Below are positions 1-64,000 of a stretch of 64,000 bases of DNA, in pieces. Position numbers and translations under genes: made by a program. The DNA is from Thermoleophilia bacterium (GTDB lineage: Bacteria; Actinomycetota; Thermoleophilia; Gaiellales; Gaiellaceae). The notes below the pieces were generated by a model. It saw nothing but the letters and a program-made list of their open reading frames with translations, did no database searches and had not been told where the DNA came from. Location of the stretch: assembly GCA_041393535.1 (NCBI GenBank), contig JAWKJY010000010.1:50363-114362 (forward strand), in the 5' to 3' direction. Positions within the stretch are counted from its first letter, which is position 1; every line of letters starts with the position of its first letter.

Positions 1-2
1 CC

Positions 3-1013
3 GGCTTCGCAGGCGTCGCCACGCTCCCGGACAGCTTCGCGTCGAAGCAGGGCTTCCAGCTGATCGACGCGGAGTTCGGCTACGCGGACGCCGACCCGGT
101 CGAGATCGTGCTCGACGGCGACGTCCGCTCGGCAGCGGGCGAGCGCGGGATCGCGGCGCTGACCGCCGCGCTCGCCGGCGACGACGCGTTCGGCCCGGCC
201 GAGGCGCCGCTCGTGGCGGCCGACGGGCGCACGGCGCTGCTGCGCGTGCCCCTGGCGGGCGACGGCTCGTCGCGCGGCGCGCTCGACGCCGTCGACCGCC
301 TCCGCGACGACCTCGCGCCGGCGGCGCTCGACGGCACCGGCGTGCGGGCGCTGGTGGGCGGCACGACGGCCGAGAACCTCGACTTCACGCACGTGACGGA
401 CACGTACCTGCCGATCGTGATCGCGCTCGTGCTCGGGCTCTCGTTCGTCCTGCTCGCGATCGCCTTCCGCTCCCTGGTCGTCCCGGCCACGTCGATCGTG
501 ATGAACCTGCTCTCCGTCGGCGCGGCCTACGGGCTGATGGTGCTCGTCTTCCAGCACGGCTGGCTCGCGAGCACGCTCGGCTTCCAGCAGGTGGAGACGA
601 TCGAGGCGTGGATCCCGCTGTTCCTGTTCAGCGTGCTCTTCGGCCTCTCGATGGACTACCACGTCTTCCTGCTCAGCCGGATCCGCGAGCGCTACGACCT
701 GACGCGCGACAACGCGGGCTCGATCGCGTTCGGCGTCGGCTCCACGGCCCGGATCATCACGGGCGCCGCGCTGATCATGGTCGCGGTCTTCGGCGGCTTC
801 GCGGCCGGCGAGCTGGTCATGTTCCAGCAGATGGGCTTCGGCCTCGGCGTGGCGGTGCTGCTCGACGCAACGGTCGTTCGCACGGTGCTCGTCCCTGCCG
901 TGATGCGGCTCCTGGGAGACCGCAACTGGTACCTGCCGCGCCGGCTCGAGTGGCTGCCGCGGCTCGAGGTCGAGGCCGCGCGCGAGCCCCGGCCGGGCGC
1001 CGCCTCCCGCTGA
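3..1013 (+). CDS. MMPL/RND-superfamily membrane transporter, C-terminal part (5' end lies outside the window)
   Basis: Frame 3 is open from base 3. Product has an MMPL-type TM bundle (GLSMDYHVFLLSRIRE, ALIMVAVFGGF, LLDATVVRTVLVPAVMRLLGDRNWYLP). High GC3. Confidence 0.8.
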   Translation, partial: GFAGVATLPDSFASKQGFQLIDAEFGYADADPVEIVLDGDVRSAAGERGIAALTAALAGDDAFGPAEAPLVAADGRTALLRVPLAGDGSSRGALDAVDRLRDDLAPAALDGTGVRALVGGTTAENLDFTHVTDTYLPIVIALVLGLSFVLLAIAFRSLVVPATSIVMNLLSVGAAYGLMVLVFQHGWLASTLGFQQVETIEAWIPLFLFSVLFGLSMDYHVFLLSRIRERYDLTRDNAGSIAFGVGSTARIITGAALIMVAVFGGFAAGELVMFQQMGFGLGVAVLLDATVVRTVLVPAVMRLLGDRNWYLPRRLEWLPRLEVEAAREPRPGAASR

Positions 1014-1168
1014 CCCGGGGCCCTGGACCCGGAGCCCGGGGCGGGCGGCCGGCGAGCCGCCCGCCCCGCCGGCGCGGCTGCTCGCGGCGGAGCGGGCCGA
1101 TCGCAGGTCACGCCGACCGCAGGGCGGACGCGCAGCCCCCGGTCGCGCCGACGCCCCGCCGCTCCCAC

Positions 1169-1242
1169 GTGACGGAGTCGGCGCACGCCGGCGCGCCTTC
1201 CGGCACGGTCCCGTCACCCACCCGTGACGGCTTGGCGCGTAC
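1169..1242 (+). repeat. palindrome-containing conserved motif, copy 1 (between MMPL and nei, convergent)
   Basis: GTGACGG...TTCCGGCACGGTCCCGTCACCCACCCGTGACGGCTTGGCGCGTAC. Confidence 0.45.
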
Positions 1243-1343
1243 CCTCCCCCGGGTGGTGGGCGGGGGGCCGGGTCCGCGTCTGCGGACGCCCGTCGCGCGC
1301 AGGCGGCTGGCCGGCCGACCGGGGACTCCGTTGCGGCCGCCGC

Positions 1344-2120
1344 TCAGCGCCCGCGACGGGCGGCGCCGGTACCCGGCGCGCGGGGCGGCTCCGGGCCCGG
1401 CTGGCACGTCGGGCACCACGAGATCGTGCGCGCCTGCTCGCCGAGGCGCCGCGACGCGATCGGCGTGCCGCAGCGCCGGCACGGGAGCCCCGCCCGGCCG
1501 TAGGCCCAGCGGGCGCCGCGGCCCGCCTTCATCGCGTCAGACGCCGCGACGACGACCCGCTCGACCAGCTCGTCCGTCGCCTCGCCGATCTGCACGAACG
1601 GCGACGCGCCGGCGAGGAAGAGCGCCTCGGCGCGCCACAGGTTCCCGATCCCGGCGACGCAGCGCTGATCGAGCAGCGCGTCCGCCAGGTGCCGCGCCGG
1701 CTCGCCCGCCCGCAGGCGCGCGACGATCCCGGCGAGATCGAGCGGCTCCGCGAGGACGTCCGGCCCGAGGCGCTCGACCGCGCCGCGCCCGAGCTCCAGC
1801 ACCGGCCCGTGCCAGAGGACGGCCTCGTGCTCGACGCCGCGCAGGACGAGCCACGGCAGCCCGCGCCCGCGACGGGCGCCGACCGGGCCGACGTGCCAGC
1901 GCCCCCGCATCATCAGGTGGCTGCGCAGGACGAGCCCGCCCTCGAACGAGAGCAGGAGGTTCTTGCCGACGGCCTCGACGCGCTCCAGCACGCGGCCGTC
2001 CAGACGCGGCGCCAGGCCGAGCGCCGCCGCGCGCGGATGCGGCGACTCGACCGCGACGCGCTGGCCGACCAGGACGGAGACGCGCTCGGCCGCTCGGCGG
2101 AGGCTGTCGCCCTCGGGCAC
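1344..2120 (-). CDS. Fpg/Nei-family DNA glycosylase (endonuclease VIII-like)
   Basis: Starts MPEGD (catalytic Pro after Met). H2TH segment LLDQRCVAGIGNLWRAEALF. C-terminal zinc finger CRRCGTPI...WCPTCQ. Confidence 0.85.
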   Translation of the reverse strand: MPEGDSLRRAAERVSVLVGQRVAVESPHPRAAALGLAPRLDGRVLERVEAVGKNLLLSFEGGLVLRSHLMMRGRWHVGPVGARRGRGLPWLVLRGVEHEAVLWHGPVLELGRGAVERLGPDVLAEPLDLAGIVARLRAGEPARHLADALLDQRCVAGIGNLWRAEALFLAGASPFVQIGEATDELVERVVVAASDAMKAGRGARWAYGRAGLPCRRCGTPIASRRLGEQARTISWCPTCQPGPEPPRAPGTGAARRGR

Positions 2121-2147
2121 GGCGCCCCGCCCCCTCCGGTCGCGCCG

Positions 2148-2747
2148 TCAGGCCGCCCGGCGCGCGCGGACGAGCGTGTCGATCGCGTCGCGCGTGCCGC
2201 CCTCGACCTCGACCGGGCGGAGCACCGTCCCGGCCCGCTCGACCACCAGCCCGGCGAGCTCTCCCGCGACCGCGTCCGCAGTTATCAGCACGGCCGGGCT
2301 GGACGGCCCGCCCACGCCCTGCTCGAGGTTCGCCAGGTCGTGGCCGACCACGAGCAGCGTGCCGCCGGGCGCGACCGCCCGGGCCGCGTTCGCGAGCGCG
2401 AGGCGCCGCTCGTCGGCCGGCAGCTGCAGGTAGAGGACGCACACCAGGTCGAACGCCGCGACCGGCGGCTCCCACGCGGTCGCGTCGGCCTCGACCCACT
2501 CGACCGCGACGCCGCGTGCCTCGGCGAGCCGCGCCGCCTTGCCGAGCGCGACGGGCGAGAAGTCGGCCCCCGTCACCTGCCAGCCCTGCTCCGCGAGCCA
2601 GACCGCGTTCCGGCCCTCCCCGCACGCGAGATCCAGCGCGCGCCCGGGCACGAGCCCCTCGACCTCCTGCACGAGGAAGCGGTTCGGCGTCGCCGTCCAG
2701 AGCAGCTCCGTCCCCTCGTAGCGGCGGTCCCAGTCGTCGCGGTCCAT
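2148..2747 (-). CDS. class I SAM-dependent methyltransferase
   Basis: Start moved from the ORF-track start to MDRDDW (ATG at 2747). SAM motif I LDLACGEGRNAVWLA. The upstream ORF extension is low-complexity. Confidence 0.8.
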   Translation of the reverse strand: MDRDDWDRRYEGTELLWTATPNRFLVQEVEGLVPGRALDLACGEGRNAVWLAEQGWQVTGADFSPVALGKAARLAEARGVAVEWVEADATAWEPPVAAFDLVCVLYLQLPADERRLALANAARAVAPGGTLLVVGHDLANLEQGVGGPSSPAVLITADAVAGELAGLVVERAGTVLRPVEVEGGTRDAIDTLVRARRAA

Positions 2748-2865
2748 GCGCCCATGATGCCCGAGCCGGCCACGGCACCCGGCGGACGGTGCGATGTATC
2801 CCTCCGGCCCGGTTCCTCGTCCATGTGGTGGAATCGAGAACGCGACCGAAGGAGGAGTGGTCACG

Positions 2866-3084
2866 ATGGCACGCAACATGGGGAATCTCGACCGCGGCCT
2901 GCGCCTGGTGGTGGCGGTGGTGGCGCTGATCGTCGGCATCGTCATCGGCGCCGGCAGCGTCGGCGGGATCGTCCTGATCGTCATCGCCGCGATCATGGGC
3001 GGCACGAGCCTCGTCGGCTTCTGCCCGCTCTACCCGCTCCTCCGCGTCAACACGTGCCCGCGCAAGCCGACGGCCGGGGCCTGA
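2866..3084 (+). CDS. DUF2892 (YgaP-like) small membrane protein
   Basis: ATG 2866 follows GGAGGAG. Two TM helices and a GFCPLY motif. Confidence 0.7.
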   Translation: MARNMGNLDRGLRLVVAVVALIVGIVIGAGSVGGIVLIVIAAIMGGTSLVGFCPLYPLLRVNTCPRKPTAGA

Positions 3085-3094
3085 GCCGGACCGG

Positions 3095-3928
3095 ATGGGG
3101 ACGGCCGACGACGAGCAGCAGCCCGGTCCGGCGCGCGGCACCGCCGCGGCCGGCCCGGGCCTCCTCGATCCGACCGCGCTGGGCGAGCTCGCGCGTCTGC
3201 ACGGGCCGGGCCTCTACCGCTTCGCGCTCTCCCTCGTCCGCGACCCCGACGCCGCGGACGACCTCGTCCAGGACACGTTCGTCCGGGCCCTCTCGCGGCT
3301 GGACGGCTTCCGCGGCGACAGCTCGCCGCGGACGTGGCTGCACCGGATCCTCCACAACCTCGCCATCGACCGGGCGCGCCGGGCCGGCCGCGAGGTGCTC
3401 GTGGACGAGGTCGAGGAGCGCTGGCAGGACGACGCGTACACCGTCGACAGCGAGGTCGTGATCGTGCGCGCCGAGCGCCGCGACGAGCTCGAGGACGCGC
3501 TGATCCACCTGCCGTTCGCCTACCGGGCGGTGATCCTCCTGCACGACGTCGAGGGCTGGAGGCTCGCGGAGATCGCGGACAGCCTCGGGATCGGCCTGCC
3601 CGCGGCGAAGCAGCGGCTGCGGCGCGGGCGCATGGCGCTCGTCACGCTGCTCGCGGCCGGTGCCGACCGGCGCGCGGCGCTGGAGGGTGTCCCGCTGAGC
3701 TGCTGGGAGGCGCGCGCCCGGGTCGGCGAGTACCTCGACGACGAGCTCGCCCTGTCCGAGCGGACGCGCCTCGAGCGTCACCTCGAGACCTGCCCGACCT
3801 GCCCGGGGCTCTACACGTCGCTCGTCGGCGTCCGCGCGAGCCTCGGCTCCCTGCGCGACCCCGACACCGTCGTCGCGCCCGGGCTGGCCGCGCGCATCGA
3901 GCGGCGGCTGCGCGGGTCGGACGCCTGA
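3095..3928 (+). CDS. ECF sigma-70 family factor with a C-terminally fused zf-HC2 (ZAS) anti-sigma-like domain
   Basis: Region 2 (DLVQDTFVRAL, WLHRILHNLAIDRAR) and region 4 (VILLHDVEGWRLAEIADSLGIGLPAAKQRLRRGR), then HLETCPTC (H-x3-C-x2-C) in the same ORF. No TM segment. Confidence 0.85.
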   Translation: MGTADDEQQPGPARGTAAAGPGLLDPTALGELARLHGPGLYRFALSLVRDPDAADDLVQDTFVRALSRLDGFRGDSSPRTWLHRILHNLAIDRARRAGREVLVDEVEERWQDDAYTVDSEVVIVRAERRDELEDALIHLPFAYRAVILLHDVEGWRLAEIADSLGIGLPAAKQRLRRGRMALVTLLAAGADRRAALEGVPLSCWEARARVGEYLDDELALSERTRLERHLETCPTCPGLYTSLVGVRASLGSLRDPDTVVAPGLAARIERRLRGSDA

Positions 3929-3931
3929 CGT

Positions 3932-4849
3932 CTACTCCTCGACGGGCCAGTCGTCGCCGGTCGGCTCGATCGGCGGCGGTGGCGGGATCTCGCCGTCTTC
4001 CTCGGGATCGACGGCCGGAGGATCGGCCGGCGGGCCGTCCTCGTCCGCGCCCGTCGTCTCGATCGACTGCGCGGAGTCGTCCTCGTCGCCCCAGGACGTC
4101 CACTCGTCGTCGCCCCAGTCGCCGTCCCCGGGGACGTCGCCGAGGAGCCAGGCGTCGAGGAGCAGCAGCGTGCCGTCGGCGGCCACCTCCGCGACGACGC
4201 CGACCTCGTCTCCCTCGACGAGCTCCGACACGTCGACGTCCTCGGTCAGCGCGAGCTCGATCGGGCCGCCGGGCGCCTCGAGCGCGAGCGTCTCCCCGTC
4301 GATCCGGGCGACGACGCCGTCGAGCTCGACCTCGCCGACCCGCTCCACCTGGGTCACGCGCTCGGCCGTCGCGCCAGCCCGTGCGAGCCGCAGCTCGAAC
4401 GTCGCCTCGGCCCCGGGCCGGAGCGCGGTCGACGCGGACGGGCCGCGCTTGCCGCGTCGCGCGGAGAGCTTCACCGACACGAGCGAGCCGCCCGCCGCGA
4501 GCAGCACGCGCTTGCCGCGTGCCGGCAGCGCGACGACGACCGCCCGGATCGAGGCCCTGGGCGCGCGCCCGATCGTGCGCAGCGCCGTCGCCGAGAACGA
4601 GCCGTCGCCGAGCGAGTGCCCCGTCAGCGAGACCCGGCTGCCGAGCTGGAGCGACGCGATCCGTCCCGGCGCGTGGACGGTGCGGACGGCGCCTCCCCCA
4701 GACGCGGCCAGCACCGTCCCGCGCGCCAGGTCCTTGCCGACGACCACGCCCTGGAGGCTCGCCGCCGGGGCGAGCGCGGGCAGCGCCAGGGCCGCCGCGC
4801 CGAGGGCGGCGGCGACGAGCGCGCGGGTGGACGTGGAGGTTCGCTTCAT
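3932..4849 (-). CDS. secreted protein of unknown function with an acidic Pro-rich C-terminus
   Basis: Start moved to MKRTSTSTRALVAAALGAAALALPALAPAAS (signal peptide). Gly/Val-rich body, DE/P-rich tail. No family recognised. Confidence 0.6.
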   Translation of the reverse strand: MKRTSTSTRALVAAALGAAALALPALAPAASLQGVVVGKDLARGTVLAASGGGAVRTVHAPGRIASLQLGSRVSLTGHSLGDGSFSATALRTIGRAPRASIRAVVVALPARGKRVLLAAGGSLVSVKLSARRGKRGPSASTALRPGAEATFELRLARAGATAERVTQVERVGEVELDGVVARIDGETLALEAPGGPIELALTEDVDVSELVEGDEVGVVAEVAADGTLLLLDAWLLGDVPGDGDWGDDEWTSWGDEDDSAQSIETTGADEDGPPADPPAVDPEEDGEIPPPPPIEPTGDDWPVEE

Positions 4850-4902
4850 GGCCGCAGGGGCGGATCGCCCCAGGCCTGCATCGGCCGGGGGCGCCTGCGG
4901 CA

Positions 4903-4928
4903 CACCGCCCGTTCGAGGGATCCTGCGC
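4903..4928 (-). promoter_or_regulatory. 26-nt conserved upstream motif, copy A (54 nt upstream of the secreted-protein gene next to the ECF sigma)
   Basis: Minus strand: GCGCAGGATCCCTCGAACGGGCGGTG. Confidence 0.35.
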
Positions 4929-4934
4929 TCGGCG

Positions 4935-6011
4935 CTACGCCGCGGGGATCGCGACGACGCCCGGCAGGTCGCGTCCCTCGAGCAGCTCGAGGGACGCGCC
5001 GCCGCCGGTCGAGACCCACCCGATCCGGTCGGCGAGCCCGAGCTCGATCGCGCGAACCGAGTCGCCGCCGCCGACGACGGACCGCCCGCTCGACGCGGCG
5101 ACGGCCTCCGCGATCGCGCGCGTGCCCTCGGCGAAGCGCGGCCACTCGAAGACGCCCATCGGCCCGTTCCAGAAGATCGTCCGCGCCTGGCCGATCCGCT
5201 CGGCGTAGCGCGCCCGGGTCTCCGGCCCGACGTCGAGGCCGAGCCAGCCGCCCGGGACGGCGTCCCACGCCGTCACCCGCGACTCGGCGTCCGCCTCGAA
5301 GGCGGCCGCAGCGACGACGTCGGACGGCAGCAGCACCTCCGCGTCGACGCCGTCGAGGTCGTCCCGCGCGCGCAGCTCGTCCGCCATCTTGCCGCCGATC
5401 AGGAGGACGTCGGCCTTCCCTGCCAGCGTGCGGAGCACCCCGACCTTGTCGTCGACCTTCGCCCCGCCGACGATCGCGACGAACGGCCGCTCGGGCGCCG
5501 TGAGCAGGCCGCCGAGCTCGTCGAGCTCGCGCTCGAGCAGCAGGCCGGCGTAGGCGGGCAGCAGGTGCGCGACGCCCTCGGTCGAGGCGTGCGCGCGGTG
5601 CGCGGAGCCGAACGCGTCGTTCACGTAGAGGTCGCACCCCGCCGCGAGCTCGCCCGCGAACGCCGGGTCGTTCGCGGTCTCCCGCGCGTCGAAGCGAACG
5701 TTCTCGAGCAGCGTCAGCGGCGCGGCGCGGTCGTCGAAGGCGACCGGGCGCCCGAGCAGCTCGCCGGCCCGCTCCGCGACGACCGCGAGGGAGTACCTCG
5801 GATCGGGCCCGTCCTTCGGGCGGCCGAGGTGCGAGCAGAGCAGCACCTGCGCCGCGCCGCCGTCGAGCAGCAGCCGGATCGTCGGCAGGGCCGCGCGGAT
5901 CCGCGTGTCGTCCGCGACGCGGCCCTCCGCCAGCGGGACGTTGAAGTCGACGCGAACCAGCACGCGCCTGTCCGCGACGTCGACGCCGCGAATCGACCGT
6001 GGACGATGCAC
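4935..6011 (-). CDS. pgk: phosphoglycerate kinase
   Basis: VRVDFNVPL, LCSHLGRPKDG, FWNGPMGVFE, STGGGASLELLEG. Confidence 0.95.
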   Translation of the reverse strand: MHRPRSIRGVDVADRRVLVRVDFNVPLAEGRVADDTRIRAALPTIRLLLDGGAAQVLLCSHLGRPKDGPDPRYSLAVVAERAGELLGRPVAFDDRAAPLTLLENVRFDARETANDPAFAGELAAGCDLYVNDAFGSAHRAHASTEGVAHLLPAYAGLLLERELDELGGLLTAPERPFVAIVGGAKVDDKVGVLRTLAGKADVLLIGGKMADELRARDDLDGVDAEVLLPSDVVAAAAFEADAESRVTAWDAVPGGWLGLDVGPETRARYAERIGQARTIFWNGPMGVFEWPRFAEGTRAIAEAVAASSGRSVVGGGDSVRAIELGLADRIGWVSTGGGASLELLEGRDLPGVVAIPAA

Positions 6012-6030
6012 CCCTGCCTCCTCCTCCGCC

Positions 6031-7026
6031 TCAGAGCCGCTGGACGAGATCGACCAGGCGGCAGCTGTAGCCCCACTCGTTGTCGTACCAGGCGAACACC
6101 TTGACGAGGTCGCCGAACGTCATGGTCAGCTCGCTGTCGAACACGCAGGAGTACGGGCTCCCGATCACGTCCGACGAGACGAGCGGCTCGTCCGAGTAGC
6201 GGAGGATGCCGGCGAGCTGGCCCTGGTCCGCGACGGCGCGCAGCGCCGCGTTCACGTCCTCCCGCGTCGGGCTCTGCTGGAGCTCGACGACGAGGTCGAC
6301 GAGCGAGCCCGTCGGCACCGGCGCGCGCACGGCGACGCCGTCGATCTTCCCCGCGAGCTCGGGGATGACGACGCCGATCGCCCGCGCGGCGCCCGTCGAG
6401 GTCGGGATCAGGTTGATCGCCGCCGCCCGGGCGCGCCGCAGGTCCTTGTGGGGCAGGTCGAGGATCCGCTGGTCGTTCGTGTACGCGTGCGTCGTCGTCA
6501 TGAAGCCGTCGATGATCCCGAAGCTGTCGTGGATCACCTTCGCGAGCGGGGCGACGCAGTTCGTCGTGCACGAGGCCATCGAGACGATCCGGTGCGCGTC
6601 CGGGTCGTAGGCGTCGTCGTTGACGCCGAGGACGACGGTCACGTCCGGGTCGGTCGCGGGCGCCGAGATGACGACGCGCTGCGCGCCCGCGTCGAGGTGC
6701 TGCTGGGCCTCGTCGCGCGTGCGGAACTTCCCGGTCGACTCGATCACGACGTCGACCCCCAGGTCACCCCACGGGATCCGGGACGGCTCCTTCTCGCTCA
6801 GCACGTGCGCCTGGCGTCCGGCCGCCGTGATCGTCCCGTCGCCGACGGACACCTCGCCGTCGAGCGGCCCGTAGACCGAGTCGTACTTGAGCAGGTGCGC
6901 CATCGTCGCGGCGTCTGCGAGGTCGTTGACCGCCACGATCTCCACGTCCGGCGCTCGCGTCAGCGACGCGCGGAAGACCATGCGGCCGATCCGGCCGAAC
7001 CCGTTGATGCCCACGCGCACGCTCAC
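6031..7026 (-). CDS. gap: glyceraldehyde-3-phosphate dehydrogenase (type I)
   Basis: INGFGRIGR, active site SCTTNC, WYDNEWGYS. Confidence 0.95.
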   Translation of the reverse strand: MSVRVGINGFGRIGRMVFRASLTRAPDVEIVAVNDLADAATMAHLLKYDSVYGPLDGEVSVGDGTITAAGRQAHVLSEKEPSRIPWGDLGVDVVIESTGKFRTRDEAQQHLDAGAQRVVISAPATDPDVTVVLGVNDDAYDPDAHRIVSMASCTTNCVAPLAKVIHDSFGIIDGFMTTTHAYTNDQRILDLPHKDLRRARAAAINLIPTSTGAARAIGVVIPELAGKIDGVAVRAPVPTGSLVDLVVELQQSPTREDVNAALRAVADQGQLAGILRYSDEPLVSSDVIGSPYSCVFDSELTMTFGDLVKVFAWYDNEWGYSCRLVDLVQRL

Positions 7027-7099
7027 TGCAGCCTCCCGCTCGGGGTCGTCCTGGCCTGGTCGATTCTAGCCCCGGCTTCCTGCCGCTCCGACCGGGCGC

Positions 7100-8020
7100 T
7101 CAGGGCTCCCCGAGCTTCTCGAGCCGCTTCAGCCGCCGGTGCACCGCCGCCTTCGTCCGCGGGGGCCGACAGCGCCCCGCAAGCTCGCGCACGGACAGCG
7201 ACGGGTGGCGGAGCCGCAGCTCGGCGACCTCGCGCAGGTCGGGCGGCAGGAGCTCCAGCGAGCCGGCCGCCTGCAGCCGGCGGATCGCGCGGAGCTCGTC
7301 CTGCGCCGAGGCGGTCGTGCGGACGAGGTTCGCATGGTCGGCGTTCGCGAGCCGGTTCGCGTGTGCGCGCGTCTGCGCGACGACGCCGCTCTCGCCGATG
7401 CCGAGCGCGGCCTCCTGCGCGCCCGCGAGGGCGAGCACGTCCGCCACGGCCTCGCGCCCCTTCGCGTAGACGGCCGCGTGCCCGTCCCGCTCGACGACGG
7501 CGAGGCGCAGGTCGTCCTCGCCGCCGAGCTCGACGAGGAAGTCCGCGGCCTCCCGGCTCGAGACGCGGATCTCGAGGTGCGCGTCGCGCGGCCCACTGAC
7601 CGACCCGGCCGCCAGCAGCGCGCCCCGGACGTACGCGGCGCGGCAGCACGACCGCGCGACGACGCGCCGCGGCGGCACCGCGAGCGGCGCGAGGCGGGCG
7701 TCGAGCACGCCCGCCTCCTCGAGCGCCTGCAGCGCGCGGCCCTCGTCGTCCAGGTGGAGCTGGTAGCGCGCCTCCCGGCCGAAGGCGCGCCGGCGGTAGC
7801 TGCGCACCTCGGACGCGACCCCGAACGCGCGCAGCAGCGCGAAGGCGCGCCGCGCCACCGCCGGGCTGGCGACGTCGAGGTGCACCGACAGCCGGCCGCC
7901 GCCGAGCAGGTGCGCCGAGCCGGCGCCGCGGACGAGCGCCGAGGCCTCGGCGAGGCGGCAGCACGGCTTGCGCGGCTCGATCGCCGCCAGCTCGGCCCGC
8001 ACGTCCTCGGACAGGCTCAC
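7100..8020 (-). CDS. whiA: DNA-binding protein WhiA
   Basis: Start set at GTG 8020 (GTGA overlap with the ogt stop). 307 aa with a WhiA-type body and C-terminal HTH (SLSVRELAGRC...KAAVHRRLKRLEKL). The ORF-track extension to 8695 is an artefact. Confidence 0.9.
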   Translation of the reverse strand: MSLSEDVRAELAAIEPRKPCCRLAEASALVRGAGSAHLLGGGRLSVHLDVASPAVARRAFALLRAFGVASEVRSYRRRAFGREARYQLHLDDEGRALQALEEAGVLDARLAPLAVPPRRVVARSCCRAAYVRGALLAAGSVSGPRDAHLEIRVSSREAADFLVELGGEDDLRLAVVERDGHAAVYAKGREAVADVLALAGAQEAALGIGESGVVAQTRAHANRLANADHANLVRTTASAQDELRAIRRLQAAGSLELLPPDLREVAELRLRHPSLSVRELAGRCRPPRTKAAVHRRLKRLEKLGEP

Positions 8021-8499
8021 CCCGGCGTCCAGCCCTCGAGCGCGAGCAGCCGCAGCTTGTAGTCGAGCCCCAGGTCGCCGTACGAGCCGGGCCCGTCCGC
8101 CGCGACCACCCGATGGCACGGCACGAGCACCGCGAAGCGGTTGCGCGCGCAGAACGTCCCGGCCGCACGCGCGGCGCGCGGTCGCCCCGCGAGCCCGGCC
8201 AGCTCGCCGTAGGAGACGACCGACCCGCGCGGGACGCGCCGCAGGGCCGTGCAGAGGCGCTGGCCGAAGGGCGACAGCTCGTCCTCGGCGAGCTCGACGT
8301 CGAGGAAGTCGTCGTGCGCGCCGGCGAACCAGGCCGCCAGCCGGCGCGCGAGCGGATGACCGCTGTCCCGGCCCAGCGGGCGCGCCGCGGGGGCGTCGTG
8401 CCAGACGACGCGCCCGTCGGCGAGCCACAGCTCCCCGACGCCCCAGCCGGGCACCTCGTAGCGATGGCTGACGACCCGTTGACCTCCGCGCTCGACCAC
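8017..8499 (-). CDS. ogt: methylated-DNA--protein-cysteine methyltransferase
   Basis: Active-site PCHRVV, SYGELAGLAG HTH. 160 aa. Confidence 0.85.
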   Translation of the reverse strand: MVERGGQRVVSHRYEVPGWGVGELWLADGRVVWHDAPAARPLGRDSGHPLARRLAAWFAGAHDDFLDVELAEDELSPFGQRLCTALRRVPRGSVVSYGELAGLAGRPRAARAAGTFCARNRFAVLVPCHRVVAADGPGSYGDLGLDYKLRLLALEGWTPG

Positions 8500-8612
8500 G
8501 GCCCGCCCGAATCATGGCGGGAGCGGCGGCCGGCCGGCTTGACGACGGGGAGCCGTGCTGCTTGACTTGCGTCACGTCGGCTCCGGGGCTGACAACTGAG
8601 GGGGACTGCCCT

Positions 8613-9986
8613 GTGAGGGGAACGAAGCTTGGGCGCCGCTTGCCATCCGGCTGGCGCGTCGGCGCGATCGCGGCCGTGGCTGCGGTCGCCTTCACGGTCG
8701 TCGGTCAGGCCGGTGCGGCGACGTCGCCCCGCTGCGGCGGACTCGCGCCGACCATCGTCGGCACCGACGGGAACGACGTCATCGAGGGAACCGCCGGCCG
8801 TGACGTGATCGTCGGGCTGGCCGGCAACGACAAGATCAAGGGCCTCGCCGGCAACGACGTGATCTGCGGCGGGCCGGGCAACGACGTGATCCTGGGCGGC
8901 GGCGGCAACGACTCGCTGAACGGCGAGGCCGGCAACGACCAGATCGCAGGCGGCAACGGCCGCGACCTGATCCGCGGCGAGGGCGGCGACGACATCGCGG
9001 GCGGTGGCGGCGGCGACGACACGATCGTCGGCGCCGGCGGCCGCGACCGGCTCGCCGGCGGCGCCGGCAACGACGAGATCATCGGCGGCGACGACGACGA
9101 TCGCCTCAACGGCGGCGGCGGGGACGACAAGGTCATGGGCTCCGGCGGCGACGATCAGCTGATCGGTGGCGCCGGGGACGACATCGTCCGCGGCGAGGAC
9201 GGCCGCGACGCGATCGACGGCGGCGCCGGCGACGACGAGCTCTTCGGGGGCGACGGCGACGACGTGTCGATCGTCGGCGGCGACGGCAAGGACACGATCG
9301 ACGGCGGCGCCGGCGACGACGAGCAGCTCCAGGGCGGCGCAGGCGCGGACGACGTGCGCGGCGGCGACGGGGACGACCGGCTGATCGGCGACGACGGCGA
9401 CGACACGATCGACGGCGGCGCGGGGAACGACACGCTGCAGGGCGGCGCGGGCGACGACGAGATCCTCGGCGGCGAGGGCAACGACGTCGTCAACGCCGGC
9501 CAGGGCAACAACGCGATCGACGGCGGCGACGGCGACGACAAGCTGACAGCCGGCGGCGGCGCCGACACGATCGACGGCGGCGACGGCGCGGACGCGATCA
9601 ACGCCGGCGACGGCGCCGACCGGATCGACGGCGGCGCAGGCGCGGACGTCATCAACGCGGGCGCCGGCAACGACGTCCAGGTGAACGGCGGCGCCGACGA
9701 CGACGTGATCCACGGGAACGACGGCGACGACACGATCAACCCCGGCTCCGGCGACGACCGGGCGTTCGGTGACGCCGGCAACGACTCGATCGCGGACGAG
9801 GACGGCAACGACGTCCTGGACGGCGGCGAGGGCAACGACGGGATCATCGGCGGCAACGGGGCCGACAACCTGACCGGCGGCCTCGGCGACGACAACCTGA
9901 ACGGCGGCGACGGCGTCGACAACTGCGACGGCGGCGACGGCACCGACCAGGCCGCGTTCTGCGAGAACACGCTCAACGTCCCCTAG
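8613..9986 (+). CDS. secreted calcium-binding protein made almost entirely of RTX (GGxGxDxUx) nonapeptide repeats
   Basis: About 45 consecutive nonapeptides. Signal-like AIAAVAAVAFTVVGQAGA. GTG 8613 behind GAGGGGGA is preferred over the ORF-track start at 8514. Confidence 0.85.
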   Translation: MRGTKLGRRLPSGWRVGAIAAVAAVAFTVVGQAGAATSPRCGGLAPTIVGTDGNDVIEGTAGRDVIVGLAGNDKIKGLAGNDVICGGPGNDVILGGGGNDSLNGEAGNDQIAGGNGRDLIRGEGGDDIAGGGGGDDTIVGAGGRDRLAGGAGNDEIIGGDDDDRLNGGGGDDKVMGSGGDDQLIGGAGDDIVRGEDGRDAIDGGAGDDELFGGDGDDVSIVGGDGKDTIDGGAGDDEQLQGGAGADDVRGGDGDDRLIGDDGDDTIDGGAGNDTLQGGAGDDEILGGEGNDVVNAGQGNNAIDGGDGDDKLTAGGGADTIDGGDGADAINAGDGADRIDGGAGADVINAGAGNDVQVNGGADDDVIHGNDGDDTINPGSGDDRAFGDAGNDSIADEDGNDVLDGGEGNDGIIGGNGADNLTGGLGDDNLNGGDGVDNCDGGDGTDQAAFCENTLNVP

Positions 9987-10179
9987 CGCCACGGGGACAC
10001 CCCGGGAAGCAGGGCATCGCGGGCGGCCTCCGGGCCGCCCGCGGCGTCTCTGCGCACCGGGGCCGCGTCCGGGGCCGCGCGGTCGACCCGCCCGTGGGCC
10101 GGGCACGCGGGTGCGCGCGCCCGGCCGTCGGAGCCCGTCCGTCCACGGGCCCGAGGCGCACGGCGGCGGGGCCGTCGCG

Positions 10180-12048
10180 CTACGCCTCTCCGACCTTGTG
10201 CAGCGCCGCGTAGATCGCGCGCCCCGTCCGCGGCGGGACGCCAGGCACGCCCTCGAGCTCGTCCCGCGTCGCCGCGAGCAGGCGGTCGGCGGAGCCGAAG
10301 TGCTGGATCAGCGCGCGCTTGCGTGCCGGGCCGACGCCGGGCAGCGCGTCGAGGATCGACTCCCGGGCGCGTGCGTCCCGGCGCTGGCGGTGGAACCCGA
10401 GCGCGAAGCGGTGGGCTTCGTCCCGGATCCGCTGCAGGAGCTGGAGGCCGGCCGAGCGCCGGTCGAGCCGGATCGGCTCGGGTCGCCCCGGAACGAAGAC
10501 CTCCTCCTCCCGCTTCGCGAGCGAGACGACCGCGACGCGCGGCAGGTCGAGCCGCCGGATCGCCTCGAGCGCCGCGGCGAGCTGTCCCTTGCCCCCGTCG
10601 ATGACCACGAGGTTCGGGAGGGACGCGAAGCTCTCGTCGAGGTCGGCGACCGTCCCCTCGCCGAGCCGCGCGAACCGCCGGCCGACGACCTCCGCCATCA
10701 TCGCGAAGTCGTCCTGCCCCTCGACGCCCTTGACGCCGAACGTCCGGTAGTGCGCCTTCCGCGGCAGCGCGTCCTCGAACACCACCATCGAGCCGACGGG
10801 CGACTCGCCCTGGGTGGTCGAGATGTCGTAGCACTCGATCCTGATCGGCAGGCTCTCGAGGTTCAGGGCCTCGCGGAGCTCCTCGAGCGCCTCGACGCGA
10901 CGCGTCCGCCGGCGCTCCGTGCGGAGCGCGTCGTTCGTCAGCGCGAGCTGTGCGTTGCGCTCGGCCAGCTCCTGGAGCCGCCGCTTCTCGCCGCGCTGCG
11001 CCGGGCGCACCTCGACCCCCGCCCCCCGCAGCTCGGTCAGGAACTGCGCGAGCGCGGCCACGTCGCCGACGTCGCACGGCTCGACCACGAGGGGCGGCAC
11101 GCTCGGCGCGGCGCCGTAGTGCTCGAGGCAGAACGCCTCGAGCACGGTCGCGCGATCCTGGCCCGAGACGTTCTCGAGCGTGAACCCGTGGCGGTCGACC
11201 AGCTTGCCGTCGCGCAGGACGAAGACCTGCACGGCCGCGACGTCGTCCTGGATCGCGAGCCCGATCACGTCCGCCGAGCCGATGTCGCGACGGTCGGAGC
11301 TCTGGCGCTCGACCAGGTGCTGGACGGCGAAGAGGCGGTTGCGCTGCCGCGCCGCGTCCTCGAAGTCCTGGCGCCCGGCGGCCTCCCGCATGCGGGCCTC
11401 GAGCGTCCGCTGGATCGGCTCGACGTCGCCGGACAGGAACTCGACGACCCCGTCGATCACGGTGGCGTACTCGTCCCGCGAGACCTTCCCGACGCAGGGC
11501 GCGAGGCAGCGCTCGATGTGGAAGTCGAGGCACGGGACGCCCGAGTGCCGTCCGGGCCGCGGGCCCTCGCACGGGCGGTAGGGGAAGACCCGGTTGAGCA
11601 CGTCGAGCGTCTCGCGCACCTTCTTCGCGTTCGCGTACGGCCCGAAGTAGAGGACGCCGCGCCGGTGCCGCTCCCGCGTGAACATGACGCGCGGGTACTC
11701 GTCCTCGACCGTGACCGCGATGTACGGGTACGACTTGTCGTCGCGGAGCCGGACGTTGAACGGCGGCCGGTGGCGCCGGATCAGGTTCTGCTCGAGGTGC
11801 AGGGCCTCGGCCTCCGTGCGCGTGACGATCAGCTCGATCCGGTCGACCCGCTCGAGCATCCGCTCGAGCCCCTGGCGCGAGTCGCCACCGCGGAAGTACG
11901 TCCGCACCCGGGAGCGCAGCGACTTCGCCTTGCCGACGTACAGCACCACGCCGTCCCCGTCGTGGAACAGGTAGACGCCGGGCTCGGCGGGCAGCGCGGC
12001 GAGCTGCCGCTCGACGCGTTCGCGACGGGTCTCGGGCGGCGCGCTCAT
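10180..12048 (-). CDS. uvrC: excinuclease ABC subunit C
   Basis: GIY-YIG N-terminus (GVYLFHD...VLYVGKAKSLRSRV). 622 aa. C-terminal HhH region. Confidence 0.95.
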   Translation of the reverse strand: MSAPPETRRERVERQLAALPAEPGVYLFHDGDGVVLYVGKAKSLRSRVRTYFRGGDSRQGLERMLERVDRIELIVTRTEAEALHLEQNLIRRHRPPFNVRLRDDKSYPYIAVTVEDEYPRVMFTRERHRRGVLYFGPYANAKKVRETLDVLNRVFPYRPCEGPRPGRHSGVPCLDFHIERCLAPCVGKVSRDEYATVIDGVVEFLSGDVEPIQRTLEARMREAAGRQDFEDAARQRNRLFAVQHLVERQSSDRRDIGSADVIGLAIQDDVAAVQVFVLRDGKLVDRHGFTLENVSGQDRATVLEAFCLEHYGAAPSVPPLVVEPCDVGDVAALAQFLTELRGAGVEVRPAQRGEKRRLQELAERNAQLALTNDALRTERRRTRRVEALEELREALNLESLPIRIECYDISTTQGESPVGSMVVFEDALPRKAHYRTFGVKGVEGQDDFAMMAEVVGRRFARLGEGTVADLDESFASLPNLVVIDGGKGQLAAALEAIRRLDLPRVAVVSLAKREEEVFVPGRPEPIRLDRRSAGLQLLQRIRDEAHRFALGFHRQRRDARARESILDALPGVGPARKRALIQHFGSADRLLAATRDELEGVPGVPPRTGRAIYAALHKVGEA

Positions 12049-12234
12049 CGTGTCCCAGGGTACCCCCGGGGCCTACCGCCCCCGCCCTGCCTGCGTCGTC
12101 ACGCGGGTGCGGTCGCACATCGTCCGGCCGTGTCCTCCGATTCGATCGCACCACCTCCTCGGCGTCGTCCTCGGGTCCCCGCGCGACGCGCCCGCCGGCC
12201 CGCTCGGCGGGCGCGTGCGCGAGGTGTCCCAACC

Positions 12235-12286
12235 GTACGCGGCAACCCGTCACGCGTGGGTGACGGGACCGTGCCGGAACCGTCAC
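12235..12286 (-). repeat. palindrome-containing conserved motif, copy 2 (uvrC / hemQ-like divergent gap)
   Basis: The reverse complement reads GTGACGGTTCCGGCACGGTCCCGTCACCCACGCGTGACGGGTTGCCGCGTAC. It differs from copy 1 at only about 3 positions in the 45-nt core. Confidence 0.45.
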
Positions 12287-12298
12287 ATCGGGGCTACG

Positions 12299-13028
12299 AT
12301 GAGGCCCATGAGCGACAACGCGCCGAACCCCGGGATGCAGATCGTCCAGTACGTCCAGTACGCCCTCTTCCGCGTCGCGCCCGAGTGGCGCCGCCTCCCC
12401 GCGGAGGAGCGCACCGCGCACAAGGAGGAGGCCGCCGAGCTGCTCGAGGCCTGGTCGGAGCGGCTCGCGCTCCTGCCGTACTCGCTCGTCGGCACGCGAC
12501 GCGACGCCGACCTGATGCTCTGGCTGCTGACCGACCGGTTCGACGACTTCCGCGAGCTGCAGGCCGCCCCTGGGGACGGGCCTCGGCGCCTACCTGGGCG
12601 GGCTACTCGTACCTCGGCGGCACGAAGCCCTCGAAGTACTTCGATCGCGACCCGAAGCGCCCGCCCCGGCGCGTCGTGCCCCGTCGCGGCCCGTACCTCG
12701 TCGTCTACCCGATGGTGAAGATCCGCCCCTGGTACGCCCTCCCCATGGAGGAGCGCGTGCGGGCGATGCGCGAGCACGCCGAGGTCGGCCAGCGCTGGCC
12801 GACCGTCACGAACCACACGACGTACTCGTTCGGGATCGACGACCAGGAGTTCATGCCGGCGTTCGAGTGAGACGCCAGCGGACTTCCTCGAGCTGATGAT
12901 GGCGCTGCGCGAGACGGAGGCGAGCAAGTACACGCTGACGGACACGCCGATGCTGTCGGCTCGCTCCTGCCGTCCGCCAGGTCCTCGACGAGCTCGACGG
13001 CGTCGACGCCGTGCAGGCCGGGGCGTAG
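12299..13028 (+). pseudogene. HemQ/ChdC (chlorite-dismutase-family coproheme decarboxylase)-like gene interrupted by about four +1 frame changes
   Basis: Family-typical segments lie in successive frames. The run is MRPMSDN...YSLVGTRRDADLMLW...FRELQAA | LGTGLGAYL | AGYSYLGGTKPSKY...YLVVYPMVKIRPWYALPMEER...TYSFGIDDQEFMPAFE(stop) | ETPADFLELMMALRETEASKYTLTDTPMLS | VRQVLDELDGVDAVQAGA(stop). Total length is 730 nt, not a multiple of 3. Confidence 0.7.
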
Positions 13029-13334
13029 GCCCCGGGCGCCCGGGCCGGGCGCCATCCCGGCCAGGCGAGCGCGGACGCGAGCCGCCCCGGCGCAGCACCC
13101 GGCCGCCGATCCGACCTACACCGTCCTGGAGGGACATGTCCCTCGGCGGGACTCCCGCCCTTGGGTGGAAGTCCAACGTGCCGCCGGCAACGAGCCTACC
13201 GCCGAAAGGCGCGCGTGTCCGTCACGGGATCGTGCCTTCCCGGTGACGATCGATCCACTCCGGGATGCGGCGAGCGCGCGACGTCGACGTGGCGCGGCCC
13301 GGCTCCCACGCCGGCCCCGGGCAGCCGGCGACGG

Positions 13335-13703
13335 TCAGGAGTACGTGTGCTCGTCGCGCCAGACGCGCCAGATGGCGAAGCCGCAGGCGACGAGCACGAG
13401 CACGAACACGAGCGTCTCGGCGGCGCCGGACGGGTAGTCCGTGCCGAAGCCGAGGGCGAAGTTCACCACCGCGAGCAGGACGGCGCCGTAGAGGACGCCC
13501 TGCGAGCGCGCCGGCCAGGTGGAGATCTCCTCGCGCCGCTCCCGCCAGAGCCGGTAGAGGAAGTACGCGATCGCGACGAAGAAGACGATCCGGACGAGGA
13601 AGAACAGCGCCGTCAGCGTCGGCTCGAGCGAGAGCCCGGTGATCAGGCCGGCGATCGCGAGGATGATCGCGAAGCCGCGGACGGTCGGGTTGATCCGGCT
13701 CAC
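13335..13703 (-). CDS. small integral membrane protein (about 3-4 TM)
   Basis: GTG 13703 makes a GTGA overlap with the upstream stop. Hydrophobic helices (FAIILAIAGLITGL, FFLVRIVFFVAIAYFLY, VLYGAVLLAVVNFAL, LVFVLVLVACGFAIW). Confidence 0.55.
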   Translation of the reverse strand: MSRINPTVRGFAIILAIAGLITGLSLEPTLTALFFLVRIVFFVAIAYFLYRLWRERREEISTWPARSQGVLYGAVLLAVVNFALGFGTDYPSGAAETLVFVLVLVACGFAIWRVWRDEHTYS

Positions 13704-14131
13704 TCGCCCGTCATGTACCCGCGCGCGCCGAGCAGCGCCGCGATCAGGCTCGCGCCGGTGAACCACAGCAGGCGCCGCCGCGGATCCGGCGGTGCGTAGA
13801 GCCAGGGCGAGAGGACGGCAGCGAGGCCGACGCCGCCGTACAGGTAGTGCAGCTTGTCGATCGCGCGATGTCCGCCCGAGAGCAGGAGCAGCCCGATCGC
13901 GGCCTGCGCGACCAGCGCGATCTGGGCGCCGGCCAGGAGGTGGAGGTACCACCACTTCGGCTCGATCCGGCGCTGGAGGAAGATCGCGCCCACGACCGCG
14001 GCGGCGGCGTTCACGGCGATGACGATCACGCCGACGACGCTGTGCAGCCCGACCACGACCGGCAGGGTAGCAGCCGCCTCCGGGACCCCCTCCCCGCCCC
14101 CGGCGCACGTTAGGATCCGCCCCGTGGTCAC
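13700..14131 (-). CDS. integral membrane protein, unknown function
   Basis: 143-aa ORF with 4 hydrophobic helices, coupled to the downstream membrane ORF. The start is uncertain because 14131 overlaps the divergent bcp start by 8 nt. Confidence 0.5.
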   Translation of the reverse strand: MTTGRILTCAGGGEGVPEAAATLPVVVGLHSVVGVIVIAVNAAAAVVGAIFLQRRIEPKWWYLHLLAGAQIALVAQAAIGLLLLSGGHRAIDKLHYLYGGVGLAAVLSPWLYAPPDPRRRLLWFTGASLIAALLGARGYMTGE

Positions 14132-14582
14132 CGAGGGGCAGCCGGCACCGGAGTTCGAGCTGGGGACGGACGACGGCGGGACGATCCGGCTCGCCGATCT
14201 CCGCGGCCGCAGCGTCGTCCTCTTCTTCTACCCCCGCGACGACACGCCCGGCTGCACGCGGGAGGCCTGCGGCTTCCGGGACGCCTTCGCCGAGTTCGAG
14301 CGTCGCGGCGCGGCGCTCCTCGGCGTCAGCCCGGACGACGAGGCGTCCCACGCGCGCTTCCGCGCGAAGCACGGCCTGCCCTTCCCGCTGCTCGCCGACC
14401 CCGGCGGCGCGGTCGCGCAGGCGTACGGGGTGTGGCGCGAGAAGCGGATGTACGGCAAGACGTTCCACGGCGTCCACCGCTCGACGTTCGTGATCGGCCC
14501 CGACGGGCTCGTCCGCCGGGCGCTCGTCGGGGTCAAGCCCGACGGGCACGCCGACCAGGTCCTGGCGGCGCTCGACGCCTGA
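14124..14582 (+). CDS. bcp: thioredoxin-dependent thiol peroxidase (Bcp-type peroxiredoxin)
   Basis: Start moved to GTG 14124. FFYPRDDTPGCTREACGFRD peroxidatic-Cys motif. 152 aa. Confidence 0.85.
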   Translation: MVTEGQPAPEFELGTDDGGTIRLADLRGRSVVLFFYPRDDTPGCTREACGFRDAFAEFERRGAALLGVSPDDEASHARFRAKHGLPFPLLADPGGAVAQAYGVWREKRMYGKTFHGVHRSTFVIGPDGLVRRALVGVKPDGHADQVLAALDA

Positions 14583-14595
14583 CGAAGGAGGCCCG

Positions 14596-14973
14596 ATGGC
14601 ATACGTGGTGCTGACCCCCGACGTCCAGACCTTCGCGCGCCCCAGCTGGCGGCCGGAGGAGGACGAGCGCGAGATCGTCGAGCTGCCGCTCCACGCGGCG
14701 ATGCAGCACTCGCGCGGCCACCTCTGGCGCTACCCGCCGGGCGTCAAGGGCCGCCGCCACCGGCAGACCGTGCAGGAGGAGGTCTTCGTCGTGCTCGAGG
14801 GCACGCTGACGATGGTCCTGGGCGAGGAGGCCGAGCGCGTGGAGCTGCCTCCGCGGAGCATCGTGTTCGTCGAGCCGATGACCCCCGTGCACGTGCTGAA
14901 CGAGTCCGACGCGGACGTGCTCTTCTTCGCCTACGGGGCGCCCGCCGATCGCGGCGCCGAGATCCTCGAGTAG
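14596..14973 (+). CDS. cupin-domain protein
   Basis: 125 aa, small beta-barrel-like sequence (HRQTVQEEVFVVLEGTLTMVLGEE...VEPMTPVHVLNES). Confidence 0.6.
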   Translation: MAYVVLTPDVQTFARPSWRPEEDEREIVELPLHAAMQHSRGHLWRYPPGVKGRRHRQTVQEEVFVVLEGTLTMVLGEEAERVELPPRSIVFVEPMTPVHVLNESDADVLFFAYGAPADRGAEILE

Positions 14974-14979
14974 CGCGCC

Positions 14980-16104
14980 GTGCTCGTCGAGCGCATCGAC
15001 CTCTACCACGTGGCGATGCCGCTCCTCTACCCGTGGCGCACGGCGTCGCACGAGGAGTGGGCGATCCACAGCGTCCTGGTCCGCCTCGAGTCGGGCGGCG
15101 CCGTCGGGTGGGGCGAGACGACGCCGTTCGCCGATCCGACCTTCAGCCCCGAGTGGGCGAGCGGCGCGCTCGCCGTCCTGCGCGACTGGCTGGGGCCAGC
15201 CGTGCTCGGGCAGGCGGTGGACTCGGGCGAGGCCCTCCAGGCGCTCCTGCGCCCGTTCAAGGGGAACCCGTTCGCGAAGGCCGGGCTCGACCTCGCCTGG
15301 TGGGACCTGCAGGGCAAGCTGACGGGGACGCCGCTGCACGAGCTCGTCGGAGGCGGACGCGACCGGATCGAGGTCGGCGCCGACTTCGGCGTCCAGGACA
15401 GCCTCGACGACCTCGTCCGCCTGGTCGGGGCCGCCGTCGACGAGGGGTTCCGCCGCGTCAAGCTGAAGTTCCGCCCGGGCTGGGACCTCGAGATGGTCCG
15501 GGCGGTGCGCTCGACCTTCCCCGAGCTCGCCTGCCACGTCGACTGCAACTCCGGGTACACGCTCGCCGACCTCGACCTGTTCCAGCAGGTCGACCGGCTC
15601 GGCCTCGTGATGATCGAGCAGCCGCTCGCGCACGACGACCTCGTCGACCACGCCGCGCTCGCCCGGGCGCTCGAGACGCCGATCTGCCTGGACGAGACGA
15701 TCGTGTCCGACGACCGCGCCCGCTGGGCGATCGAGCTCGGGTCCTGCGGCTGGATCAACCTGAAGCACGGGCGGCTTGGCGGGCTGACCGTGGCCCGTCG
15801 GGTGCACGACCGGTGCCGCGAGGCCGGGATTCGCTGCTGGGTCGGCTCGATGCTCGAGAGCGCGGTCGGATCGGCGTTCTCCGTCGCGCTCGCGACCCTC
15901 GACAACGTCCACTACCCCGCGGACGTCTTCCCGACCGACCGCCACTACGCGCAGGATCTCGCCGCGCCCGAGGTCGCGTTCGAGCGAGGCCCCCACGGAG
16001 GGCGGTTCGCGCTCGCCGACCCGGCGCCGGGCATCGCGCCCGCGCCGGACGAGGAGCGCCTGGAGGCGCAGGCCGTCGAGCGCGCCTCGCTCGCGGCCGC
16101 GTAG
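14980..16104 (+). CDS. enolase-superfamily enzyme, o-succinylbenzoate synthase / N-acylamino-acid racemase type
   Basis: GTG start. KLKF..., metal ligands in HVDCNSGY / MIEQPLAHDD / CLDE, INLKHGRLGG, MLESAVG. Confidence 0.85.
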   Translation: MLVERIDLYHVAMPLLYPWRTASHEEWAIHSVLVRLESGGAVGWGETTPFADPTFSPEWASGALAVLRDWLGPAVLGQAVDSGEALQALLRPFKGNPFAKAGLDLAWWDLQGKLTGTPLHELVGGGRDRIEVGADFGVQDSLDDLVRLVGAAVDEGFRRVKLKFRPGWDLEMVRAVRSTFPELACHVDCNSGYTLADLDLFQQVDRLGLVMIEQPLAHDDLVDHAALARALETPICLDETIVSDDRARWAIELGSCGWINLKHGRLGGLTVARRVHDRCREAGIRCWVGSMLESAVGSAFSVALATLDNVHYPADVFPTDRHYAQDLAAPEVAFERGPHGGRFALADPAPGIAPAPDEERLEAQAVERASLAAA

Positions 16105-16150
16105 CCCCGCCCGGGGAAGCGCACCCGGGCGAGGCGGTCAGGGCGGGTCG

Positions 16151-17146
16151 CTAGGCGGTGCGGACGGAGCCGACGAACCGCCGGCCGAACGCGCCCGTCG
16201 CGCCAACGGCCATGACGGCCGCGCCCGCGACGATGAAGAGCCCGTGCGCGGCGATCGCGAAGGAGACCGCGTGCGAGAGCTGCACGCCGCTCGCGACGAG
16301 GATCGCGGCGCCGGCGCCCGCCTGGGTCGCGGCGCCGCCGACCGGCGAGATCGGCAGTGCGCTCGACGCCGCCGTCGCGCAGAGGAACGCGAGGGCGAGC
16401 GGGAACGAGAGCGAGACGCCGAGGGCGGCGAGCAGGAAGAACAGCCCGACCGCGCGCACCGTCCAGGAGGCGAGGACGAAGAGCGTGGCCTTGCCCGCCT
16501 CGCGGTTGCTGGTCACCTGGGTCGACAGCCACCGCGTCAGCCGGAAGCGGAGCAGCCTGCCGGACACGACCATGCGGGGCAGGAACGCCACGAGGATGCC
16601 AGCGCCGAGGCCGCCCGCGGCGATGACGCCGAGCGCGGCGCGGACCTGGTCGGAGCTGTCGGAGGTCGCTGCGGCGAAGGCCGACAGCGGCATCAGGGCA
16701 GCCGCGTCGATCAGGCCGAGCATGAAGAGCGACAGCGCGAGGGTCGGGATCGGGACGCCGCCGCACGGGAAGCGGCGGACGACCGCGACGCGCACGACGT
16801 CGTCGAAGCGCCCGGGGAGCGCGGCGCCCGTGACGGACGCGGCGCCGCCGGCGGCGGCGAGCGCGAGGGGCGTCGGGCGCTCGGACGGGCGGAAGAGGCG
16901 CTGCCAGCCGTAGGCCTTGAACGCGTAGGCGAGGACGAAGAACCCGCCGGCGATCCCGACGAGCTTCGGGTTGGCGTCGCGGAGCGGCCAGCCGGTGCTG
17001 GCGAAGTGGCGAACGGTGAGCCCCAGGACGATCAGGCCGAAGACGGCGGACGCGCCGCCGATCAGCCTGCGACCGCGCGGGGTCCGTGCGAAGGCGAGGA
17101 ACGAGGAGAGACGCTGCTGCATGATTCCAGTGTCGGCGCTGGCCAC
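16151..17146 (-). CDS. UPF0104/LPG-synthase-TM-like (flippase-like) membrane protein
   Basis: 331 aa, about 8 TM helices, Gly/Ala-rich. An alternative start is MQQRLSS at 17122. Confidence 0.65.
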   Translation of the reverse strand: MASADTGIMQQRLSSFLAFARTPRGRRLIGGASAVFGLIVLGLTVRHFASTGWPLRDANPKLVGIAGGFFVLAYAFKAYGWQRLFRPSERPTPLALAAAGGAASVTGAALPGRFDDVVRVAVVRRFPCGGVPIPTLALSLFMLGLIDAAALMPLSAFAAATSDSSDQVRAALGVIAAGGLGAGILVAFLPRMVVSGRLLRFRLTRWLSTQVTSNREAGKATLFVLASWTVRAVGLFFLLAALGVSLSFPLALAFLCATAASSALPISPVGGAATQAGAGAAILVASGVQLSHAVSFAIAAHGLFIVAGAAVMAVGATGAFGRRFVGSVRTA

Positions 17147-17393
17147 GCCCGACCCGTTCCCTTGAACGGGGAGACGTGACTGGACGAATCGGGTGAGCGG
17201 GGCTACCGCCCGGTCGCTGGCCTTGGCCGTCGGAGCCCGAGCCGCCGGACGCGTGCGACCGCGCGGCCCACTGGCGCGCCCAGGGCGACGCGGCCGGAGC
17301 GGCCGGAACGGAGCGGCGCGCGACCGACGACGAGGCGACGGGGCCCGACGGTGAGCCGGGCGGCTCGGCGCGTCAGCCGAGCCGGGTTCTCAG

Positions 17394-17477
17394 TGCGGAT
17401 GAGAGGACTTGAACCTCCACGGGGTCACCCCCACACGGACCTGAACCGTGCGCGTCTACCAATTCCGCCACATCCGC
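17394..17477 (-). tRNA. tRNA-Leu (anticodon CAG), long variable arm, CCA not encoded
   Basis: The reverse complement reads GCGGATGTGGCGGAATTGGTAGACGCGCACGGTTCAGGTCCGTGTGGGGGTGACCCCGTGGAGGTTCAAGTCCTCTCATCCGCA. Acceptor GCGGATG/CATCCGC, anticodon loop TTCAGGT, T-loop GGTTCAAGTCC. Confidence 0.9.
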
Positions 17478-17590
17478 GTGGATCGGTGCGCTCGATGATA
17501 CCCGCACTCACCGGCGTGCCGCGCCGGTGCCTCGGCCGTCCGCCGGGCGGCGCGACGGGCCCCGGGAGGCCATCGTCTAGCATCGCCGGG

Positions 17591-20462
17591 ATGCGCCGCG
17601 TCGGGCAGCTCGTCACGCTGGTCGCCGCGCTCGCGGCCGCTCTCGCCCTGGTGTCGCCCGCGCCGAGCGCACCCGTCCTCGAGGAGTTCGTGGTCGAGCT
17701 CTCGGACGTCCCGGCCGCGGCGCGGTCGCCGGCCGCGCGCGCGACGGCGGTCCGCGACCTCGCCGCGCGGCAGCGGGCCGTCGCGAGCCGGATCCTCGCC
17801 GCCGTCCCCGGCGCCACGGTCCGCTGGCGCTACCGCCTCGTCCTGGACGGCATGGCGGTCGTCGCGCCGGCCGGCGCGCAGACCGCGCTCGGGCGGATCC
17901 CCGGCGTCGAGCGCGTCACGCCGTCCGTCACCTACCGCTCCCGGCTCGACCGCGGGCCCATCGTGATCGACGCGCCGGTGCTCTGGGGCGCAGCCCTCGG
18001 CAACGCGGGCCAGGGCGTCAAGATCGCGATCGTCGACGACGGCATCGACCAGCGGACACCCCTGCTCGCGCCGCGAGGGCTCGAGGCACCCACGGGCTTC
18101 CCGCGCGGCAACCTCTCCTACACGACCGGGCGGGTGATCGTCGCCCGCTCGTTCCCGTCCGCCTTCCAGCCCGACGGCGCCGCGCGACTGCCGTTCGACC
18201 GCCGCGAGTCCTTCCACGGAACGCACGTCGCCGGGATCGCCGCCGGGGGGAACGGCGTCGCCGTGCCCGGCTCGCGCGGGCAGCCGGCGACGACGATCTC
18301 CGGCGTCGCGCCGGCGGCCTGGCTCGGCAACTACCGCGCGCTGACCGTGCCGACCGACTCAGGCGTCGGCCTCGACGGGAACTCGCCGGAGATCCTCGCG
18401 GCGATCGAGGCCGCCGTCGCCGACGGGATGGACGTGATCAACCTGTCGATCGGCGAGCCGGAGGTCGGCCCCGGCCGCGACCTGGTCGCGATCGCGCTCG
18501 ACAACGCGGCCGCCCTGGGCGTCGTGCCCGTGGTGGCCGCGGGAAACGAGTTCGAGGCGAGCGGCAAGGGGTCCGTCTCCTCGCCGGGCTCCGCCGCTCG
18601 CGCGATCACCGTCGCGGCCGCGACGAGCGACCGCACGGTCGGCGTCGCCGGCCAGGTCGCCGCGCCCGGCGGGCCGCGCCCCGACCTCCGGCGGATCGGG
18701 CTGCTCGCCGTCTCGCTCGGCGCGTTCGACCGCGAGGTGATCGCCGGCGTGCTCGTCGTCGCGCCGCCCGGCACCGACCCGGCGCTCTGCTCGGCACCGC
18801 AGGCGGCGCGCGTCGAGGGCATCGTGCTGGCGGCGCCGGGAGGCTGCGGGCTCGCGCGCAAGGCGCGGAGCGCGGCCGCGCTCGGGGCGGACGCGCTCGT
18901 GGTCGTCCAGGCCGCGCCCGGCGACGCCGCCGCCTTCCTCCAGACCGGCCTGCCCGTCTTCGTCGCCTCGACCGACCTGGGCCCGGCGCTGCTCGCCGCC
19001 GTCCAGGCAGAGCCGACGGGCTGGGCGCTCGAGGTCGGCGCCGAGCCCGCGGAGGTGCTGACGGCCGCGGCGGGCGTGATCGCCTCCTTCTCCAGCCGCG
19101 GCCCGACCCCGCTCGGCCTGCTGCTCAAGCCCGACGTCACCGCACCCGGCGTGGGCGTGCTCTCCGCCCTGCCGGTCGGCCTCGGGCGCTTCGGCCTCCT
19201 CTCCGGGACGAGCATGGCCTCGCCCCACGTCGCCGGCGCGGCCGCGCTCCTCCTGCAGGCCCACCCCGACTGGACCGTGGAGCAGGTGCGCTCGGCGCTC
19301 GTGCTCACCGGGGGCCCGGTGTGGAGCGACGCGCGCGCGAGGGTCGAGGCGCCGGCGACGCGCCAGGGCGGCGGCCTGATCGACGTCGCCGCCGCGTCGA
19401 GCCCGCTCGTGCACGCGTCGCCGACCTCGCTCTCGCTCCGGGCTCCTCGACGCACGCGGGGCACCGCTCGCCCGGGAGGCGACCATCGCCCTCGCCGACG
19501 CCGGCGGCGGCGCCGGCACCTGGGCCGTCCGCGTCGTCGACCAGCACGCGGGGAGCGGCGCGAGGGTCGCGGTGCCCGCGACCGTCGAGGTGCCGGGGAC
19601 GCTCGCCGTCTCCGTCGCCGTCGTGGCGGGCGCCGCCGAGGGAGACCACGAGGGCTGGCTCGTGCTGGAGCGGGACGGCGTCGCACGGCGGATCCCGTTC
19701 TGGTTCCGGGTCACCCGGCCGGCGCTCGCGCTCGACGGGGCGAGGGTCGTCGGACGACGCGGACGATCGCCTCGACGACCGTCGGCCAGCCGGCGCGCGT
19801 CGCGCGGTACCGCTACCCGGAGGCGCCGACGATGCCGGCGCTCCGGGGTCGGAGGCGAGGTGTTCGTCGTCGCGGTGGGGCGCCCGGTCGCGAACGTCGG
19901 TGCGGCGATCGTCGCGCAGGGCCCCGGCGCCGACCTCCAGCCGCTCGTCCTCGTCGAGCCCGACGAGAACCGCCTCGCCGGGCCGACCGGCCTGCCGCTC
20001 GTGACGAACCCGTACCTGACCACCTTCGGCACCCCCTGGCCCGTCGCCGCGGCGCTGCGGCCCGCGCCGGGGCGGCTCGCCGTGGTCGTCGACTCCCGCT
20101 CGCGGCGCGACGCCGGCCGCTTCCGCGTGCGGATCTGGATCGACGACGTGACGCCGCCCGCCGTCCGGGTCGACCGCGTCCTCGGGCGCGATGGCGAGCT
20201 GCGGGCGCGCGCGCGGGACGCCGGCGCGGGCGTCGACCCGGGCGGGATCCGCTTCGGCATCGACGGCGGCGAGCTCCTGCTCGGCAGCTGGGACGCGGCG
20301 ACCGGCGAGGCCGTGCTCCCGATCGGCGTGCTCCGACCCGGGCGGCACCGCCTCGAGCTGCGCGTGTCCGACCGCCAGGAGTCGAAGAACAGCGAGAACA
20401 GCGGGCCGATCCTGCGCAACACGGCGATCGTGCGGACGACCTTCGTCGTCCGGACCGGCTAG
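17591..20462 (+). pseudogene. secreted S8 (subtilisin-like) serine protease with PA-type insert and C-terminal beta domains; reading frame broken at about 3 sites
   Basis: Signal peptide MRRVGQLVTLVAALAAALALV. Catalytic motifs VDDGID, HGTHVAG, GTSMASPHVAG. The frame changes near 19439 (SLSL|GLLDARGAPLAREATIALADAGGGAGTWAV), near 19750-19770 and near 19845-19855. The conserved tail ends ...RVSDRQESKNSENSGPILRNTAIVRTTFVVRTG. Length is 2872 nt, not a multiple of 3. Confidence 0.8.
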
Positions 20463-20474
20463 GGCGCGGGGACG

Positions 20475-20747
20475 CTAGCGGCGCTTGCGCCGGTCGTCCA
20501 GGTCGTCCGTCGTGACCGGGAGCCGGTCGAGGTCGCGCTGGACGCTCGCGGCGAACTCGTCCGAGTCCGGATCGGACGGGAAGCCGAAGCTCGCCTGCCC
20601 CTGGATCACGCGGAGCTTCTGCTTGCGGCGCTCGCGGTCACGGCGATCGCGCGCCTCGACGCCCAGCACCGCCCGAAGACGCGGCCACTCGGCCACCGCG
20701 ACCAGGACGACCGCTGCCGCAAGCAGCACGACGGCGATCACGCTCAC
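20475..20747 (-). CDS. small single-TM protein, unknown function
   Basis: 90 aa. N-terminal TM (VIAVVLLAAAVVLVAVA) then a charged tail. High GC3. Confidence 0.4.
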   Translation of the reverse strand: MSVIAVVLLAAAVVLVAVAEWPRLRAVLGVEARDRRDRERRKQKLRVIQGQASFGFPSDPDSDEFAASVQRDLDRLPVTTDDLDDRRKRR

Positions 20748-20865
20748 ACCGGGATTCTAGTGCAGCCCGCGCGTTCCGCCACCCCTGCCGCTCGACGCCG
20801 CACGCGCAGGGCCCGCGGCGCGATCATACGGGGGTGGACGGACACGGCGCGAGAGGGGAGGCACG

Positions 20866-22106
20866 GTGATCGCGATCGACCGGGAGCGCACGGCAGCGCG
20901 GATCGGCCGGGACGTCGAGGCGCTGGCCGGGAGCGCGTACACGCTCTCGTCCGAGGCGATCCGGCGCTACGCGTACACCGGGGCCTATGCGAGCACGCTG
21001 CGCTACTTCACGGACGCCTTCGAGGAGCTCGGCTTCGAGGTCTCGCGCGATCCCGTGGGCACCTTCGTGGCGCGCAACCGCCCGCCCGGCCAGCCGGTGT
21101 TCGGGGTCGGCTCCCACTGCGACTCCAACCGCAACGGCGGCAAGTGGGACGGGACGCTCGGCGTCGTGCTGGCGCTCGAGGTCTGCCGGCTCGCTGCCGA
21201 GCACGGCCTCGACCTGCCGCTCCAGGCGATCTCGTTCCTCGAGGAGGAGGGCTCGGGCTTCGGCCAGATGCTGCTCGGCAGCAGGATCATGCTCCAGCGC
21301 GTCACCGAGGAGGACCTGCGCGAGCGGTTCCTGGCGCAGGACGACGGACGCCCCTTCTGGGAGCACGCCGCCGAGGCGGGGATGGAGCCCGAGCGGTGGC
21401 GCGAGTCGATCCACGTGCTCGACGACCTCGTCGGCTGGATCGAGGCGCACATCGAGCAGGCGCGCGTGCTGCAGGACACGGGCAACCGGATCGGGATCGT
21501 GAGCGCGATCGCGGGCTACGTCCACGCCGACGTCACCGTGCGGGGCCGCGGCGACCACGCGGGCGCGACGCCGATGGACTTCCGGATCGACCCGGGCCCC
21601 GTCGTCGCGGAGTGCGTCCTCGAGCTCGAGCGGCTCGCCCGCGCGGCGGGCAAGGGCACCGTCGGCACCGTGGGCGAGATCGAGGTCGACCCCGGCCTGA
21701 TCAACGCGATCCCGGCGGCGATCCGCTTCTCCCTCGACATCCGGGGGCGGACGACGACGCCTACCGGGGCGTCTGGCGCGACATCTCGGCCTTCGCGGTC
21801 GAGGCGGCCGCCCGCCGCGGCGCCGAGGCCGTCCCGGTCGAGCGCCAGCGGCTGCCGGCGACGCCGCTCGACGCGCGCGTGGTCGCCGCGCTCGAGGAGG
21901 CCGCGCGAGCGACGGGCGAGCCGACGCTGACGATGCACTCCGGCGCCGCGCACGACACGATGTGCGTCGCGGCGCGGGTGCCGAGCGCGATGGTCTTCGT
22001 CCCCTGCCGGGACGGGATCAGCCACCACCCGGACGAGGACGCCGACCCCGCGGACGCCGCGCTCGCGGCCGAGGTGATGCTGAACGCGATCGCCGCGCTG
22101 GTCTAG
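20866..22106 (+). pseudogene. M20-family Zn amidohydrolase (allantoate amidohydrolase / N-carbamoyl-L-amino-acid hydrolase type) with one -1 frame change
   Basis: N-terminal part GVGSHCDSNRNGGKWDGTLGV...FLEEEGSGFG...RGRGDHAGATPM in frame 1. After the G-run at 21743-21747 the conserved C-terminal part (ADDDAYRGVWRDI...MHSGAAHDTM...FVPCRDGISHHPDE) continues in frame 0. Confidence 0.8.
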
Positions 22107-22157
22107 GGGCGTGCCCGGGCGGCGCGGAAGGCCCTTTCCGGACGGCCCCCTCGGCGC

Positions 22158-23402
22158 CTACGCGCCCTGGGGGCTGTTCGCCCGCTGCAGCGACTCGGTC
22201 AGCGCGTCGAGGGCGGTGAGCGCCTCGAGGCGGCGGCGCGCGGCCGAGTCCTCCGCCGAGCCCGCGTACCAGGCGCGGAGCTCGTCGAGCGAGATCGCCT
22301 GGGACGCGAGCACCTGGTTCAGGTCGGCGAGCCGCGAGAAGAAGTCGGGGAGCAGCTGGGACTCGAGCTCCTCGAAGGGATCGGACCCGCCGCCGACGTC
22401 GGTCAGGTGGAGGCCCTGCTCGTCGACGCGGATCTCGCCCGAGGCGAGCAGGGCGAGCATCAGGTCGACGATCGACGGGTCCCACTGGGCGCCGCGGCCG
22501 CGCTCGAGCTCGCCGAGGATCGCCTCGCGGTCGAGCGGGTCGCGGTAGGGGCGCTTCGCGGACATCGCCTCGACGGCGTCCGCGACGGCGACGATGCGGG
22601 CCGCGAGCGGGATCTCCTCGCCGGCGAGGCCGTCCGGGTACCCGCCCTCGCCGCCGTCCCAGCGCTCGTGGTGGTGGCGGACGACGCCGCGGGCCGGCGC
22701 GAGCGCGTCGAGCGGCTCGAGCAGGCGGTCGCCGATCACGGTGTGCGAGCGCATCAGCTCGCGCTCGTCCGGGTCGAGCGGGCCGGGCTTGAGCAGGACG
22801 CGGTCGGGGATGCCGATCTTGCCGATGTCGTGGAGGATCGCCCCCAGGCGGATCGTCTCGAGCTGCGTGCGCGGCAGGCCGAGCGCGAGGCCCATCCGCA
22901 CGGCGAGCACTGCGAGGCGCTCGGTGTGGCCGCCCGTGCCGGAGTCGCGGGCCTCGATCGCGTTCGCGAGGGCGCTCGTCAGCGTCGGCGCGAGGGCCTT
23001 CTCGCGCACCTCGCGCTCGCTCGCCGCCGCCCGGTCGAGCACGGCCGCGACGGCGTCGCGCAGCTCCTGGTGCGAGAACGGCTTGGCGATCAGCCCGGCG
23101 GCGCCGCGTGCGAGCGCCTCGGAGAGGTTGTCCTCCGTTCCTGCGCCCGTGATCAGCAGCACGGGCAGGCTGGGCCGGCGGGAGCGGACCTCCTCCAGCA
23201 GCTCGAAGCCGGTCAGGCCGGGCATCACGATGTCCGAGATGACGAGGCCGATCGACTCGTCGGCGAGCAGCTCGAGCGCGCGCTGCGGCGTCTCGGCGGC
23301 CACGGCCTCGTAGCCGGTCACCATCAGGATCTCGACGACCAGGCTGCGGACGATGTCCTCGTCGTCGATGACGAGGATGGTGCGGCTCTCCCCCGTGCTC
23401 AT
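22158..23402 (-). CDS. response regulator (REC) with HD-GYP c-di-GMP phosphodiesterase domain and an extra C-terminal tail
   Basis: Start ATG 23402 (ATGA overlap with the upstream stop). REC ILVIDDEDIV...VISDIVMPGLTG. HD-GYP: LHDIGKIGIP, HHERWDGG..GYPDGL. Confidence 0.9.
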   Translation of the reverse strand: MSTGESRTILVIDDEDIVRSLVVEILMVTGYEAVAAETPQRALELLADESIGLVISDIVMPGLTGFELLEEVRSRRPSLPVLLITGAGTEDNLSEALARGAAGLIAKPFSHQELRDAVAAVLDRAAASEREVREKALAPTLTSALANAIEARDSGTGGHTERLAVLAVRMGLALGLPRTQLETIRLGAILHDIGKIGIPDRVLLKPGPLDPDERELMRSHTVIGDRLLEPLDALAPARGVVRHHHERWDGGEGGYPDGLAGEEIPLAARIVAVADAVEAMSAKRPYRDPLDREAILGELERGRGAQWDPSIVDLMLALLASGEIRVDEQGLHLTDVGGGSDPFEELESQLLPDFFSRLADLNQVLASQAISLDELRAWYAGSAEDSAARRRLEALTALDALTESLQRANSPQGA

Positions 23403-24442
23403 CGCTCGGCGGTGGCGTGCGGCCGGCGGCGGGCGCGGTCGACGAGGTCGTCCGGCAGGATCGCGGTGGCCCGGTCGTCGCCACCCGCGGCGAGCTCCAG
23501 GGCGTGCGCCACGAGGTCGACGATCGTCGGGTCCCACTGGGAGCCGCGCCCGCGCGACAGCTCGCCCAGCACGTCGTCGACGTCGAGCGCGTCGCGGTAC
23601 GGGCGCGCGGCGGTCATCGCCTCGACCGCGTCCGCGAGCGCGACGATCCGCGCGGCCAGCGGGATCTGCTCGCCGGCGAGCCCGTCCGGGTAGCCGGAGC
23701 CGTCCCACCGCTCGTGGTGGTGGCGGACGGCGGGACGGGCGGCGGAGAGCGCGTCGAGCGGCTCGAGCATCCAGTCGCCGATCAGCGTGTGGCGCCGCAT
23801 CAGCTCGAGCTCGGACGGCTCGAGCGGGCCCTCCTTGAGGAGGATCGAGTCCGGGATGCCGATCTTCCCCACGTCGTGCAGGAGCGCGCCCAGCCTGACC
23901 GACTCGAGCTCGTCGTCGGGGAGCCCGAGGCAGCCCGCGAGCTTCACGGCGATGTCGGCGAGCCGCTCCGTGTGGCCGCCGGTGATCGAGTCGCGCACCT
24001 CGATCGCGTTCGCGAGGGCGCTCGTCAGCGTCGGCGCGAGGGCGCGGTGGCGCACCTCCTGCTCGCTCGCCGCGGCGCGCTGGAGCACGGCGTCGACCGC
24101 GTCGACGATCTCGCGCTGGGTGAACGGCTTCGGGATCAGGCCGGCCGCGCCGCGGGCGAGCGCCTCGGTGAGGTTCTCCTCCGTCCCGGCGCCGGTGACG
24201 AGCAGCACGGGCAGGCTCGGCCGCGCCGAGCGCATCTCCTCGAGCAGCTCGAAGCCCGTCAGGCCCGGCATCACGATGTCGGAGATGACGAGCCGGATCC
24301 GCGGGTCGACGAGCAGCTCGAGCGCGCGCTGCGGCGTCTCGGCCGGGATCACGGTGTGCCCCGCCAGCTCGAGCATCTCGCAGATCAGGCTGCGGACGAT
24401 GTCCTCGTCGTCGATCACGAGGATCGTCGTCGGGCGCCTCAC
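23399..24442 (-). CDS. response regulator (REC) with HD-GYP domain, paralogue of 22158..23402
   Basis: GTG 24442 (GTGA overlap with the kinase stop). LHDVGKIGIP, HHERWDGSGYPDGL. Confidence 0.9.
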   Translation of the reverse strand: MRRPTTILVIDDEDIVRSLICEMLELAGHTVIPAETPQRALELLVDPRIRLVISDIVMPGLTGFELLEEMRSARPSLPVLLVTGAGTEENLTEALARGAAGLIPKPFTQREIVDAVDAVLQRAAASEQEVRHRALAPTLTSALANAIEVRDSITGGHTERLADIAVKLAGCLGLPDDELESVRLGALLHDVGKIGIPDSILLKEGPLEPSELELMRRHTLIGDWMLEPLDALSAARPAVRHHHERWDGSGYPDGLAGEQIPLAARIVALADAVEAMTAARPYRDALDVDDVLGELSRGRGSQWDPTIVDLVAHALELAAGGDDRATAILPDDLVDRARRRPHATAER

Positions 24443-26271
24443 TGGACGGCCTCCACGGGGTTGACGATCGGCAGGACGAGCGTGAAGGTCGCGCCCTCGC
24501 CGGCGGGCGAGACGACCGAGAGGTCGCCGCCGTGCATGTGGGCGATGCCGAGCGAGACCGAGAGGCCGAGGCCCGTCCCGCCCATCTCCCGCTTCGTCGT
24601 GAAGAACGGCTCGAAGATCCGGGTCTGGATCTCCTCCTCGATGCCCGAGCCCGTGTCGCGGACGGCCGCGTGCACCCAGCCGTCCTCACGCATCAGCTCG
24701 ATCGTGATCGACCCGCCGCCGGGCATCGCCTGCTGCGCGTTCGTGATCAGGTTGAGGAAGATCTGCTTGAGCCGGTTCGCGCTGCCCTCGACGAGGAAGG
24801 GCCCGTCGCCGAAGCGCTCGACGATCTCGACGTCCTTCGCCAGGCTCGTCCGGCGGACCAGCTCGAGCGTGTTGCGGACGACGTCGTCGAGCAGCACGAG
24901 CGTGTGCTCGTCCGTGCGCTCGCGCGCGAAGTCGAGCAGCGCGCGCACGATCTCCTTGATCTCCAGCCCGGTCTGCTGGATCAGCTGCAGCCGCTCGAAG
25001 CGCTTCGTCCCCTCCTCGGCGTCGAGGAGCAGGAACTCCACCATGCCGAGGATCGCGAAGAGCGGGTTGTTGATCTCGTGGGCGACGCCGGCGGCGAGCT
25101 CGCCGAGCGCGGCGAGCTTGCCGCTCTGGACGAGCTGGCGCTCGAGGCGGCGCCGCTCGGAGAGGTCGCTGACGAGCGAGACCTGCGCCGCGGGCACGCC
25201 GTCCGCCGCGCGGATCAGGAGCGTGACGATCTCGACGGGCACGACGTTGCCGCTCCGCTGGCGGAACCGGTCCTCGCTGCGCGTGGTCGCACCGGCGGCC
25301 GTGCCCGGCTCGGCCGGCTCGGCCGCGTCCTGCCAGGGGTACGGCGGGCGGGCGCCGATCACCTCGCCGCTCGGGAAGCCGAGCAGCTCGTAGAACGTCC
25401 GGTTGACGGTCAGCACCTCGCGGGTCTCCGGGTCGGAGACGAGGACGGCGATGGGGAGCGCCTCGAACAGCTCCTCGAGGAACCGCTCGGTCAGGAGCTC
25501 CCGGTTGTGCTCGCGCGTCACGTCGCGGAACAGCCAGACGGTCGCGCTCGGCGTCCCCTCCTGCGGCGGGATCGGCGCGACCGTGCCGGCGAAGACGCGC
25601 TCGACGCCGTCGAGGCGGGTCGCGCGCAGCCGGAAGGACTGGGCGGCGCCGGTGCGGAGGGCGGCCGCGTCGGGGAGCTCGTCCGCGGGGACGGGATCGC
25701 CGTCGATCGTGCGCGGGTCGAGCCGCTCGAGCGGCGGCACGACCGCGCCGCGCAGGCCGAGCAGCTCGCGCGCGGCCGCGTTGGCGACGGCGCCCGGCCC
25801 GGCGCAGAGGACGAGGCCGTCCGCGATCGCCTCGACCGCGGCGGCGTGTGGCGCGAGCGCCGGGTCGGGCGCCGCGGCGAGCGCGAGGGCGACGCCCGCG
25901 GCGACGCCCTCCACGAGCAGCGGGTCGAGGACGGCCGACGCGGCCAGCTCGAGCGCGCCGACGAGGGCGCCGTCCTCGAGCAGCGGCGCGATCACCCGCG
26001 CGGGCTCGACGACCGGGCTGCCGCCGGCGAGCGCCGCGGGGGCCGGCAGCGGGCCGCCCGCGTCGCCGGCGACGAGGACGAGGCCGTCCCCGACCAGCCG
26101 GTGCACGGCGCCGCCGCGGACGCCCTCGGACGCGAGCGCGTCGAGCGCCCGCGGCAGCGAGGCGGCGAGCGGCGCGCCGGCGAGGGCGCGCAGGGCGGCG
26201 ACGAGCGCGGGCGTCACGCCGACCCCGTCGTCCGGGGGCGCGTGGACCACCGCAGGTGCTCCGCGGGACAT
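24439..26271 (-). CDS. soluble sensor histidine kinase (N-terminal GAF-like region, PAS, HisKA, HATPase_c)
   Basis: Start moved to MSRGAP (ATG 26271). H-box AAGVAHEINNPL, N-box LNLITNAQQA, G-boxes DTGSGI / GTGLGLS. No TM segment seen. Confidence 0.9.
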   Translation of the reverse strand: MSRGAPAVVHAPPDDGVGVTPALVAALRALAGAPLAASLPRALDALASEGVRGGAVHRLVGDGLVLVAGDAGGPLPAPAALAGGSPVVEPARVIAPLLEDGALVGALELAASAVLDPLLVEGVAAGVALALAAAPDPALAPHAAAVEAIADGLVLCAGPGAVANAAARELLGLRGAVVPPLERLDPRTIDGDPVPADELPDAAALRTGAAQSFRLRATRLDGVERVFAGTVAPIPPQEGTPSATVWLFRDVTREHNRELLTERFLEELFEALPIAVLVSDPETREVLTVNRTFYELLGFPSGEVIGARPPYPWQDAAEPAEPGTAAGATTRSEDRFRQRSGNVVPVEIVTLLIRAADGVPAAQVSLVSDLSERRRLERQLVQSGKLAALGELAAGVAHEINNPLFAILGMVEFLLLDAEEGTKRFERLQLIQQTGLEIKEIVRALLDFARERTDEHTLVLLDDVVRNTLELVRRTSLAKDVEIVERFGDGPFLVEGSANRLKQIFLNLITNAQQAMPGGGSITIELMREDGWVHAAVRDTGSGIEEEIQTRIFEPFFTTKREMGGTGLGLSVSLGIAHMHGGDLSVVSPAGEGATFTLVLPIVNPVEAVQ

Positions 26272-26412
26272 GCTCGAATCCCGTCTCGCCGGCGGGGAGC
26301 GGAATCCCTTGCTCGGCGTGAGACGGCTCGCACAGATCGGGGAACGCCGATCGGTGAGCGGCCGCAGCCGGAGCCTCAGCACCCGACAACTGTAGTCCAG
26401 CGGCCGGGCGGC

Positions 26413-26715
26413 TCACGCGCGTCCACCGAGAGCCCGGCGCCGCCGGTCGGCGTCGGCGCGGCGGTCGAGCCGATAGGCCCAGACGAGCGCCTCGGCGACG
26501 GCCTCGTAGAGCTCCGGCGCGATCTCGTGCCCGAGGTCGAGCAGCGCGAGCGCCTCCGCCAGCATCGGGTCCTCGCGCACGGGGACGCCGGCCTCGCGGG
26601 CGACCTCCAGGATCTTGTCCGCGATCCTGCCCTTCCCGGACGCGACGACCTTCGGAGCTCCCTCGCCCTCGTAGCGCAGCGCCGTCGCCCGGCGCTGGCC
26701 CTCACGCGTAGGCAT
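26413..26715 (-). CDS. stand-alone FlhB C-terminal-domain protein (FlhX/YlqH-like)
   Basis: 100 aa aligning with the post-NPTH part of FlhB (ALRYEGEGAPKVVASGKGRIADKILEVAREAGVPVREDPMLAEAL...PELYEAVAEALVWAY). Compare the full FlhB at 44345..45415. Confidence 0.8.
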   Translation of the reverse strand: MPTREGQRRATALRYEGEGAPKVVASGKGRIADKILEVAREAGVPVREDPMLAEALALLDLGHEIAPELYEAVAEALVWAYRLDRRADADRRRRALGGRA

Positions 26716-27422
26716 CGATCCCGCCTCCCGAGCGCGGTGGCCGGGGCCGGGCCTCGGTCGCCGCGCGCGCCCCGACGTCCACGCGGGCGGCGCCGGGCGC
26801 CGCGCGCTCGAGCGCGCGTGCCAGGTCGGGCGCCGCCTCGGCCGCGAGCGCGGCTGCCTCGCCCGGCTCGACGAGGACGCGCGCGTCGAGCACGCCGGCG
26901 ACGAGCTCCAGGCGGATCTCGATCGGGCCGAGGGTCGGCGAGTGGAGGACGAGCCGCGCGGTCGCCCCTCCGCCGCGCCGCCCGTGCCGCTCTCGTCCGC
27001 GTCGACCTCGACGGTGGCGGCACGGCCCTCCGGCAGCGGCAGCGCCCGCCCGCGAGCGCGAGCGCGGCCCGGAGCAGGTCGCCGTCGCCCCGGAGCGCGA
27101 GCGCCGAGGCGAGCTGGGCGGCGACCGCCTCGTCGTCGCCCGCCGCGGCCTCCCGGCGGATCCGAAGGACGACGCGGCCGGCGTCGGCGCCGTCGACCAC
27201 GAGCGGCAGGCGCATCCCGGGCTGCAGGCCGGCGGGCAGCTCGGCGCGCACGAGCGCGCCCGCGAGCGCGAGCAGGCCGCGGCCGCCGTTGGCCGGCGAG
27301 GCGACCACGCGCGCGACGACCTCCGCGCCGAGGCGCAGGAGCAGCCCGTCCTCGACCACGACGGAGGCGCCGGCCGGGGGCGCGACAACCTGCGGGACGG
27401 GCACGGGCGCGATGGGCTGCAG
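26702..27422 (-). pseudogene. short FliK-like hook-length-control-domain protein; frame broken twice, start uncertain
   Basis: C-terminus LVLHSPTLGPIEIRLELVAGVLDARVLVEPGEAA (Flg_hook-type). The N-terminal part is in another frame (ELQPIAPVPVPQ...LRGDGDLLRAALALAGG). The linker ALPLPEGRAATVEVDADESGTGGAAEG is in the third frame (junctions near 27045 and 26965). Start is CTG 27422 or GTG 27404. Confidence 0.55.
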
Positions 27423-27450
27423 CTCAACTCCTCTCGTCCCCGGCCGACTA
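27423..27450 (+). promoter_or_regulatory. sigma-28-type promoter candidate upstream of the first rod gene
   Basis: CTCAAC-N14-GCCGACTA, 37 nt before ATG 27488. Confidence 0.5.
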
Positions 27451-27487
27451 CGCGGGCCGAGGGATCGTCGTCCCCTCTCATCGACCA

Positions 27488-28219
27488 ATGGAACGCGGTC
27501 TGTACATCGCAGCCACGGGGATGCTCGCCGAGCAGGTCCGCCAGGACCAGATCGCGAACGACCTCGCCAACGTCTCGACCACCGGGTACAAGGGCGACCG
27601 GGCGGTGCAGGCGAGCTTCGCCGACCTCCTGCTCGCGAACCGGGAGAACGGCGCGACCGTCGGCCCGATCTCGCTCGGCGCCCAGGTCACGGAGATCGTC
27701 ACCGATCTCGACCAGGGCCCCCTCCGCGAGACCGGCGAGCCGCTCGACGTCGCGCTCGAGGGCGAGGGCTTCCTCGTCGTCCAGACCCCGAACGGCGTCC
27801 GCTACACGCGCGACGGCCAGCTCGAGGTCGACGCGAACGGCCAGCTGCGGACCGCCACCGGCGGGCACCAGGTGCTCGACCAGAACGGCAACCCGATCAC
27901 GCTGTCCTCCACCGAGGGCGTCGCGATCGGGCCCGACGGGGCGATCACCATCGGCACCACCGCCGTCGGGACGCTCGGCGTCGTCTCGCTGACCGGGGCA
28001 CAGAAGGAGGGCGACTCGCTCTTCACGGGCACGGCCGGCGCGCGACCCGAGGCCACGACGCTCCGCCAGGGCTTCCTCGAGGGCTCCGGCGCGGACGCCG
28101 CCCGCTCCATGGTCGACATGATCGTCTCCCTGCGCGCGTACGAAGCGAGCCAGCGCGTGCTGCGGACGATCGACGACACGCTCGGTCGCGCCGTCAACGC
28201 CGGCTCCACCAGTGCGTAA
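27488..28219 (+). CDS. flagellar basal-body rod protein (FlgF/FlgG family)
   Basis: MERGLYIAATGMLAEQVRQDQIANDLANVSTTGYK N-terminus and GFLEGS...MVDMIVSLRAYEA C-terminus. Confidence 0.85.
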   Translation: MERGLYIAATGMLAEQVRQDQIANDLANVSTTGYKGDRAVQASFADLLLANRENGATVGPISLGAQVTEIVTDLDQGPLRETGEPLDVALEGEGFLVVQTPNGVRYTRDGQLEVDANGQLRTATGGHQVLDQNGNPITLSSTEGVAIGPDGAITIGTTAVGTLGVVSLTGAQKEGDSLFTGTAGARPEATTLRQGFLEGSGADAARSMVDMIVSLRAYEASQRVLRTIDDTLGRAVNAGSTSA

Positions 28220-28283
28220 CGGGGCGCGCTCGCCCCTCGCCGCGCGCCACCCGATGGCCGGCGCGAAATCACCCTTTCGGGTC

Positions 28284-28311
28284 CTCAACGGCTCCGGCGC
28301 CCGGTCGATCA
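28284..28311 (+). promoter_or_regulatory. sigma-28-type promoter candidate upstream of flgG
   Basis: CTCAAC-N14-GTCGATCA, 112 nt before ATG 28424. Confidence 0.5.
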
Positions 28312-28423
28312 CCGGACTGGAACCGGGGAGGCACAGGCTGGACTGCATCGAGCAGAGGCCCCCGGGAGCGCCGCCGACTGCGGGCTCCCATCCCCGGAAG
28401 GGACAGGGAAGGACCGACCGCCG

Positions 28424-29140
28424 ATGCTGAACGGACTCTACGCGGCTGCCGCCGGCCTGCAGGCACAGCAGGACCGGCTCGACGCGCTCGCCAACGACGT
28501 GGCCAACGTCAACACGACGGGCTACAAGCGGGCGCGCCTGTCGTTCCACGACCTCGTCTACCAGGGCACGGGCACCGTCCGCCGGGGCGCGGGCGCCGCG
28601 ATCGACCCCGAGGGGCGCTCGTGGCGGCAGGGCGGCCTCCAGGAGACGGGCAATCCCCTCTCGGTCGCGCTCGACGGCCCGGGCTTCTTCCAGGTCCGCC
28701 GCGCCGACGGGACGACCGCGCTGACGCGCGACGGGAGCTTCACGATCGACGCGACCGGCGTGATCGTCACCGGCGGCGGCGAGCGTCTCGAGCCCTCGAT
28801 CACGCTTCCCGCCGGCACCCAGCCGAATGACGTCTCGATCGGGCCCGACGGCGCCGTCACGGTCGCCGGCACGGCCGTCGGGACGATCGAGGTGGTCGAC
28901 GTGCCCGCCCGCGCGGGGCTCGAGGCCGTCGGCGACACGCTCTTCCTCCCCACGACCGCCAGCGGCCAGCCGGTCGCGGCCGCGACGACGATGCGCCAGG
29001 GCTACCTCGAGGGCGCCAACGTCGACATCGGCGAGGCGATGGTGGGCGTGCTCGAGGCGCAGCGCGCGACCGAGATGGTCTCCCGCGCGCTCCGCACGCA
29101 GGACACGCTCCTGGACATCGCCAACGGGATCCGCCGCTGA
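28424..29140 (+). CDS. flgG: flagellar distal rod protein FlgG
   Basis: MLNGLYAAAAGLQAQQDRLDALANDVANVNTTGYK...GYLEGANVDIGEAMVGVLEAQRATEM. Confidence 0.9.
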   Translation: MLNGLYAAAAGLQAQQDRLDALANDVANVNTTGYKRARLSFHDLVYQGTGTVRRGAGAAIDPEGRSWRQGGLQETGNPLSVALDGPGFFQVRRADGTTALTRDGSFTIDATGVIVTGGGERLEPSITLPAGTQPNDVSIGPDGAVTVAGTAVGTIEVVDVPARAGLEAVGDTLFLPTTASGQPVAAATTMRQGYLEGANVDIGEAMVGVLEAQRATEMVSRALRTQDTLLDIANGIRR

Positions 29141-29436
29141 TGCTGCCGCCGATCGACACAGCGCAGCTGCCCGCGGACGTCCGCGCCGCCGGCCCCGACG
29201 CCCGCAAGGCGTACCAGGCCGCGCTCGGGTTCGAGCAGCAGCTCGTCACGAAGCTCGCCGAGCAGCTCGCCGCCACGGCGGCGCCGGAGGAGGACGAGGA
29301 CGCGGATGGCGCCTCGGCGACCACGCAGCAGTTCCGGAGCATGCTCCCGGGCGCGCTCGCCGACGGGATCGCCGCGAACGGCGGGCTCGGCCTCGCCCGC
29401 GAGCTGTACCGCTCGCTGCCGGAGGCCCGGTCGTGA
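29140..29436 (+). CDS. rod-binding protein (FlgJ N-terminal domain only, no hydrolase domain)
   Basis: 98 aa. AALGFEQQLVTKLAEQL...FRSMLPGALADGIAANGGLGLARELYRSL fits the rod-binding domain. TGATG overlap with flgG. Confidence 0.7.
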   Translation: MLPPIDTAQLPADVRAAGPDARKAYQAALGFEQQLVTKLAEQLAATAAPEEDEDADGASATTQQFRSMLPGALADGIAANGGLGLARELYRSLPEARS

Positions 29437-29912
29437 CCGTCCTGCTCGAGCACCTCGACCGGCAGATCCTCTCGTCGCAGCGGCTGCTCCAGAGCGTGCT
29501 CGCCCAGAGCGACGCGATCCGCCGCCAGGACGTCGAGGCCCTGCTCGCCCGCATCGGCGACATCCAGACCGAGATGGCGAACCGCGCCCAGCTCGAGCGC
29601 GAGCGCGACCTCCTGCTGACCGACGCCGCCCGCCGGATGGGCGTGGCGCCCGAGACGCTCGACCTCGAGCAGATCCTCGCCACCGTGCCGCCGTCCGAGG
29701 CCGAGCGGGCCCGCGCCAAGAGTGCCGAGCTCCGCGGCCTGATCACCGAGATCGGGCGCGTGCACGGGCAGAACCGCATCCTGATCCGGCAGGAGCTCCA
29801 GTTCCTCGACCACCTCCTCCGGGTGATGTCCGGCTCGCCGCAGGGCGCCTACTCGCGCCTCGGCTTCGATCCGGCGCCGCCCGTGGTCACGACCGTCGAC
29901 GCGAGGGCCTGA
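29433..29912 (+). CDS. flgN: FlgN-like flagellar export chaperone
   Basis: GTG 29433 (GTGA overlap). 159 aa, helical, sits immediately upstream of flgK as in flgN-flgK-flgL arrangements. Confidence 0.6.
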   Translation: MTVLLEHLDRQILSSQRLLQSVLAQSDAIRRQDVEALLARIGDIQTEMANRAQLERERDLLLTDAARRMGVAPETLDLEQILATVPPSEAERARAKSAELRGLITEIGRVHGQNRILIRQELQFLDHLLRVMSGSPQGAYSRLGFDPAPPVVTTVDARA

Positions 29913-29914
29913 CG

Positions 29915-31267
29915 ATGCCGATCTCGACCTTCATGGGGCTCCAGACGACGCTTCGCGGCATCCTCGCCCAGCAGCGCGCCCTGGACGTCACCTCGCACAA
30001 CATCTCGAACGCGAACACCGTCGGCTACACGCGCCAGGAAGCGCAGATGGCGGCGACGGAGTCGTTCACGTACCCGTCGGTCTCGCGCCCGCCGCAGGCC
30101 GGCCAGCTCGGCACGGGCGTCGACATCACCGGCTACCGCCGGATCCGCGACCAGTTCGCGGACATCCAGTTCCGGGCCCAGACGATGCTCAAGGGCAACT
30201 GGGAGTCCGTGTCGAAGGGCCTCGAGCAGGTCGAGCTCGCGCTCAACGAGCCGTCCGACAACGGCATCAACGCCCTGCTCGGCCGCTACTGGAACGCCTG
30301 GCAGGACGTCGCGAACGCGCCGGAGAACGTCGCCACGCGGCAGGCCCTCGCCCAGGCGGCGTCGAGCCTCGCGCAGGGCTTCCAGAGCGCGCGCAGCCAG
30401 CTCGACACGATCGTCGCGCAGACGGGGCAGAACGTGACGCTCACGCTCGACGACGTGAACGCGCTCGGCGCGCAGATCGCGACCCTGAACGACCAGATCG
30501 CCCGGGCCCGCATCGTCGGCGACCAGCCGAACGACCTGCTCGACAAGCGCGACCAGCTGATCGACCAGCTCGCGACCTTCGGCAACGTGACGCTCACCGT
30601 CGGCGCGAACGACGTGGTCGACGTGGCGGTCGGGGGCGCGGCGCTCGTGACGGGAAACGTCGCGGCCACGATCGCCGAGCCCGACCTGACCTCCCTCACC
30701 TCCGGGAAGCTCGCCGGGCTGATCCAGCTTCGGGACACCACGCTGCCGGGCTACGTCACGCAGCTCGACACGATCGCGTCGACGCTGATCACGGCCACGA
30801 ACGCGCAGCACGCGCTCGGCTTCGACCTGACCGGCGCCGCCGGCGGGGCCTTCTTCACCGGCGCCGACTCGTCGACGATCGCCGTCTCGGCGGCGATCCT
30901 CGCCTCCCCCGCCCTGATCGCGGCCTCGTCGAACGGGCAGCCCGGCAACGCGGCCAACGCGCTCGCGCTCGCCGGCATCCGCCAGACGCCGCTGATCGCC
31001 GGCGCGACGATCGACACCGCCTACTCGCAGCTCGTGACGAAGCTCGGCTCGGACGCCCAGGACGCGCGCCGCCAGGTGGAGAACACGACGATCCTCGCCG
31101 ACGCGATCGAGGGCCGCCGCCAGTCGGTCTCCGGCGTCTCGCTCGACGAGGAGATGGTGAACATCGTGAAGTTCCAGCGCGCCTACCAGGCCTCCTCGCG
31201 GGCCATGAACGCGATGGACGAGATGATCGAGCTCCTGATCACGCGCACCGGGAGGGTCGGCCTGTGA
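29915..31267 (+). CDS. flgK: flagellar hook-associated protein 1
   Basis: MPISTFMGLQTTLRGILAQQRALDVTSHNISNANTVGYTRQ...SLDEEMVNIVKFQRAYQASSR. Confidence 0.9.
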   Translation: MPISTFMGLQTTLRGILAQQRALDVTSHNISNANTVGYTRQEAQMAATESFTYPSVSRPPQAGQLGTGVDITGYRRIRDQFADIQFRAQTMLKGNWESVSKGLEQVELALNEPSDNGINALLGRYWNAWQDVANAPENVATRQALAQAASSLAQGFQSARSQLDTIVAQTGQNVTLTLDDVNALGAQIATLNDQIARARIVGDQPNDLLDKRDQLIDQLATFGNVTLTVGANDVVDVAVGGAALVTGNVAATIAEPDLTSLTSGKLAGLIQLRDTTLPGYVTQLDTIASTLITATNAQHALGFDLTGAAGGAFFTGADSSTIAVSAAILASPALIAASSNGQPGNAANALALAGIRQTPLIAGATIDTAYSQLVTKLGSDAQDARRQVENTTILADAIEGRRQSVSGVSLDEEMVNIVKFQRAYQASSRAMNAMDEMIELLITRTGRVGL

Positions 31268-32157
31268 GCACCCGCATCACCAACTCGATGATGACCCGGA
31301 CGCTGCTCTACGACCTGCAGTCGGTCACGGAGCGGCTCGCCCGCACGCAGGAGAAGCTGTCCTCGGGCAAGGAGCTGACGCGTCCCTCGGACGACCCGTT
31401 CAAGACGAGCCGCGCGCTCCAGTTCCGCAGCGAGCTCTCGATCAATCGCCAGTACCAGCGCAACGCGAAGGAGGCCTCCTCCTGGTCGGACGCGACCGAC
31501 ACGGCGCTCGCGCAGATCACCGAGTTCGGCCGCCGCGCGCGCGACCTGATCGTCCAGGGCGCGAGCGACTCGGTCGGCCAGAACGCCCGCGACTCGATCG
31601 CGCAGGAGCTGACGCAGATCGTCGACTCGATCAAGACGCAGGCGAACACGCAGTACGCGGGCCGCTACGTCTTCTCCGGCTCGGCGACGCTCACGCGCCC
31701 GTACGCGCTCGGCCCGTCCGACGCGTACGCCGGCAACGCCGAGGTCGTCAAGGTCGAGGTCGGGCCCGGCGTCCAGGTCGACCTGAACACGGTCGGGCAG
31801 AGCGTCATCGGCGACGGCGCCGGCGGGCTCCTGCGGACGATCCGAGACGCGATCGCCGACCTGCAGGCGGGCAACGGCGCCGACCTGCAGACCGTCGACC
31901 TGTCGGCGATGGACACGGCGCTCGACACGATCACGAACGCGCGCGCCATCGTCGGCGCCCGCCAGAACCGGCTCGAGAGCGCGGTCAACCGCCTCACCGA
32001 GATCGAGGAGTCGACGTCGAGGCTGCTCTCGGAGACCGAGGACGCCGACATGGCCGAGACCCTCGTCCACTTCTCGATGCAGCAGGCCGTCTACCAGTCG
32101 GCGCTCAAGTCGGGCGCCCAGATCATCCAGCCCTCGCTGATCGACTTCCTCAACTAG
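31264..32157 (+). CDS. flgL: flagellar hook-associated protein 3
   Basis: GTG 31264 (GTGA overlap). STRITNSMM...LSSGKELTRPSDDP...DADMAETLVHFSMQQAVYQSAL. Confidence 0.85.
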   Translation: MSTRITNSMMTRTLLYDLQSVTERLARTQEKLSSGKELTRPSDDPFKTSRALQFRSELSINRQYQRNAKEASSWSDATDTALAQITEFGRRARDLIVQGASDSVGQNARDSIAQELTQIVDSIKTQANTQYAGRYVFSGSATLTRPYALGPSDAYAGNAEVVKVEVGPGVQVDLNTVGQSVIGDGAGGLLRTIRDAIADLQAGNGADLQTVDLSAMDTALDTITNARAIVGARQNRLESAVNRLTEIEESTSRLLSETEDADMAETLVHFSMQQAVYQSALKSGAQIIQPSLIDFLN

Positions 32158-32179
32158 CCCGTTCAAGGAGGAACAGCAC

Positions 32180-32662
32180 ATGCAGATGGAGAGCACGCGC
32201 TTCGGGACGATCGACGTCGAGGACGACGCCGTGCTGTCGTTCCCCGACGGGCTGATCGGCCTGCCCGGGTCGCGGTACGCGCTGCTCGCGCACACGGAGG
32301 CCTCGCCGTTCTGGTGGCTCCACTCGGTCGACCACGCCGACATCGCCGTCCCCGTCACCAAGCCGTGGCTGTTCTTCCGCGACTACGAGGTGAAGGTGTC
32401 GGACGACGACGCGCGGAAGCTCGACCTGGACGAGCCGGGCGCCGCCGAGATCCTGTGCGTCGTCCGCGCGGCCGAGGAGCTCGAGGATTTCACGGTCAAC
32501 CTCGTCGCCCCGATCGTGCTCAACGCGGCGGCGCGCGTCGGCCGCCAGGTGATCAACGAGATCGCGGGCTACGACGTCCGCCAGCCGCTCTTCGCCGAGG
32601 TCGACCTGACCGGCGTCGAGGCCCACGAGCCGGCCGTGCCCGTCGCGGCGCGCGCGGTCTAG
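32180..32662 (+). CDS. fliW: flagellar assembly factor FliW
   Basis: FGTIDVEDDAVLSFPDGLIGLPGSRYALL...FTVNLVAPIVLN. Confidence 0.9.
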   Translation: MQMESTRFGTIDVEDDAVLSFPDGLIGLPGSRYALLAHTEASPFWWLHSVDHADIAVPVTKPWLFFRDYEVKVSDDDARKLDLDEPGAAEILCVVRAAEELEDFTVNLVAPIVLNAAARVGRQVINEIAGYDVRQPLFAEVDLTGVEAHEPAVPVAARAV

Positions 32663-32664
32663 GC

Positions 32665-32916
32665 ATGGGGATGCTGGTCATCACCCGCAAGGCGGGCGAG
32701 CGGATCTGCCTCGGCGACGACGTGACGATCACCGTCCTCGACGTCGTCGGCTCCACCGTCCGCCTCGGCATCGAGGCACCGGCCGAGATCCCCGTCTACC
32801 GGGCCGAGATCTGGGCCGCCGTCAAGGAAGAGAACCGGGCCGCGGCCCAGGCGAGCATCCGGGACCTCCCCGGCGCCAAGGCGCACGGCCGGCCGAAGGC
32901 CAGGGTCGCCCCCTAG
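32665..32916 (+). CDS. csrA: carbon storage regulator CsrA
   Basis: M(GM)LVITRKAGERICLGDDVTITVLDVVGSTVRLGIEAPAEIPVYRAEIW. The start could be 32665 or 32671. Confidence 0.9.
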   Translation: MGMLVITRKAGERICLGDDVTITVLDVVGSTVRLGIEAPAEIPVYRAEIWAAVKEENRAAAQASIRDLPGAKAHGRPKARVAP

Positions 32917-32955
32917 GCACGGACGCAGAGAGAACCATCTCCTAAGGAAGGGACA

Positions 32956-33777
32956 ATGTCGCTCAGGATCCAGAACAACATCGAGGCGTTCAACGCCCAC
33001 CGGCAGCTCGAGGGCACGAGCATGAAGATGTCGAAGTCCATGGAGCGCCTGGCGTCCGGCTTCCGGATCAACCGGGCAGCTGACGACGCGGCCGGACTCG
33101 CCATCTCTGAGAAGCTGCGCGCTCAGATCGGGGGCCTCGCGCAGGCCCAGCGGAACTCCCTCGACGCGGTCTCGCTCGTGCAGACGGCGGAGGGCGCGCT
33201 GCAGGAAGTGCACGCGATGCTCGGGCGCATCCGCGACCTGGCCGTCCAGTACAACAACGGCTCGCTGTCGGCGACCGACAAGGCGGCGATCACGGCCGAG
33301 GTCGCGCAGCTCTGCGCGCAGATCTCCTCGATCGGCGCGGACACGAAGTTCAACGGCATCGCGCTCCTCACCGGCGCCGCCGTGATCACCTTCCAGGTCG
33401 GCCACGAGGACGGCCAGACGCTCGCGACGAACGCGATCTCGCTCTTCGGCTCGGGCGCGACCTTCAAGGTCGACTCGGCGATCTTCACCTGGTCGGGCTC
33501 GACGGTCTCGATCTCGCAGGTCGACACGGCGATCCAGAACGTGTCCCAGGTGCGGGCCGAGTTCGGCGCGATCCAGAACCGGCTCCAGTACACGCTCAAC
33601 TCGCTCTCGACCTACCAGGAGAACCTGATGGCCTCCGAGAGCCGGATCCGCGACGTCGACATGGCGTCGGAGATGGTGCAGTTCACGAAGCTCCAGATCC
33701 TCTCGCAGGCGGGCACGTCGATGCTCTCGCAGGCGAACTCGGCGCCGCAGTCGGTGCTGAGCCTGCTGCAGCGGTAG
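32956..33777 (+). CDS. fliC: flagellin (short, D0/D1-only type), copy 1
   Basis: MSLRIQNNIEAFNAHRQL...LASGFRINRAADDAAGLAISEKLR...MASEMVQFTKLQILSQAGTSMLSQANSAPQSVLSLLQR. Confidence 0.95.
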   Translation: MSLRIQNNIEAFNAHRQLEGTSMKMSKSMERLASGFRINRAADDAAGLAISEKLRAQIGGLAQAQRNSLDAVSLVQTAEGALQEVHAMLGRIRDLAVQYNNGSLSATDKAAITAEVAQLCAQISSIGADTKFNGIALLTGAAVITFQVGHEDGQTLATNAISLFGSGATFKVDSAIFTWSGSTVSISQVDTAIQNVSQVRAEFGAIQNRLQYTLNSLSTYQENLMASESRIRDVDMASEMVQFTKLQILSQAGTSMLSQANSAPQSVLSLLQR

Positions 33778-33843
33778 GGAGCCTTGCTCCGGGGCCCTGG
33801 ACCAGCCCCGACGTCACGGGACCCCATCCCCGTGGACTGGTGG

Positions 33844-33877
33844 ACGGGCCGGCGCGAGCCGGCCCGTTCGCGTTCCC
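33844..33877 (+). terminator. stem-loop downstream of flagellin copy 1
   Basis: ACGGGCCGGC-GCGA-GCCGGCCCGT followed by TCGCGTTCCC. The same GCCGGCCCGTTCGCGTTCCCGGG string follows flagellin copy 2. Confidence 0.55.
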
Positions 33878-33889
33878 GGGAGCGGCCCG

Positions 33890-34600
33890 CTAGGGGACGA
33901 CGGTCACGCGCAGCGCGCCGAGCGGGCCGAGGTCGACCTCCCAGGCGCCCGGCTCGAGCACGAGCGGGTCGCAGAGCGTCCCCGTGGCCACGAGCGCGCG
34001 GCCGCCGCACGCCTCGAGCCAGCCGTCGGGCAGCCAGCGCAGCGACGCCTCGGCGGCCTCGAGGTCGCCCTCCCCCGTCCACAGCGTCTCGCCGTCGCGG
34101 CGGACCGCCGCCGGGACGCGACCGCGCGCCGCCACCGGCTCGCCGAAGACCGCGTGGGCGTGCATGCCGAAGTCGGCCACGGCCTCGGCGAGCGTCACCG
34201 TCCAGGACGGGCGCAGGCGCGCGTCGACGAGCTCGATGCACGCGCACGGCGTCGCGACCCCGTCCTCGACGAGGAAGCCGAGCTCCGGCTCGAGGCGCGG
34301 CGCGACCAGATGGCGCAGGGACAGCTCGCCGCCGTCCGCGAGCGCCGTGGTGTCGAAGAGCGGCGCCGGGAACGGCCGATCGGTGCCGAACCGGGCCTGG
34401 ACGGCCTCGCTCGTCGCACCGAGCTTCCAGCCGACCTGGCGCCCGCCGGCCGCGCGCGTCGCGTCGGCCAGCGCCGCGGCGACGCGCTCCGCGTCCGCCT
34501 GGCCGAGCGCGCCAGCCGCGACGGTCCCCTCCGGCACGGGGCGCGCGGACGCGCGAGCCTGCCAGAGGGCGAGGGCGAGCGGGTCGTCGAGCGCAGCCAC
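33890..34600 (-). CDS. 2-keto-4-pentenoate hydratase-like (FAH-family) protein
   Basis: 236 aa. GWKLGATS...PELGF...family pattern. Weak, family level only. Confidence 0.55.
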   Translation of the reverse strand: MAALDDPLALALWQARASARPVPEGTVAAGALGQADAERVAAALADATRAAGGRQVGWKLGATSEAVQARFGTDRPFPAPLFDTTALADGGELSLRHLVAPRLEPELGFLVEDGVATPCACIELVDARLRPSWTVTLAEAVADFGMHAHAVFGEPVAARGRVPAAVRRDGETLWTGEGDLEAAEASLRWLPDGWLEACGGRALVATGTLCDPLVLEPGAWEVDLGPLGALRVTVVP

Positions 34601-34646
34601 GCCCGAACGCTAGACGATCGCGCCCGCCGGAGCGGAGGCCGCGACC

Positions 34647-35582
34647 CTAGCCGCGCTCGACGCGGTCGCGCCCGTTCTGCTTGGCGCGGTAGAGCGCGCC
34701 GTCGGCGACCGCGAGGAGGGCGTTCGGCCCGTCCATCGTCTCGCCGTCCCAGGTCGCGATGCCGAGGCTCGCGGTGACCGTCAGGTCGAGCCAGCCCTGG
34801 CTCCCGAGCGCGTCCTCGACCCGGATCGGCGTCGCGCTCAGGGTCGTGCGGATCCGCTCGGCGATCGCCGCCGCCCCGTCGATGTCCGTCTCGGGAAGCA
34901 GCACGAGGAACTCCTCGCCGCCGTAGCGGACGACCACGTCCGACACGCGGCCGACCGTGCGCAGGCGCTGGGCGGCCTCGCGGAGCACCGCATCGCCGGC
35001 GGCGTGGCCGTAGGTGTCGTTGATCTTCTTGAAGTGGTCGAGGTCGACCATGATGCAGGCGAGCGGCCGGTTGTGGCGGCGCGCCAGCGACACGGCCTCG
35101 GCCGCGCGCGAGTAGAGCTGGCTGCGGTTCAGCAGGCCCGTCAGCGCGTCCGTCGAGGCCTCCGCGGCGAGCATGTCGCGGGCAGCCTTCGTGCGCAACG
35201 CCGCGCGCACCCGCGCCGTCAGCTCCTGCGCGTCGAACGGCTTGACGACGTAGTCGACCGCGCCCGCGTCGAGGCCCTGGACGCGCGCCGAGCTGTGCCC
35301 GTGCGCGGTCAGGAAGATCACCGGCGGCGCGTCCGGGACGCTCGTGACGAGCTGCTCGCACACCTCGTACCCGTTCAGGACCGGCATCGAGACGTCGAGC
35401 AGGACGAGGTCGGGCTCGGTCTCGCGCGCCATCCTCAGCGCCTCCCCGCCGTGCGGCGCGGTGACGACCTCGTAGCCCGCCTTGCGGAGCACGAAGGCCA
35501 GGAGGCCGAGGATGTCCGGATCGTCGTCGGCGACGAGGATGCGGGTCTTCGCGCCGGGCTCGACAGCGTGTGCGGTCGCCAT
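34647..35582 (-). CDS. response regulator with GGDEF diguanylate cyclase domain (PleD/WspR-like)
   Basis: REC ILVADDDPDI...LLDVSMP...VDYVVKPF. GGDEF domain DALTGLLNR...DLDHFKKINDTYGHAAGD...RYGGEEFLVLL. Confidence 0.9.
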   Translation of the reverse strand: MATAHAVEPGAKTRILVADDDPDILGLLAFVLRKAGYEVVTAPHGGEALRMARETEPDLVLLDVSMPVLNGYEVCEQLVTSVPDAPPVIFLTAHGHSSARVQGLDAGAVDYVVKPFDAQELTARVRAALRTKAARDMLAAEASTDALTGLLNRSQLYSRAAEAVSLARRHNRPLACIMVDLDHFKKINDTYGHAAGDAVLREAAQRLRTVGRVSDVVVRYGGEEFLVLLPETDIDGAAAIAERIRTTLSATPIRVEDALGSQGWLDLTVTASLGIATWDGETMDGPNALLAVADGALYRAKQNGRDRVERG

Positions 35583-35592
35583 TGCCCTCCTA

Positions 35593-35621
35593 TGATCGGC
35601 CGGAGGCGTCGCTCGGTTGAG
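35593..35621 (-). promoter_or_regulatory. sigma-28-type promoter candidate upstream of the REC-GGDEF gene
   Basis: CTCAAC-N15-GCCGATCA on the minus strand. The -10 element ends 10 nt before the ATG. Confidence 0.45.
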
Positions 35622-35677
35622 GGGCAGATGGTGCGAACGGACGCTGGATTCCGGCCCGCGCCTGCCGATCAGTCGGG

Positions 35678-36481
35678 GTGATGTCCGTCTCCGACGTCAT
35701 GGGCCGCGTGTCCGCGCTCAACGCGCTCGTGCTGCAGGCGTGGAGCCCCATGGCCGCGGACGGGACGACGAGCGACCCGTCCGGCGACGCCGCTGCCTTC
35801 CCCTCGACGCTCTCGTCGCTGCTGGGCGACGGCTCCGAGACGGGTGGCCTGGCGACGCTCCAGACCATCCTGGGCGCGCAGCCGGGCGGCCTCGCGGGCC
35901 TCTCCACGCTGCTCCAGCCGGGCGCGTCGACGAGCGGCCTCGCCGGCGTCCTCGACGCGATCCGCGTCGCGGCGCCGAACAGCGTGCTCGCGGCCCTGCT
36001 CGCCCCCGTCGGCGGCACCACCGCGGTCCCGACCACCGCCCCGGCCGGGACGCCCGGCCAGCGGATGCTGGCCATCGCCCAGGCGGAGGTCGGCCAGGCC
36101 GAGCAGCCGCCCGGGTCGAACGACAGCCCGCGGATCGAGGAGTACCGCACGGCCACCGTCGGCTCGTACCGCGGCGCGCCCTGGTGCGCGTACTTCGTCT
36201 CGTGGGCGGCCCGCCAGGCCGGCCTGCCGATCGGCGAGGGCGGCAGCGGCGAGGGCGCGGTCGAGGGGATCGAGAAGTGGGCCGCGCAGACCGGCCGCCT
36301 CCTCCCCGCCGGCACGACGCCCCAGCCCGGCGACATCATCCTCTTCGGCGGCCGCCACGTCGGCATCGTCGAGTCCGTGAACCCCGACGGCTCGCTCACG
36401 ACCGTCGAGGGCAACCACGCGAGCGCGGTCTCCCGCGTCCAGCGGTCGCCGTCCGAGGCGACCGGCTACGTCAGGCTCTAG
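35678..36481 (+). CDS. CHAP-domain peptidoglycan hydrolase without a recognisable signal peptide
   Basis: C-terminal CHAP (GAPWCAYFVSWAARQAG...GDIILFGGRHVGIVESV...VEGNH). The N-terminal 130 aa are Ala/Gly/Ser/Thr/Leu-rich with no hydrophobic leader. Confidence 0.8.
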   Translation: MMSVSDVMGRVSALNALVLQAWSPMAADGTTSDPSGDAAAFPSTLSSLLGDGSETGGLATLQTILGAQPGGLAGLSTLLQPGASTSGLAGVLDAIRVAAPNSVLAALLAPVGGTTAVPTTAPAGTPGQRMLAIAQAEVGQAEQPPGSNDSPRIEEYRTATVGSYRGAPWCAYFVSWAARQAGLPIGEGGSGEGAVEGIEKWAAQTGRLLPAGTTPQPGDIILFGGRHVGIVESVNPDGSLTTVEGNHASAVSRVQRSPSEATGYVRL

Positions 36482-36512
36482 CGCCGCTTCGCGGCGCTCC
36501 GAGCCTTCTCGC

Positions 36513-36640
36513 GGGGGAGAAGCTCGCGCTTCTCCCCCACGGGCCCCCTCATCGCGCCAGGCCACTGCCCCTCGGGCCTCCTCCTGGCGTCGCGCGTCGG
36601 CGGTAGCTCCGAGTTCGTGGTCGTCGCAGGGGAGGGAACC
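36513..36640 (+). repeat. intergenic repeat family, copy a
   Basis: GGGGGAGAAGC-TCGC-GCTTCTCCCCC hairpin, then ACGGGCCCCCTCATCGCGCCAGGCCAC..CTCGGGC..CCTGGCG. Homologous to 56023.. and 61117.. (reverse). Confidence 0.6.
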
Positions 36641-36688
36641 TCCCCTGCTCGGCGCGGGCGGCTCGGCTGGAAGCCGGATACCGATCCC

Positions 36689-37423
36689 TCACGGCCCCGG
36701 CTCCCCCGGCGGCGTCCGCAGGCAGGGCACGAAGCGCTCCCCCTCCTCGGCGAGGCACGGGCCGGGACGGACGTAGAGGAGGCCCTCGCTTCCCGACCAG
36801 ACTGCGCTCGACGGGGCGATCCCGGCGAGCACCTGGACGTCGACGGTCGTGTCCACGTCGGAGCAGCACGGCCGTCGGAGCACGGGGAGGACGGCGCCCG
36901 GCTCCAGCGCGTCGCGCTCGCCGTCCGAGAGCTCGACCGGGAAGAGCTGACGCTCGCCGACGAGCAGCGGCTGGCGCAGGCACCGCCAGTACGCCGCGGC
37001 CTCCTGCTCCGCTCCTATGAGGCAGAGGCGGGGTGCGACGTAGGCTCGATCGAGATGCGGCGCGAGGTCGTCGGTGACGAACACCGCTACCGGATCAAGA
37101 CCCGCGATCGGGACGATGTCGACCGCGGTGGCGACATCCGGGTTGCAGGTCCAATACCGTCCCGTCCCGATCGACTCGCCGCGGAGGACCTCGAAGTCGA
37201 GGCCTCCCGCCTGCCCGTACTCGAGGCCGCCGAACGCGACCACGCCCGGGCAGATGCCCGGCTCGACGCCCTCGCCGCCGACATCCGGCGACGGGAAGCG
37301 GCCGACGACCGGCTCGGCCGGCCGCTCCCCGCCGGCGCACCCTGCGAGGGCGGCGACCGCGGCGAGCGCCGCCACGATGGCACGCCACGCCGTCGGCCGT
37401 GTCCGCCGTGCGGCTCCTGGCAT
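36689..37423 (-). CDS. lipoprotein of unknown function
   Basis: Signal peptide with lipobox AALAGC. 244 aa, several Cys. No family recognised. Confidence 0.6.
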   Translation of the reverse strand: MPGAARRTRPTAWRAIVAALAAVAALAGCAGGERPAEPVVGRFPSPDVGGEGVEPGICPGVVAFGGLEYGQAGGLDFEVLRGESIGTGRYWTCNPDVATAVDIVPIAGLDPVAVFVTDDLAPHLDRAYVAPRLCLIGAEQEAAAYWRCLRQPLLVGERQLFPVELSDGERDALEPGAVLPVLRRPCCSDVDTTVDVQVLAGIAPSSAVWSGSEGLLYVRPGPCLAEEGERFVPCLRTPPGEPGP

Positions 37424-37450
37424 GCGCGTCAGCGTACCGCCCCCGGGAAC

Positions 37451-37481
37451 GCGAACGGGCCGGCTGGGCCGGCCCGTTCGC
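37451..37481 (-). terminator. stem-loop downstream of flagellin copy 2
   Basis: GCGAACGGGCCGGC-YYR-GCCGGCCCGTTCGC (14-bp stem) followed by GTTCCCGGG on the minus strand. Confidence 0.55.
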
Positions 37482-37526
37482 GTGCTTCCCTGGAGGGGGG
37501 CGCCGGGTGGCGCCCAGTCGCCCCCG

Positions 37527-38342
37527 TTACCTGAGAAGGCTCAGCACCGACTGGGGCGCCGAGTTGGCCTGGGACAGCATCGACGTCCCGGCCTGCTGCA
37601 GGATCTGCAGCTTCGTGAACTGCACCATCTCCGACGCCATGTCGACGTCGCGGATCCGGCTCTCCGACGCCTGCAGGTTCTCCTGGTAGACCGAGAGGCT
37701 GTTCATCGTGTGCTGCATCCGGTTCTGGATCGAACCGAACGTCGCACGCGAGCTCGACACGTTCGAGATCGCCGTGTCGATGTTCGACAGCGACACCGTC
37801 CCCGAGAACGTGAAGATCGCCGAGTCGACCTTGAAGGTCGCACCCGACCCGAACAGCGCGATCGCGCTCGTCGCGATCGTCTGCGCATCCTCCGCACCGA
37901 CCTGGAACGTGATCGTGCTCGTCCCCGTCAGCAGCGCGATCCCGTTGAACTTGGTGTCCGACCCGACCGAGGACACCTGCGCACACAGCTGCGCAACCTC
38001 CGCCGTGATCGCCGCCTTGTCCGCCGTCGACAGCGTGCCGTTGTTGAACTGCACCGCCAGATCACGGACGCGCTGCAGCATCGCGTGCACCTCGGTCAGC
38101 GCACCCTCCGCCGTCTGCACCAGCGACACGCCGTCCATCGCGTTCCGCTGCGCCTGCGCCAGACCACCGATCTGCGACCGCAGCTTCTCCGAGATCGCCA
38201 GACCCGCCGCATCGTCCGCCGCCCGGTTGATCCGGAACCCGGACGCCAGGCGCTCCATCGACTGCGACATCTTGTGGCCGGTACCGACCAGCTGCCGATG
38301 CGCATTGAACGCCTCGACGTTGTTCTGGATACGAAGGCCCAT
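37527..38342 (-). CDS. fliC: flagellin, copy 2 (about 80% aa identity to copy 1 by eye), inverted orientation
   Basis: Start moved to MGLRIQNN (ATG 38342) behind AAGGAGGA. The C-terminus MASEMVQFTKLQILQQAGTSMLSQANSAPQSVLSLLR closely matches copy 1. Confidence 0.95.
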   Translation of the reverse strand: MGLRIQNNVEAFNAHRQLVGTGHKMSQSMERLASGFRINRAADDAAGLAISEKLRSQIGGLAQAQRNAMDGVSLVQTAEGALTEVHAMLQRVRDLAVQFNNGTLSTADKAAITAEVAQLCAQVSSVGSDTKFNGIALLTGTSTITFQVGAEDAQTIATSAIALFGSGATFKVDSAIFTFSGTVSLSNIDTAISNVSSSRATFGSIQNRMQHTMNSLSVYQENLQASESRIRDVDMASEMVQFTKLQILQQAGTSMLSQANSAPQSVLSLLR

Positions 38343-38449
38343 GCTCTTCCTCCTTGAAGAACCGACTGGAACCCATGGGGCCAAACCCACCAGCCCCGAC
38401 CACCATCCATGGCGGCCAACCCGGTGATCGCCCACGGCGCCCGCCGCTC

Positions 38450-38475
38450 CACGGCTCGATCGAGGGATCCTGCGC
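38450..38475 (-). promoter_or_regulatory. 26-nt conserved upstream motif, copy B (108 nt upstream of flagellin copy 2)
   Basis: Minus strand: GCGCAGGATCCCTCGATCGAGCCGTG. 22 of 26 positions are identical to copy A, including the first 16. Confidence 0.35.
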
Positions 38476-38517
38476 CCGCGATGTCGCGCTCGAGCGCGAG
38501 CCGGACCGGGCCCGGAA

Positions 38518-38553
38518 AGGCGAAAACCCCCTGGTGTCAGGAGGTTTTCGCCC
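38518..38553. other. AT-containing hairpin in the flagellin-2 upstream region
   Basis: GGCGAAAACC-N14-GGTTTTCGCC. On the minus strand it is followed by TTTCC. Confidence 0.35.
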
Positions 38554-38874
38554 GTCGTCCCCTATGTCCCCTGCGTGGGGTTGCTCCTGCGCAGATTTTC
38601 GGCCGAGAGGCTCGCTCGCCGGAGGCGGGCGGCAGGCCGGCCTGCGTCAGGACTTGGTTGCGATGGTCGAGCCGGCCGGGGCCTGGCTCACCTCGCAGAT
38701 CGGTGTCTTCTTCCGTGAAGCGCGATGTCTGCGACGGCGGCGGCGACGTTCCGTGTCGTTCCGCACCGCTCGATGTCGCATCGGGCGGCAACCGTGTCAT
38801 CGGCGGCCTCCCCACCGGCCACGTGCCCCGACCGGGGGAATTCCGCGTCACCCGTCCGGTCGCGCTCGCGCGGC

Positions 38875-39054
38875 TCAGGCGCGCACGTCGACGTGCCCGT
38901 CGGCCTCCGCCTCCTCGCGCCGGTGCCGGTCGCCGTCGTGCTCGCGGCGGCGCTCCTCGTCCTCCTCGGGCGGCCGCTCGTAGACCCGTCGGGTCGGGCG
39001 GACGGGCGCGGCGCGCTCGACGCGGCTCGACGAGACGGGCTCGATCGGCCTCAC
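38875..39054 (-). CDS. 59-aa highly charged ORF (below the ORF-track cutoff)
   Basis: GTG 39054 makes a GTGA overlap with the upstream stop. Almost every codon ends in G/C. Product VRPIEPVSSSRVERAAPVRPTRRVYERPPEEDEERRREHDGDRHRREEAEADGHVDVRA. Confidence 0.35.
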   Translation of the reverse strand: MRPIEPVSSSRVERAAPVRPTRRVYERPPEEDEERRREHDGDRHRREEAEADGHVDVRA

Positions 39055-39380
39055 GACTCACCGCCGCTCGCGGCCTCGCGCTGGCGCCGTCGCTCCGCGA
39101 GGACGCGCTCGATCGCGACGCGCGCCTCGGCGCGCAGGTACGCGCGCCACCACGCGACGGCCGCGACCCAGCAGACGAGGTTCCCGGCGATCCCGCCGAT
39201 CACCCCGCGCCAGAGCGCGTCCGTCAGCGAGGCGTCGTTCGTCAGGCTGAGCACGACCGCGAGCAGGAACCCGATCAGCCCGCCCATCGCCTTGGCGCGC
39301 CGGATGCCGTACGCGGCCCGGGGCTCCTCCCCGGGCGAGACCATCGGCAGCGCGCGCCCGGTCGTCTCGTCGACGGCCAT
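39051..39380 (-). CDS. small 2-TM membrane protein
   Basis: MAVDETT start (TGATG overlap with the PilZ stop). TM segments GGLIGFLLAVVLSL and GGIAGNLVCWVAAVAWW. Confidence 0.5.
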   Translation of the reverse strand: MAVDETTGRALPMVSPGEEPRAAYGIRRAKAMGGLIGFLLAVVLSLTNDASLTDALWRGVIGGIAGNLVCWVAAVAWWRAYLRAEARVAIERVLAERRRQREAASGGES

Positions 39381-40012
39381 CAGCGGCGCTCCTGGCCGCG
39401 GGAGAGGTCGCCGACGTGCACCGCGTTGCGCAGGCGCGCGAAGACGAAGCGGATCAGGCGCTCGCGGTCGGGCGGCGCGATCAGCTCGAACTGCATGCCG
39501 AGGCTGTCGTCGTCGGCGCGGCGGACGACGCGGGCGAGCATCGCGATCGGCGCGTCGTCGGGCACGTGCAGCGTCAGGCGGGTCGACGCGTCGAGCTCGA
39601 GGTCGGCCGGCAGGTGGGCGCGCACGCCGCCGCCGGAGACGTCGAGCGTGATGCCCTGCACCGGCTTCCACAGCTCGGGGGGCGCGATGTCGAGGTCGAG
39701 GAAGGCCGAGGCGCGCACGTGCTCGCGTCGCTGCTGCACGACCGGGTCGCTCGCCAGCTCGATCGTCAGGAGCGGCACGCGGCCCGGGACGCGCCCGGTC
39801 ACGACGCCCTGCACGCGCGCGGGGCCGCGCCCCGTCGTCCACGCGAGGTCGACGACCTGCCCGTTCGGGACGACGAACGTCGCGAGCCCGTCCGACGGGA
39901 ACGCGATGTGCACGTGGCCGGGCGCGGAGTCCTCGACGCGCGAGGCGAGCTCGGTCTCCCAGTCGTGCACGAAGACGGCGATGTGCTGGTTGGGCTCGGG
40001 CAGCAGGCTCAT
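39380..40012 (-). CDS. YcgR-like PilZ-domain protein (c-di-GMP effector), copy 2
   Basis: RxxxR (QQRREHVR) and DxSxxG (DVSGGG) motifs. The N-terminal half resembles a PilZN domain. Confidence 0.8.
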   Translation of the reverse strand: MSLLPEPNQHIAVFVHDWETELASRVEDSAPGHVHIAFPSDGLATFVVPNGQVVDLAWTTGRGPARVQGVVTGRVPGRVPLLTIELASDPVVQQRREHVRASAFLDLDIAPPELWKPVQGITLDVSGGGVRAHLPADLELDASTRLTLHVPDDAPIAMLARVVRRADDDSLGMQFELIAPPDRERLIRFVFARLRNAVHVGDLSRGQERR

Positions 40013-40025
40013 CCGTTCGCTCCCG

Positions 40026-40646
40026 TCAGGCGGCGCGCTCGCGGCGCAGGATGTCGTCGCGCACGCGCAGGAACGCGTGCCGCGTCAGGCGCTCGCGGTC
40101 GGGCGCCGAGATCAGCTCGAAGCGGAAGCCGAGCGCGTGCTCGCCGGCCTGGCGCACGACCCTGGCCGTGAACGAGACCGGCCGCTCCTCCGGCAGGGCC
40201 ACGCTGAAGCGGCCCACCTCCCCCACGCCCATCGCGTGCGGCAGGAGCGCGCGCATGCCGCCCCCGGAGAGGTCGAGCGTCGTCCCGCGCGCTGTCGCGC
40301 CGCCGCCGAGCCCGAGCAGCTCGATGTCGATCAGCGCGTGGGCGCGGATGTGCTCGCGCCGCTGCATGATCACGGGCGGCCCGAGCAGCTGGACGGCGAA
40401 GGCCGCCTCCCCCGCCGACTGCGCGACCACGATCCCCGGGATCCACGCCACCCCGGCCGCCGTCGACCAGCCGATCTCGACCGGCATCCCCACCTGCAGC
40501 CCGTAGGCCCGGCGGCCGTCGCTCGGCGCCGCGACGACCAGCCGCTGCGAGACCGCGTCGACCACGCGGGACGAGAAGTCCTCGCCCCAGTCGGGGACGC
40601 GCAGGCGGACGAGCCGGTCGATCTCGGGGCCGCGGGACGGGTTCAC
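40026..40646 (-). CDS. YcgR-like PilZ-domain protein (c-di-GMP effector), copy 1
   Basis: MQRREHIR and DLSGGG motifs. The start overlaps the flhF stop by 4 nt. Confidence 0.8.
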   Translation of the reverse strand: MNPSRGPEIDRLVRLRVPDWGEDFSSRVVDAVSQRLVVAAPSDGRRAYGLQVGMPVEIGWSTAAGVAWIPGIVVAQSAGEAAFAVQLLGPPVIMQRREHIRAHALIDIELLGLGGGATARGTTLDLSGGGMRALLPHAMGVGEVGRFSVALPEERPVSFTARVVRQAGEHALGFRFELISAPDRERLTRHAFLRVRDDILRRERAA

Positions 40647-41971
40647 GGCAGCACCAGCGAGGCGAGCAGGCCCGGGTCGGCGGGACGGAGGCCGGCCTTC
40701 ACGTCGCGGCCGCTCGCGACGTACGAGACCGGCCGGCAGACCGAGAGCGCGAGGCCGACCGGGCCGCCGACCGGGCCGCCCTCGTCCGTGCGGGCGACGA
40801 CGATCTGCGTCACCTCGACCGTGCGGCCGAGCGCGTCGGCGAGCGCCTTCGCCGCCCGCGCGTCGGTCGTCGCCGGGACGACCAGGTGCACCTCGTCGGG
40901 CCGCACCACGTCGAGCAGGTCGCCGACGAGCACGATCGTCTCCTGGTCGCCGGCCGAGACGGCGGGCGTGTCGACGACGACGAGCTCCTCGCGGGCCAGG
41001 CGCCGGATCGCGCGGGCGGCCTCGGCCGGCGTCGCGGCGGCGCGCAGGTCGAGGTCGAGGTGGTCGGTCAGCGTCGCGAGCCGCTCGGCGCCGTCGGCGC
41101 CCTCGAGGCTGAGCGCGGCGACGGAGAGCTGCCCCGCGCTCGCGTAGGCGTGGCAGAGCTTCGCGGCGACGGTCGTCTTGCCGGCGCCGGCGGCGCCGAC
41201 GACCGCGATCGTGCGCCGCTCCGTCGTCCAGCCGCTGGCCACCCGGATCCGCCGCGCGAGCGCCTTGCGCACCTGGGCGGTCAGCGGCTCGGCCGGCTCG
41301 AGCGGCCGGACGTGCAGCTCGACCTCGCGCACCAGCTCGGCGGCGAGCGGCGGCGGGATCGCGGCGGCGACGAGGGCGTCGTGGACGCCCGCGGCGAGCG
41401 GCTCCTCCGGGCGCTCGGGGGGCGGGAGCGGCGCGGCGCGGACGAGGCCCGGCTCCGGCTCGACGACGAGCGCGGGCGCGGATGCGACGGGCGCCGGCGG
41501 CTCGACGGACACGGGCGCGGCGACGACGGGCGCCGCCGCGGCGGCCGGCGGCTCGGGTGCGAGGACGGCGGCGCGCACGGCGCGCTCGATCCGCTGGTCG
41601 GCCTGGTCGAGGTGGTCGGCGAACGGCGACGTCCCCGCGATCAGCGCGGACAGGATCGTGCTCTCGGCGAGCGCCTCGGAGGGCGCGATCTCACCGCCCG
41701 CGTCGTACGCGTCGAGGACCCGCCGCGGCGGGAGCGCAGGGGCGACCGGCGGGCGCGACGTGCCGCCCGGGTCGGCGTGGAGCGCCGGCCCGGCCGGCGC
41801 CTCGGCCTCGACCTCGATGCACCTCTTCCCGAAGAAGCCGCCGATGCCGCCGACGACGCCGTCGCGCTGCTTCGTGATCACCGCCTCCGGGCCCAGCTCC
41901 GCCCGGATCAGCGGCAGGACGTCCTCGAGGCTCCGGCCCCGGTACGTCTTCCTCTCGACGGTCGCGCTCAC
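40643..41971 (-). CDS. flhF: flagellar biosynthesis GTPase FlhF
   Basis: B-domain N-terminus (YRGRSLEDVLPLIRAELGPEAVI) and SRP-type G domain (IAVVGAAGAGKTTVAAKL, VVDTPA). Confidence 0.85.
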   Translation of the reverse strand: MSATVERKTYRGRSLEDVLPLIRAELGPEAVITKQRDGVVGGIGGFFGKRCIEVEAEAPAGPALHADPGGTSRPPVAPALPPRRVLDAYDAGGEIAPSEALAESTILSALIAGTSPFADHLDQADQRIERAVRAAVLAPEPPAAAAAPVVAAPVSVEPPAPVASAPALVVEPEPGLVRAAPLPPPERPEEPLAAGVHDALVAAAIPPPLAAELVREVELHVRPLEPAEPLTAQVRKALARRIRVASGWTTERRTIAVVGAAGAGKTTVAAKLCHAYASAGQLSVAALSLEGADGAERLATLTDHLDLDLRAAATPAEAARAIRRLAREELVVVDTPAVSAGDQETIVLVGDLLDVVRPDEVHLVVPATTDARAAKALADALGRTVEVTQIVVARTDEGGPVGGPVGLALSVCRPVSYVASGRDVKAGLRPADPGLLASLVLP

Positions 41972-41992
41972 GACATCACCTCGGTCTTCGGT

Positions 41993-42020
41993 CGATCGAC
42001 GGATACGGGGGAAACACGAG
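41993..42020 (-). promoter_or_regulatory. weak sigma-28-type promoter candidate upstream of flhF
   Basis: CTCGTG-N14-GTCGATCG. The -10 element is good, the -35 element matches only CTC. Confidence 0.2.
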
Positions 42021-42083
42021 GGGCGAGGGCCGAGAATCCCTCGACCTGCGTCACCCGGACGGGGGCGGACGGGCGGGCGGGCA

Positions 42084-44150
42084 CTAGGTCACCATCCCCG
42101 CGGTCTCGACCCGGATGCCCGGGACGATCTCGTTGTAGGAGATGACCGGCAGCTGCGGGAACGCCTGCTCGATCAGACGGCGCAGGTGGCGGCGAACACG
42201 GCTCGAGCACACGAGCACGGGCCGCATTCCCATCGCGGTCGCCTGGTCGACGTAGCCCGACAGCGAGCCCACGAGCTGCTGCGCGCGGCCCGGGTCCAGT
42301 GCCAGGTACTCGCCGTCGGGCGTCTGTGCGAGCGACTCGGCGATCTCCTGCTCGAGCGTCGGGTCGAGCGAGATCGCGCGCAGCGTGTGCTCGTCGTCGA
42401 CGTAGCCGGCCGTGATCGCCCGGCCGAGCGCCTGGCGCGCGTACTCCGCGAGGATGCCCGGGTCGCGCGTGAGCATCGCCTTGTCGCCGACCGCCTCGAG
42501 GATCGTCCCGAGGTCGCGGATCGAGACGCCCTCCCGGAGCAGGTGCTGCAGGACGCGCTGGACCTCGCCGACGCCGAGCCGGTCCGGGACGACGTCCTCG
42601 ACCGCGGCGGAGTTCTGCTCCTTCAGCGCGTCGAGCAGCTTCTTCGTCTCCTGGCGCGTGAGCAGCTCGTCCGCGTGGCGGCGGATCGTCTCCGTCAGGT
42701 GGGTGACGACGACCGACTCGGCGTCGACGACCGTCCAGCCGAGCGCCTCCGCCTCGGAGCGGCTGCCGTCCTCGATCCAGACGGCCGGCAGGCCGAACGC
42801 GGGCTCGACGGTGGCGATGCCCGCGAGGCCGGGGACCGCGTCGCCCGGGTTCATCGCGAGGCGGTGGCCCGGGACGATCCGGCCGCGCGCGACCTCCGCG
42901 CCGCGGACGCGGACGGCGTACTCGTGCGAGTCGAGCGTGACGTCGTCGTGGATCCGGACGGGCGCGATCACGACGCCGAGGTCGTGGGCGATCTGACGGC
43001 GGATGACGCCGACGCGCTGGAGCAGGCCTCCGCCGGCGCGCTGGTCGACGAGCGGCACGAGGCCGAAGCCGATCGCGAGCTCGAGCGGGTCGATCTGGAG
43101 CGCGCCCATCGCCGCGTCCTGCGGCGGCGGCGCCTCCGGCACGAGCGCGGCCGCCTCCTCCTCCTGGCGCTTCGCCTCCTCCGCCAGCGCCTGCTGCTTC
43201 AGCACGCGGCCGAGCATGAAGATGCCGCCGCCGACGAGCAGGAAGGGGAGCTTCGGCAGGCCGGGGACGAGCGCGAGCCCGGCGATCAGGATCCCGGCGA
43301 TCATCGGCGCGCGCGGCTGCTTCAGCATCTGCTTCGCGAGGTCGCCGCCGAGGTCGCCGGACGAGGCCGAGCGCGTCACGAGCACGCCGGTCGCGGTCGA
43401 GATCAGCAGCGCGGGGATCTGCGCGGCGATGCCGTCGCCGATGGTCAGGATCGAGAAGGTCTGGAGCGCCTCCGAGAACGACATGCCGCTCTGCATGACG
43501 CCGACGGCGATGCCGCCGACGAGGTTGATCAGCACGATCACGACGCCGGCGATCGCATCGCCCTTGACGAACTTCGAGGCGCCGTCCATCGCGCCGTAGA
43601 AGTCCGCCTCCCGCGCGATGTCGTCGCGGCGCTTGCGCGCCTCCTGGTCGGTGATCTGCCCGGCGTTCAGGTCGGCGTCGATCGCCATCTGCTTGCCGGG
43701 CATCGCGTCGAGCGTGAAGCGGGCGGCCACCTCGGCGATGCGCCCGGCGCCGTTCGTGATCACGACGAACTGGATCACGACGAGGATCAGGAAGACGACG
43801 AGGCCGACGACGAGGTTGCCGCCGACGACGAACGAGCCGAACGAGTGGATGACGCTGCCCGCGTCCCCGTGCAGGAGGATCAGGCGCGTCACCGAGATGT
43901 TGATCGCGAGCCGGAAGAGCGTCGTGATCAGGAGCATCGAGGGGAAGGCCGCGAAGTCCAGCGCCCTCGGCACGAACATCGTCGTGATCAGGATCCCCAG
44001 CCCCGCCGTGATGTTCAGCGTGATCAGGATGTCGAGGATCGTCGCCGGGAGCGGGACGATCATCATCACGATCACGACGACGATCGCGACGACCGCGAGC
44101 AGGTCGGCGTGCTTCAGCAGGCGCCCCCGGCCGATCGCCTTCTCGTTCAC
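42084..44150 (-). CDS. flhA: flagellar export apparatus protein FlhA
   Basis: 688 aa. FHIPEP-type motifs (VVGGNLVVG, ARFTLDAMPGKQMAIDADL). Confidence 0.95.
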   Translation of the reverse strand: MNEKAIGRGRLLKHADLLAVVAIVVVIVMMIVPLPATILDILITLNITAGLGILITTMFVPRALDFAAFPSMLLITTLFRLAINISVTRLILLHGDAGSVIHSFGSFVVGGNLVVGLVVFLILVVIQFVVITNGAGRIAEVAARFTLDAMPGKQMAIDADLNAGQITDQEARKRRDDIAREADFYGAMDGASKFVKGDAIAGVVIVLINLVGGIAVGVMQSGMSFSEALQTFSILTIGDGIAAQIPALLISTATGVLVTRSASSGDLGGDLAKQMLKQPRAPMIAGILIAGLALVPGLPKLPFLLVGGGIFMLGRVLKQQALAEEAKRQEEEAAALVPEAPPPQDAAMGALQIDPLELAIGFGLVPLVDQRAGGGLLQRVGVIRRQIAHDLGVVIAPVRIHDDVTLDSHEYAVRVRGAEVARGRIVPGHRLAMNPGDAVPGLAGIATVEPAFGLPAVWIEDGSRSEAEALGWTVVDAESVVVTHLTETIRRHADELLTRQETKKLLDALKEQNSAAVEDVVPDRLGVGEVQRVLQHLLREGVSIRDLGTILEAVGDKAMLTRDPGILAEYARQALGRAITAGYVDDEHTLRAISLDPTLEQEIAESLAQTPDGEYLALDPGRAQQLVGSLSGYVDQATAMGMRPVLVCSSRVRRHLRRLIEQAFPQLPVISYNEIVPGIRVETAGMVT

Positions 44151-44240
44151 GGGCGATCACCCCCGGGCAGGGGCGAGGCGCACGGCGTGGCCGGGCCAGT
44201 GCGCAGGACGGGACGACTGCCGTTCCGCAACGTAGCCGGG

Positions 44241-44268
44241 TAGTCGGCCGGGCCCGCAGCTCCTTGAG
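44241..44268 (-). promoter_or_regulatory. sigma-28-type promoter candidate in the flhB-flhA gap
   Basis: CTCAAG-N14-GCCGACTA, 90 nt upstream of the flhA start. Confidence 0.5.
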
Positions 44269-44344
44269 CGACGGGCGTCGCGACCGCGCGACGCCGAGCG
44301 CGCAGGGGCCCGCGGGAGCAGCGGCGCGCCGCTCCCCCGCGTCG

Positions 44345-45415
44345 CTAGGCGGTGCGGGCCCGGCTGCGCCTGGCGGTGCGGTAGACGAAGGCGAGCACCT
44401 CGGCGACGGCGGAGTAGAACGCCTCGGGGATCATCTGGCCGAGCTCGACCTCGCGGTAGAGCGCGCGGGCGAGCGGCGGGTTCGAGAGGATCGGCACCCC
44501 GTGCTCCTCGGCGACGCGGCGGATCGCGGCGGCGACGTGGTCCTGGCCCTTCGCCACGACCTCGGGCGCGGGCACCTTGCCGTCGTAGCGCAGCGCCACC
44601 GCGAAGTGGGTGGGGTTCGTGACGACGACGTCCGCGCTCGGCACCTCGGCGAGCATGCGGCGCCGGGCGAGCTCGAACTGGCGGCGCTTGATCTGGCCCT
44701 TGACCTCCGGAGCGACGTCGCCCTCGCGCGCCTCGCGCTTGACCTCCTCCTTGGTCATCCTCATGCCCTTCTCGTGCTGGTAGCGCTGCCACCAGGCGTC
44801 GGCGACCGCGATCAGCACGAAGGCCCCGCCCACCCAGAGGCAGACGGTGAGGACGAGCGAGGAGATCTTCGCGAGGATCGCCGCCGGCGGCAGGCCGACC
44901 AGGATCGCGAGCTCCGGCAGCTTCGGCCAGATCGCGAGGAACGCCGCGAGGCCGACGACCCCCACCTTGACGACGTTCTTGACCAGCTCGAACAGCGACT
45001 GCGGCCCGAACACGCGCTTGAACCCCGAGAGCGGGTTGATCTTCTTGAACGACGGGGCGACCGCCTTCGGCGTCAGCTGGAAGCCGACCTGGCTGACGCT
45101 CGCGATCAGGCCGGCGAGCGCGCCGACCGCGAAGAAGGGCGCCACGACGCCGATCGTCGCGCCGAGCGCCCAGCCCGCGACGCCGCCGATCGCCGACCGC
45201 GTGGCGAGGCTCGGGTCGCCGGCCTGCTGGAGCCCCTGGGTCATGATCTCCTGGAACTGCTCGAGCAGCCTCGGGCCCGCGATCCCGAGCACGGCGATCG
45301 CCGCCAGCAGCACGAAGGCGGTGTTGATCTCCATCGAGCGGGCGACCTGGCCCTTCTTGCGCGCCTCCTCGCGGCGCTTGGGCGTCGCCTTCTCGGTCTT
45401 CGACGGGTCGGCCAT
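44345..45415 (-). CDS. flhB: flagellar export apparatus protein FlhB
   Basis: KTEKATPKRREEARKKGQVARS N-terminus. NPTH autocleavage site (VVTNPTHFAVALRYD). Confidence 0.95.
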   Translation of the reverse strand: MADPSKTEKATPKRREEARKKGQVARSMEINTAFVLLAAIAVLGIAGPRLLEQFQEIMTQGLQQAGDPSLATRSAIGGVAGWALGATIGVVAPFFAVGALAGLIASVSQVGFQLTPKAVAPSFKKINPLSGFKRVFGPQSLFELVKNVVKVGVVGLAAFLAIWPKLPELAILVGLPPAAILAKISSLVLTVCLWVGGAFVLIAVADAWWQRYQHEKGMRMTKEEVKREAREGDVAPEVKGQIKRRQFELARRRMLAEVPSADVVVTNPTHFAVALRYDGKVPAPEVVAKGQDHVAAAIRRVAEEHGVPILSNPPLARALYREVELGQMIPEAFYSAVAEVLAFVYRTARRSRARTA

Positions 45416-45421
45416 CGCCGG

Positions 45422-46222
45422 CTACCCCGCGCCCAGGAAGCGGAGCGCGTCGTAGACCGCGCCCTCGAGCTCCGAGCGGACGCTCGTGGCGACGATCGGG
45501 AGCGAGACGGCCATCACGCCGAACGCGACCAGCACCTTCGCCGGCAGGCCGAGCGTGAAGACGTTCATCTGCGGCGCGGCGCGCGAGACGATGCCGAACG
45601 CGACGTCGGTGACGACCAGGCAGATCAGCACCGGCGCGACCAGCTCGAGGCCGATGATCAGGATGTCGACGAAGCCGTGCAGCGCGAGCGCCGCGAGCGT
45701 GTCCAGGCCGGGCGTGGCCGCGAGCGGCACCACCTCGTAGGTCTTCGCGAGGCCGAGCACCATGATCTGGTCGCCGCCGGTGAGGAGGAAGACCATGGTG
45801 GCGACGAGCGCGTAGACCTGCCCGATCACGGCGTTGTGCGCGTTGTTGATCGGGTCGAGGACGGCGCCGAACGAGAAGCCGACGACCGTGTCGAGGACCG
45901 AGGCGCCGAGCTGGATCGCGCTCGAGATGACCTGGAGCGAGAAGGCGAACGCGATCCCGACGAGCACCTCCTTCAGGATCGTCCCGGCCAGGTCGAAGCC
46001 GTCGGCGGGCAGCGTCTGGCCGTCCGTCGCGATCGAGGCCATCGGGATCGAGAGCGCGAGCGCGGCGATCGCCTTCGCACGCCGCGGGATCATCGACGAC
46101 GAGAAGATCGGGGCGAGCAGGAACAGCGGCCCGACGCGGGAGAGCGCGAGCACGAAGCCGAGGACGGTGTCCCCCGCGACGCGGGGCAGCTCGATCCCGG
46201 ACAGCCCGGCGGCGACGCTCAC
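45422..46222 (-). CDS. fliR: flagellar export apparatus protein FliR
   Basis: 266 aa polytopic protein in the fliP-Q-R-flhB order. Confidence 0.9.
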   Translation of the reverse strand: MSVAAGLSGIELPRVAGDTVLGFVLALSRVGPLFLLAPIFSSSMIPRRAKAIAALALSIPMASIATDGQTLPADGFDLAGTILKEVLVGIAFAFSLQVISSAIQLGASVLDTVVGFSFGAVLDPINNAHNAVIGQVYALVATMVFLLTGGDQIMVLGLAKTYEVVPLAATPGLDTLAALALHGFVDILIIGLELVAPVLICLVVTDVAFGIVSRAAPQMNVFTLGLPAKVLVAFGVMAVSLPIVATSVRSELEGAVYDALRFLGAG

Positions 46223-46232
46223 CGCGGGCCGC

Positions 46233-46502
46233 TCACTTGATCATCGTGGGGATGGACTCGAAGAGGTCGTGCGTGTAGGCGACGACCTGGTCGAGCATCC
46301 ACGGGCCTGCGAGGGCGATCACGCCGGCGGTGACGAGGATCTTCGGGATGAAGGTCAGCGTCGCCTCCTGGATCTGCGTCACCGCCTGGAAGAGCGAGAT
46401 CACCAGGCCGACGACCAGCCCGGCGAGGAGGATCGGCAGCGAGACCTTCAGGGTCAGCGTCAGCGCCTGGATCGCAAGGTGGAGGACGGTGTCCTTGGTC
46501 AT
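46233..46502 (-). CDS. fliQ: flagellar export apparatus protein FliQ
   Basis: 89 aa. LFQAVTQIQEATLTFIPK motif. Confidence 0.9.
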   Translation of the reverse strand: MTKDTVLHLAIQALTLTLKVSLPILLAGLVVGLVISLFQAVTQIQEATLTFIPKILVTAGVIALAGPWMLDQVVAYTHDLFESIPTMIK

Positions 46503-46523
46503 GGTCGACCCTCCCCGGCGGGG

Positions 46524-47189
46524 TCAGAGGTTGAAGGAGTTGACGACGCTCTGGGTGACCAGGTGCCACCCGTCGACGAGCACGAAGAGCAGGATCTTGA
46601 ACGGGAGGCTGATGAGGACAGGGGGCAGCATCATCATCCCCATGCTCATCAGGACGGCCGAGATGATCATGTCGATCACCAGGAACGGCAGGAAGATCAG
46701 GAAGCCGATCTGGAACGCGGTCTTCAGCTCCGAGATCACGAAGGCGGGGACGAGCACGTGCGTCGGGATGTCCGCGCGCGTCTCGGGGCGCTTCAGCTTC
46801 GCGAGCTTCACGAAGAGCGCCAGGTCGCCGTCCCGCGTCTGCTTGAACATGAACGTCCGCACCGGCTCGAGCCCGCGCTCGATCGCCTGCTGCTGGGTGA
46901 TCTCGCCGGCCCGGAAGGGCTTCAGCGCGACGGAGTTCACCTGGTTCAGCGTCGGGGCCATCACGAAGAGCGAGAGGAAGAAGGCGATCCCGACGAGCAC
47001 CTGGTTCGGCGGCATCGACGGCGTGCCGAGCGCGTTCCGGACGAACCCGAGGACGATCAGGATCCGGGTGAAGCCCGTGACCGCGAAGAGCAGCCCCGGG
47101 ATGAACCCGATCAGGGTCAGGAGGATGAGCAGCTGGACGGCGGTGGAGCCGTTCTCCCCGGGAACCTGCAGGCCGTCGAGGTTCGGCAT
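46524..47189 (-). CDS. fliP: flagellar export apparatus protein FliP
   Basis: Start moved to MPNLDGL (ATG 47189). FTRILIVLGFVRNALGTPSMPPNQVL, VISELKTAFQIGFLIFLPFLVIDM. Confidence 0.95.
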   Translation of the reverse strand: MPNLDGLQVPGENGSTAVQLLILLTLIGFIPGLLFAVTGFTRILIVLGFVRNALGTPSMPPNQVLVGIAFFLSLFVMAPTLNQVNSVALKPFRAGEITQQQAIERGLEPVRTFMFKQTRDGDLALFVKLAKLKRPETRADIPTHVLVPAFVISELKTAFQIGFLIFLPFLVIDMIISAVLMSMGMMMLPPVLISLPFKILLFVLVDGWHLVTQSVVNSFNL

Positions 47190-47770
47190 CAGCTCCTCGC
47201 CGTCAGCCGCCGGAGGCTCTCGAGCACGCCGGCCTGGCGGTCCCGCGCGACCGGGCCGATCGTCGTCCCGACGCCCATCCCGAGCGGGGGCTCGACGCCC
47301 TCGAGGATCGCCTCGAGCCGGCGCGCCGCGTCGCCGCGGTAGACCCGGATCGGCGTCACCTGGTGCTCGGCCGAGCCGAGCAGGACGAGGTCGTCCCCGA
47401 CGCGCACGAGGTGCACCGCGCGGTTCTGCGCGAGCGCCGTCGTCGCGACGACGGCCATCCGCCCGTCCCCGCGCTGGCCCGCACGGGCCTTCGACGCCGT
47501 CCAGCGCTTGAGGATCCAGTAGACGCCCCAGAGCACCACGAGCACGATCAGGAGCCCGACGACGAGCCGGACCCACGCGCCCGACGAGCCCGAGGAGGCC
47601 GCCTCCTTCGTCCCCTCCTTCGCCGCGCCCGAGACCGCGTCGGGGAGCTTCGTCTGATCGCGCTCGAACGCGCCCTGCGCGGCGGGTGCCGCGAGCAGCG
47701 CGACGGCAGGCAGCGACAACGCGCACGCCAGGGCGACCAGTGACCGGGGACGACCGGGTTCCACCGCCAC
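47189..47770 (-). CDS. fliO: FliO/FliZ-like flagellar protein
   Basis: Single TM (WVRLVVGLLIVLVVLWGVYWIL) and a LVRVGDDLVLLGSAEHQV segment. Position upstream of fliP. The start is uncertain because a promoter-like motif abuts 47770. Confidence 0.6.
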   Translation of the reverse strand: MAVEPGRPRSLVALACALSLPAVALLAAPAAQGAFERDQTKLPDAVSGAAKEGTKEAASSGSSGAWVRLVVGLLIVLVVLWGVYWILKRWTASKARAGQRGDGRMAVVATTALAQNRAVHLVRVGDDLVLLGSAEHQVTPIRVYRGDAARRLEAILEGVEPPLGMGVGTTIGPVARDRQAGVLESLRRLTARS

Positions 47771-47773
47771 CGC

Positions 47774-47801
47774 TTATCGACCGGCGATCCGCATCGTTGA
47801 G
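47774..47801 (-). promoter_or_regulatory. sigma-28-type promoter candidate upstream of fliO
   Basis: CTCAAC-N14-GTCGATAA. The -10 element ends 3 nt before the first in-frame GTG, so the real start may be GTG 47764 or the transcript may be leaderless. Confidence 0.5.
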
Positions 47802-48066
47802 CGGGGCCCGCCCGACCGCTCCCCCCTCCGGGGGCCGCCCGATCGGGTGGCCCGCCTCGCGCGCGCGAGAGCGCGCGATGCGCGCGTCCCTCCACCGGGG
47901 GGACGCCCCGCCTTCCACCGGGTGAGGCGCCGGCGCCCTGACGGGCACGCCGCCATCCCCGAAACGGAGAGGGTGCGAGGTCGAGTCCGGGAATCGCCCT
48001 CGGAGCGCGTGGACACGATGCTTGAGGAGTCAGCAGCGCCCCCTGCCCCCCGGAGGTTCGAATCTC

Positions 48067-48882
48067 GTGGACACCCAAGTCGTGAGCGGCCAGCGCCCCA
48101 CCGCCGAGCAGGCCGAGGGTCTCTGGCGGCGGTGGGTCGAGGTCCGCGACGTCAAGGCTCGCGACCGGCTCGTGCTCTCCTACTCGCCGATGGTGAAGTA
48201 CCTGGCGAGCCGCAAGATCCGCGAGCTCCCCGCGCACTGCGAGCTCGAGGACCTGATCTCGTGCGGCCTGCTCGCGCTGATCGCCGCGGTCGACCGCTTC
48301 GACCCGAAGAAGGGGGCGACGTTCGAGCAGTACGCCTGGACGCGCGTGTCCGGCGCGATCATGGACGAGCTGCGCCGCCAGGACTGGGCCTCGCGCTCCG
48401 TCCGCCGCACCGGCCGCGAGATCGAGCGCGCCCGCGACGCCTGGCTCTCCAAGAACGGCCGCGCGCCGAGCGAGTCCGAGCTGGCCGGCGAGCTGAGCAT
48501 GACCGTCGTGGAGCTGCGCGACCGGCTCGAGGAGATCGACCGCGCCGACCTGCTCTCGCTGAACGCCCCGGCTCGCGGCACCGACGACGCCCTCTCCGTC
48601 GAGGTCGGCGACACGCTCGAGGCCCCGATCGGCACGTACGACCCGGAGCTCTCGACGCTCGCCGGCGAGCGCGCCGAGGCCGTGCGCGCCGCCATCGCCT
48701 CCCTCTCGGAGCGCGAGCAGACGATCCTCACCCTCCTCCACGTCCACCACATGCAGGGCGCCGAGATCGGTCGCCACCTGGGCGTGAGCGAGTCCCGGGT
48801 CTCCCAGATCCTCGCGTCGATCCGCCGCAAGCTGAAGGACGCGATCGACGACTACGACAAGATCGACGCCCGCGTCGCCTGA
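48067..48882 (+). CDS. fliA: flagellar sigma factor, FliA/WhiG/SigD (sigma-28) family
   Basis: Start set at GTG 48067 after GGAGG. Regions 2-4: DLISCGLLALIAAVDRFDPKKGATFEQYAWTRVSGAIMDELRRQDW, LSEREQTILTLLHVHHMQGAEIGRHLGVSESRVSQI. Confidence 0.85.
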   Translation: MDTQVVSGQRPTAEQAEGLWRRWVEVRDVKARDRLVLSYSPMVKYLASRKIRELPAHCELEDLISCGLLALIAAVDRFDPKKGATFEQYAWTRVSGAIMDELRRQDWASRSVRRTGREIERARDAWLSKNGRAPSESELAGELSMTVVELRDRLEEIDRADLLSLNAPARGTDDALSVEVGDTLEAPIGTYDPELSTLAGERAEAVRAAIASLSEREQTILTLLHVHHMQGAEIGRHLGVSESRVSQILASIRRKLKDAIDDYDKIDARVA

Positions 48883-49018
48883 CGCGGGGCCCCGCGCCTC
48901 CACCCCGGGAGATCGGCCCGGCCCTCGCGGTCGGGCCGTGTCGTTTCCGGGGGCGCCCGCGCCTCGCTGCGGGCCGCTACGGATGCGGCTCGCCGACCGC
49001 CCCGCCTAGGCTCGGTGC

Positions 49019-49417
49019 ATGGTCGCCAGCACGGGCAGGTCGCGCGTCGTCCGACTCGCCTGGCTCGCCGTCGCCTACGCCGCCACCGGCCTCGCCGTGC
49101 TCGGGGTGCTCGTGCCCGTCCTGCCGACGACGCCGTTCGCGCTCCTGGCCGTGTTCGCCGCCGCGCGCGGCTCGAAGGCGTTCCACGAGCGGCTCCTGCG
49201 CGACCCCCGGCTCGGGCCCGTCGTTCGCGACTGGCAGCTCCACCGGGCGGTCGGCCGGCGACCGAAGCAGCTCGCGACGGGGACGATGGCCGTCTCCGCC
49301 GGCGTCCTCTTCGTCGCCGGCCCGTCCCTCTGGGTCGCCGTCGGCGTGACCTGCCTGATGGCCTCCGTCGGCGCCTGGCTCTGGGCCCGCCCCGAGCCGC
49401 CGCGGGAGCGGCGCTAG
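49019..49417 (+). CDS. DUF454 (YbaN-like) inner-membrane protein
   Basis: GVLVPVLPTTPFALLAVFAAARGS...RDW motif pattern. 132 aa. Confidence 0.75.
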   Translation: MVASTGRSRVVRLAWLAVAYAATGLAVLGVLVPVLPTTPFALLAVFAAARGSKAFHERLLRDPRLGPVVRDWQLHRAVGRRPKQLATGTMAVSAGVLFVAGPSLWVAVGVTCLMASVGAWLWARPEPPRERR

Positions 49418-49422
49418 GGCCG

Positions 49423-50454
49423 TCAGGCGGCCGCGCGCGCCGGCCGGGACGACCGCGCTGCGCGCACGAGCGCCTCGATCGAGGCGTCCGGCACGTCCCA
49501 CGGAATCTCCGGGCCCTGGTTCGAGAGGACGAAGCCCGGTCCCGCGGCGGCGATCACGCGCCGGGCCTCGAACTCGACCCGCTCCGGCTCGAAGCGCAGC
49601 AGCTTGAGGTTGTTGACGTTGCCGATCAGCGCCTTGCCGGGACCGATCGCCCGGCGGGCCGCGTCGACGCGGTCGCTCTCGCCGATCAGGAAGCCGGCGA
49701 CGCCCAGGTCGCGCAGGTGCGGCAGGAACGGCAGGCCGTGGCCGACGAGCTCGAGCGCGAGCAGGCCCGGCGTGCGCGCCACGAACCGCTCGAGCGCCGG
49801 GCGCGCGTCGCGCAGGAACGTCGCCTCGTCGAGGATCGTGGCGGAGGCGATGCCCTCGGCGACGACGACGAGGTCGCAGCCGGCGTCGAGCTGGGCCGAG
49901 GCCCAGCGCGACGCGTACGCGGTCGTCTTCTCGAGCAGGGTCGGCAGGAAGCGTCGCCGCACCGGCTCCGGCTCGAGCAGCAGCGAGAGGAGCTTCCGCG
50001 TGCCCATCAGCATCGTCGGCAGCGAGAACGGGCCGATCACCGCGCCGACGATCAGCTGCTGGCCCTTGACCCGCCGCGCGAGCGCCTCGGCGGCGCGCAG
50101 CGTGTGCCGGCAGTACGGGTGCCGGGTCGGGTCGGGCACGGCCACGCGCTCGATGTCCTCGTAGGACGACAGGACCATCCCGTTGACCGACGGCGGGCCG
50201 TCGTCGTGCAGGTCGATCCCGGCGCCCCACGGCAGCACGTCCTGGACGACGTGCGGCATCGCGAACACCGCGTCGTGGCCGAAGCGGTCGAGCAGCGCGA
50301 GCTGGCCCTCCGCGATCCGGCCCGGCTCGCCGAAGTAGCGCCCGAGCGGGACGCCGAGCACCCGGGCGCCCTGCATCAGGAGGACGGGCGCGACCGGCGT
50401 CACGTCGACCGGGTCGCCGAGCACCGCGGCGACGATCCGCTCCGCGCCCGTCAC
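49423..50454 (-). CDS. URO-D-superfamily protein of the MtaA/MtbA (corrinoid methyltransferase) type rather than HemE
   Basis: 343 aa TIM-barrel-like family pattern. No RQAGR HemE motif and no HxC zinc motif seen. GTG 50454 makes a GTGA overlap with the stop of the MCP-B12 gene. Confidence 0.7.
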   Translation of the reverse strand: MTGAERIVAAVLGDPVDVTPVAPVLLMQGARVLGVPLGRYFGEPGRIAEGQLALLDRFGHDAVFAMPHVVQDVLPWGAGIDLHDDGPPSVNGMVLSSYEDIERVAVPDPTRHPYCRHTLRAAEALARRVKGQQLIVGAVIGPFSLPTMLMGTRKLLSLLLEPEPVRRRFLPTLLEKTTAYASRWASAQLDAGCDLVVVAEGIASATILDEATFLRDARPALERFVARTPGLLALELVGHGLPFLPHLRDLGVAGFLIGESDRVDAARRAIGPGKALIGNVNNLKLLRFEPERVEFEARRVIAAAGPGFVLSNQGPEIPWDVPDASIEALVRAARSSRPARAAA

Positions 50455-52034
50455 GCGGCCTGCCCGAGCGTCAGGTGGCGGACGAGCCGGACCGCGCCGG
50501 CCGGGTCGAACGCGACCCCGTCGGCCCCGACCCGCTCGCGCAGCGTCGGGTCGACGAGGAACGGCGCGCCGCCGGCGATCACGCGGATGCGGTGGAGGCC
50601 GCGGCGCCGCAGCAGCTCCTTCAGCTCGGGGACGTGCTTCGCCGTGTGCAGGAGCAGCGTCGAGACGCCGATCACCGTCGCGCCCTCGCGGACGGCGGCG
50701 TCGACGAGGTCCTCGTTGCGCACGCTCAGGCCGAGGTCGACGACGCGGAAGCCGTCGGCGCGCAGGGCGGCGACGACGATCCGGCGGCCGAGGTCGTGGA
50801 AGTCCTGCCAGGCGTTCCCGATCACGATCGGAGGGCCGTCCCGTCCGTCCGAGACGAGCGGCTCAAGCCGCTCGAGCGCCGCCTCGAGGATGCGGGCGTT
50901 CCGGAAGTGCTCGATCGTCGGGCGCCCGGGCCCGGCCGCGTTGTACGCGCGCTGGGCGGCGCCGGCCAGGCGGCCGAGCAGCTCGTCGGGCGCGACGTCG
51001 GCGGCGAGGGCCTGCTCGAGCGCCCGGGCCGCGTCGTCGGGCCGGTCGTCGACCAGCGCCCGCTCGAAGGCGGCCTCGAAGGCGCCGAGCGAGCGGATCG
51101 CGGGCCGCGCCGGCGCCGGCGCCGCCTCGAGCCAGAGCGCGTCGCCGGCGCGCGCGCCCGCGGCGAGCTCCGCCGCGAGCGCGGAGGCCGCCTGATCCAC
51201 GTGCTCCCCGTGCAGCCGCGCCTGCTCGACCAGCTCCTGCAGCTCGACCTGGCCGTAGGCGAGCTCCTGGACGCGTCCGGTCGGCTCGAGGAGCGCGTCC
51301 GCGCGACCGTCGGTCTCGACCGCGGCGCCCTCGAGCACCCGGACGGCGGCCTCCGCGCCGGCGAGCGCCTCGAGGTTCTCGCCGAAGCGCTCGGCGCCCC
51401 GGCCGATCGCCTCGGCGATCCGGTCGGCGGCGGCGACGACGTCAGAGACGACCTCGCGCGTCGTCACCGAGAGCGAGCCCACCTCCTCGGCGACCACCTG
51501 GAACCCGACCCCGGCTGCGCCCGCGCGGGCCGCCTCGATCCGCGCGTTCAGCGCGAGCAGCTTGGTCCGGTCGGCGATGCCGCGGATCTCGGCCATCCGC
51601 TCGTGGATCTCGCCGACCTGCCGGTTCAGCTCCGCCAGCTCGGCCTCGAAGGCGCGGATCGAGCCCGCGTAGCTCTCGATCGCCGCGGCGGCGTGCCCGG
51701 TGGCCGAGACGATCTCCCCGACGGCGTCGCCCAGGCCGGTCGACGTGCGGGAGAGCCGCTCGGCGACCTCGGCGAAGCCGCCGCGGCGCGCGAGCTCGAG
51801 CGCGCGGCCGGTGACCGCCAGGAGGGCCCGGTTCGACGCGCGCGCGTCCTCCGCCCGGGCGCGGTGCGCGTGGAGCGCCCGCGCCAGCGAGCCGACCCCG
51901 TCGGCGAGCGGGTGCCCGGCCGGCGGCTCGGGCTCCGGCTCGGCCGGTTGCGAGGGAGCGGGCGCGACCGGAGCCGGCTCGACGTGGACGTCGAGCTCGC
52001 TCGCTGCGCGTCGCCTGCTGCCCCAGAGCCACAT
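50451..52034 (-). CDS. soluble MCP signalling domain fused to a cobalamin-binding (B12-binding_2 + B12-binding) domain
   Basis: The middle region carries EIRGIADRTKLLALNARIEAARAGAAGVGFQVVAEEV. The C-terminal 220 aa carry DxHxxG (DFHDLG), SxL (GVSTLLL) and GG (VIAGGAP). No TM helix. Confidence 0.8.
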   Translation of the reverse strand: MWLWGSRRRAASELDVHVEPAPVAPAPSQPAEPEPEPPAGHPLADGVGSLARALHAHRARAEDARASNRALLAVTGRALELARRGGFAEVAERLSRTSTGLGDAVGEIVSATGHAAAAIESYAGSIRAFEAELAELNRQVGEIHERMAEIRGIADRTKLLALNARIEAARAGAAGVGFQVVAEEVGSLSVTTREVVSDVVAAADRIAEAIGRGAERFGENLEALAGAEAAVRVLEGAAVETDGRADALLEPTGRVQELAYGQVELQELVEQARLHGEHVDQAASALAAELAAGARAGDALWLEAAPAPARPAIRSLGAFEAAFERALVDDRPDDAARALEQALAADVAPDELLGRLAGAAQRAYNAAGPGRPTIEHFRNARILEAALERLEPLVSDGRDGPPIVIGNAWQDFHDLGRRIVVAALRADGFRVVDLGLSVRNEDLVDAAVREGATVIGVSTLLLHTAKHVPELKELLRRRGLHRIRVIAGGAPFLVDPTLRERVGADGVAFDPAGAVRLVRHLTLGQAA

Positions 52035-52155
52035 GCTGCTCCCCGTCGATCGGCAGCGGGCAGCCCGAATCCATCCGGGTCGACGCGGATCTCGCCCCGG
52101 CCGCCCGGACGGGTGCGCCCGGTTGCCCCCGGGCCGGCCGGGGTAGACAGGCGCG

Positions 52156-53235
52156 ATGCGCGTCCCGCCGGTTCCGCGGAGCCTCGACCGCGCGTCGGGC
52201 TGGGCCTGGCGCCTGCTCCTCTGCGCCGCCGCGCTCGTCGCGGTGCTCGCGCTGCTCGTGTTCCTGCAGGTGATCGTGCTCCCGGTGCTCGTCGCGCTGA
52301 CGATCTCCCCGGCGCTGCTCCCCCTGACCGACTGGCTGCGCTGCCGCGGGATCGGCCGGCCCGCCGCGGCGATCTCGCTCGTGCTGGCGATCGCGCTCGT
52401 CGCCGGCCTCGCGGCGCTCGTCGCCGTCTCGATCGTCTCGCAGTACGACGAGCTCGCGGACGCCGCGCAGCGCGGCGTCGAGCGGGCGACGGCATGGCTC
52501 GACGACCAGGGGATCGACGTCGCGGGCGACGGCTCGCAGAGCCTGGCCGACCGGATCGGGACGGCCTGGAGCGCCGCGTCCGACTACCTCGTCGCCGGCC
52601 TGCGCACCGGCGTGTCGCTCGTCGCCGGGGTCGTCCTCGCGGTCGCGATGCTGTACTTCGTCCTCCGCGACGGGCGCGGCGCCTGGCGCGGCCTGCTCGG
52701 CCGCCTCGGCGCCGAGAACCGGCCAGCGGTCGAGCGCGCCGGCCATGCCGCGTGGAAGCAGCTCGCCGGCTACGTCCGAGGCACGGCGCTGATCGCCGCG
52801 CTCGATGCGCTGCTGATCGGGATCGGCATCGCGCTGCTCGGCGTGCCGCTCGTCCTCCCGCTCGCCGTGCTCGTCTTCCTGGGCGGCTTCATCCCGTTCG
52901 CCGGGGCGACGCTCACCGGGGCGATCGCCGTGCTCGTCGCGTTCGCGGACGAGGGCGGCGTGATCGCGCTGGCCACGCTCGGCGTCGTGCTCGGCGTCCA
53001 GTTCGTCGAGGGCAACTTCCTCCAGCCGATCGTGCAGAGCCGGACCGTGTCCCTGCACCCGGCCGTCGTCATCCTCGCGGTCGCCGCCGGCGGCTCGCTC
53101 TTCGGGATCCTTGGCGCGTTCCTCGCCGTCCCCGTGGTCGCGGTGGCCGTGGCCTTCGTGCGGAGCCTCGCGGACGAGCCGATCGACCCCCGCGGCCCGG
53201 CCGACGCCGGCGCGCCGGAGCACGTGCCGCCGTAG
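52156..53235 (+). CDS. AI-2E family (PerM/UPF0118) transporter
   Basis: 359 aa, about 8 TM. FIPFAGATLTGAIAVLVA...FLQPIVQS family motifs. Confidence 0.85.
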   Translation: MRVPPVPRSLDRASGWAWRLLLCAAALVAVLALLVFLQVIVLPVLVALTISPALLPLTDWLRCRGIGRPAAAISLVLAIALVAGLAALVAVSIVSQYDELADAAQRGVERATAWLDDQGIDVAGDGSQSLADRIGTAWSAASDYLVAGLRTGVSLVAGVVLAVAMLYFVLRDGRGAWRGLLGRLGAENRPAVERAGHAAWKQLAGYVRGTALIAALDALLIGIGIALLGVPLVLPLAVLVFLGGFIPFAGATLTGAIAVLVAFADEGGVIALATLGVVLGVQFVEGNFLQPIVQSRTVSLHPAVVILAVAAGGSLFGILGAFLAVPVVAVAVAFVRSLADEPIDPRGPADAGAPEHVPP

Positions 53236-53241
53236 CGCAGC

Positions 53242-53652
53242 CTACGCGGGACGCAGCGGCGACGGGCCCTGGCGGAGCGTGCGGCGCTCGGCCGGGAGGA
53301 TCTCGGTCACGCGCAGGCCGAACTCCTCGTCGACCGCGACGACCTCGCCGCGCGCCACGGGCGTGCCGTTGACGTAGAGGTCGGCGGGCTCGCCGACCAT
53401 CTTGTCGAGCGTGATGATCGTGCCCGGGGCGATCGCGAGCGCGTCGCGGATCGTCATCGAGGTCCGCCCCATCTCGACGACGAGCTCCACCGGGACGTCC
53501 AGGACGAGCCCGAGGTCGCCGCTCCCGTCGCCCGACGGGCCGGCGCCGCCGAGCTCGGCGAGCGCGACGTCCGCGTCGAGGCCGCCCGCCAGGTCGCCGG
53601 CGATTCCGCCGAGCGCCTGGGCCACCTCTGCATCGAGGGAGAAGTCGTCCAT
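53242..53652 (-). CDS. fliN: flagellar motor switch protein FliN
   Basis: C-terminal SpoA domain (VPVELVVEMGRTSMTIRDALAIAPGTIITLDKMVGEPADLYVNGTPVARGEVVAVDEEFGLRVTEI). Confidence 0.9.
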   Translation of the reverse strand: MDDFSLDAEVAQALGGIAGDLAGGLDADVALAELGGAGPSGDGSGDLGLVLDVPVELVVEMGRTSMTIRDALAIAPGTIITLDKMVGEPADLYVNGTPVARGEVVAVDEEFGLRVTEILPAERRTLRQGPSPLRPA

Positions 53653-53661
53653 CCGTGCCTC

Positions 53662-54123
53662 CTACTGCACCGCGACGTCGGTGAAGTAGACCTCCTTGAC
53701 GTGCTCGTCGGTCTGCTTCTTCACGGCGGTCAGGATCTCCTCCAGCGCCTGCTCGCGCCCCGTCTTCGAGACGAGCTCGTCCGCATCCATGCCGGTCAGG
53801 GTGTCCGTGATGATCGCCCGGACGACGCCCTCCTGCGCCAGGCCGCCGCCCTCGGCGCCATGTCCGCCACCGCCGGCCTCCTCCTCGACGACGAGCGCCA
53901 CGGAGACCTTCCCGTAGTGGCCGTCCGCGAGGTTGACGACGAACTCCTTCTCGAGCGCCATCACGGTGCCCTCGATCTTCGGCTTCGGGGGCGGCGGCGG
54001 CTTCGGGGCGAACTTCATCTTGTAGCCCACGCCTGCGACGACGAGCACGAGGACCGGGACGAGCAGCTTCTTCTTGCTCTTCTTCTTGCCCTCGCCCTCG
54101 GCGCCCTTCTTCTTGTCGCTCAT
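53662..54123 (-). CDS. fliL: flagellar basal-body-associated protein FliL
   Basis: Lys-rich N-terminus, one TM, FVVNLADG...KVSVALVVE... pattern. ATGA overlap with motB. Confidence 0.8.
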   Translation of the reverse strand: MSDKKKGAEGEGKKKSKKKLLVPVLVLVVAGVGYKMKFAPKPPPPPKPKIEGTVMALEKEFVVNLADGHYGKVSVALVVEEEAGGGGHGAEGGGLAQEGVVRAIITDTLTGMDADELVSKTGREQALEEILTAVKKQTDEHVKEVYFTDVAVQ

Positions 54124-55112
54124 GGGGTGACCTCCTGATCGCCCGACGTCGTGCCGCTCGAGGCGGGCGCGACGGCGTCGGGCGAGATCCCGATGGGGTT
54201 CTCGCTGTCGAGGGGTGTGATCGCGGGGACGGCCGCCGGCGGTGCGACGGTGGTCGTCTCCACGGACGTGGTCGTGGTGCCGGCGGCGTCGCCCTCGGTC
54301 GCCGTGCGAACGACGACGATCTCGACGCGACGGTTCTCCGCCCGCCCCTCGGCGGTGTCGTTCGGGGCGATGGGGCGCGTGTCGGCGAAGCCGGCCGCCG
54401 TCATGCGGCCCGGGGTGATGCCGTCCTCGAGGAAGACGGAGAGGACGGTGACGGCGCGGCTCGTCGCCAGCTCCCAGTTGTTCCGGAAGCGGGCCGTCGC
54501 GATCGGCACGTCGTCCGTGTGGCCCTCGATGTGGATCGGGTTCTGGCGCGGGACGCTCTTGACCGCCTTCACGAGGTCGTCCAGCACCGGCCGCGCGGAG
54601 GCGAACAGATCGGCCTCGCCGGTCGCGAAGAGCATGTTGTCCGGGAGGATCCGGATCACGAGCCCGCGCTCGTCGATCGTCGTCTTGACCTTGCCGGCGA
54701 TGCCGCGGTTGGTGACGGACTTGTCGACGGCGTCCTTGATCTTCTGCAGGTCCTGCAGCTCCGCGGCCGTCGCGGCCTGCTCGGCCTCGGTCTTGCCGCC
54801 CGTGCTCTTCTGCTGGTCGGGCATGACGGCGTCCTGCGGCGTGACGGGCTCGACCTTCGCCGTCGACCCGGGGCCGCCCTGGAGGATCGAGTCCTGTCCG
54901 ACGAAGAGCGGCGAGCCGAAGGCGTTCGTCAGCGACAGCTTGAGCGCGTCGAACTTGTCGGCGCTCGTGGTCGACATGGCCCAGAGGATGATGAACAGGG
55001 CCATGAGGAGCGTGATCATGTCCGCGTAGGTCAGCAGCCAGCGCTCGTCGGGATGGAAGCCCTCCCCACCGCGCTTCTTCTTCTTGCCGCCCCCACCGCC
55101 GCCGGCGCTCAT
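54120..55112 (-). CDS. motB: flagellar stator protein MotB (OmpA-like C-terminal domain)
   Basis: WLLTYADMITLLMALFIILW (conserved Asp), IHIEGHTDDVPI...NWELATSRA...NRRVEIVV. Confidence 0.9.
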   Translation of the reverse strand: MSAGGGGGGKKKKRGGEGFHPDERWLLTYADMITLLMALFIILWAMSTTSADKFDALKLSLTNAFGSPLFVGQDSILQGGPGSTAKVEPVTPQDAVMPDQQKSTGGKTEAEQAATAAELQDLQKIKDAVDKSVTNRGIAGKVKTTIDERGLVIRILPDNMLFATGEADLFASARPVLDDLVKAVKSVPRQNPIHIEGHTDDVPIATARFRNNWELATSRAVTVLSVFLEDGITPGRMTAAGFADTRPIAPNDTAEGRAENRRVEIVVVRTATEGDAAGTTTTSVETTTVAPPAAVPAITPLDSENPIGISPDAVAPASSGTTSGDQEVTP

Positions 55113-55891
55113 GCGGCCTCCTTCAGGCCTTCCTCACCGCGGCGGTCGCCCGGTGCGAGGAAGGTCTCGAGCCGCTCGCCCAGCATGCGCGGGTTCTCGC
55201 CGGCCTGGATCGCGAGCACGGCCTCGAGGATCATCTCGCGGTAGTGCACCTCCTCGGCGGAGAAGCTCTTGAGCCGGTTCGCGATCGGGAAGTAGATGAC
55301 GTTCGCGGAGCCGACGCCGTAGAGCGTCGCGAGGAACGCGCCCGCGATCGAGTGGCCGAGCGACGCGGGGTCGCTCAGGTTCTCGAGCACGTGCACGAGC
55401 GAGAGGACGGTGCCGAGGATGCCGATGGTCGGCGCGAAGCCGCCGCCCATCTGGAAGATGTTCGCGTTCGCGCCGTGGCGCTTCGCCATGCCGTCGATCT
55501 CGGCCTCGAGCATGGAGCGGACGAGCTCCGAGTCGGTGCCGTCGACGACGAGCTGCAGCCCCTTCTTCGCGAACGGGTCGTCGATCTGCTTGATGTCCTC
55601 CTCGAGCGCGAGAAGGCCCTCGCGGCGCGCCTTCTCGGCCACCTTGACCATCTGGCCGATCGCGCCGTGGTGATCCAGATCGGTCCCCTTCATCGCGAAG
55701 ATCATCAGCTTGGGGATCGCCTTCGTCGCCTCGATCGGCTGCGAGGCGATCGTCACGCCGAGCGTGCCCCCGAGCACGATCAGGAGCGACGGGATGTTGA
55801 TCAGGCCGGCGGGGTTGCCGCCTTCCATGATCATCCCGACCATGATCCCCATGATCGCGACGACGATGCCGATCCCGGCAGTTGCCTTCAT
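55109..55891 (-). CDS. motA: flagellar stator protein MotA
   Basis: 260 aa, 4 TM. GGGFAPTIGILGTVLSLVHVL...GAFLATLYGVGSANVIYFPIA. Confidence 0.9.
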   Translation of the reverse strand: MKATAGIGIVVAIMGIMVGMIMEGGNPAGLINIPSLLIVLGGTLGVTIASQPIEATKAIPKLMIFAMKGTDLDHHGAIGQMVKVAEKARREGLLALEEDIKQIDDPFAKKGLQLVVDGTDSELVRSMLEAEIDGMAKRHGANANIFQMGGGFAPTIGILGTVLSLVHVLENLSDPASLGHSIAGAFLATLYGVGSANVIYFPIANRLKSFSAEEVHYREMILEAVLAIQAGENPRMLGERLETFLAPGDRRGEEGLKEAA

Positions 55892-56022
55892 CGCAGGGTG
55901 CTCCGCTCCGTCGGTGCCATCAGCCGGCCCTCCATGGCCGCACTGTCGGGGACACGTCTTGCAGCCCGAGTGATCGGCACCCGCCCTCCGGGCTGCTCAC
56001 CCGTCGGAGGGATGACAACGCC

Positions 56023-56160
56023 GGGGAGAAGCTCGCGCGTCTCCCCCACGGGCCCCCTCATCGCGCCAGGCCACGCGCACTCGGGCTCCCGCCCCACGAA
56101 CACGTCGAAGCTCCCCTCCCGGACGACGCGGTCGCCGGACGGCAGCAAGCTGCCCTCCCC
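56023..56160 (+). repeat. intergenic repeat family, copy b (flbD-motA gap)
   Basis: GGGGAGAAGCTCGCGCGTCTCCCCCACGGGCCCCCTCATCGCGCCAGGCCAC...CTCGGGCTCCCGCC...GCAGCAAGCTGCCCTCC. Confidence 0.6.
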
Positions 56161-56259
56161 GGCGAGGTCGCGGGGGAGAAGCGGGGCGTGCTGGCGCCCG
56201 CCGGGGCGGGACCAGGCGGGCGCCGGGTTGGGACGGCGGCGGGACGACACGCGGTGCGG

Positions 56260-56499
56260 CTACTCGGTGCTGCCGTGGATCACGCGCAGCTCGGGCGGCG
56301 GGCCGTACGACGACGCGAGGATGCTCGCGTGCCAGGCGCGGACGAGCTCGGCGATCTCGGCGGGCGTCTCGCGCACGACGTGCTTGACGCCCGTCGTCAG
56401 CGTGACGACCGTGTCCGGCTTCGACTCGACCATGTGCAGCAGCGCCGGGTTCAGCAGGAAGGACGGCTCGCCGTGGCGGAGCGGATGGAGCTCGATCAT
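56260..56499 (-). CDS. flbD: flagellar protein FlbD (SwrD-like)
   Basis: MIELHPLRHGEPSFLLNPALLHMVESKPDTVVTLTTGVKHVVRETPAEI. Confidence 0.8.
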   Translation of the reverse strand: MIELHPLRHGEPSFLLNPALLHMVESKPDTVVTLTTGVKHVVRETPAEIAELVRAWHASILASSYGPPPELRVIHGSTE

Positions 56500-56520
56500 G
56501 GGTGTGCCCTCCGGGAGGCC

Positions 56521-56555
56521 CGCGGCGGCGGGGCGCGAGGCGCCCCGCCGCCGCG
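56521..56555. other. perfect 16-bp GC stem-loop between flgE and flbD
   Basis: CGCGGCGGCGGGGCGC-GAG-GCGCCCCGCCGCCGCG. No T-tract. Confidence 0.5.
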
Positions 56556-56565
56556 GAGGGCCTCG

Positions 56566-57414
56566 CTAGCGGCCGACGTTGGCGAGCTGCTGGAGCATCT
56601 CGTCCGCGGCGGAGATGATCCGGGTGTTGGCCTGGAAGCCGCGCTGGGCGGTGATCATCGACGTGAACTCCTGCGCCAGGTCGACGTTCGACATCTCGAC
56701 GGCGCCGGGGACGAGCACGCCCAGGCCGTTCGTGTCGCCCGGCGTGCCGGCGATCTCGAGGCCGGAGTTGTTCGACACGCGGTAGAGGTTCGCGGCCGCG
56801 CGCTCGAGGCCGGCGGCGTTCGGGAACTTCGCCAGCGTGATGCCCGCGACGACGGTCACGGTGCCCGCGGCGTCGACCGCGCTCACCTTGCCGTCCTGCC
56901 CGACCGTGATCGTCTTCGTCCCGGCCGGCACCTGGATCCGGGTCTCGGTGGTCGTCATCGCGTCGGCGACCGGGTCGTAGGCGTAGCCGACGACGTAGTA
57001 GCCGTCCTGGCTGACGAGGAAGCCGTCGCGGTCGAGCGTGAAGTTGCCCGCGCGCGTGTAGACCGAGTCGGTCGAGAGCGAGCCCGTGCCGTCCAGGGTC
57101 TTCAGGCGGAAGAAGCCGTCGCCCTGGACCGCCATGTCGAGCGTGCCGCCCGTCGACTGCACGGCGCCCGAGCTCATCAGGTTGTCGATGCCCGACAGCG
57201 TCACGCCGAGGCCGATCTGGGCCGGGTTCGTGCCGCCGAGGGCGGTCGAGGAGCCGCTCGCGCCCTTCTGCGTCTGCGAGAGCGCCTCCTTGAAGCTCGT
57301 GCGCTGGGCCTTGAAGCCGAGCGTGTTCACGTTCGCGATGTTGTTCGCGGTGACGTCGAGCATGATCTGGTGGGAGCGCAGGCCGCTGATCGCGGAGAAC
57401 ATGGAGCGCATCAT
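56566..57414 (-). CDS. flgE: flagellar hook protein FlgE (short form)
   Basis: MMRSMFSAISGLRSHQIMLDVTANNIANVNTLGFK...VEMSNVDLAQEFTSMITAQRGFQAN. Confidence 0.9.
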   Translation of the reverse strand: MMRSMFSAISGLRSHQIMLDVTANNIANVNTLGFKAQRTSFKEALSQTQKGASGSSTALGGTNPAQIGLGVTLSGIDNLMSSGAVQSTGGTLDMAVQGDGFFRLKTLDGTGSLSTDSVYTRAGNFTLDRDGFLVSQDGYYVVGYAYDPVADAMTTTETRIQVPAGTKTITVGQDGKVSAVDAAGTVTVVAGITLAKFPNAAGLERAAANLYRVSNNSGLEIAGTPGDTNGLGVLVPGAVEMSNVDLAQEFTSMITAQRGFQANTRIISAADEMLQQLANVGR

Positions 57415-57494
57415 GGTGCGTGCCGTCCTTTCGTTCGGCGGGCCTCCTCGCTCGAGGTCCAGCCCGTGTGCCGTCGTGTCGTGCGCGCCGCCGG

Positions 57495-57902
57495 TCAGGC
57501 GATGACGGCGCTGTCGATGTTCGTGAAGACCTGCTCCTTCATGTGCTCACGGCCGACGGCCGTGATCACCGTGCGATTGGCGACCGAGACGACGAACGCC
57601 GTCCCGTCGACGAGGACGAGCGAGTCGCGCGACCCCTTCGAGGCGGCGCGCTCGACGCCGTCCGCGAGACGGGAGAGCGACGTCTCGTCCAGCTCGATGC
57701 CGCGGCGGCGAAGCCGCTCGAGCGCGTGGCCGGAGAAGCGCAGCTGGCCGGTGTCCTCCAGCTTGCGCGTCAGGACCTCGCCGAACGCCGGCCCCTGGAG
57801 GGGCTGGGCCCGGCGCGCACGCTGCGCCTGGTCGGGCGCCGTCGCCGGCGTGACGCCGGTCAGCGGCCCCGGGGGCAGCGGGCTGTTGAGCGCTCCGCTC
57901 AC
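57495..57902 (-). CDS. conserved flagellar operon protein of unknown function (the type found between flgD and flgE)
   Basis: GTG 57902 (GTGA overlap). C-terminus FSGHALERLRRRGIELDETSLSRLADGVERAASKGSRDSLVLVDGTAFVVSVANRTVITAV...VFTNIDSAVI. Confidence 0.7.
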   Translation of the reverse strand: MSGALNSPLPPGPLTGVTPATAPDQAQRARRAQPLQGPAFGEVLTRKLEDTGQLRFSGHALERLRRRGIELDETSLSRLADGVERAASKGSRDSLVLVDGTAFVVSVANRTVITAVGREHMKEQVFTNIDSAVIA

Positions 57903-58312
57903 TCCACGCTCCGGATCTGGGCCGGCGCCACGTCCACGTCGCCGACGCGGATCGAGATGACACCGTCCTCCAGCGACACCGAGGTGGCGACGCCCGAGGT
58001 GGTCGTGCCGTCGCCGACGTCGTAGGTGACCGTCTTGCCGATCAGGGCCACGCTCTCGGAGACGCGGCTCGACCAGGCCATCGTGCCGAGCTCGCTCGCG
58101 AGGTTCGCGACCTGCTCGACCGTCGAGAACTGCGCCATCGTCCCCATGAACTGCGGATCGGAGGTCGGGTTCATCGGGTCCTGGTTCTTCAGCTGCGCGA
58201 CGAGCATCTTCAGGAAGTCGTCCTTCCCGAGCGTGTCCGTGGCGCGGCTCTGCGTGGTCGGCGTGGGCGTCGTCGTGACGGACGTCGTGCCGTTGACCGT
58301 GCTCATCTCCAC
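57899..58312 (-). CDS. flgD: flagellar hook capping/assembly protein FlgD
   Basis: LGKDDFLKMLVAQLKNQDPMNPTSDPQFMGTMAQFSTVEQ. Confidence 0.85.
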   Translation of the reverse strand: MEMSTVNGTTSVTTTPTPTTQSRATDTLGKDDFLKMLVAQLKNQDPMNPTSDPQFMGTMAQFSTVEQVANLASELGTMAWSSRVSESVALIGKTVTYDVGDGTTTSGVATSVSLEDGVISIRVGDVDVAPAQIRSVE

Positions 58313-58318
58313 CTCCTC

Positions 58319-59760
58319 CTAGGCGAGGACGTTCACCTGGGAGCCGGCCAGGGGCAGGCTGCCGGGATCGATCCGGATGTCGTCGGCGTCGAGCTCGTAC
58401 CCGGCCTCGCCGCGGCCCTGGCCGGGCGTCGGCAGGTTCGGATCGCGGTCGGGCCGCTGGCCGTCGCCCCCGGCGAGGCGGACGTCGAGGCCGTGGACGA
58501 CGAGCCCCTGCGCCTCGAGCGACCGCTTCAGGTCGCCGACGGTCTGCTGCAGGGCCTGGGCGGCCTCGGCGCTGTCGGCCACGACCTCGGCCGAGATCCC
58601 GCCTGCGTGGTACTTCAGCGAGATCCGCACCTGCCCGAGGTCGCCGGGCTCGAGCGTGATCCGGGCCTGCGTCGCCTCCTCGCGCGCCGCCATGCGGACG
58701 ACGAGGCGCGTGACCGCCCCTACCTCGTGCAGCCGCGCATGGAGCCGCAGGTCGGTCGGCTGGCCGGGCGCGCCCTGGAGGACGGCGAGCGTCGGGTCGA
58801 CACCGGGCTGGCTGCCCGGCGCGGCCGGGGCCTGCGGCTGGCTCGCCTGGGCCGCGGGCTGGTGCCGCCCGGCGGCCGCCTCGCGGCGGGCCCGCGCGAC
58901 CTCGGCGATCGTCTGCCCCGGCGCCCGGCGCTTTTGCCCGGGCCGTCCGGGCGACCGTGCCGGTCGTCGTCGCGGCCGATGCGCCGCTCGTGGTGGAGCC
59001 CCGGCCCGGCGCCGCGTCGTCATGGCGCTGGCCGTCGTCGGTCGAGCCGTCCTGCGGCTGCTGCGATGTCCGCGGCGCTGCTCGTTCCTCCGCCGGGGCG
59101 AGGGTCGCCTCGGCAGACGGCTGCACCATGGGCGCCGCGGCCCGGCCGGCGGCGGGTCGACGACCGCGGCCGTGGAGGCCGGGAGCGGCGTCGGCGCGAT
59201 CGGCACGGGGCCGTCCAGCGTCGGATCGACAGGCTGGCCGAACACGGCCTGCGGGTCGGGCGGGCGACCGGCCCGAGCGGAGTCCTCGCCCCGCTCGACG
59301 GCCGGCAGCGCGATCGGTGCCTCGCCGGATGGAGCGGGCGGGGGCGGATCGTCGGGTCGGCGACGTCGGGGGAAGGCCGCGGAGCTGGCCCGCCTCCGCG
59401 GCGGTCGGCGGGCCGCCTCGGCCTGCGGCGGCGTCGGCGCCTCGGGCGCCCGGCCTGGGGCTGGCCCTGATCCGGCGCGGGGACGGGTGCCGTCCACCGG
59501 CTGGTCCGGAGCCGGGACGGGCTGGCCGTCGGCGACCCTGCCGACGGCGACCGCGCCTCGGCGTCCGCCGGGGCCTCCTGCGCGCCTTCCGCTCGTGCGT
59601 CCGGGCGCTGTGGCTCCGCCTGGCTCCTTGCCCTCGCGCCGGCCGCGGCGCGGGCGAGGAGCGGGCTGAAGATGTCCTCGCTGCCCTTCGGTGGGCCGTG
59701 CGAGGCGCCTGGTCGGCGTGCCCCGCGTCGCGCGGGAACCGCCGCCACCGTCTGGGTCAT
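58319..59760 (-). pseudogene. fliK: flagellar hook-length control protein FliK; start frame and stop frame differ (at least one frame change in the Pro/Ala-rich middle)
   Basis: ATG 59760 (MTQTVAAV...EDIFSPLLARAAAG) overlaps a TGA in ATGA fashion. The conserved C-terminus (ARITLEPGDLGQVRISLKYHAGGISAEVVADSAEAAQALQQ) is in another frame. 1442 nt is not a multiple of 3. Confidence 0.65.
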
Positions 59761-60350
59761 GGTGCACCCCGGCGTGGTGGTCGTGGTCTGGCCGCCGTAG
59801 GCGGCGTAGTAGCCGAGCACCTTCCTGCACGTAGGCCGGGTCTCGGCGTACGGCGGGATGCCGCTTCGTACTTCTGCACCGCGCCCGGGCCCGCGCTACG
59901 CGGCGAGCGCGAGCGAGACGTTCCTGCCGAAGCGGTCGAGCTGCGCCTTCAGGTAGCGCGTCCCGCCGTCGATCGACTGCGCGGGGTCGTAGACGTTCGT
60001 GACGCCGAGGCCGCGGCCGTGCCGGGCATCAGCTGCAATCCGGCCGGCGGCGCCGGCCGGGCTCGTCACGGTCGGGTCGAAGCCGACTCCTGGCGGATCA
60101 CCGCGCGGACGAGCGCGATCGACGCCGTACTCGCGGCGGCGGCGTCGATCAGCGGCGCGTACTGCGCCTCGCTGGACGTCCCGGGCAGCGGCGCGACCGT
60201 CGGGACGGGCGGCTGCGCGGCCGTCGTGGCCTGCAGCACCTGCGCGAAGGTCGCCCCGCCGACGGCCTGTCCGGCCTGCGTCGCGGTCTGCGGCGGCGTG
60301 ATCAGCCCGGCGATCTCCTGGATGCGCGCGATCGTCGCCTCGAGGCTCAT
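59757..60350 (-). pseudogene. SLT-domain lytic transglycosylase in the fliJ-fliK slot, heavily disrupted (many frame changes plus an internal stop)
   Basis: ATG 60350 (ATGA overlap with the fliJ stop). SLT signature pieces are scattered over all three frames. The pieces are EYGVD | ALVRAVIRQES | GFDPTVTSPAGAAG | LQLMPGTAA | LGVTNVYDPAQSIDGGTRYLKAQLDRFGRNVSLALAA(stop) | NAGPGAVQKY | GIPPYAETR | KVLGYYAAYGG. Confidence 0.7.
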
Positions 60351-60808
60351 CCGAGCCCTCCCCCGGCGGTGATGCGACGGTGGACGGCGAGCGCGATCTC
60401 CCCGAGCACGCCCTCCTCCCGGCGGAGCGCCTCCTCCTCGTGCTCGCGCAGCCGGCGCTCGCGGAGCCGGTCGAGCACCTGGCGGTCGCGGGAGGCGCCG
60501 ACGAGCGCCTCGCGGCGCCGCTCGACGACCTGCTCCTGCACGGCGACGCCGTGGTGCGCCTGGACCGCCTCGCGCTCGAGCCGCTCGACGAAGGCCTGCT
60601 GCAGCGTCAGGTCGGCGCCGCTCAGCGGACGCGCGACCAGCCGCGTCCCCTGGTCGCGCGCGTCGGCGAGGGACTCGTGCGCCCGCCGCAGCTCGGCCTG
60701 GGTCTGCGCGTGCCGCAGGAGCTCGTGCGCGAGCTCCTCCTTGCGCTGCGTCTCGGCCTGCTCGCGGAGCGAGCGGACGGCCTCGAGGTTGAACGTGAAC
60801 TTGCGCAT
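60347..60808 (-). CDS. fliJ: flagellar export chaperone FliJ
   Basis: Start moved to MRKFTFNLEAVRSLRE. 153-aa coiled-coil, position upstream of fliK. Confidence 0.7.
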   Translation of the reverse strand: MRKFTFNLEAVRSLREQAETQRKEELAHELLRHAQTQAELRRAHESLADARDQGTRLVARPLSGADLTLQQAFVERLEREAVQAHHGVAVQEQVVERRREALVGASRDRQVLDRLRERRLREHEEEALRREEGVLGEIALAVHRRITAGGGLG

Positions 60809-60839
60809 CGTGTGGGGTGGGCCGTGAGGCCCCGTCCGG

Positions 60840-60867
60840 TAATCGACCCCCCACCCCGCCCTTTGAG
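60840..60867 (-). promoter_or_regulatory. sigma-28-type promoter candidate upstream of fliJ
   Basis: CTCAAA-N14-GTCGATTA, 31 nt before the fliJ ATG. Confidence 0.5.
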
Positions 60868-60959
60868 GCGCCGGTAGCAAGCTCACTCGCAAGGGGTACG
60901 CCGCCCGGGAGCAGCCCGATCCGGGGGACGGGGAGCCCTGCGACCGCTGCGCCGAGAGG

Positions 60960-61117
60960 ACGGCGCGAGTCCCTCCGAGGAGGAGGGCAGCTCGCTGCGC
61001 TCCGACGACCACGCCCGTCGGGAGGGCGCGGCGACCCGACCGCGCCAGGCGGGAGCCCGAGGGCCGTCCGCCTGGCGCGATGAGGAGGGACGTGGGGGGA
61101 GAAGCGCGAGCTTCTCC
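60960..61117 (-). repeat. intergenic repeat family, copy c (MCP-fliJ gap, reverse orientation)
   Basis: The reverse complement reads GGAGAAGCTCGCGCTTCTCCCCCCACGTCCCTCCTCATCGCGCCAGGCGGACGGCCCTCGGGCTCCCGCCTGGCGCG... The second hairpin is CGCGCCAGGCGG/CCGCCTGGCGCG. The first hairpin starts 8 nt after the MCP stop. Confidence 0.6.
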
Positions 61118-61124
61118 GTCGCAC

Positions 61125-62849
61125 TCAGACGTTGAAGCGCCCCACGAGCTGGTCGAGCTGCTCTGCGGTCCGGGCGAGGCCGGCGGCCGCGGCGGCGAAC
61201 TCCTCGGTCGTCGCCGTCGTCTCCTCGGTCGAGGCCGAGACCTCCTCGGAGGACGCCGAGGACTGCTCGGCGACGACCGCGACCTCGCTGACGTCGGCCC
61301 GGACGCGGTCGGCGCCGTCGGCGACGTCGGCGGCCGCAGCCGCGATCGCGCTGACGCGGGCCGACATGTCCTCGACGGACGTGCCGATCCGGAGGAACGC
61401 CTCGCGGGCGTGCTCGACGATGGCGGCGCCGTCCTCGCTCTTCCTCGCGCCGTCCTCGACGATCTCGACGACGCGCTGGGTCTCGTGCTGGATCTGCTCG
61501 ATCAGCCCGGCGATCGAGCCCGCGGCCCGCTGCGACTCCTCGGCGAGCTTGCGGACCTCCTCGGCGACGACGGCGAAGCCCTTGCCGTGCTCGCCGGCCC
61601 GCGCGGCCTCGATCGCCGCGTTCAGCGCCAGCAGGTTCGTCTGGCCGGCGATCCCGGTGATCGTCTCGACGATGCCGCCGATCTCGGTCGACTTCTCGCC
61701 CAGGTGGCGGATCGCCTCGGTGACGGCGAGGGTCGACTCGCGCACCTCGGTCATCGCGGACGACGCCTGCGAGGCGGCCTGGACGCCCTCCTCGGCGACG
61801 GCGCGCGCCTCGTCGGCCGCCTCGGCCGTCTCCTGCGCGGACGTGGCGGACAGCTGGACGGCCTGCGCCATCTGGTCGGCGGAGCTGCGCACCGCGTCGA
61901 CCATCTTCACCTGGCGCTCGGCGCCCATCGCGACGTCCGTGACGGCCCGCGCGATCTCGCCGATCGCCCGCCCCGCCTGGGTCGACGAGTTCGACATGTC
62001 CCGCGAGGCGTCGAGCAGCGAGCCGCTCGTCGCGCGGATCTGCGCGACCACGGCGGCGAGCGCCTCGACCATCCGGTTGAGGCCCTGGCCGACGTCGTCG
62101 AGCTCCACCATCCCGCTGTTGCGCCAGCGGGTCGTCAGGTTCCCGGCTGCGGCGTCATTCGCGACGCGCTTGATCCCCTCGAGCGCGCGGCCGAGCGCGC
62201 GGATGACGAGGAGGAGCGCGACGAGCGCGACGAGCGCCGAGATCACGCCGAGGACGATCTGCAGCAGGCGGGCCGTCGCGAGGGCGGAGATCGCGTCCTC
62301 GCGCTTCGCCACGGCGAGCGCGTGCACGTGCTCCTGCACGGTGGTCGCCTGGACGACGAACTGGGTCACGAGCGCCGTCGCCTGCGGCGCGAGCTCCGCG
62401 ACGGTCGCCGTGTCGCCCGCGTCCACCGCGGGGAAGAGCTGGTCGAAGACGAGGGGGTCGTGCTGCTCGTCGAGCGTGCGTGCCGCCGCGACGGCGTCGA
62501 CGACGATCTCGTCGTCGGGGAAGCGGGCCACGAGCTCGTCCGCGAGCGCGAACGCCTCGGTCGCCGACTGCTCGAACTCGGCGGGGATCGCCGGGTCGGG
62601 GCTCGCGACGTACTCCGCCTGCAGGCTCCGCTGCAGCTTCATCCGGTCCGCGTACCCGGCGGCCTTGTCCGCGAACACGGCCAGGTCGTCGGCCGCGCGC
62701 AGCGTGTTGCTCGCGCGCTGCATCTGGAGCACGCCGGCGATCGTGGCGGCGACGGCGATCAGGACCGCCCCGCCGATCCCGAGCACCAGGCGCGCGCGGA
62801 CGGACAGGCCGCTGCCGCTCCTCCCCTTCACTCCCGATCCGATTCCCAT
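61125..62849 (-). CDS. methyl-accepting chemotaxis protein (2 TM, periplasmic-type sensor, HAMP, canonical signalling domain)
   Basis: Start moved to MGIGSGV (ATG 62849, GGAG upstream). Tip [45 protein letters not shown]. Confidence 0.9.
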
Positions 62850-62874
62850 CTGCGTCTCCTTCGCTCCTCCCGAA

Positions 62875-62892
62875 GGCCCGGAAGACCGGGCC
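62875..62892 (-). terminator. short stem-loop between the two MCP genes
   Basis: GGCCCGG-TCTT-CCGGGCC followed by TTCGGG on the minus strand. Confidence 0.35.
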
Positions 62893-62935
62893 AGAACCCC
62901 CTCGGCGTGCTGCCGACCGCGTGCGCGGTCCTGCC

Positions 62936-64000
62936 TCAGGCCGCCTCGACGTGGAACATCCCGACCAGGCGCTCGAGCTCCGCTGCGGTCTTCGCGAGGC
63001 CGCGCGCGTCGTCGAGGATCCGGTCGGTCGTCGCGGAGGTGCGCTGGCTCGACGCCGCGACCTCCTCGGTTGCCGCCGTGGTCTGCTGCGAGACGGCGGC
63101 CACGTCGAGCATCTCGCTCTGGACGCGGCCCGCGAGCTCGCTCGCATCGGCGGCGCGGCCGACGATCGCCGACACGCGGTCCGCCATGTCGCGGACGGCG
63201 TCGCCGATCCGCAGGAAGGTGTCGCGCGTCTCGGCGACGACGTGCTCGCCCTGCTCCGCCTGGCCGACGCCGCGCTCGACCACGTCGACCGCGCGGGTCG
63301 TCTCGTCCTGGATCTCGCCGGCGAGCGTGGCGATCGCCGAGGCGGCCTCCTGGGACTCCTCGGCGAGCTTGCGCACCTCGTCCGCGACGACGGCGAAGCC
63401 GGTGCCGTGCTCGCCCGCGCGCGCCGCCTCGATCGCGGCGTTCAGCGCGAGCAGGTTCGTCTGGTCGGCGATCGCGGTGATCGTCTGGACGATCTCGGCG
63501 ATCCGCGCGGAGCGCTCCCCGAGGGCCCGGATCGCGTCGGTCACCTCGCCCGTCGAGGCGCGCACGGCCGACACGGCCTCGGTGGCCCGGAGGGCGGACT
63601 CCACGCCCTCGTCGATCACCTGGCAGGTGGACGCCGCCACATCGGCCGTCTCGGCGGCGCTCTCGTTCGAGCGGGCGACGGCCTCGGCGACGGCCACGGC
63701 CTGCTCCTTCGCCGTGTCGAGCAGCCCGACCTGGCGGATCGCGCCGTCCTGCACGTCGCTCATCGCGGCGGCGATGTCCCGGACGGCCGCGCCGGCCTGG
63801 TCGGCCGACTGCTCCATCGTGCGCGAGGCCGCGGCGAGCGCGGTCGACGCGCCCGCGACCTCGCGCACGATCAGGCGCAGGCGCTCGCACATCGTCTGCA
63901 AGCCGTGCCCGAGGCGGTCGTCGGGGCCGAGCGGCGCCACGCTGGTCGTCAGGTCGCCCTCGGCCAGCCGCTCGGCGGCCTCGGAGAGCTCCCGAAGGCG
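62936..64000 (-). CDS. methyl-accepting chemotaxis protein, 5' end outside the window
   Basis: The frame is open to base 64000. A HAMP-like segment ([29 protein letters not shown]) precedes the ORF-track start. Tip [45 protein letters not shown]. Confidence 0.9.

Follow-up and report, generated by a model that had tools for sequence, protein, structure and literature searches.

In enteric bacteria, flagellar gene expression proceeds as a cascade from FlhDC via sigma-70-dependent class 2 genes to class 3 genes controlled by sigma-28 and FlgM. The Gaiellales flagellar locus analyzed here shares the sigma factor family and the -10 box with this system, in which sigma-28 likewise serves MCP and motor genes as well as the c-di-GMP brake genes ycgR and pdeH. 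It differs in that the motif is also found before its operons for the export apparatus, rod and hook, and in that a PF04316 search of the genome, to which control genomes responded, gave no match to FlgM. Sigma-D of Bacillus subtilis recognizes TAAA-N15-GCCGATAT; FlgM is present in this bacterium, hag possesses a strong sigma-D promoter of its own, and transcription of the main fla/che operon relies mostly on sigma-A. The Gaiellales locus resembles that of B. subtilis in the gene order flgK, flgL, fliW, csrA, flagellin and in the components of the FliW-CsrA-Hag partner switch; CsrA sites in the B. subtilis flagellin leader overlap the ribosome-binding site, and GGA motifs are found in the Gaiellales leaders. 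Unlike hag, flagellin 1 of the Gaiellales genome lacks a separate promoter match. Among the actinobacteria, the flagellar regulon of Actinoplanes missouriensis was reportedly placed under FliA1 and FliA2 by Jang in 2016 and Hashiguchi in 2020.

In a summary of this work, all flagellar genes, early and late, are described as being under FliA-type promoters, with FliA1/FliA2 as the sigma factors (PMC13083903). A. missouriensis resembles the Gaiellales genome in its many transcription units, the location of a sigma gene within the flagellar cluster and its nature as a high-GC actinobacterium, but besides three paralogues of FliA it possesses TcrA, an upstream activator that is tied to sporangium development (PMC13083903). 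The genome studied here, from the class Thermoleophilia and the order Gaiellales, has one intact cluster sigma factor and no known upstream regulator. The Actinoplanes promoters are experimentally supported, whereas those of the Gaiellales are predicted from sequence.

Target promoters of WhiG1/WhiG2 have been predicted across the Actinomycetota, with the form xT(C/A)Ax at -35 and GCCGA at -10 (Denis et al., 2026; PMC13595943). Our data agree with that study in this consensus, in the presence of several sites per flagellar cluster, in the recurrent diguanylate cyclase, chemotaxis and type IV pilus targets, in the absence of FlgM, and in the existence of two sigma clades, one of which is linked to flagellar clusters. 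Thermoleophilia and Gaiellales are unmentioned in its main text; unlike the situation described there, flagellar, chemotaxis, pilus and c-di-GMP targets appear to be joined in one regulon here, and the WhiG2-type copy looks broken. WhiG of Rubrobacter radiotolerans, likewise an actinobacterial sigma-28 factor, controls genes for type IV pili and for enzymes of c-di-GMP metabolism; a search with the same consensus revealed its promoters, 12 of which were verified by mapping of start sites (PMC8325347). However, Rubrobacter is non-flagellated, and RsiG, an anti-sigma factor, holds its WhiG together with c-di-GMP, whereas the RsiG signature (E-x3-S-x2-R-x3-Q-x3-D) was absent among the proteins called, by rough gene calls, in the 91% complete Gaiellales genome.

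Predicted sigma-28 promoters in the flagellar gene cluster

Within the window (the whole 64,000-nt stretch of DNA that was analyzed), the pattern CTCAAN-N14-GYCGAYNA has five exact matches, compared to 0.04 expected in the shuffled window, and its N15 variant has one (0.00 expected). All six sites reported in the initial annotation are present, and domain searches agree with the downstream genes that it had named; Pfam confirmed FlgF/G, FlhA, FliO, FliJ and GGDEF proteins behind them. Each site is intergenic, and since the spacers are mutually unrelated, the sites are not copies of a repeat. Their -10 parts fit GYCGAYNA and resemble GCCGATAA, the -10 element of the sigma-28 consensus, whose -35 element is TAAA (cited in PMC8325347); the sigma-28-type assignment of the -10 box made at the outset therefore holds. 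The CTCAA -35 corresponds to TAAA in its actinobacterial version, T(C/A)A.

The predicted promoter at 27423..27450 (+; CTCAAC-N14-GCCGACTA) lies 38 nt 5' of a flgF-like rod gene (27488..28219) and has a counterpart at the equivalent position in some relatives. The site at 28284..28311 (+; CTCAAC-N14-GTCGATCA), 113 nt 5' of flgG, likely heads an operon comprising flgG and the genes for a rod-binding protein, flgN, flgK, flgL, fliW, csrA and flagellin 1 (28424..33777), a run in which the gaps between genes measure 40 nt or less; operon extents at this and all other sites were assigned from small gene gaps alone. On the opposite strand, the predicted promoter of the N15 class at 35593..35621 (-; CTCAAC-N15-GCCGATCA) is found 11 nt 5' of a gene for a REC-GGDEF protein (34647..35582). 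The predicted promoter at 44241..44268 (-; CTCAAG-N14-GCCGACTA), 91 nt 5' of flhA, is followed by flhA, flhF, two PilZ genes and two small ORFs (38875..44150), and that at 47774..47801 (-; CTCAAC-N14-GTCGATAA), 55 nt 5' of fliO, by fliO, fliP, fliQ, fliR and flhB (44345..47719), which are divergent from the sigma gene. Finally, the predicted promoter at 60840..60867 (-; CTCAAA-N14-GTCGATTA) is positioned 32 nt 5' of fliJ, ahead of the run fliJ, an SLT-like gene, fliK, flgD, flgE, flbD, motA, motB, fliL and fliN (53242..60808). Contig C20 carries a near-identical copy of this last site.

Two further sites were considered. At 35644..35671 (+), CTGGAT-N14-GCCGATCA combines a perfect -10 with two -35 mismatches and ends 6 nt ahead of the GTG of a CHAP hydrolase gene (35678..36481), a leaderless geometry from which we infer a candidate seventh promoter for this gene. 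The weak site before flhF at 41993..42020 (-; CTCGTG-N14-GTCGATCG), which had been listed in the initial annotation, does exist, but it has three mismatches and is conserved in none of 20 relatives, in all of which the best site has three to four mismatches and thus equals background; it is probably not a promoter.

Genome-wide distribution and conservation of the motif

We scanned the genome, a Gaiellales MAG of 4.88 Mb (74% GC, ~85% coding, 91% complete), for the motif in the form TCAA-N15-GYCGA (-35 CTCAA, -10 GYCGAYNA). The strict motif occurs 31 times, compared to six times for the reversed pattern in the same genome, and 24 of these sites are intergenic; since the gene calls, home-made and based on codon-usage log-odds, missed some genes, intergenic and genic labels carry some error. 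A co-oriented start codon is present within 300 nt of 20 of the 24 strict intergenic sites. The motif is highly sensitive to the spacing between CTCAA and the -10 box: 18 intergenic vs. two genic sites were found at N15, six and five, respectively, at N16, and zero to one intergenic site at N12, 13, 14, 17, 18 and 19. When one mismatch was allowed at N15, there were 38 intergenic vs. 47 genic sites. By construction, all 24 strict intergenic sites share CGA as the core of the -10 box, and this core is also kept in relatives. Start codons, called independently of the motif, lie 5-12 nt past the -10 box at 19 of 52 sites (mode 8; 4.9% expected, P ~2e-12), a spacing that fits leaderless mRNAs beginning at the putative sigma-28 transcription start. 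The genome-wide scan, which the initial annotation had suggested as a check, was strongly positive with respect to intergenic bias, orientation and dependence on spacing.

Further Pfam-confirmed targets comprise PilD, PilC, PilB, a protoglobin-MCP, CheW, FlgB, FliS, GGDEF, PilZ and Hpt proteins. The early operons that carry the sigma-28 motif are fliO-flhB, flhA, flgF, flgG, fliJ-to-flgE and flgB, which bears out the proposal that the motif stands before operons for the export apparatus, rod and hook.

The positions of several of these sites are conserved among relatives. Upstream of flhA, an exact site is found in 22 of 31 relatives, and seven more have a site with one mismatch there; upstream of flgG, a site is located ~135-140 nt before the gene in 12 of 18. 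The divergent arrangement of the sigma gene and fliO-fliP-fliQ-fliR-flhB is shared by relatives, ~13 of which possess strict sites located 140-250 nt 5' of the sigma gene on the strand opposite to it (the fliO side), and when FliO upstream regions were anchored by tblastn, five of ten had an exact site. At the flhA, fliO and flgG sites the spacers have diverged while the site positions stay conserved, and relatives show either TAAA or TCAA as the -35 at equivalent positions. Non-flagellated relatives display a roughly threefold enrichment of the motif over the reversed control, so the motif is not exclusive to flagellar genomes.

The sigma factor predicted to read the motif

The gene at 48067..48882 (+), located within the flagellar cluster, encodes a product with sigma-70 regions 2, 3 and 4, and scores 197.5 bits against TIGR02479 (cut-off 189.6); its earlier assignment to the fliA family is thereby upheld. 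Among solved structures, the sigma chain of PDB 6PFV/6PFJ and FliA structures come closest to it, and by context it is WhiG1-like. This FliA/WhiG-family factor is the likely reader of the motif, and we consider it very probable that the six sites are promoters recognized by RNA polymerase containing it.

The only further sigma-28 paralogue in the genome, a WhiG2-type copy on contig C21, might instead read some or all of these sigma-28-type promoters, which we regard as improbable. Copies of this type, with scores of ~290 bits, are present in nearly every genome of the order, while ~200-bit copies adjoin flagellar genes; the N-terminal half of the C21 copy is nearer to the 6PFV sigma chain (62% identity) than the window sigma is (40%). 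The promoters read by WhiG1 are reportedly similar to those read by WhiG2 (PMC13595943), WhiG targets in Rubrobacter include pilus and diguanylate cyclase genes (PMC8325347), and the modest motif enrichment in non-flagellated relatives persists without flagella. From sequence, a given site could be assigned to either paralogue, above all at the pilus and c-di-GMP targets. Against a WhiG2-type reader, the C21 copy has at least three reading-frame changes within ~300 nt and an altered region 4.2 end; it looks broken, although the frame changes could be assembly errors. Moreover, the intact sigma gene belongs to the flagellar cluster in which all six sites are found, and the 31 strict sites of this genome compare with 1-16 in non-flagellated relatives and 1-12 in the 24 other genera of the family.

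It is less probable still that the motif is a transcription factor site, or belongs to another type of sigma factor (e.g., an ECF sigma), with a coincidental likeness to sigma-28 promoters. The -35 does read TCAA rather than the textbook TAAA, but T(C/A)A is the published actinobacterial -35 (PMC13595943), and relatives use TAAA at equivalent positions. The two-block structure with its strict 15-nt spacing, the fixed 7-8 nt between motif and leaderless start codons, the agreement of the -10 box with GCCGATAA, and the classical sigma-28 functions of the targets likewise argue against this reading. That the six matches arose by chance in a GC-rich genome where GCCGA-like strings are common, or are functionless repeat copies, is already contradicted by the spacing control, the excess over expectation, the unrelated spacers, the positions kept in relatives despite changed spacers, and the bias to intergenic DNA and correct orientation, and hardly merits belief.

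Flagellin and MCP genes

Scanning of the window with up to two mismatches revealed no site upstream of either flagellin gene or of the in-window MCP genes, in keeping with the initial annotation. Its suggestion that flagellins and MCPs stand outside sigma-28 control, however, is not supported: the motif is present at five MCP genes outside the window, three of which follow shortly after its end on this contig, flagellin 1 closes the gene run behind the 28284 site, and most flagellin genes of relatives have a site. The site at C10:116350, ~2 kb past the window end, may feed the two in-window MCP genes as well.

Flagellin 1 (32956..33777, +), the last gene of its run, follows csrA after a 40-nt gap in which a scan found no terminator-like site; no promoter match lies directly before it, and it is probably co-transcribed from the 28284 promoter. 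In Gaiellales relatives, 29 of 31 flagellin genes possess a near-canonical sigma-28 site (CTAAAG-N14-GYCGATTA), with the canonical CTAAA -35 in 25 of the 31, while the flhA and fliO promoters of relatives retain CTCAAG. The 74% GC genome studied here contains zero CTAAA sites, the TAAA class being gone. Only its flagellin 2 gene (37527..38342) has a degenerate site, a -10-like box at 38425..38432 (-; GGCGATCA) with a poor -35 (GTGGA at that position). With respect to the GGA motifs in the leader, this box occupies the same position as the canonical box of relatives, and one relative (L039) has CTTAAG-N14-GGCGATCA there. GGA motifs are present in both flagellin leaders, at and upstream of the ribosome-binding site. 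A 26-nt element is located 17 nt upstream of the flagellin 2 box; the same element precedes, likewise by 17 nt, a GCCGATGC box ahead of the gene at 3932..4849, which adjoins an ECF-ZAS sigma gene. The shared element, together with a sigma-28-like -10, might point to a rewired late flagellin 2 promoter that would require an activator or a second sigma factor.

A predicted motility regulon in Gaiellales

We propose that RNA polymerase carrying the sigma factor encoded at 48067..48882 would bind CTCAA at -35 and GYCGAYNA at -10, 15 nt (rarely 16 nt) apart, and would initiate transcription ~7-8 nt past the -10 box. The motif would then be the signal of a regulon of ~50 promoters, comprising almost every operon for flagellar structure, whether early or late, along with chemotaxis (MCPs, CheW, Hpt), type IV pilus (PilB, PilC, PilD) and c-di-GMP (GGDEF, PilZ) genes. 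Since FlgM was not found, sigma-28 would act as a general motility switch and not be confined to late genes. Flagellin is probably subject to late control at the post-transcriptional level, via FliW and CsrA, which are encoded just ahead of flagellin 1. More speculatively, and with considerable doubt, promoter affinity classes of a single sigma-28 factor might set the order and level of expression in FlgM-less Gaiellales, with FliW-CsrA gating as the late checkpoint and a flagellin 2 promoter rewired to an activator or second sigma factor.

The initial annotation had concluded that the regulatory hierarchy is unlike the enteric model; the difference stands, but it is already published for the Actinomycetota (PMC13083903, PMC13595943). 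Sigma-28 before all flagellar operons without FlgM has been described for Actinoplanes and predicted across the Actinomycetota, so that the concept itself is unchanged. Our data suggest that this actinobacterial model reaches the class Thermoleophilia. The motif, together with its 8-nt leaderless geometry, should be usable to correct start codons and to predict operon heads in Gaiellales MAGs. This sequence-derived map is the first of a motility regulon for the Gaiellales, an abundant soil lineage known almost solely from uncultured genomes, in which a single sigma-28 signal appears to unite flagella, chemotaxis, type IV pili and c-di-GMP signalling.

Predicted Sigma-28 Promoters in the Flagellar Gene Region

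The motif CTCAAN-N14-GYCGAYNA, a predicted sigma-28 (FliA/WhiG) promoter, matches the window five times and its N15 variant once, exactly at the positions reported in the initial annotation: 27423-27450 (+), 28284-28311 (+), 35593-35621 (-; the N15 variant), 44241-44268 (-), 47774-47801 (-), and 60840-60867 (-). Dinucleotide-preserving shuffles of the window gave chance expectations of 0.04 for the N14 pattern and 0.00 for the N15 variant. The window covers C10:50363-114362. Genes were called with a home-built codon log-odds procedure trained on long ORFs of the same genome (40 contigs, 4.88 Mb, 74.4% GC), on which all genic and intergenic labels rest. By these calls, all six sites are intergenic and are followed by a start codon at distances of 38, 113, 11, 91, 55, and 32 nt, respectively. 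Pfam and NCBIfam confirmed the identities of the downstream genes, which encode, in the same order, a FlgF-like rod protein, FlgG, a REC-GGDEF protein, FlhA, FliO, and FliJ; two flagellins, FliW, CsrA, two PilZ proteins, and FlhF were identified in the window as well. No sigma-70-type promoters were found in the region 27000-39200, and an Rfam scan of the window returned a single tRNA.

Genes at 22158..26250 (-) that had been considered as fliF/fliG/fliI were rejected as such, as Pfam assigns them to a histidine kinase with a PAS domain and two REC-HD-GYP proteins in tandem, found at the margin of the flagellar cluster with no motif site upstream; the true flgB-to-fliI operon is found on contig C20 of the same genome. 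Neither fliK (about 58700-59890) nor the stretch 17122-19860 was recovered by the gene caller, and between fliJ and fliK an SLT-like gene for a lytic transglycosylase (59896-60350, -) is split across two reading frames. Assembly indel errors or low-complexity coding are possible explanations.

Genome-Wide Distribution of the Motif

That the motif is a recurrent promoter element, as first proposed from the window, is supported by a scan of the whole genome, in which we obtained 31 strict matches against six for a reversed-pattern control. While by our gene calls coding sequence makes up about 85% of the genome, 24 of the 31 matches are intergenic, and 20 of these 24 have a co-oriented start codon at most 300 nt away. 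The signal depends on spacing: CTCAA-N15-G occurs at 18 intergenic and two genic positions and the N16 form at six and five, while spacings of 12, 13, 14, 17, 18, and 19 gave no more than one intergenic match each. Since N15 sites with one mismatch are also enriched (38 intergenic versus 47 genic), the sequence data suggest a regulon of roughly 50 promoters. We dropped the motif count as a marker of flagella across 41 related genomes; it gave only moderate contrast because non-flagellated relatives possess a WhiG2-type sigma factor and some sites.

The start codon, called independently, falls 5-12 nt past the 3' end of the -10 box at 19 of 52 sites, with a sharp mode at 8 nt (nine sites); such proximity to a start codon is seen for only 4.9% of intergenic positions of a comparable kind (P about 2e-12). 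Sigma-28-dependent transcription usually starts 7-8 nt after the -10 box, and leaderless mRNAs are common in actinobacteria. Leaderless mRNAs with a transcription start at this distance would show the observed geometry, and many genes of the predicted regulon thus look leaderless.

Outside the window, the motif precedes flgB, which heads flgB-flgC-fliE-fliF-fliG-fliH-fliI on contig C20, as well as fliS, two large glycosyltransferase genes adjoining fliD, cheW, an Hpt gene, five MCP genes (one protoglobin-coupled), pilB, pilC, pilD, two more GGDEF genes, one PilZ gene, and several histidine kinase and response regulator genes; ten of these members were checked with Pfam. Contig C20 carries the flgB-to-fliI genes, fliS, fliD, the glycosyltransferase genes, and a che operon, together with six motif sites. 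A 3.9-kb stretch is present in two copies with 92.8% identity, at C20:1-3922 and at C10:109355-113262, the contig of the window (window 58993-62900). It holds the end of fliK, the SLT-like gene, fliJ with its predicted promoter, and an MCP gene; either the stretch has been duplicated or the bin contains a second strain.

Conservation of the Sites in Related Genomes

Relatives were found via the sigma gene and comprise Gaiellales and Thermoleophilia MAGs with 60-74% identity. The flhA site is exact in 22 of 31 relatives and present with one mismatch in seven more, while the spacers have diverged. At about 13 loci, a strict site corresponding to that of fliO precedes the sigma gene by 140-250 nt on the opposite strand, and the flgG site is found about 135-140 nt before flgG in 12 of 18 relatives. 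A weaker promoter that had been suggested before flhF (41993-42020, -) was rejected for lack of conservation: the best match in relatives has 3-4 mismatches, which is background level, in all 20 comparisons. This comparison is an internal negative control for the conservation test.

Related loci (L086-L097) have an extra conserved site (CTCAAGTTCTGCGCG..GCCGATCA) about 680 nt past flgG, which by gene order is probably upstream of flgK; the window has no counterpart at this distance after flgG. Of the 24 further genera in the family of this genome (G001-G024), none gave a FlgG match, yet several other families of the order did. Flagella are hence patchy in the family, through loss or horizontal gain.

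Flagellin and MCP Genes

As noted in the initial annotation, no site with up to two mismatches precedes either flagellin gene or the MCP genes within the window. The further deduction that these genes lie beyond sigma-28 control fails, since five MCP genes elsewhere in the genome carry the motif and 29 of 31 flagellin genes in relatives possess a sigma-28 site 90-130 nt upstream. The -35 element of the latter is the canonical CTAAA in 25 cases, mostly combined with GYCGATTA, which makes flagellin the most canonical sigma-28 target in the lineage. Three of the five motif-bearing MCP genes are located on C10 just beyond the end of the window, and a one-mismatch site at C10:116350 may feed an Hpt-CheW-MCP-MCP run that extends into the window.

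Flagellin 1 (32956..33777, +) begins 40 nt past csrA and is the last gene of an eight-gene run with gaps of at most 40 nt behind the 28284 promoter; a scan detected no terminator-like site in the gap between csrA and flagellin 1. We infer the extents of such operons from the sequence.

The gap upstream of flagellin 2 (37527..38342) measures 530 nt, compared to about 140 nt in relatives. Within it (38527-38610, -), a perfectly paired 16-bp hairpin (GGCGAAAACCUCCUG/CAGGGGGUUUUCGCC) is followed by UUUCC; a GCCGAAAA box and a stretch rich in GGA (CAGGAGCA, CAGGGGACA, UAGGGGACGA) lie 5' of the hairpin. This region has no Rfam match; the hairpin could either terminate the flhA operon or represent a small RNA that binds CsrA. 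The GCCGAAAA box, which lies some 255 nt upstream of flagellin 2, was rejected as a promoter, with three mismatches in total and the hairpin intervening before the gene. On the 3' side of the hairpin lies a -10-like GGCGATCA (38425-38432). Measured against the conserved GGA motifs in the leader, it stands where relatives have their canonical box; GTGGA occupies the -35 position. One relative (L039) has CTTAAG-N14-GGCGATCA at the equivalent position. CTAAA-type sites were found nowhere in the genome; since the relative locus with the highest GC content (L038, 76%) likewise has CTCAA before flagellin, GC drift may explain part of the loss of CTAAA.

A 26-nt element (GCGCAGGATCCCTCGAnCGnGCnGTG; 22 of 26 positions identical) is present at 38450-38475 (-) and 4903-4928 (-), at both places exactly 17 nt 5' of a sigma-28-like -10 box: GGCGATCA before flagellin 2 and GCCGATGC before gene 3932..4849, which adjoins an ECF-ZAS sigma gene. 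It was dropped as a wider regulon signal, the composite with a -10-like box having only these two copies in the genome.

The Sigma Factor and Its Paralogue

The gene at 48067..48882 (+) encodes sigma-70 regions 2, 3, and 4 (Pfam) and passes the cut-off of the NCBIfam FliA/WhiG subfamily (197.5 versus 189.6 bits); among proteins of known structure, its best matches are the sigma chain of PDB 6PFV/6PFJ and several FliA proteins. No FlgM match was found in the genome by a search to which control genomes respond, and the RsiG signature is absent from all proteins in our gene calls. Some motif sites may instead be read by a second sigma-28 paralogue of the WhiG2 type (C21:22100-22880), the N-terminal half of which is 62% identical to the 6PFV sigma chain, compared to 40% for the sigma factor of the window. 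At least three reading-frame changes in the paralogue indicate a pseudogene or an assembly error. Among 41 genomes of the order, a sigma copy scoring about 290 bits occurs in nearly all, while a copy of about 200 bits occurs only adjoining flagellar genes. By sequence score, these classes appear to mirror the WhiG2/WhiG1 split of Denis et al. (PMC13595943), and the sigma factor of the window would fall into the flagellar-cluster class.

In relatives (L002-L045), the sigma gene is preceded at about 60-120 nt, on the + strand, by a conserved GCCGATAC box without a recognizable -35 element, which may serve auto-activation of the gene; the box is missing from the upstream region in the window (47802-48066).

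Proposed Working and Known Systems

We propose that the sigma-28 holoenzyme would initiate at all motif promoters, a predicted pairing under which the sigma factor would act as a general motility switch and not as a late-class factor. The late checkpoint probably acts at the level of translation: the genes directly preceding flagellin 1 are fliW and csrA, GGA motifs occur in the leaders of both flagellins at the ribosome-binding site (AAGGAGGAA, TAAGGAAGGGA) and upstream, and this arrangement is nearly invariant in relatives. By analogy with Bacillus subtilis, a FliW-CsrA step would gate flagellin translation. Braking by c-di-GMP could be coupled to the motility program via three gene arrangements, namely the predicted sigma-28 promoter before the REC-GGDEF gene, two PilZ genes within the flhA operon, and two adjoining HD-GYP genes, much as in Escherichia coli, where ycgR and pdeH are sigma-28 targets.

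In Actinoplanes missouriensis, FliA1/FliA2 promoters reportedly control all flagellar genes, which form 11 transcription units (PMC13083903). Searching Actinomycetota with -35 xT(C/A)Ax and -10 GCCGA, Denis et al. (2026) found several sites per flagellar cluster, recurrent diguanylate cyclase, chemotaxis, and pilus gene targets, and noted the absence of FlgM; their main text does not mention Thermoleophilia or Gaiellales (PMC13595943). The WhiG targets of Rubrobacter include pilus and c-di-GMP genes (PMC8325347). The Gaiellales case, predicted here from sequence, agrees with these patterns; it would add this order to the actinobacteria in which such an arrangement is already known.
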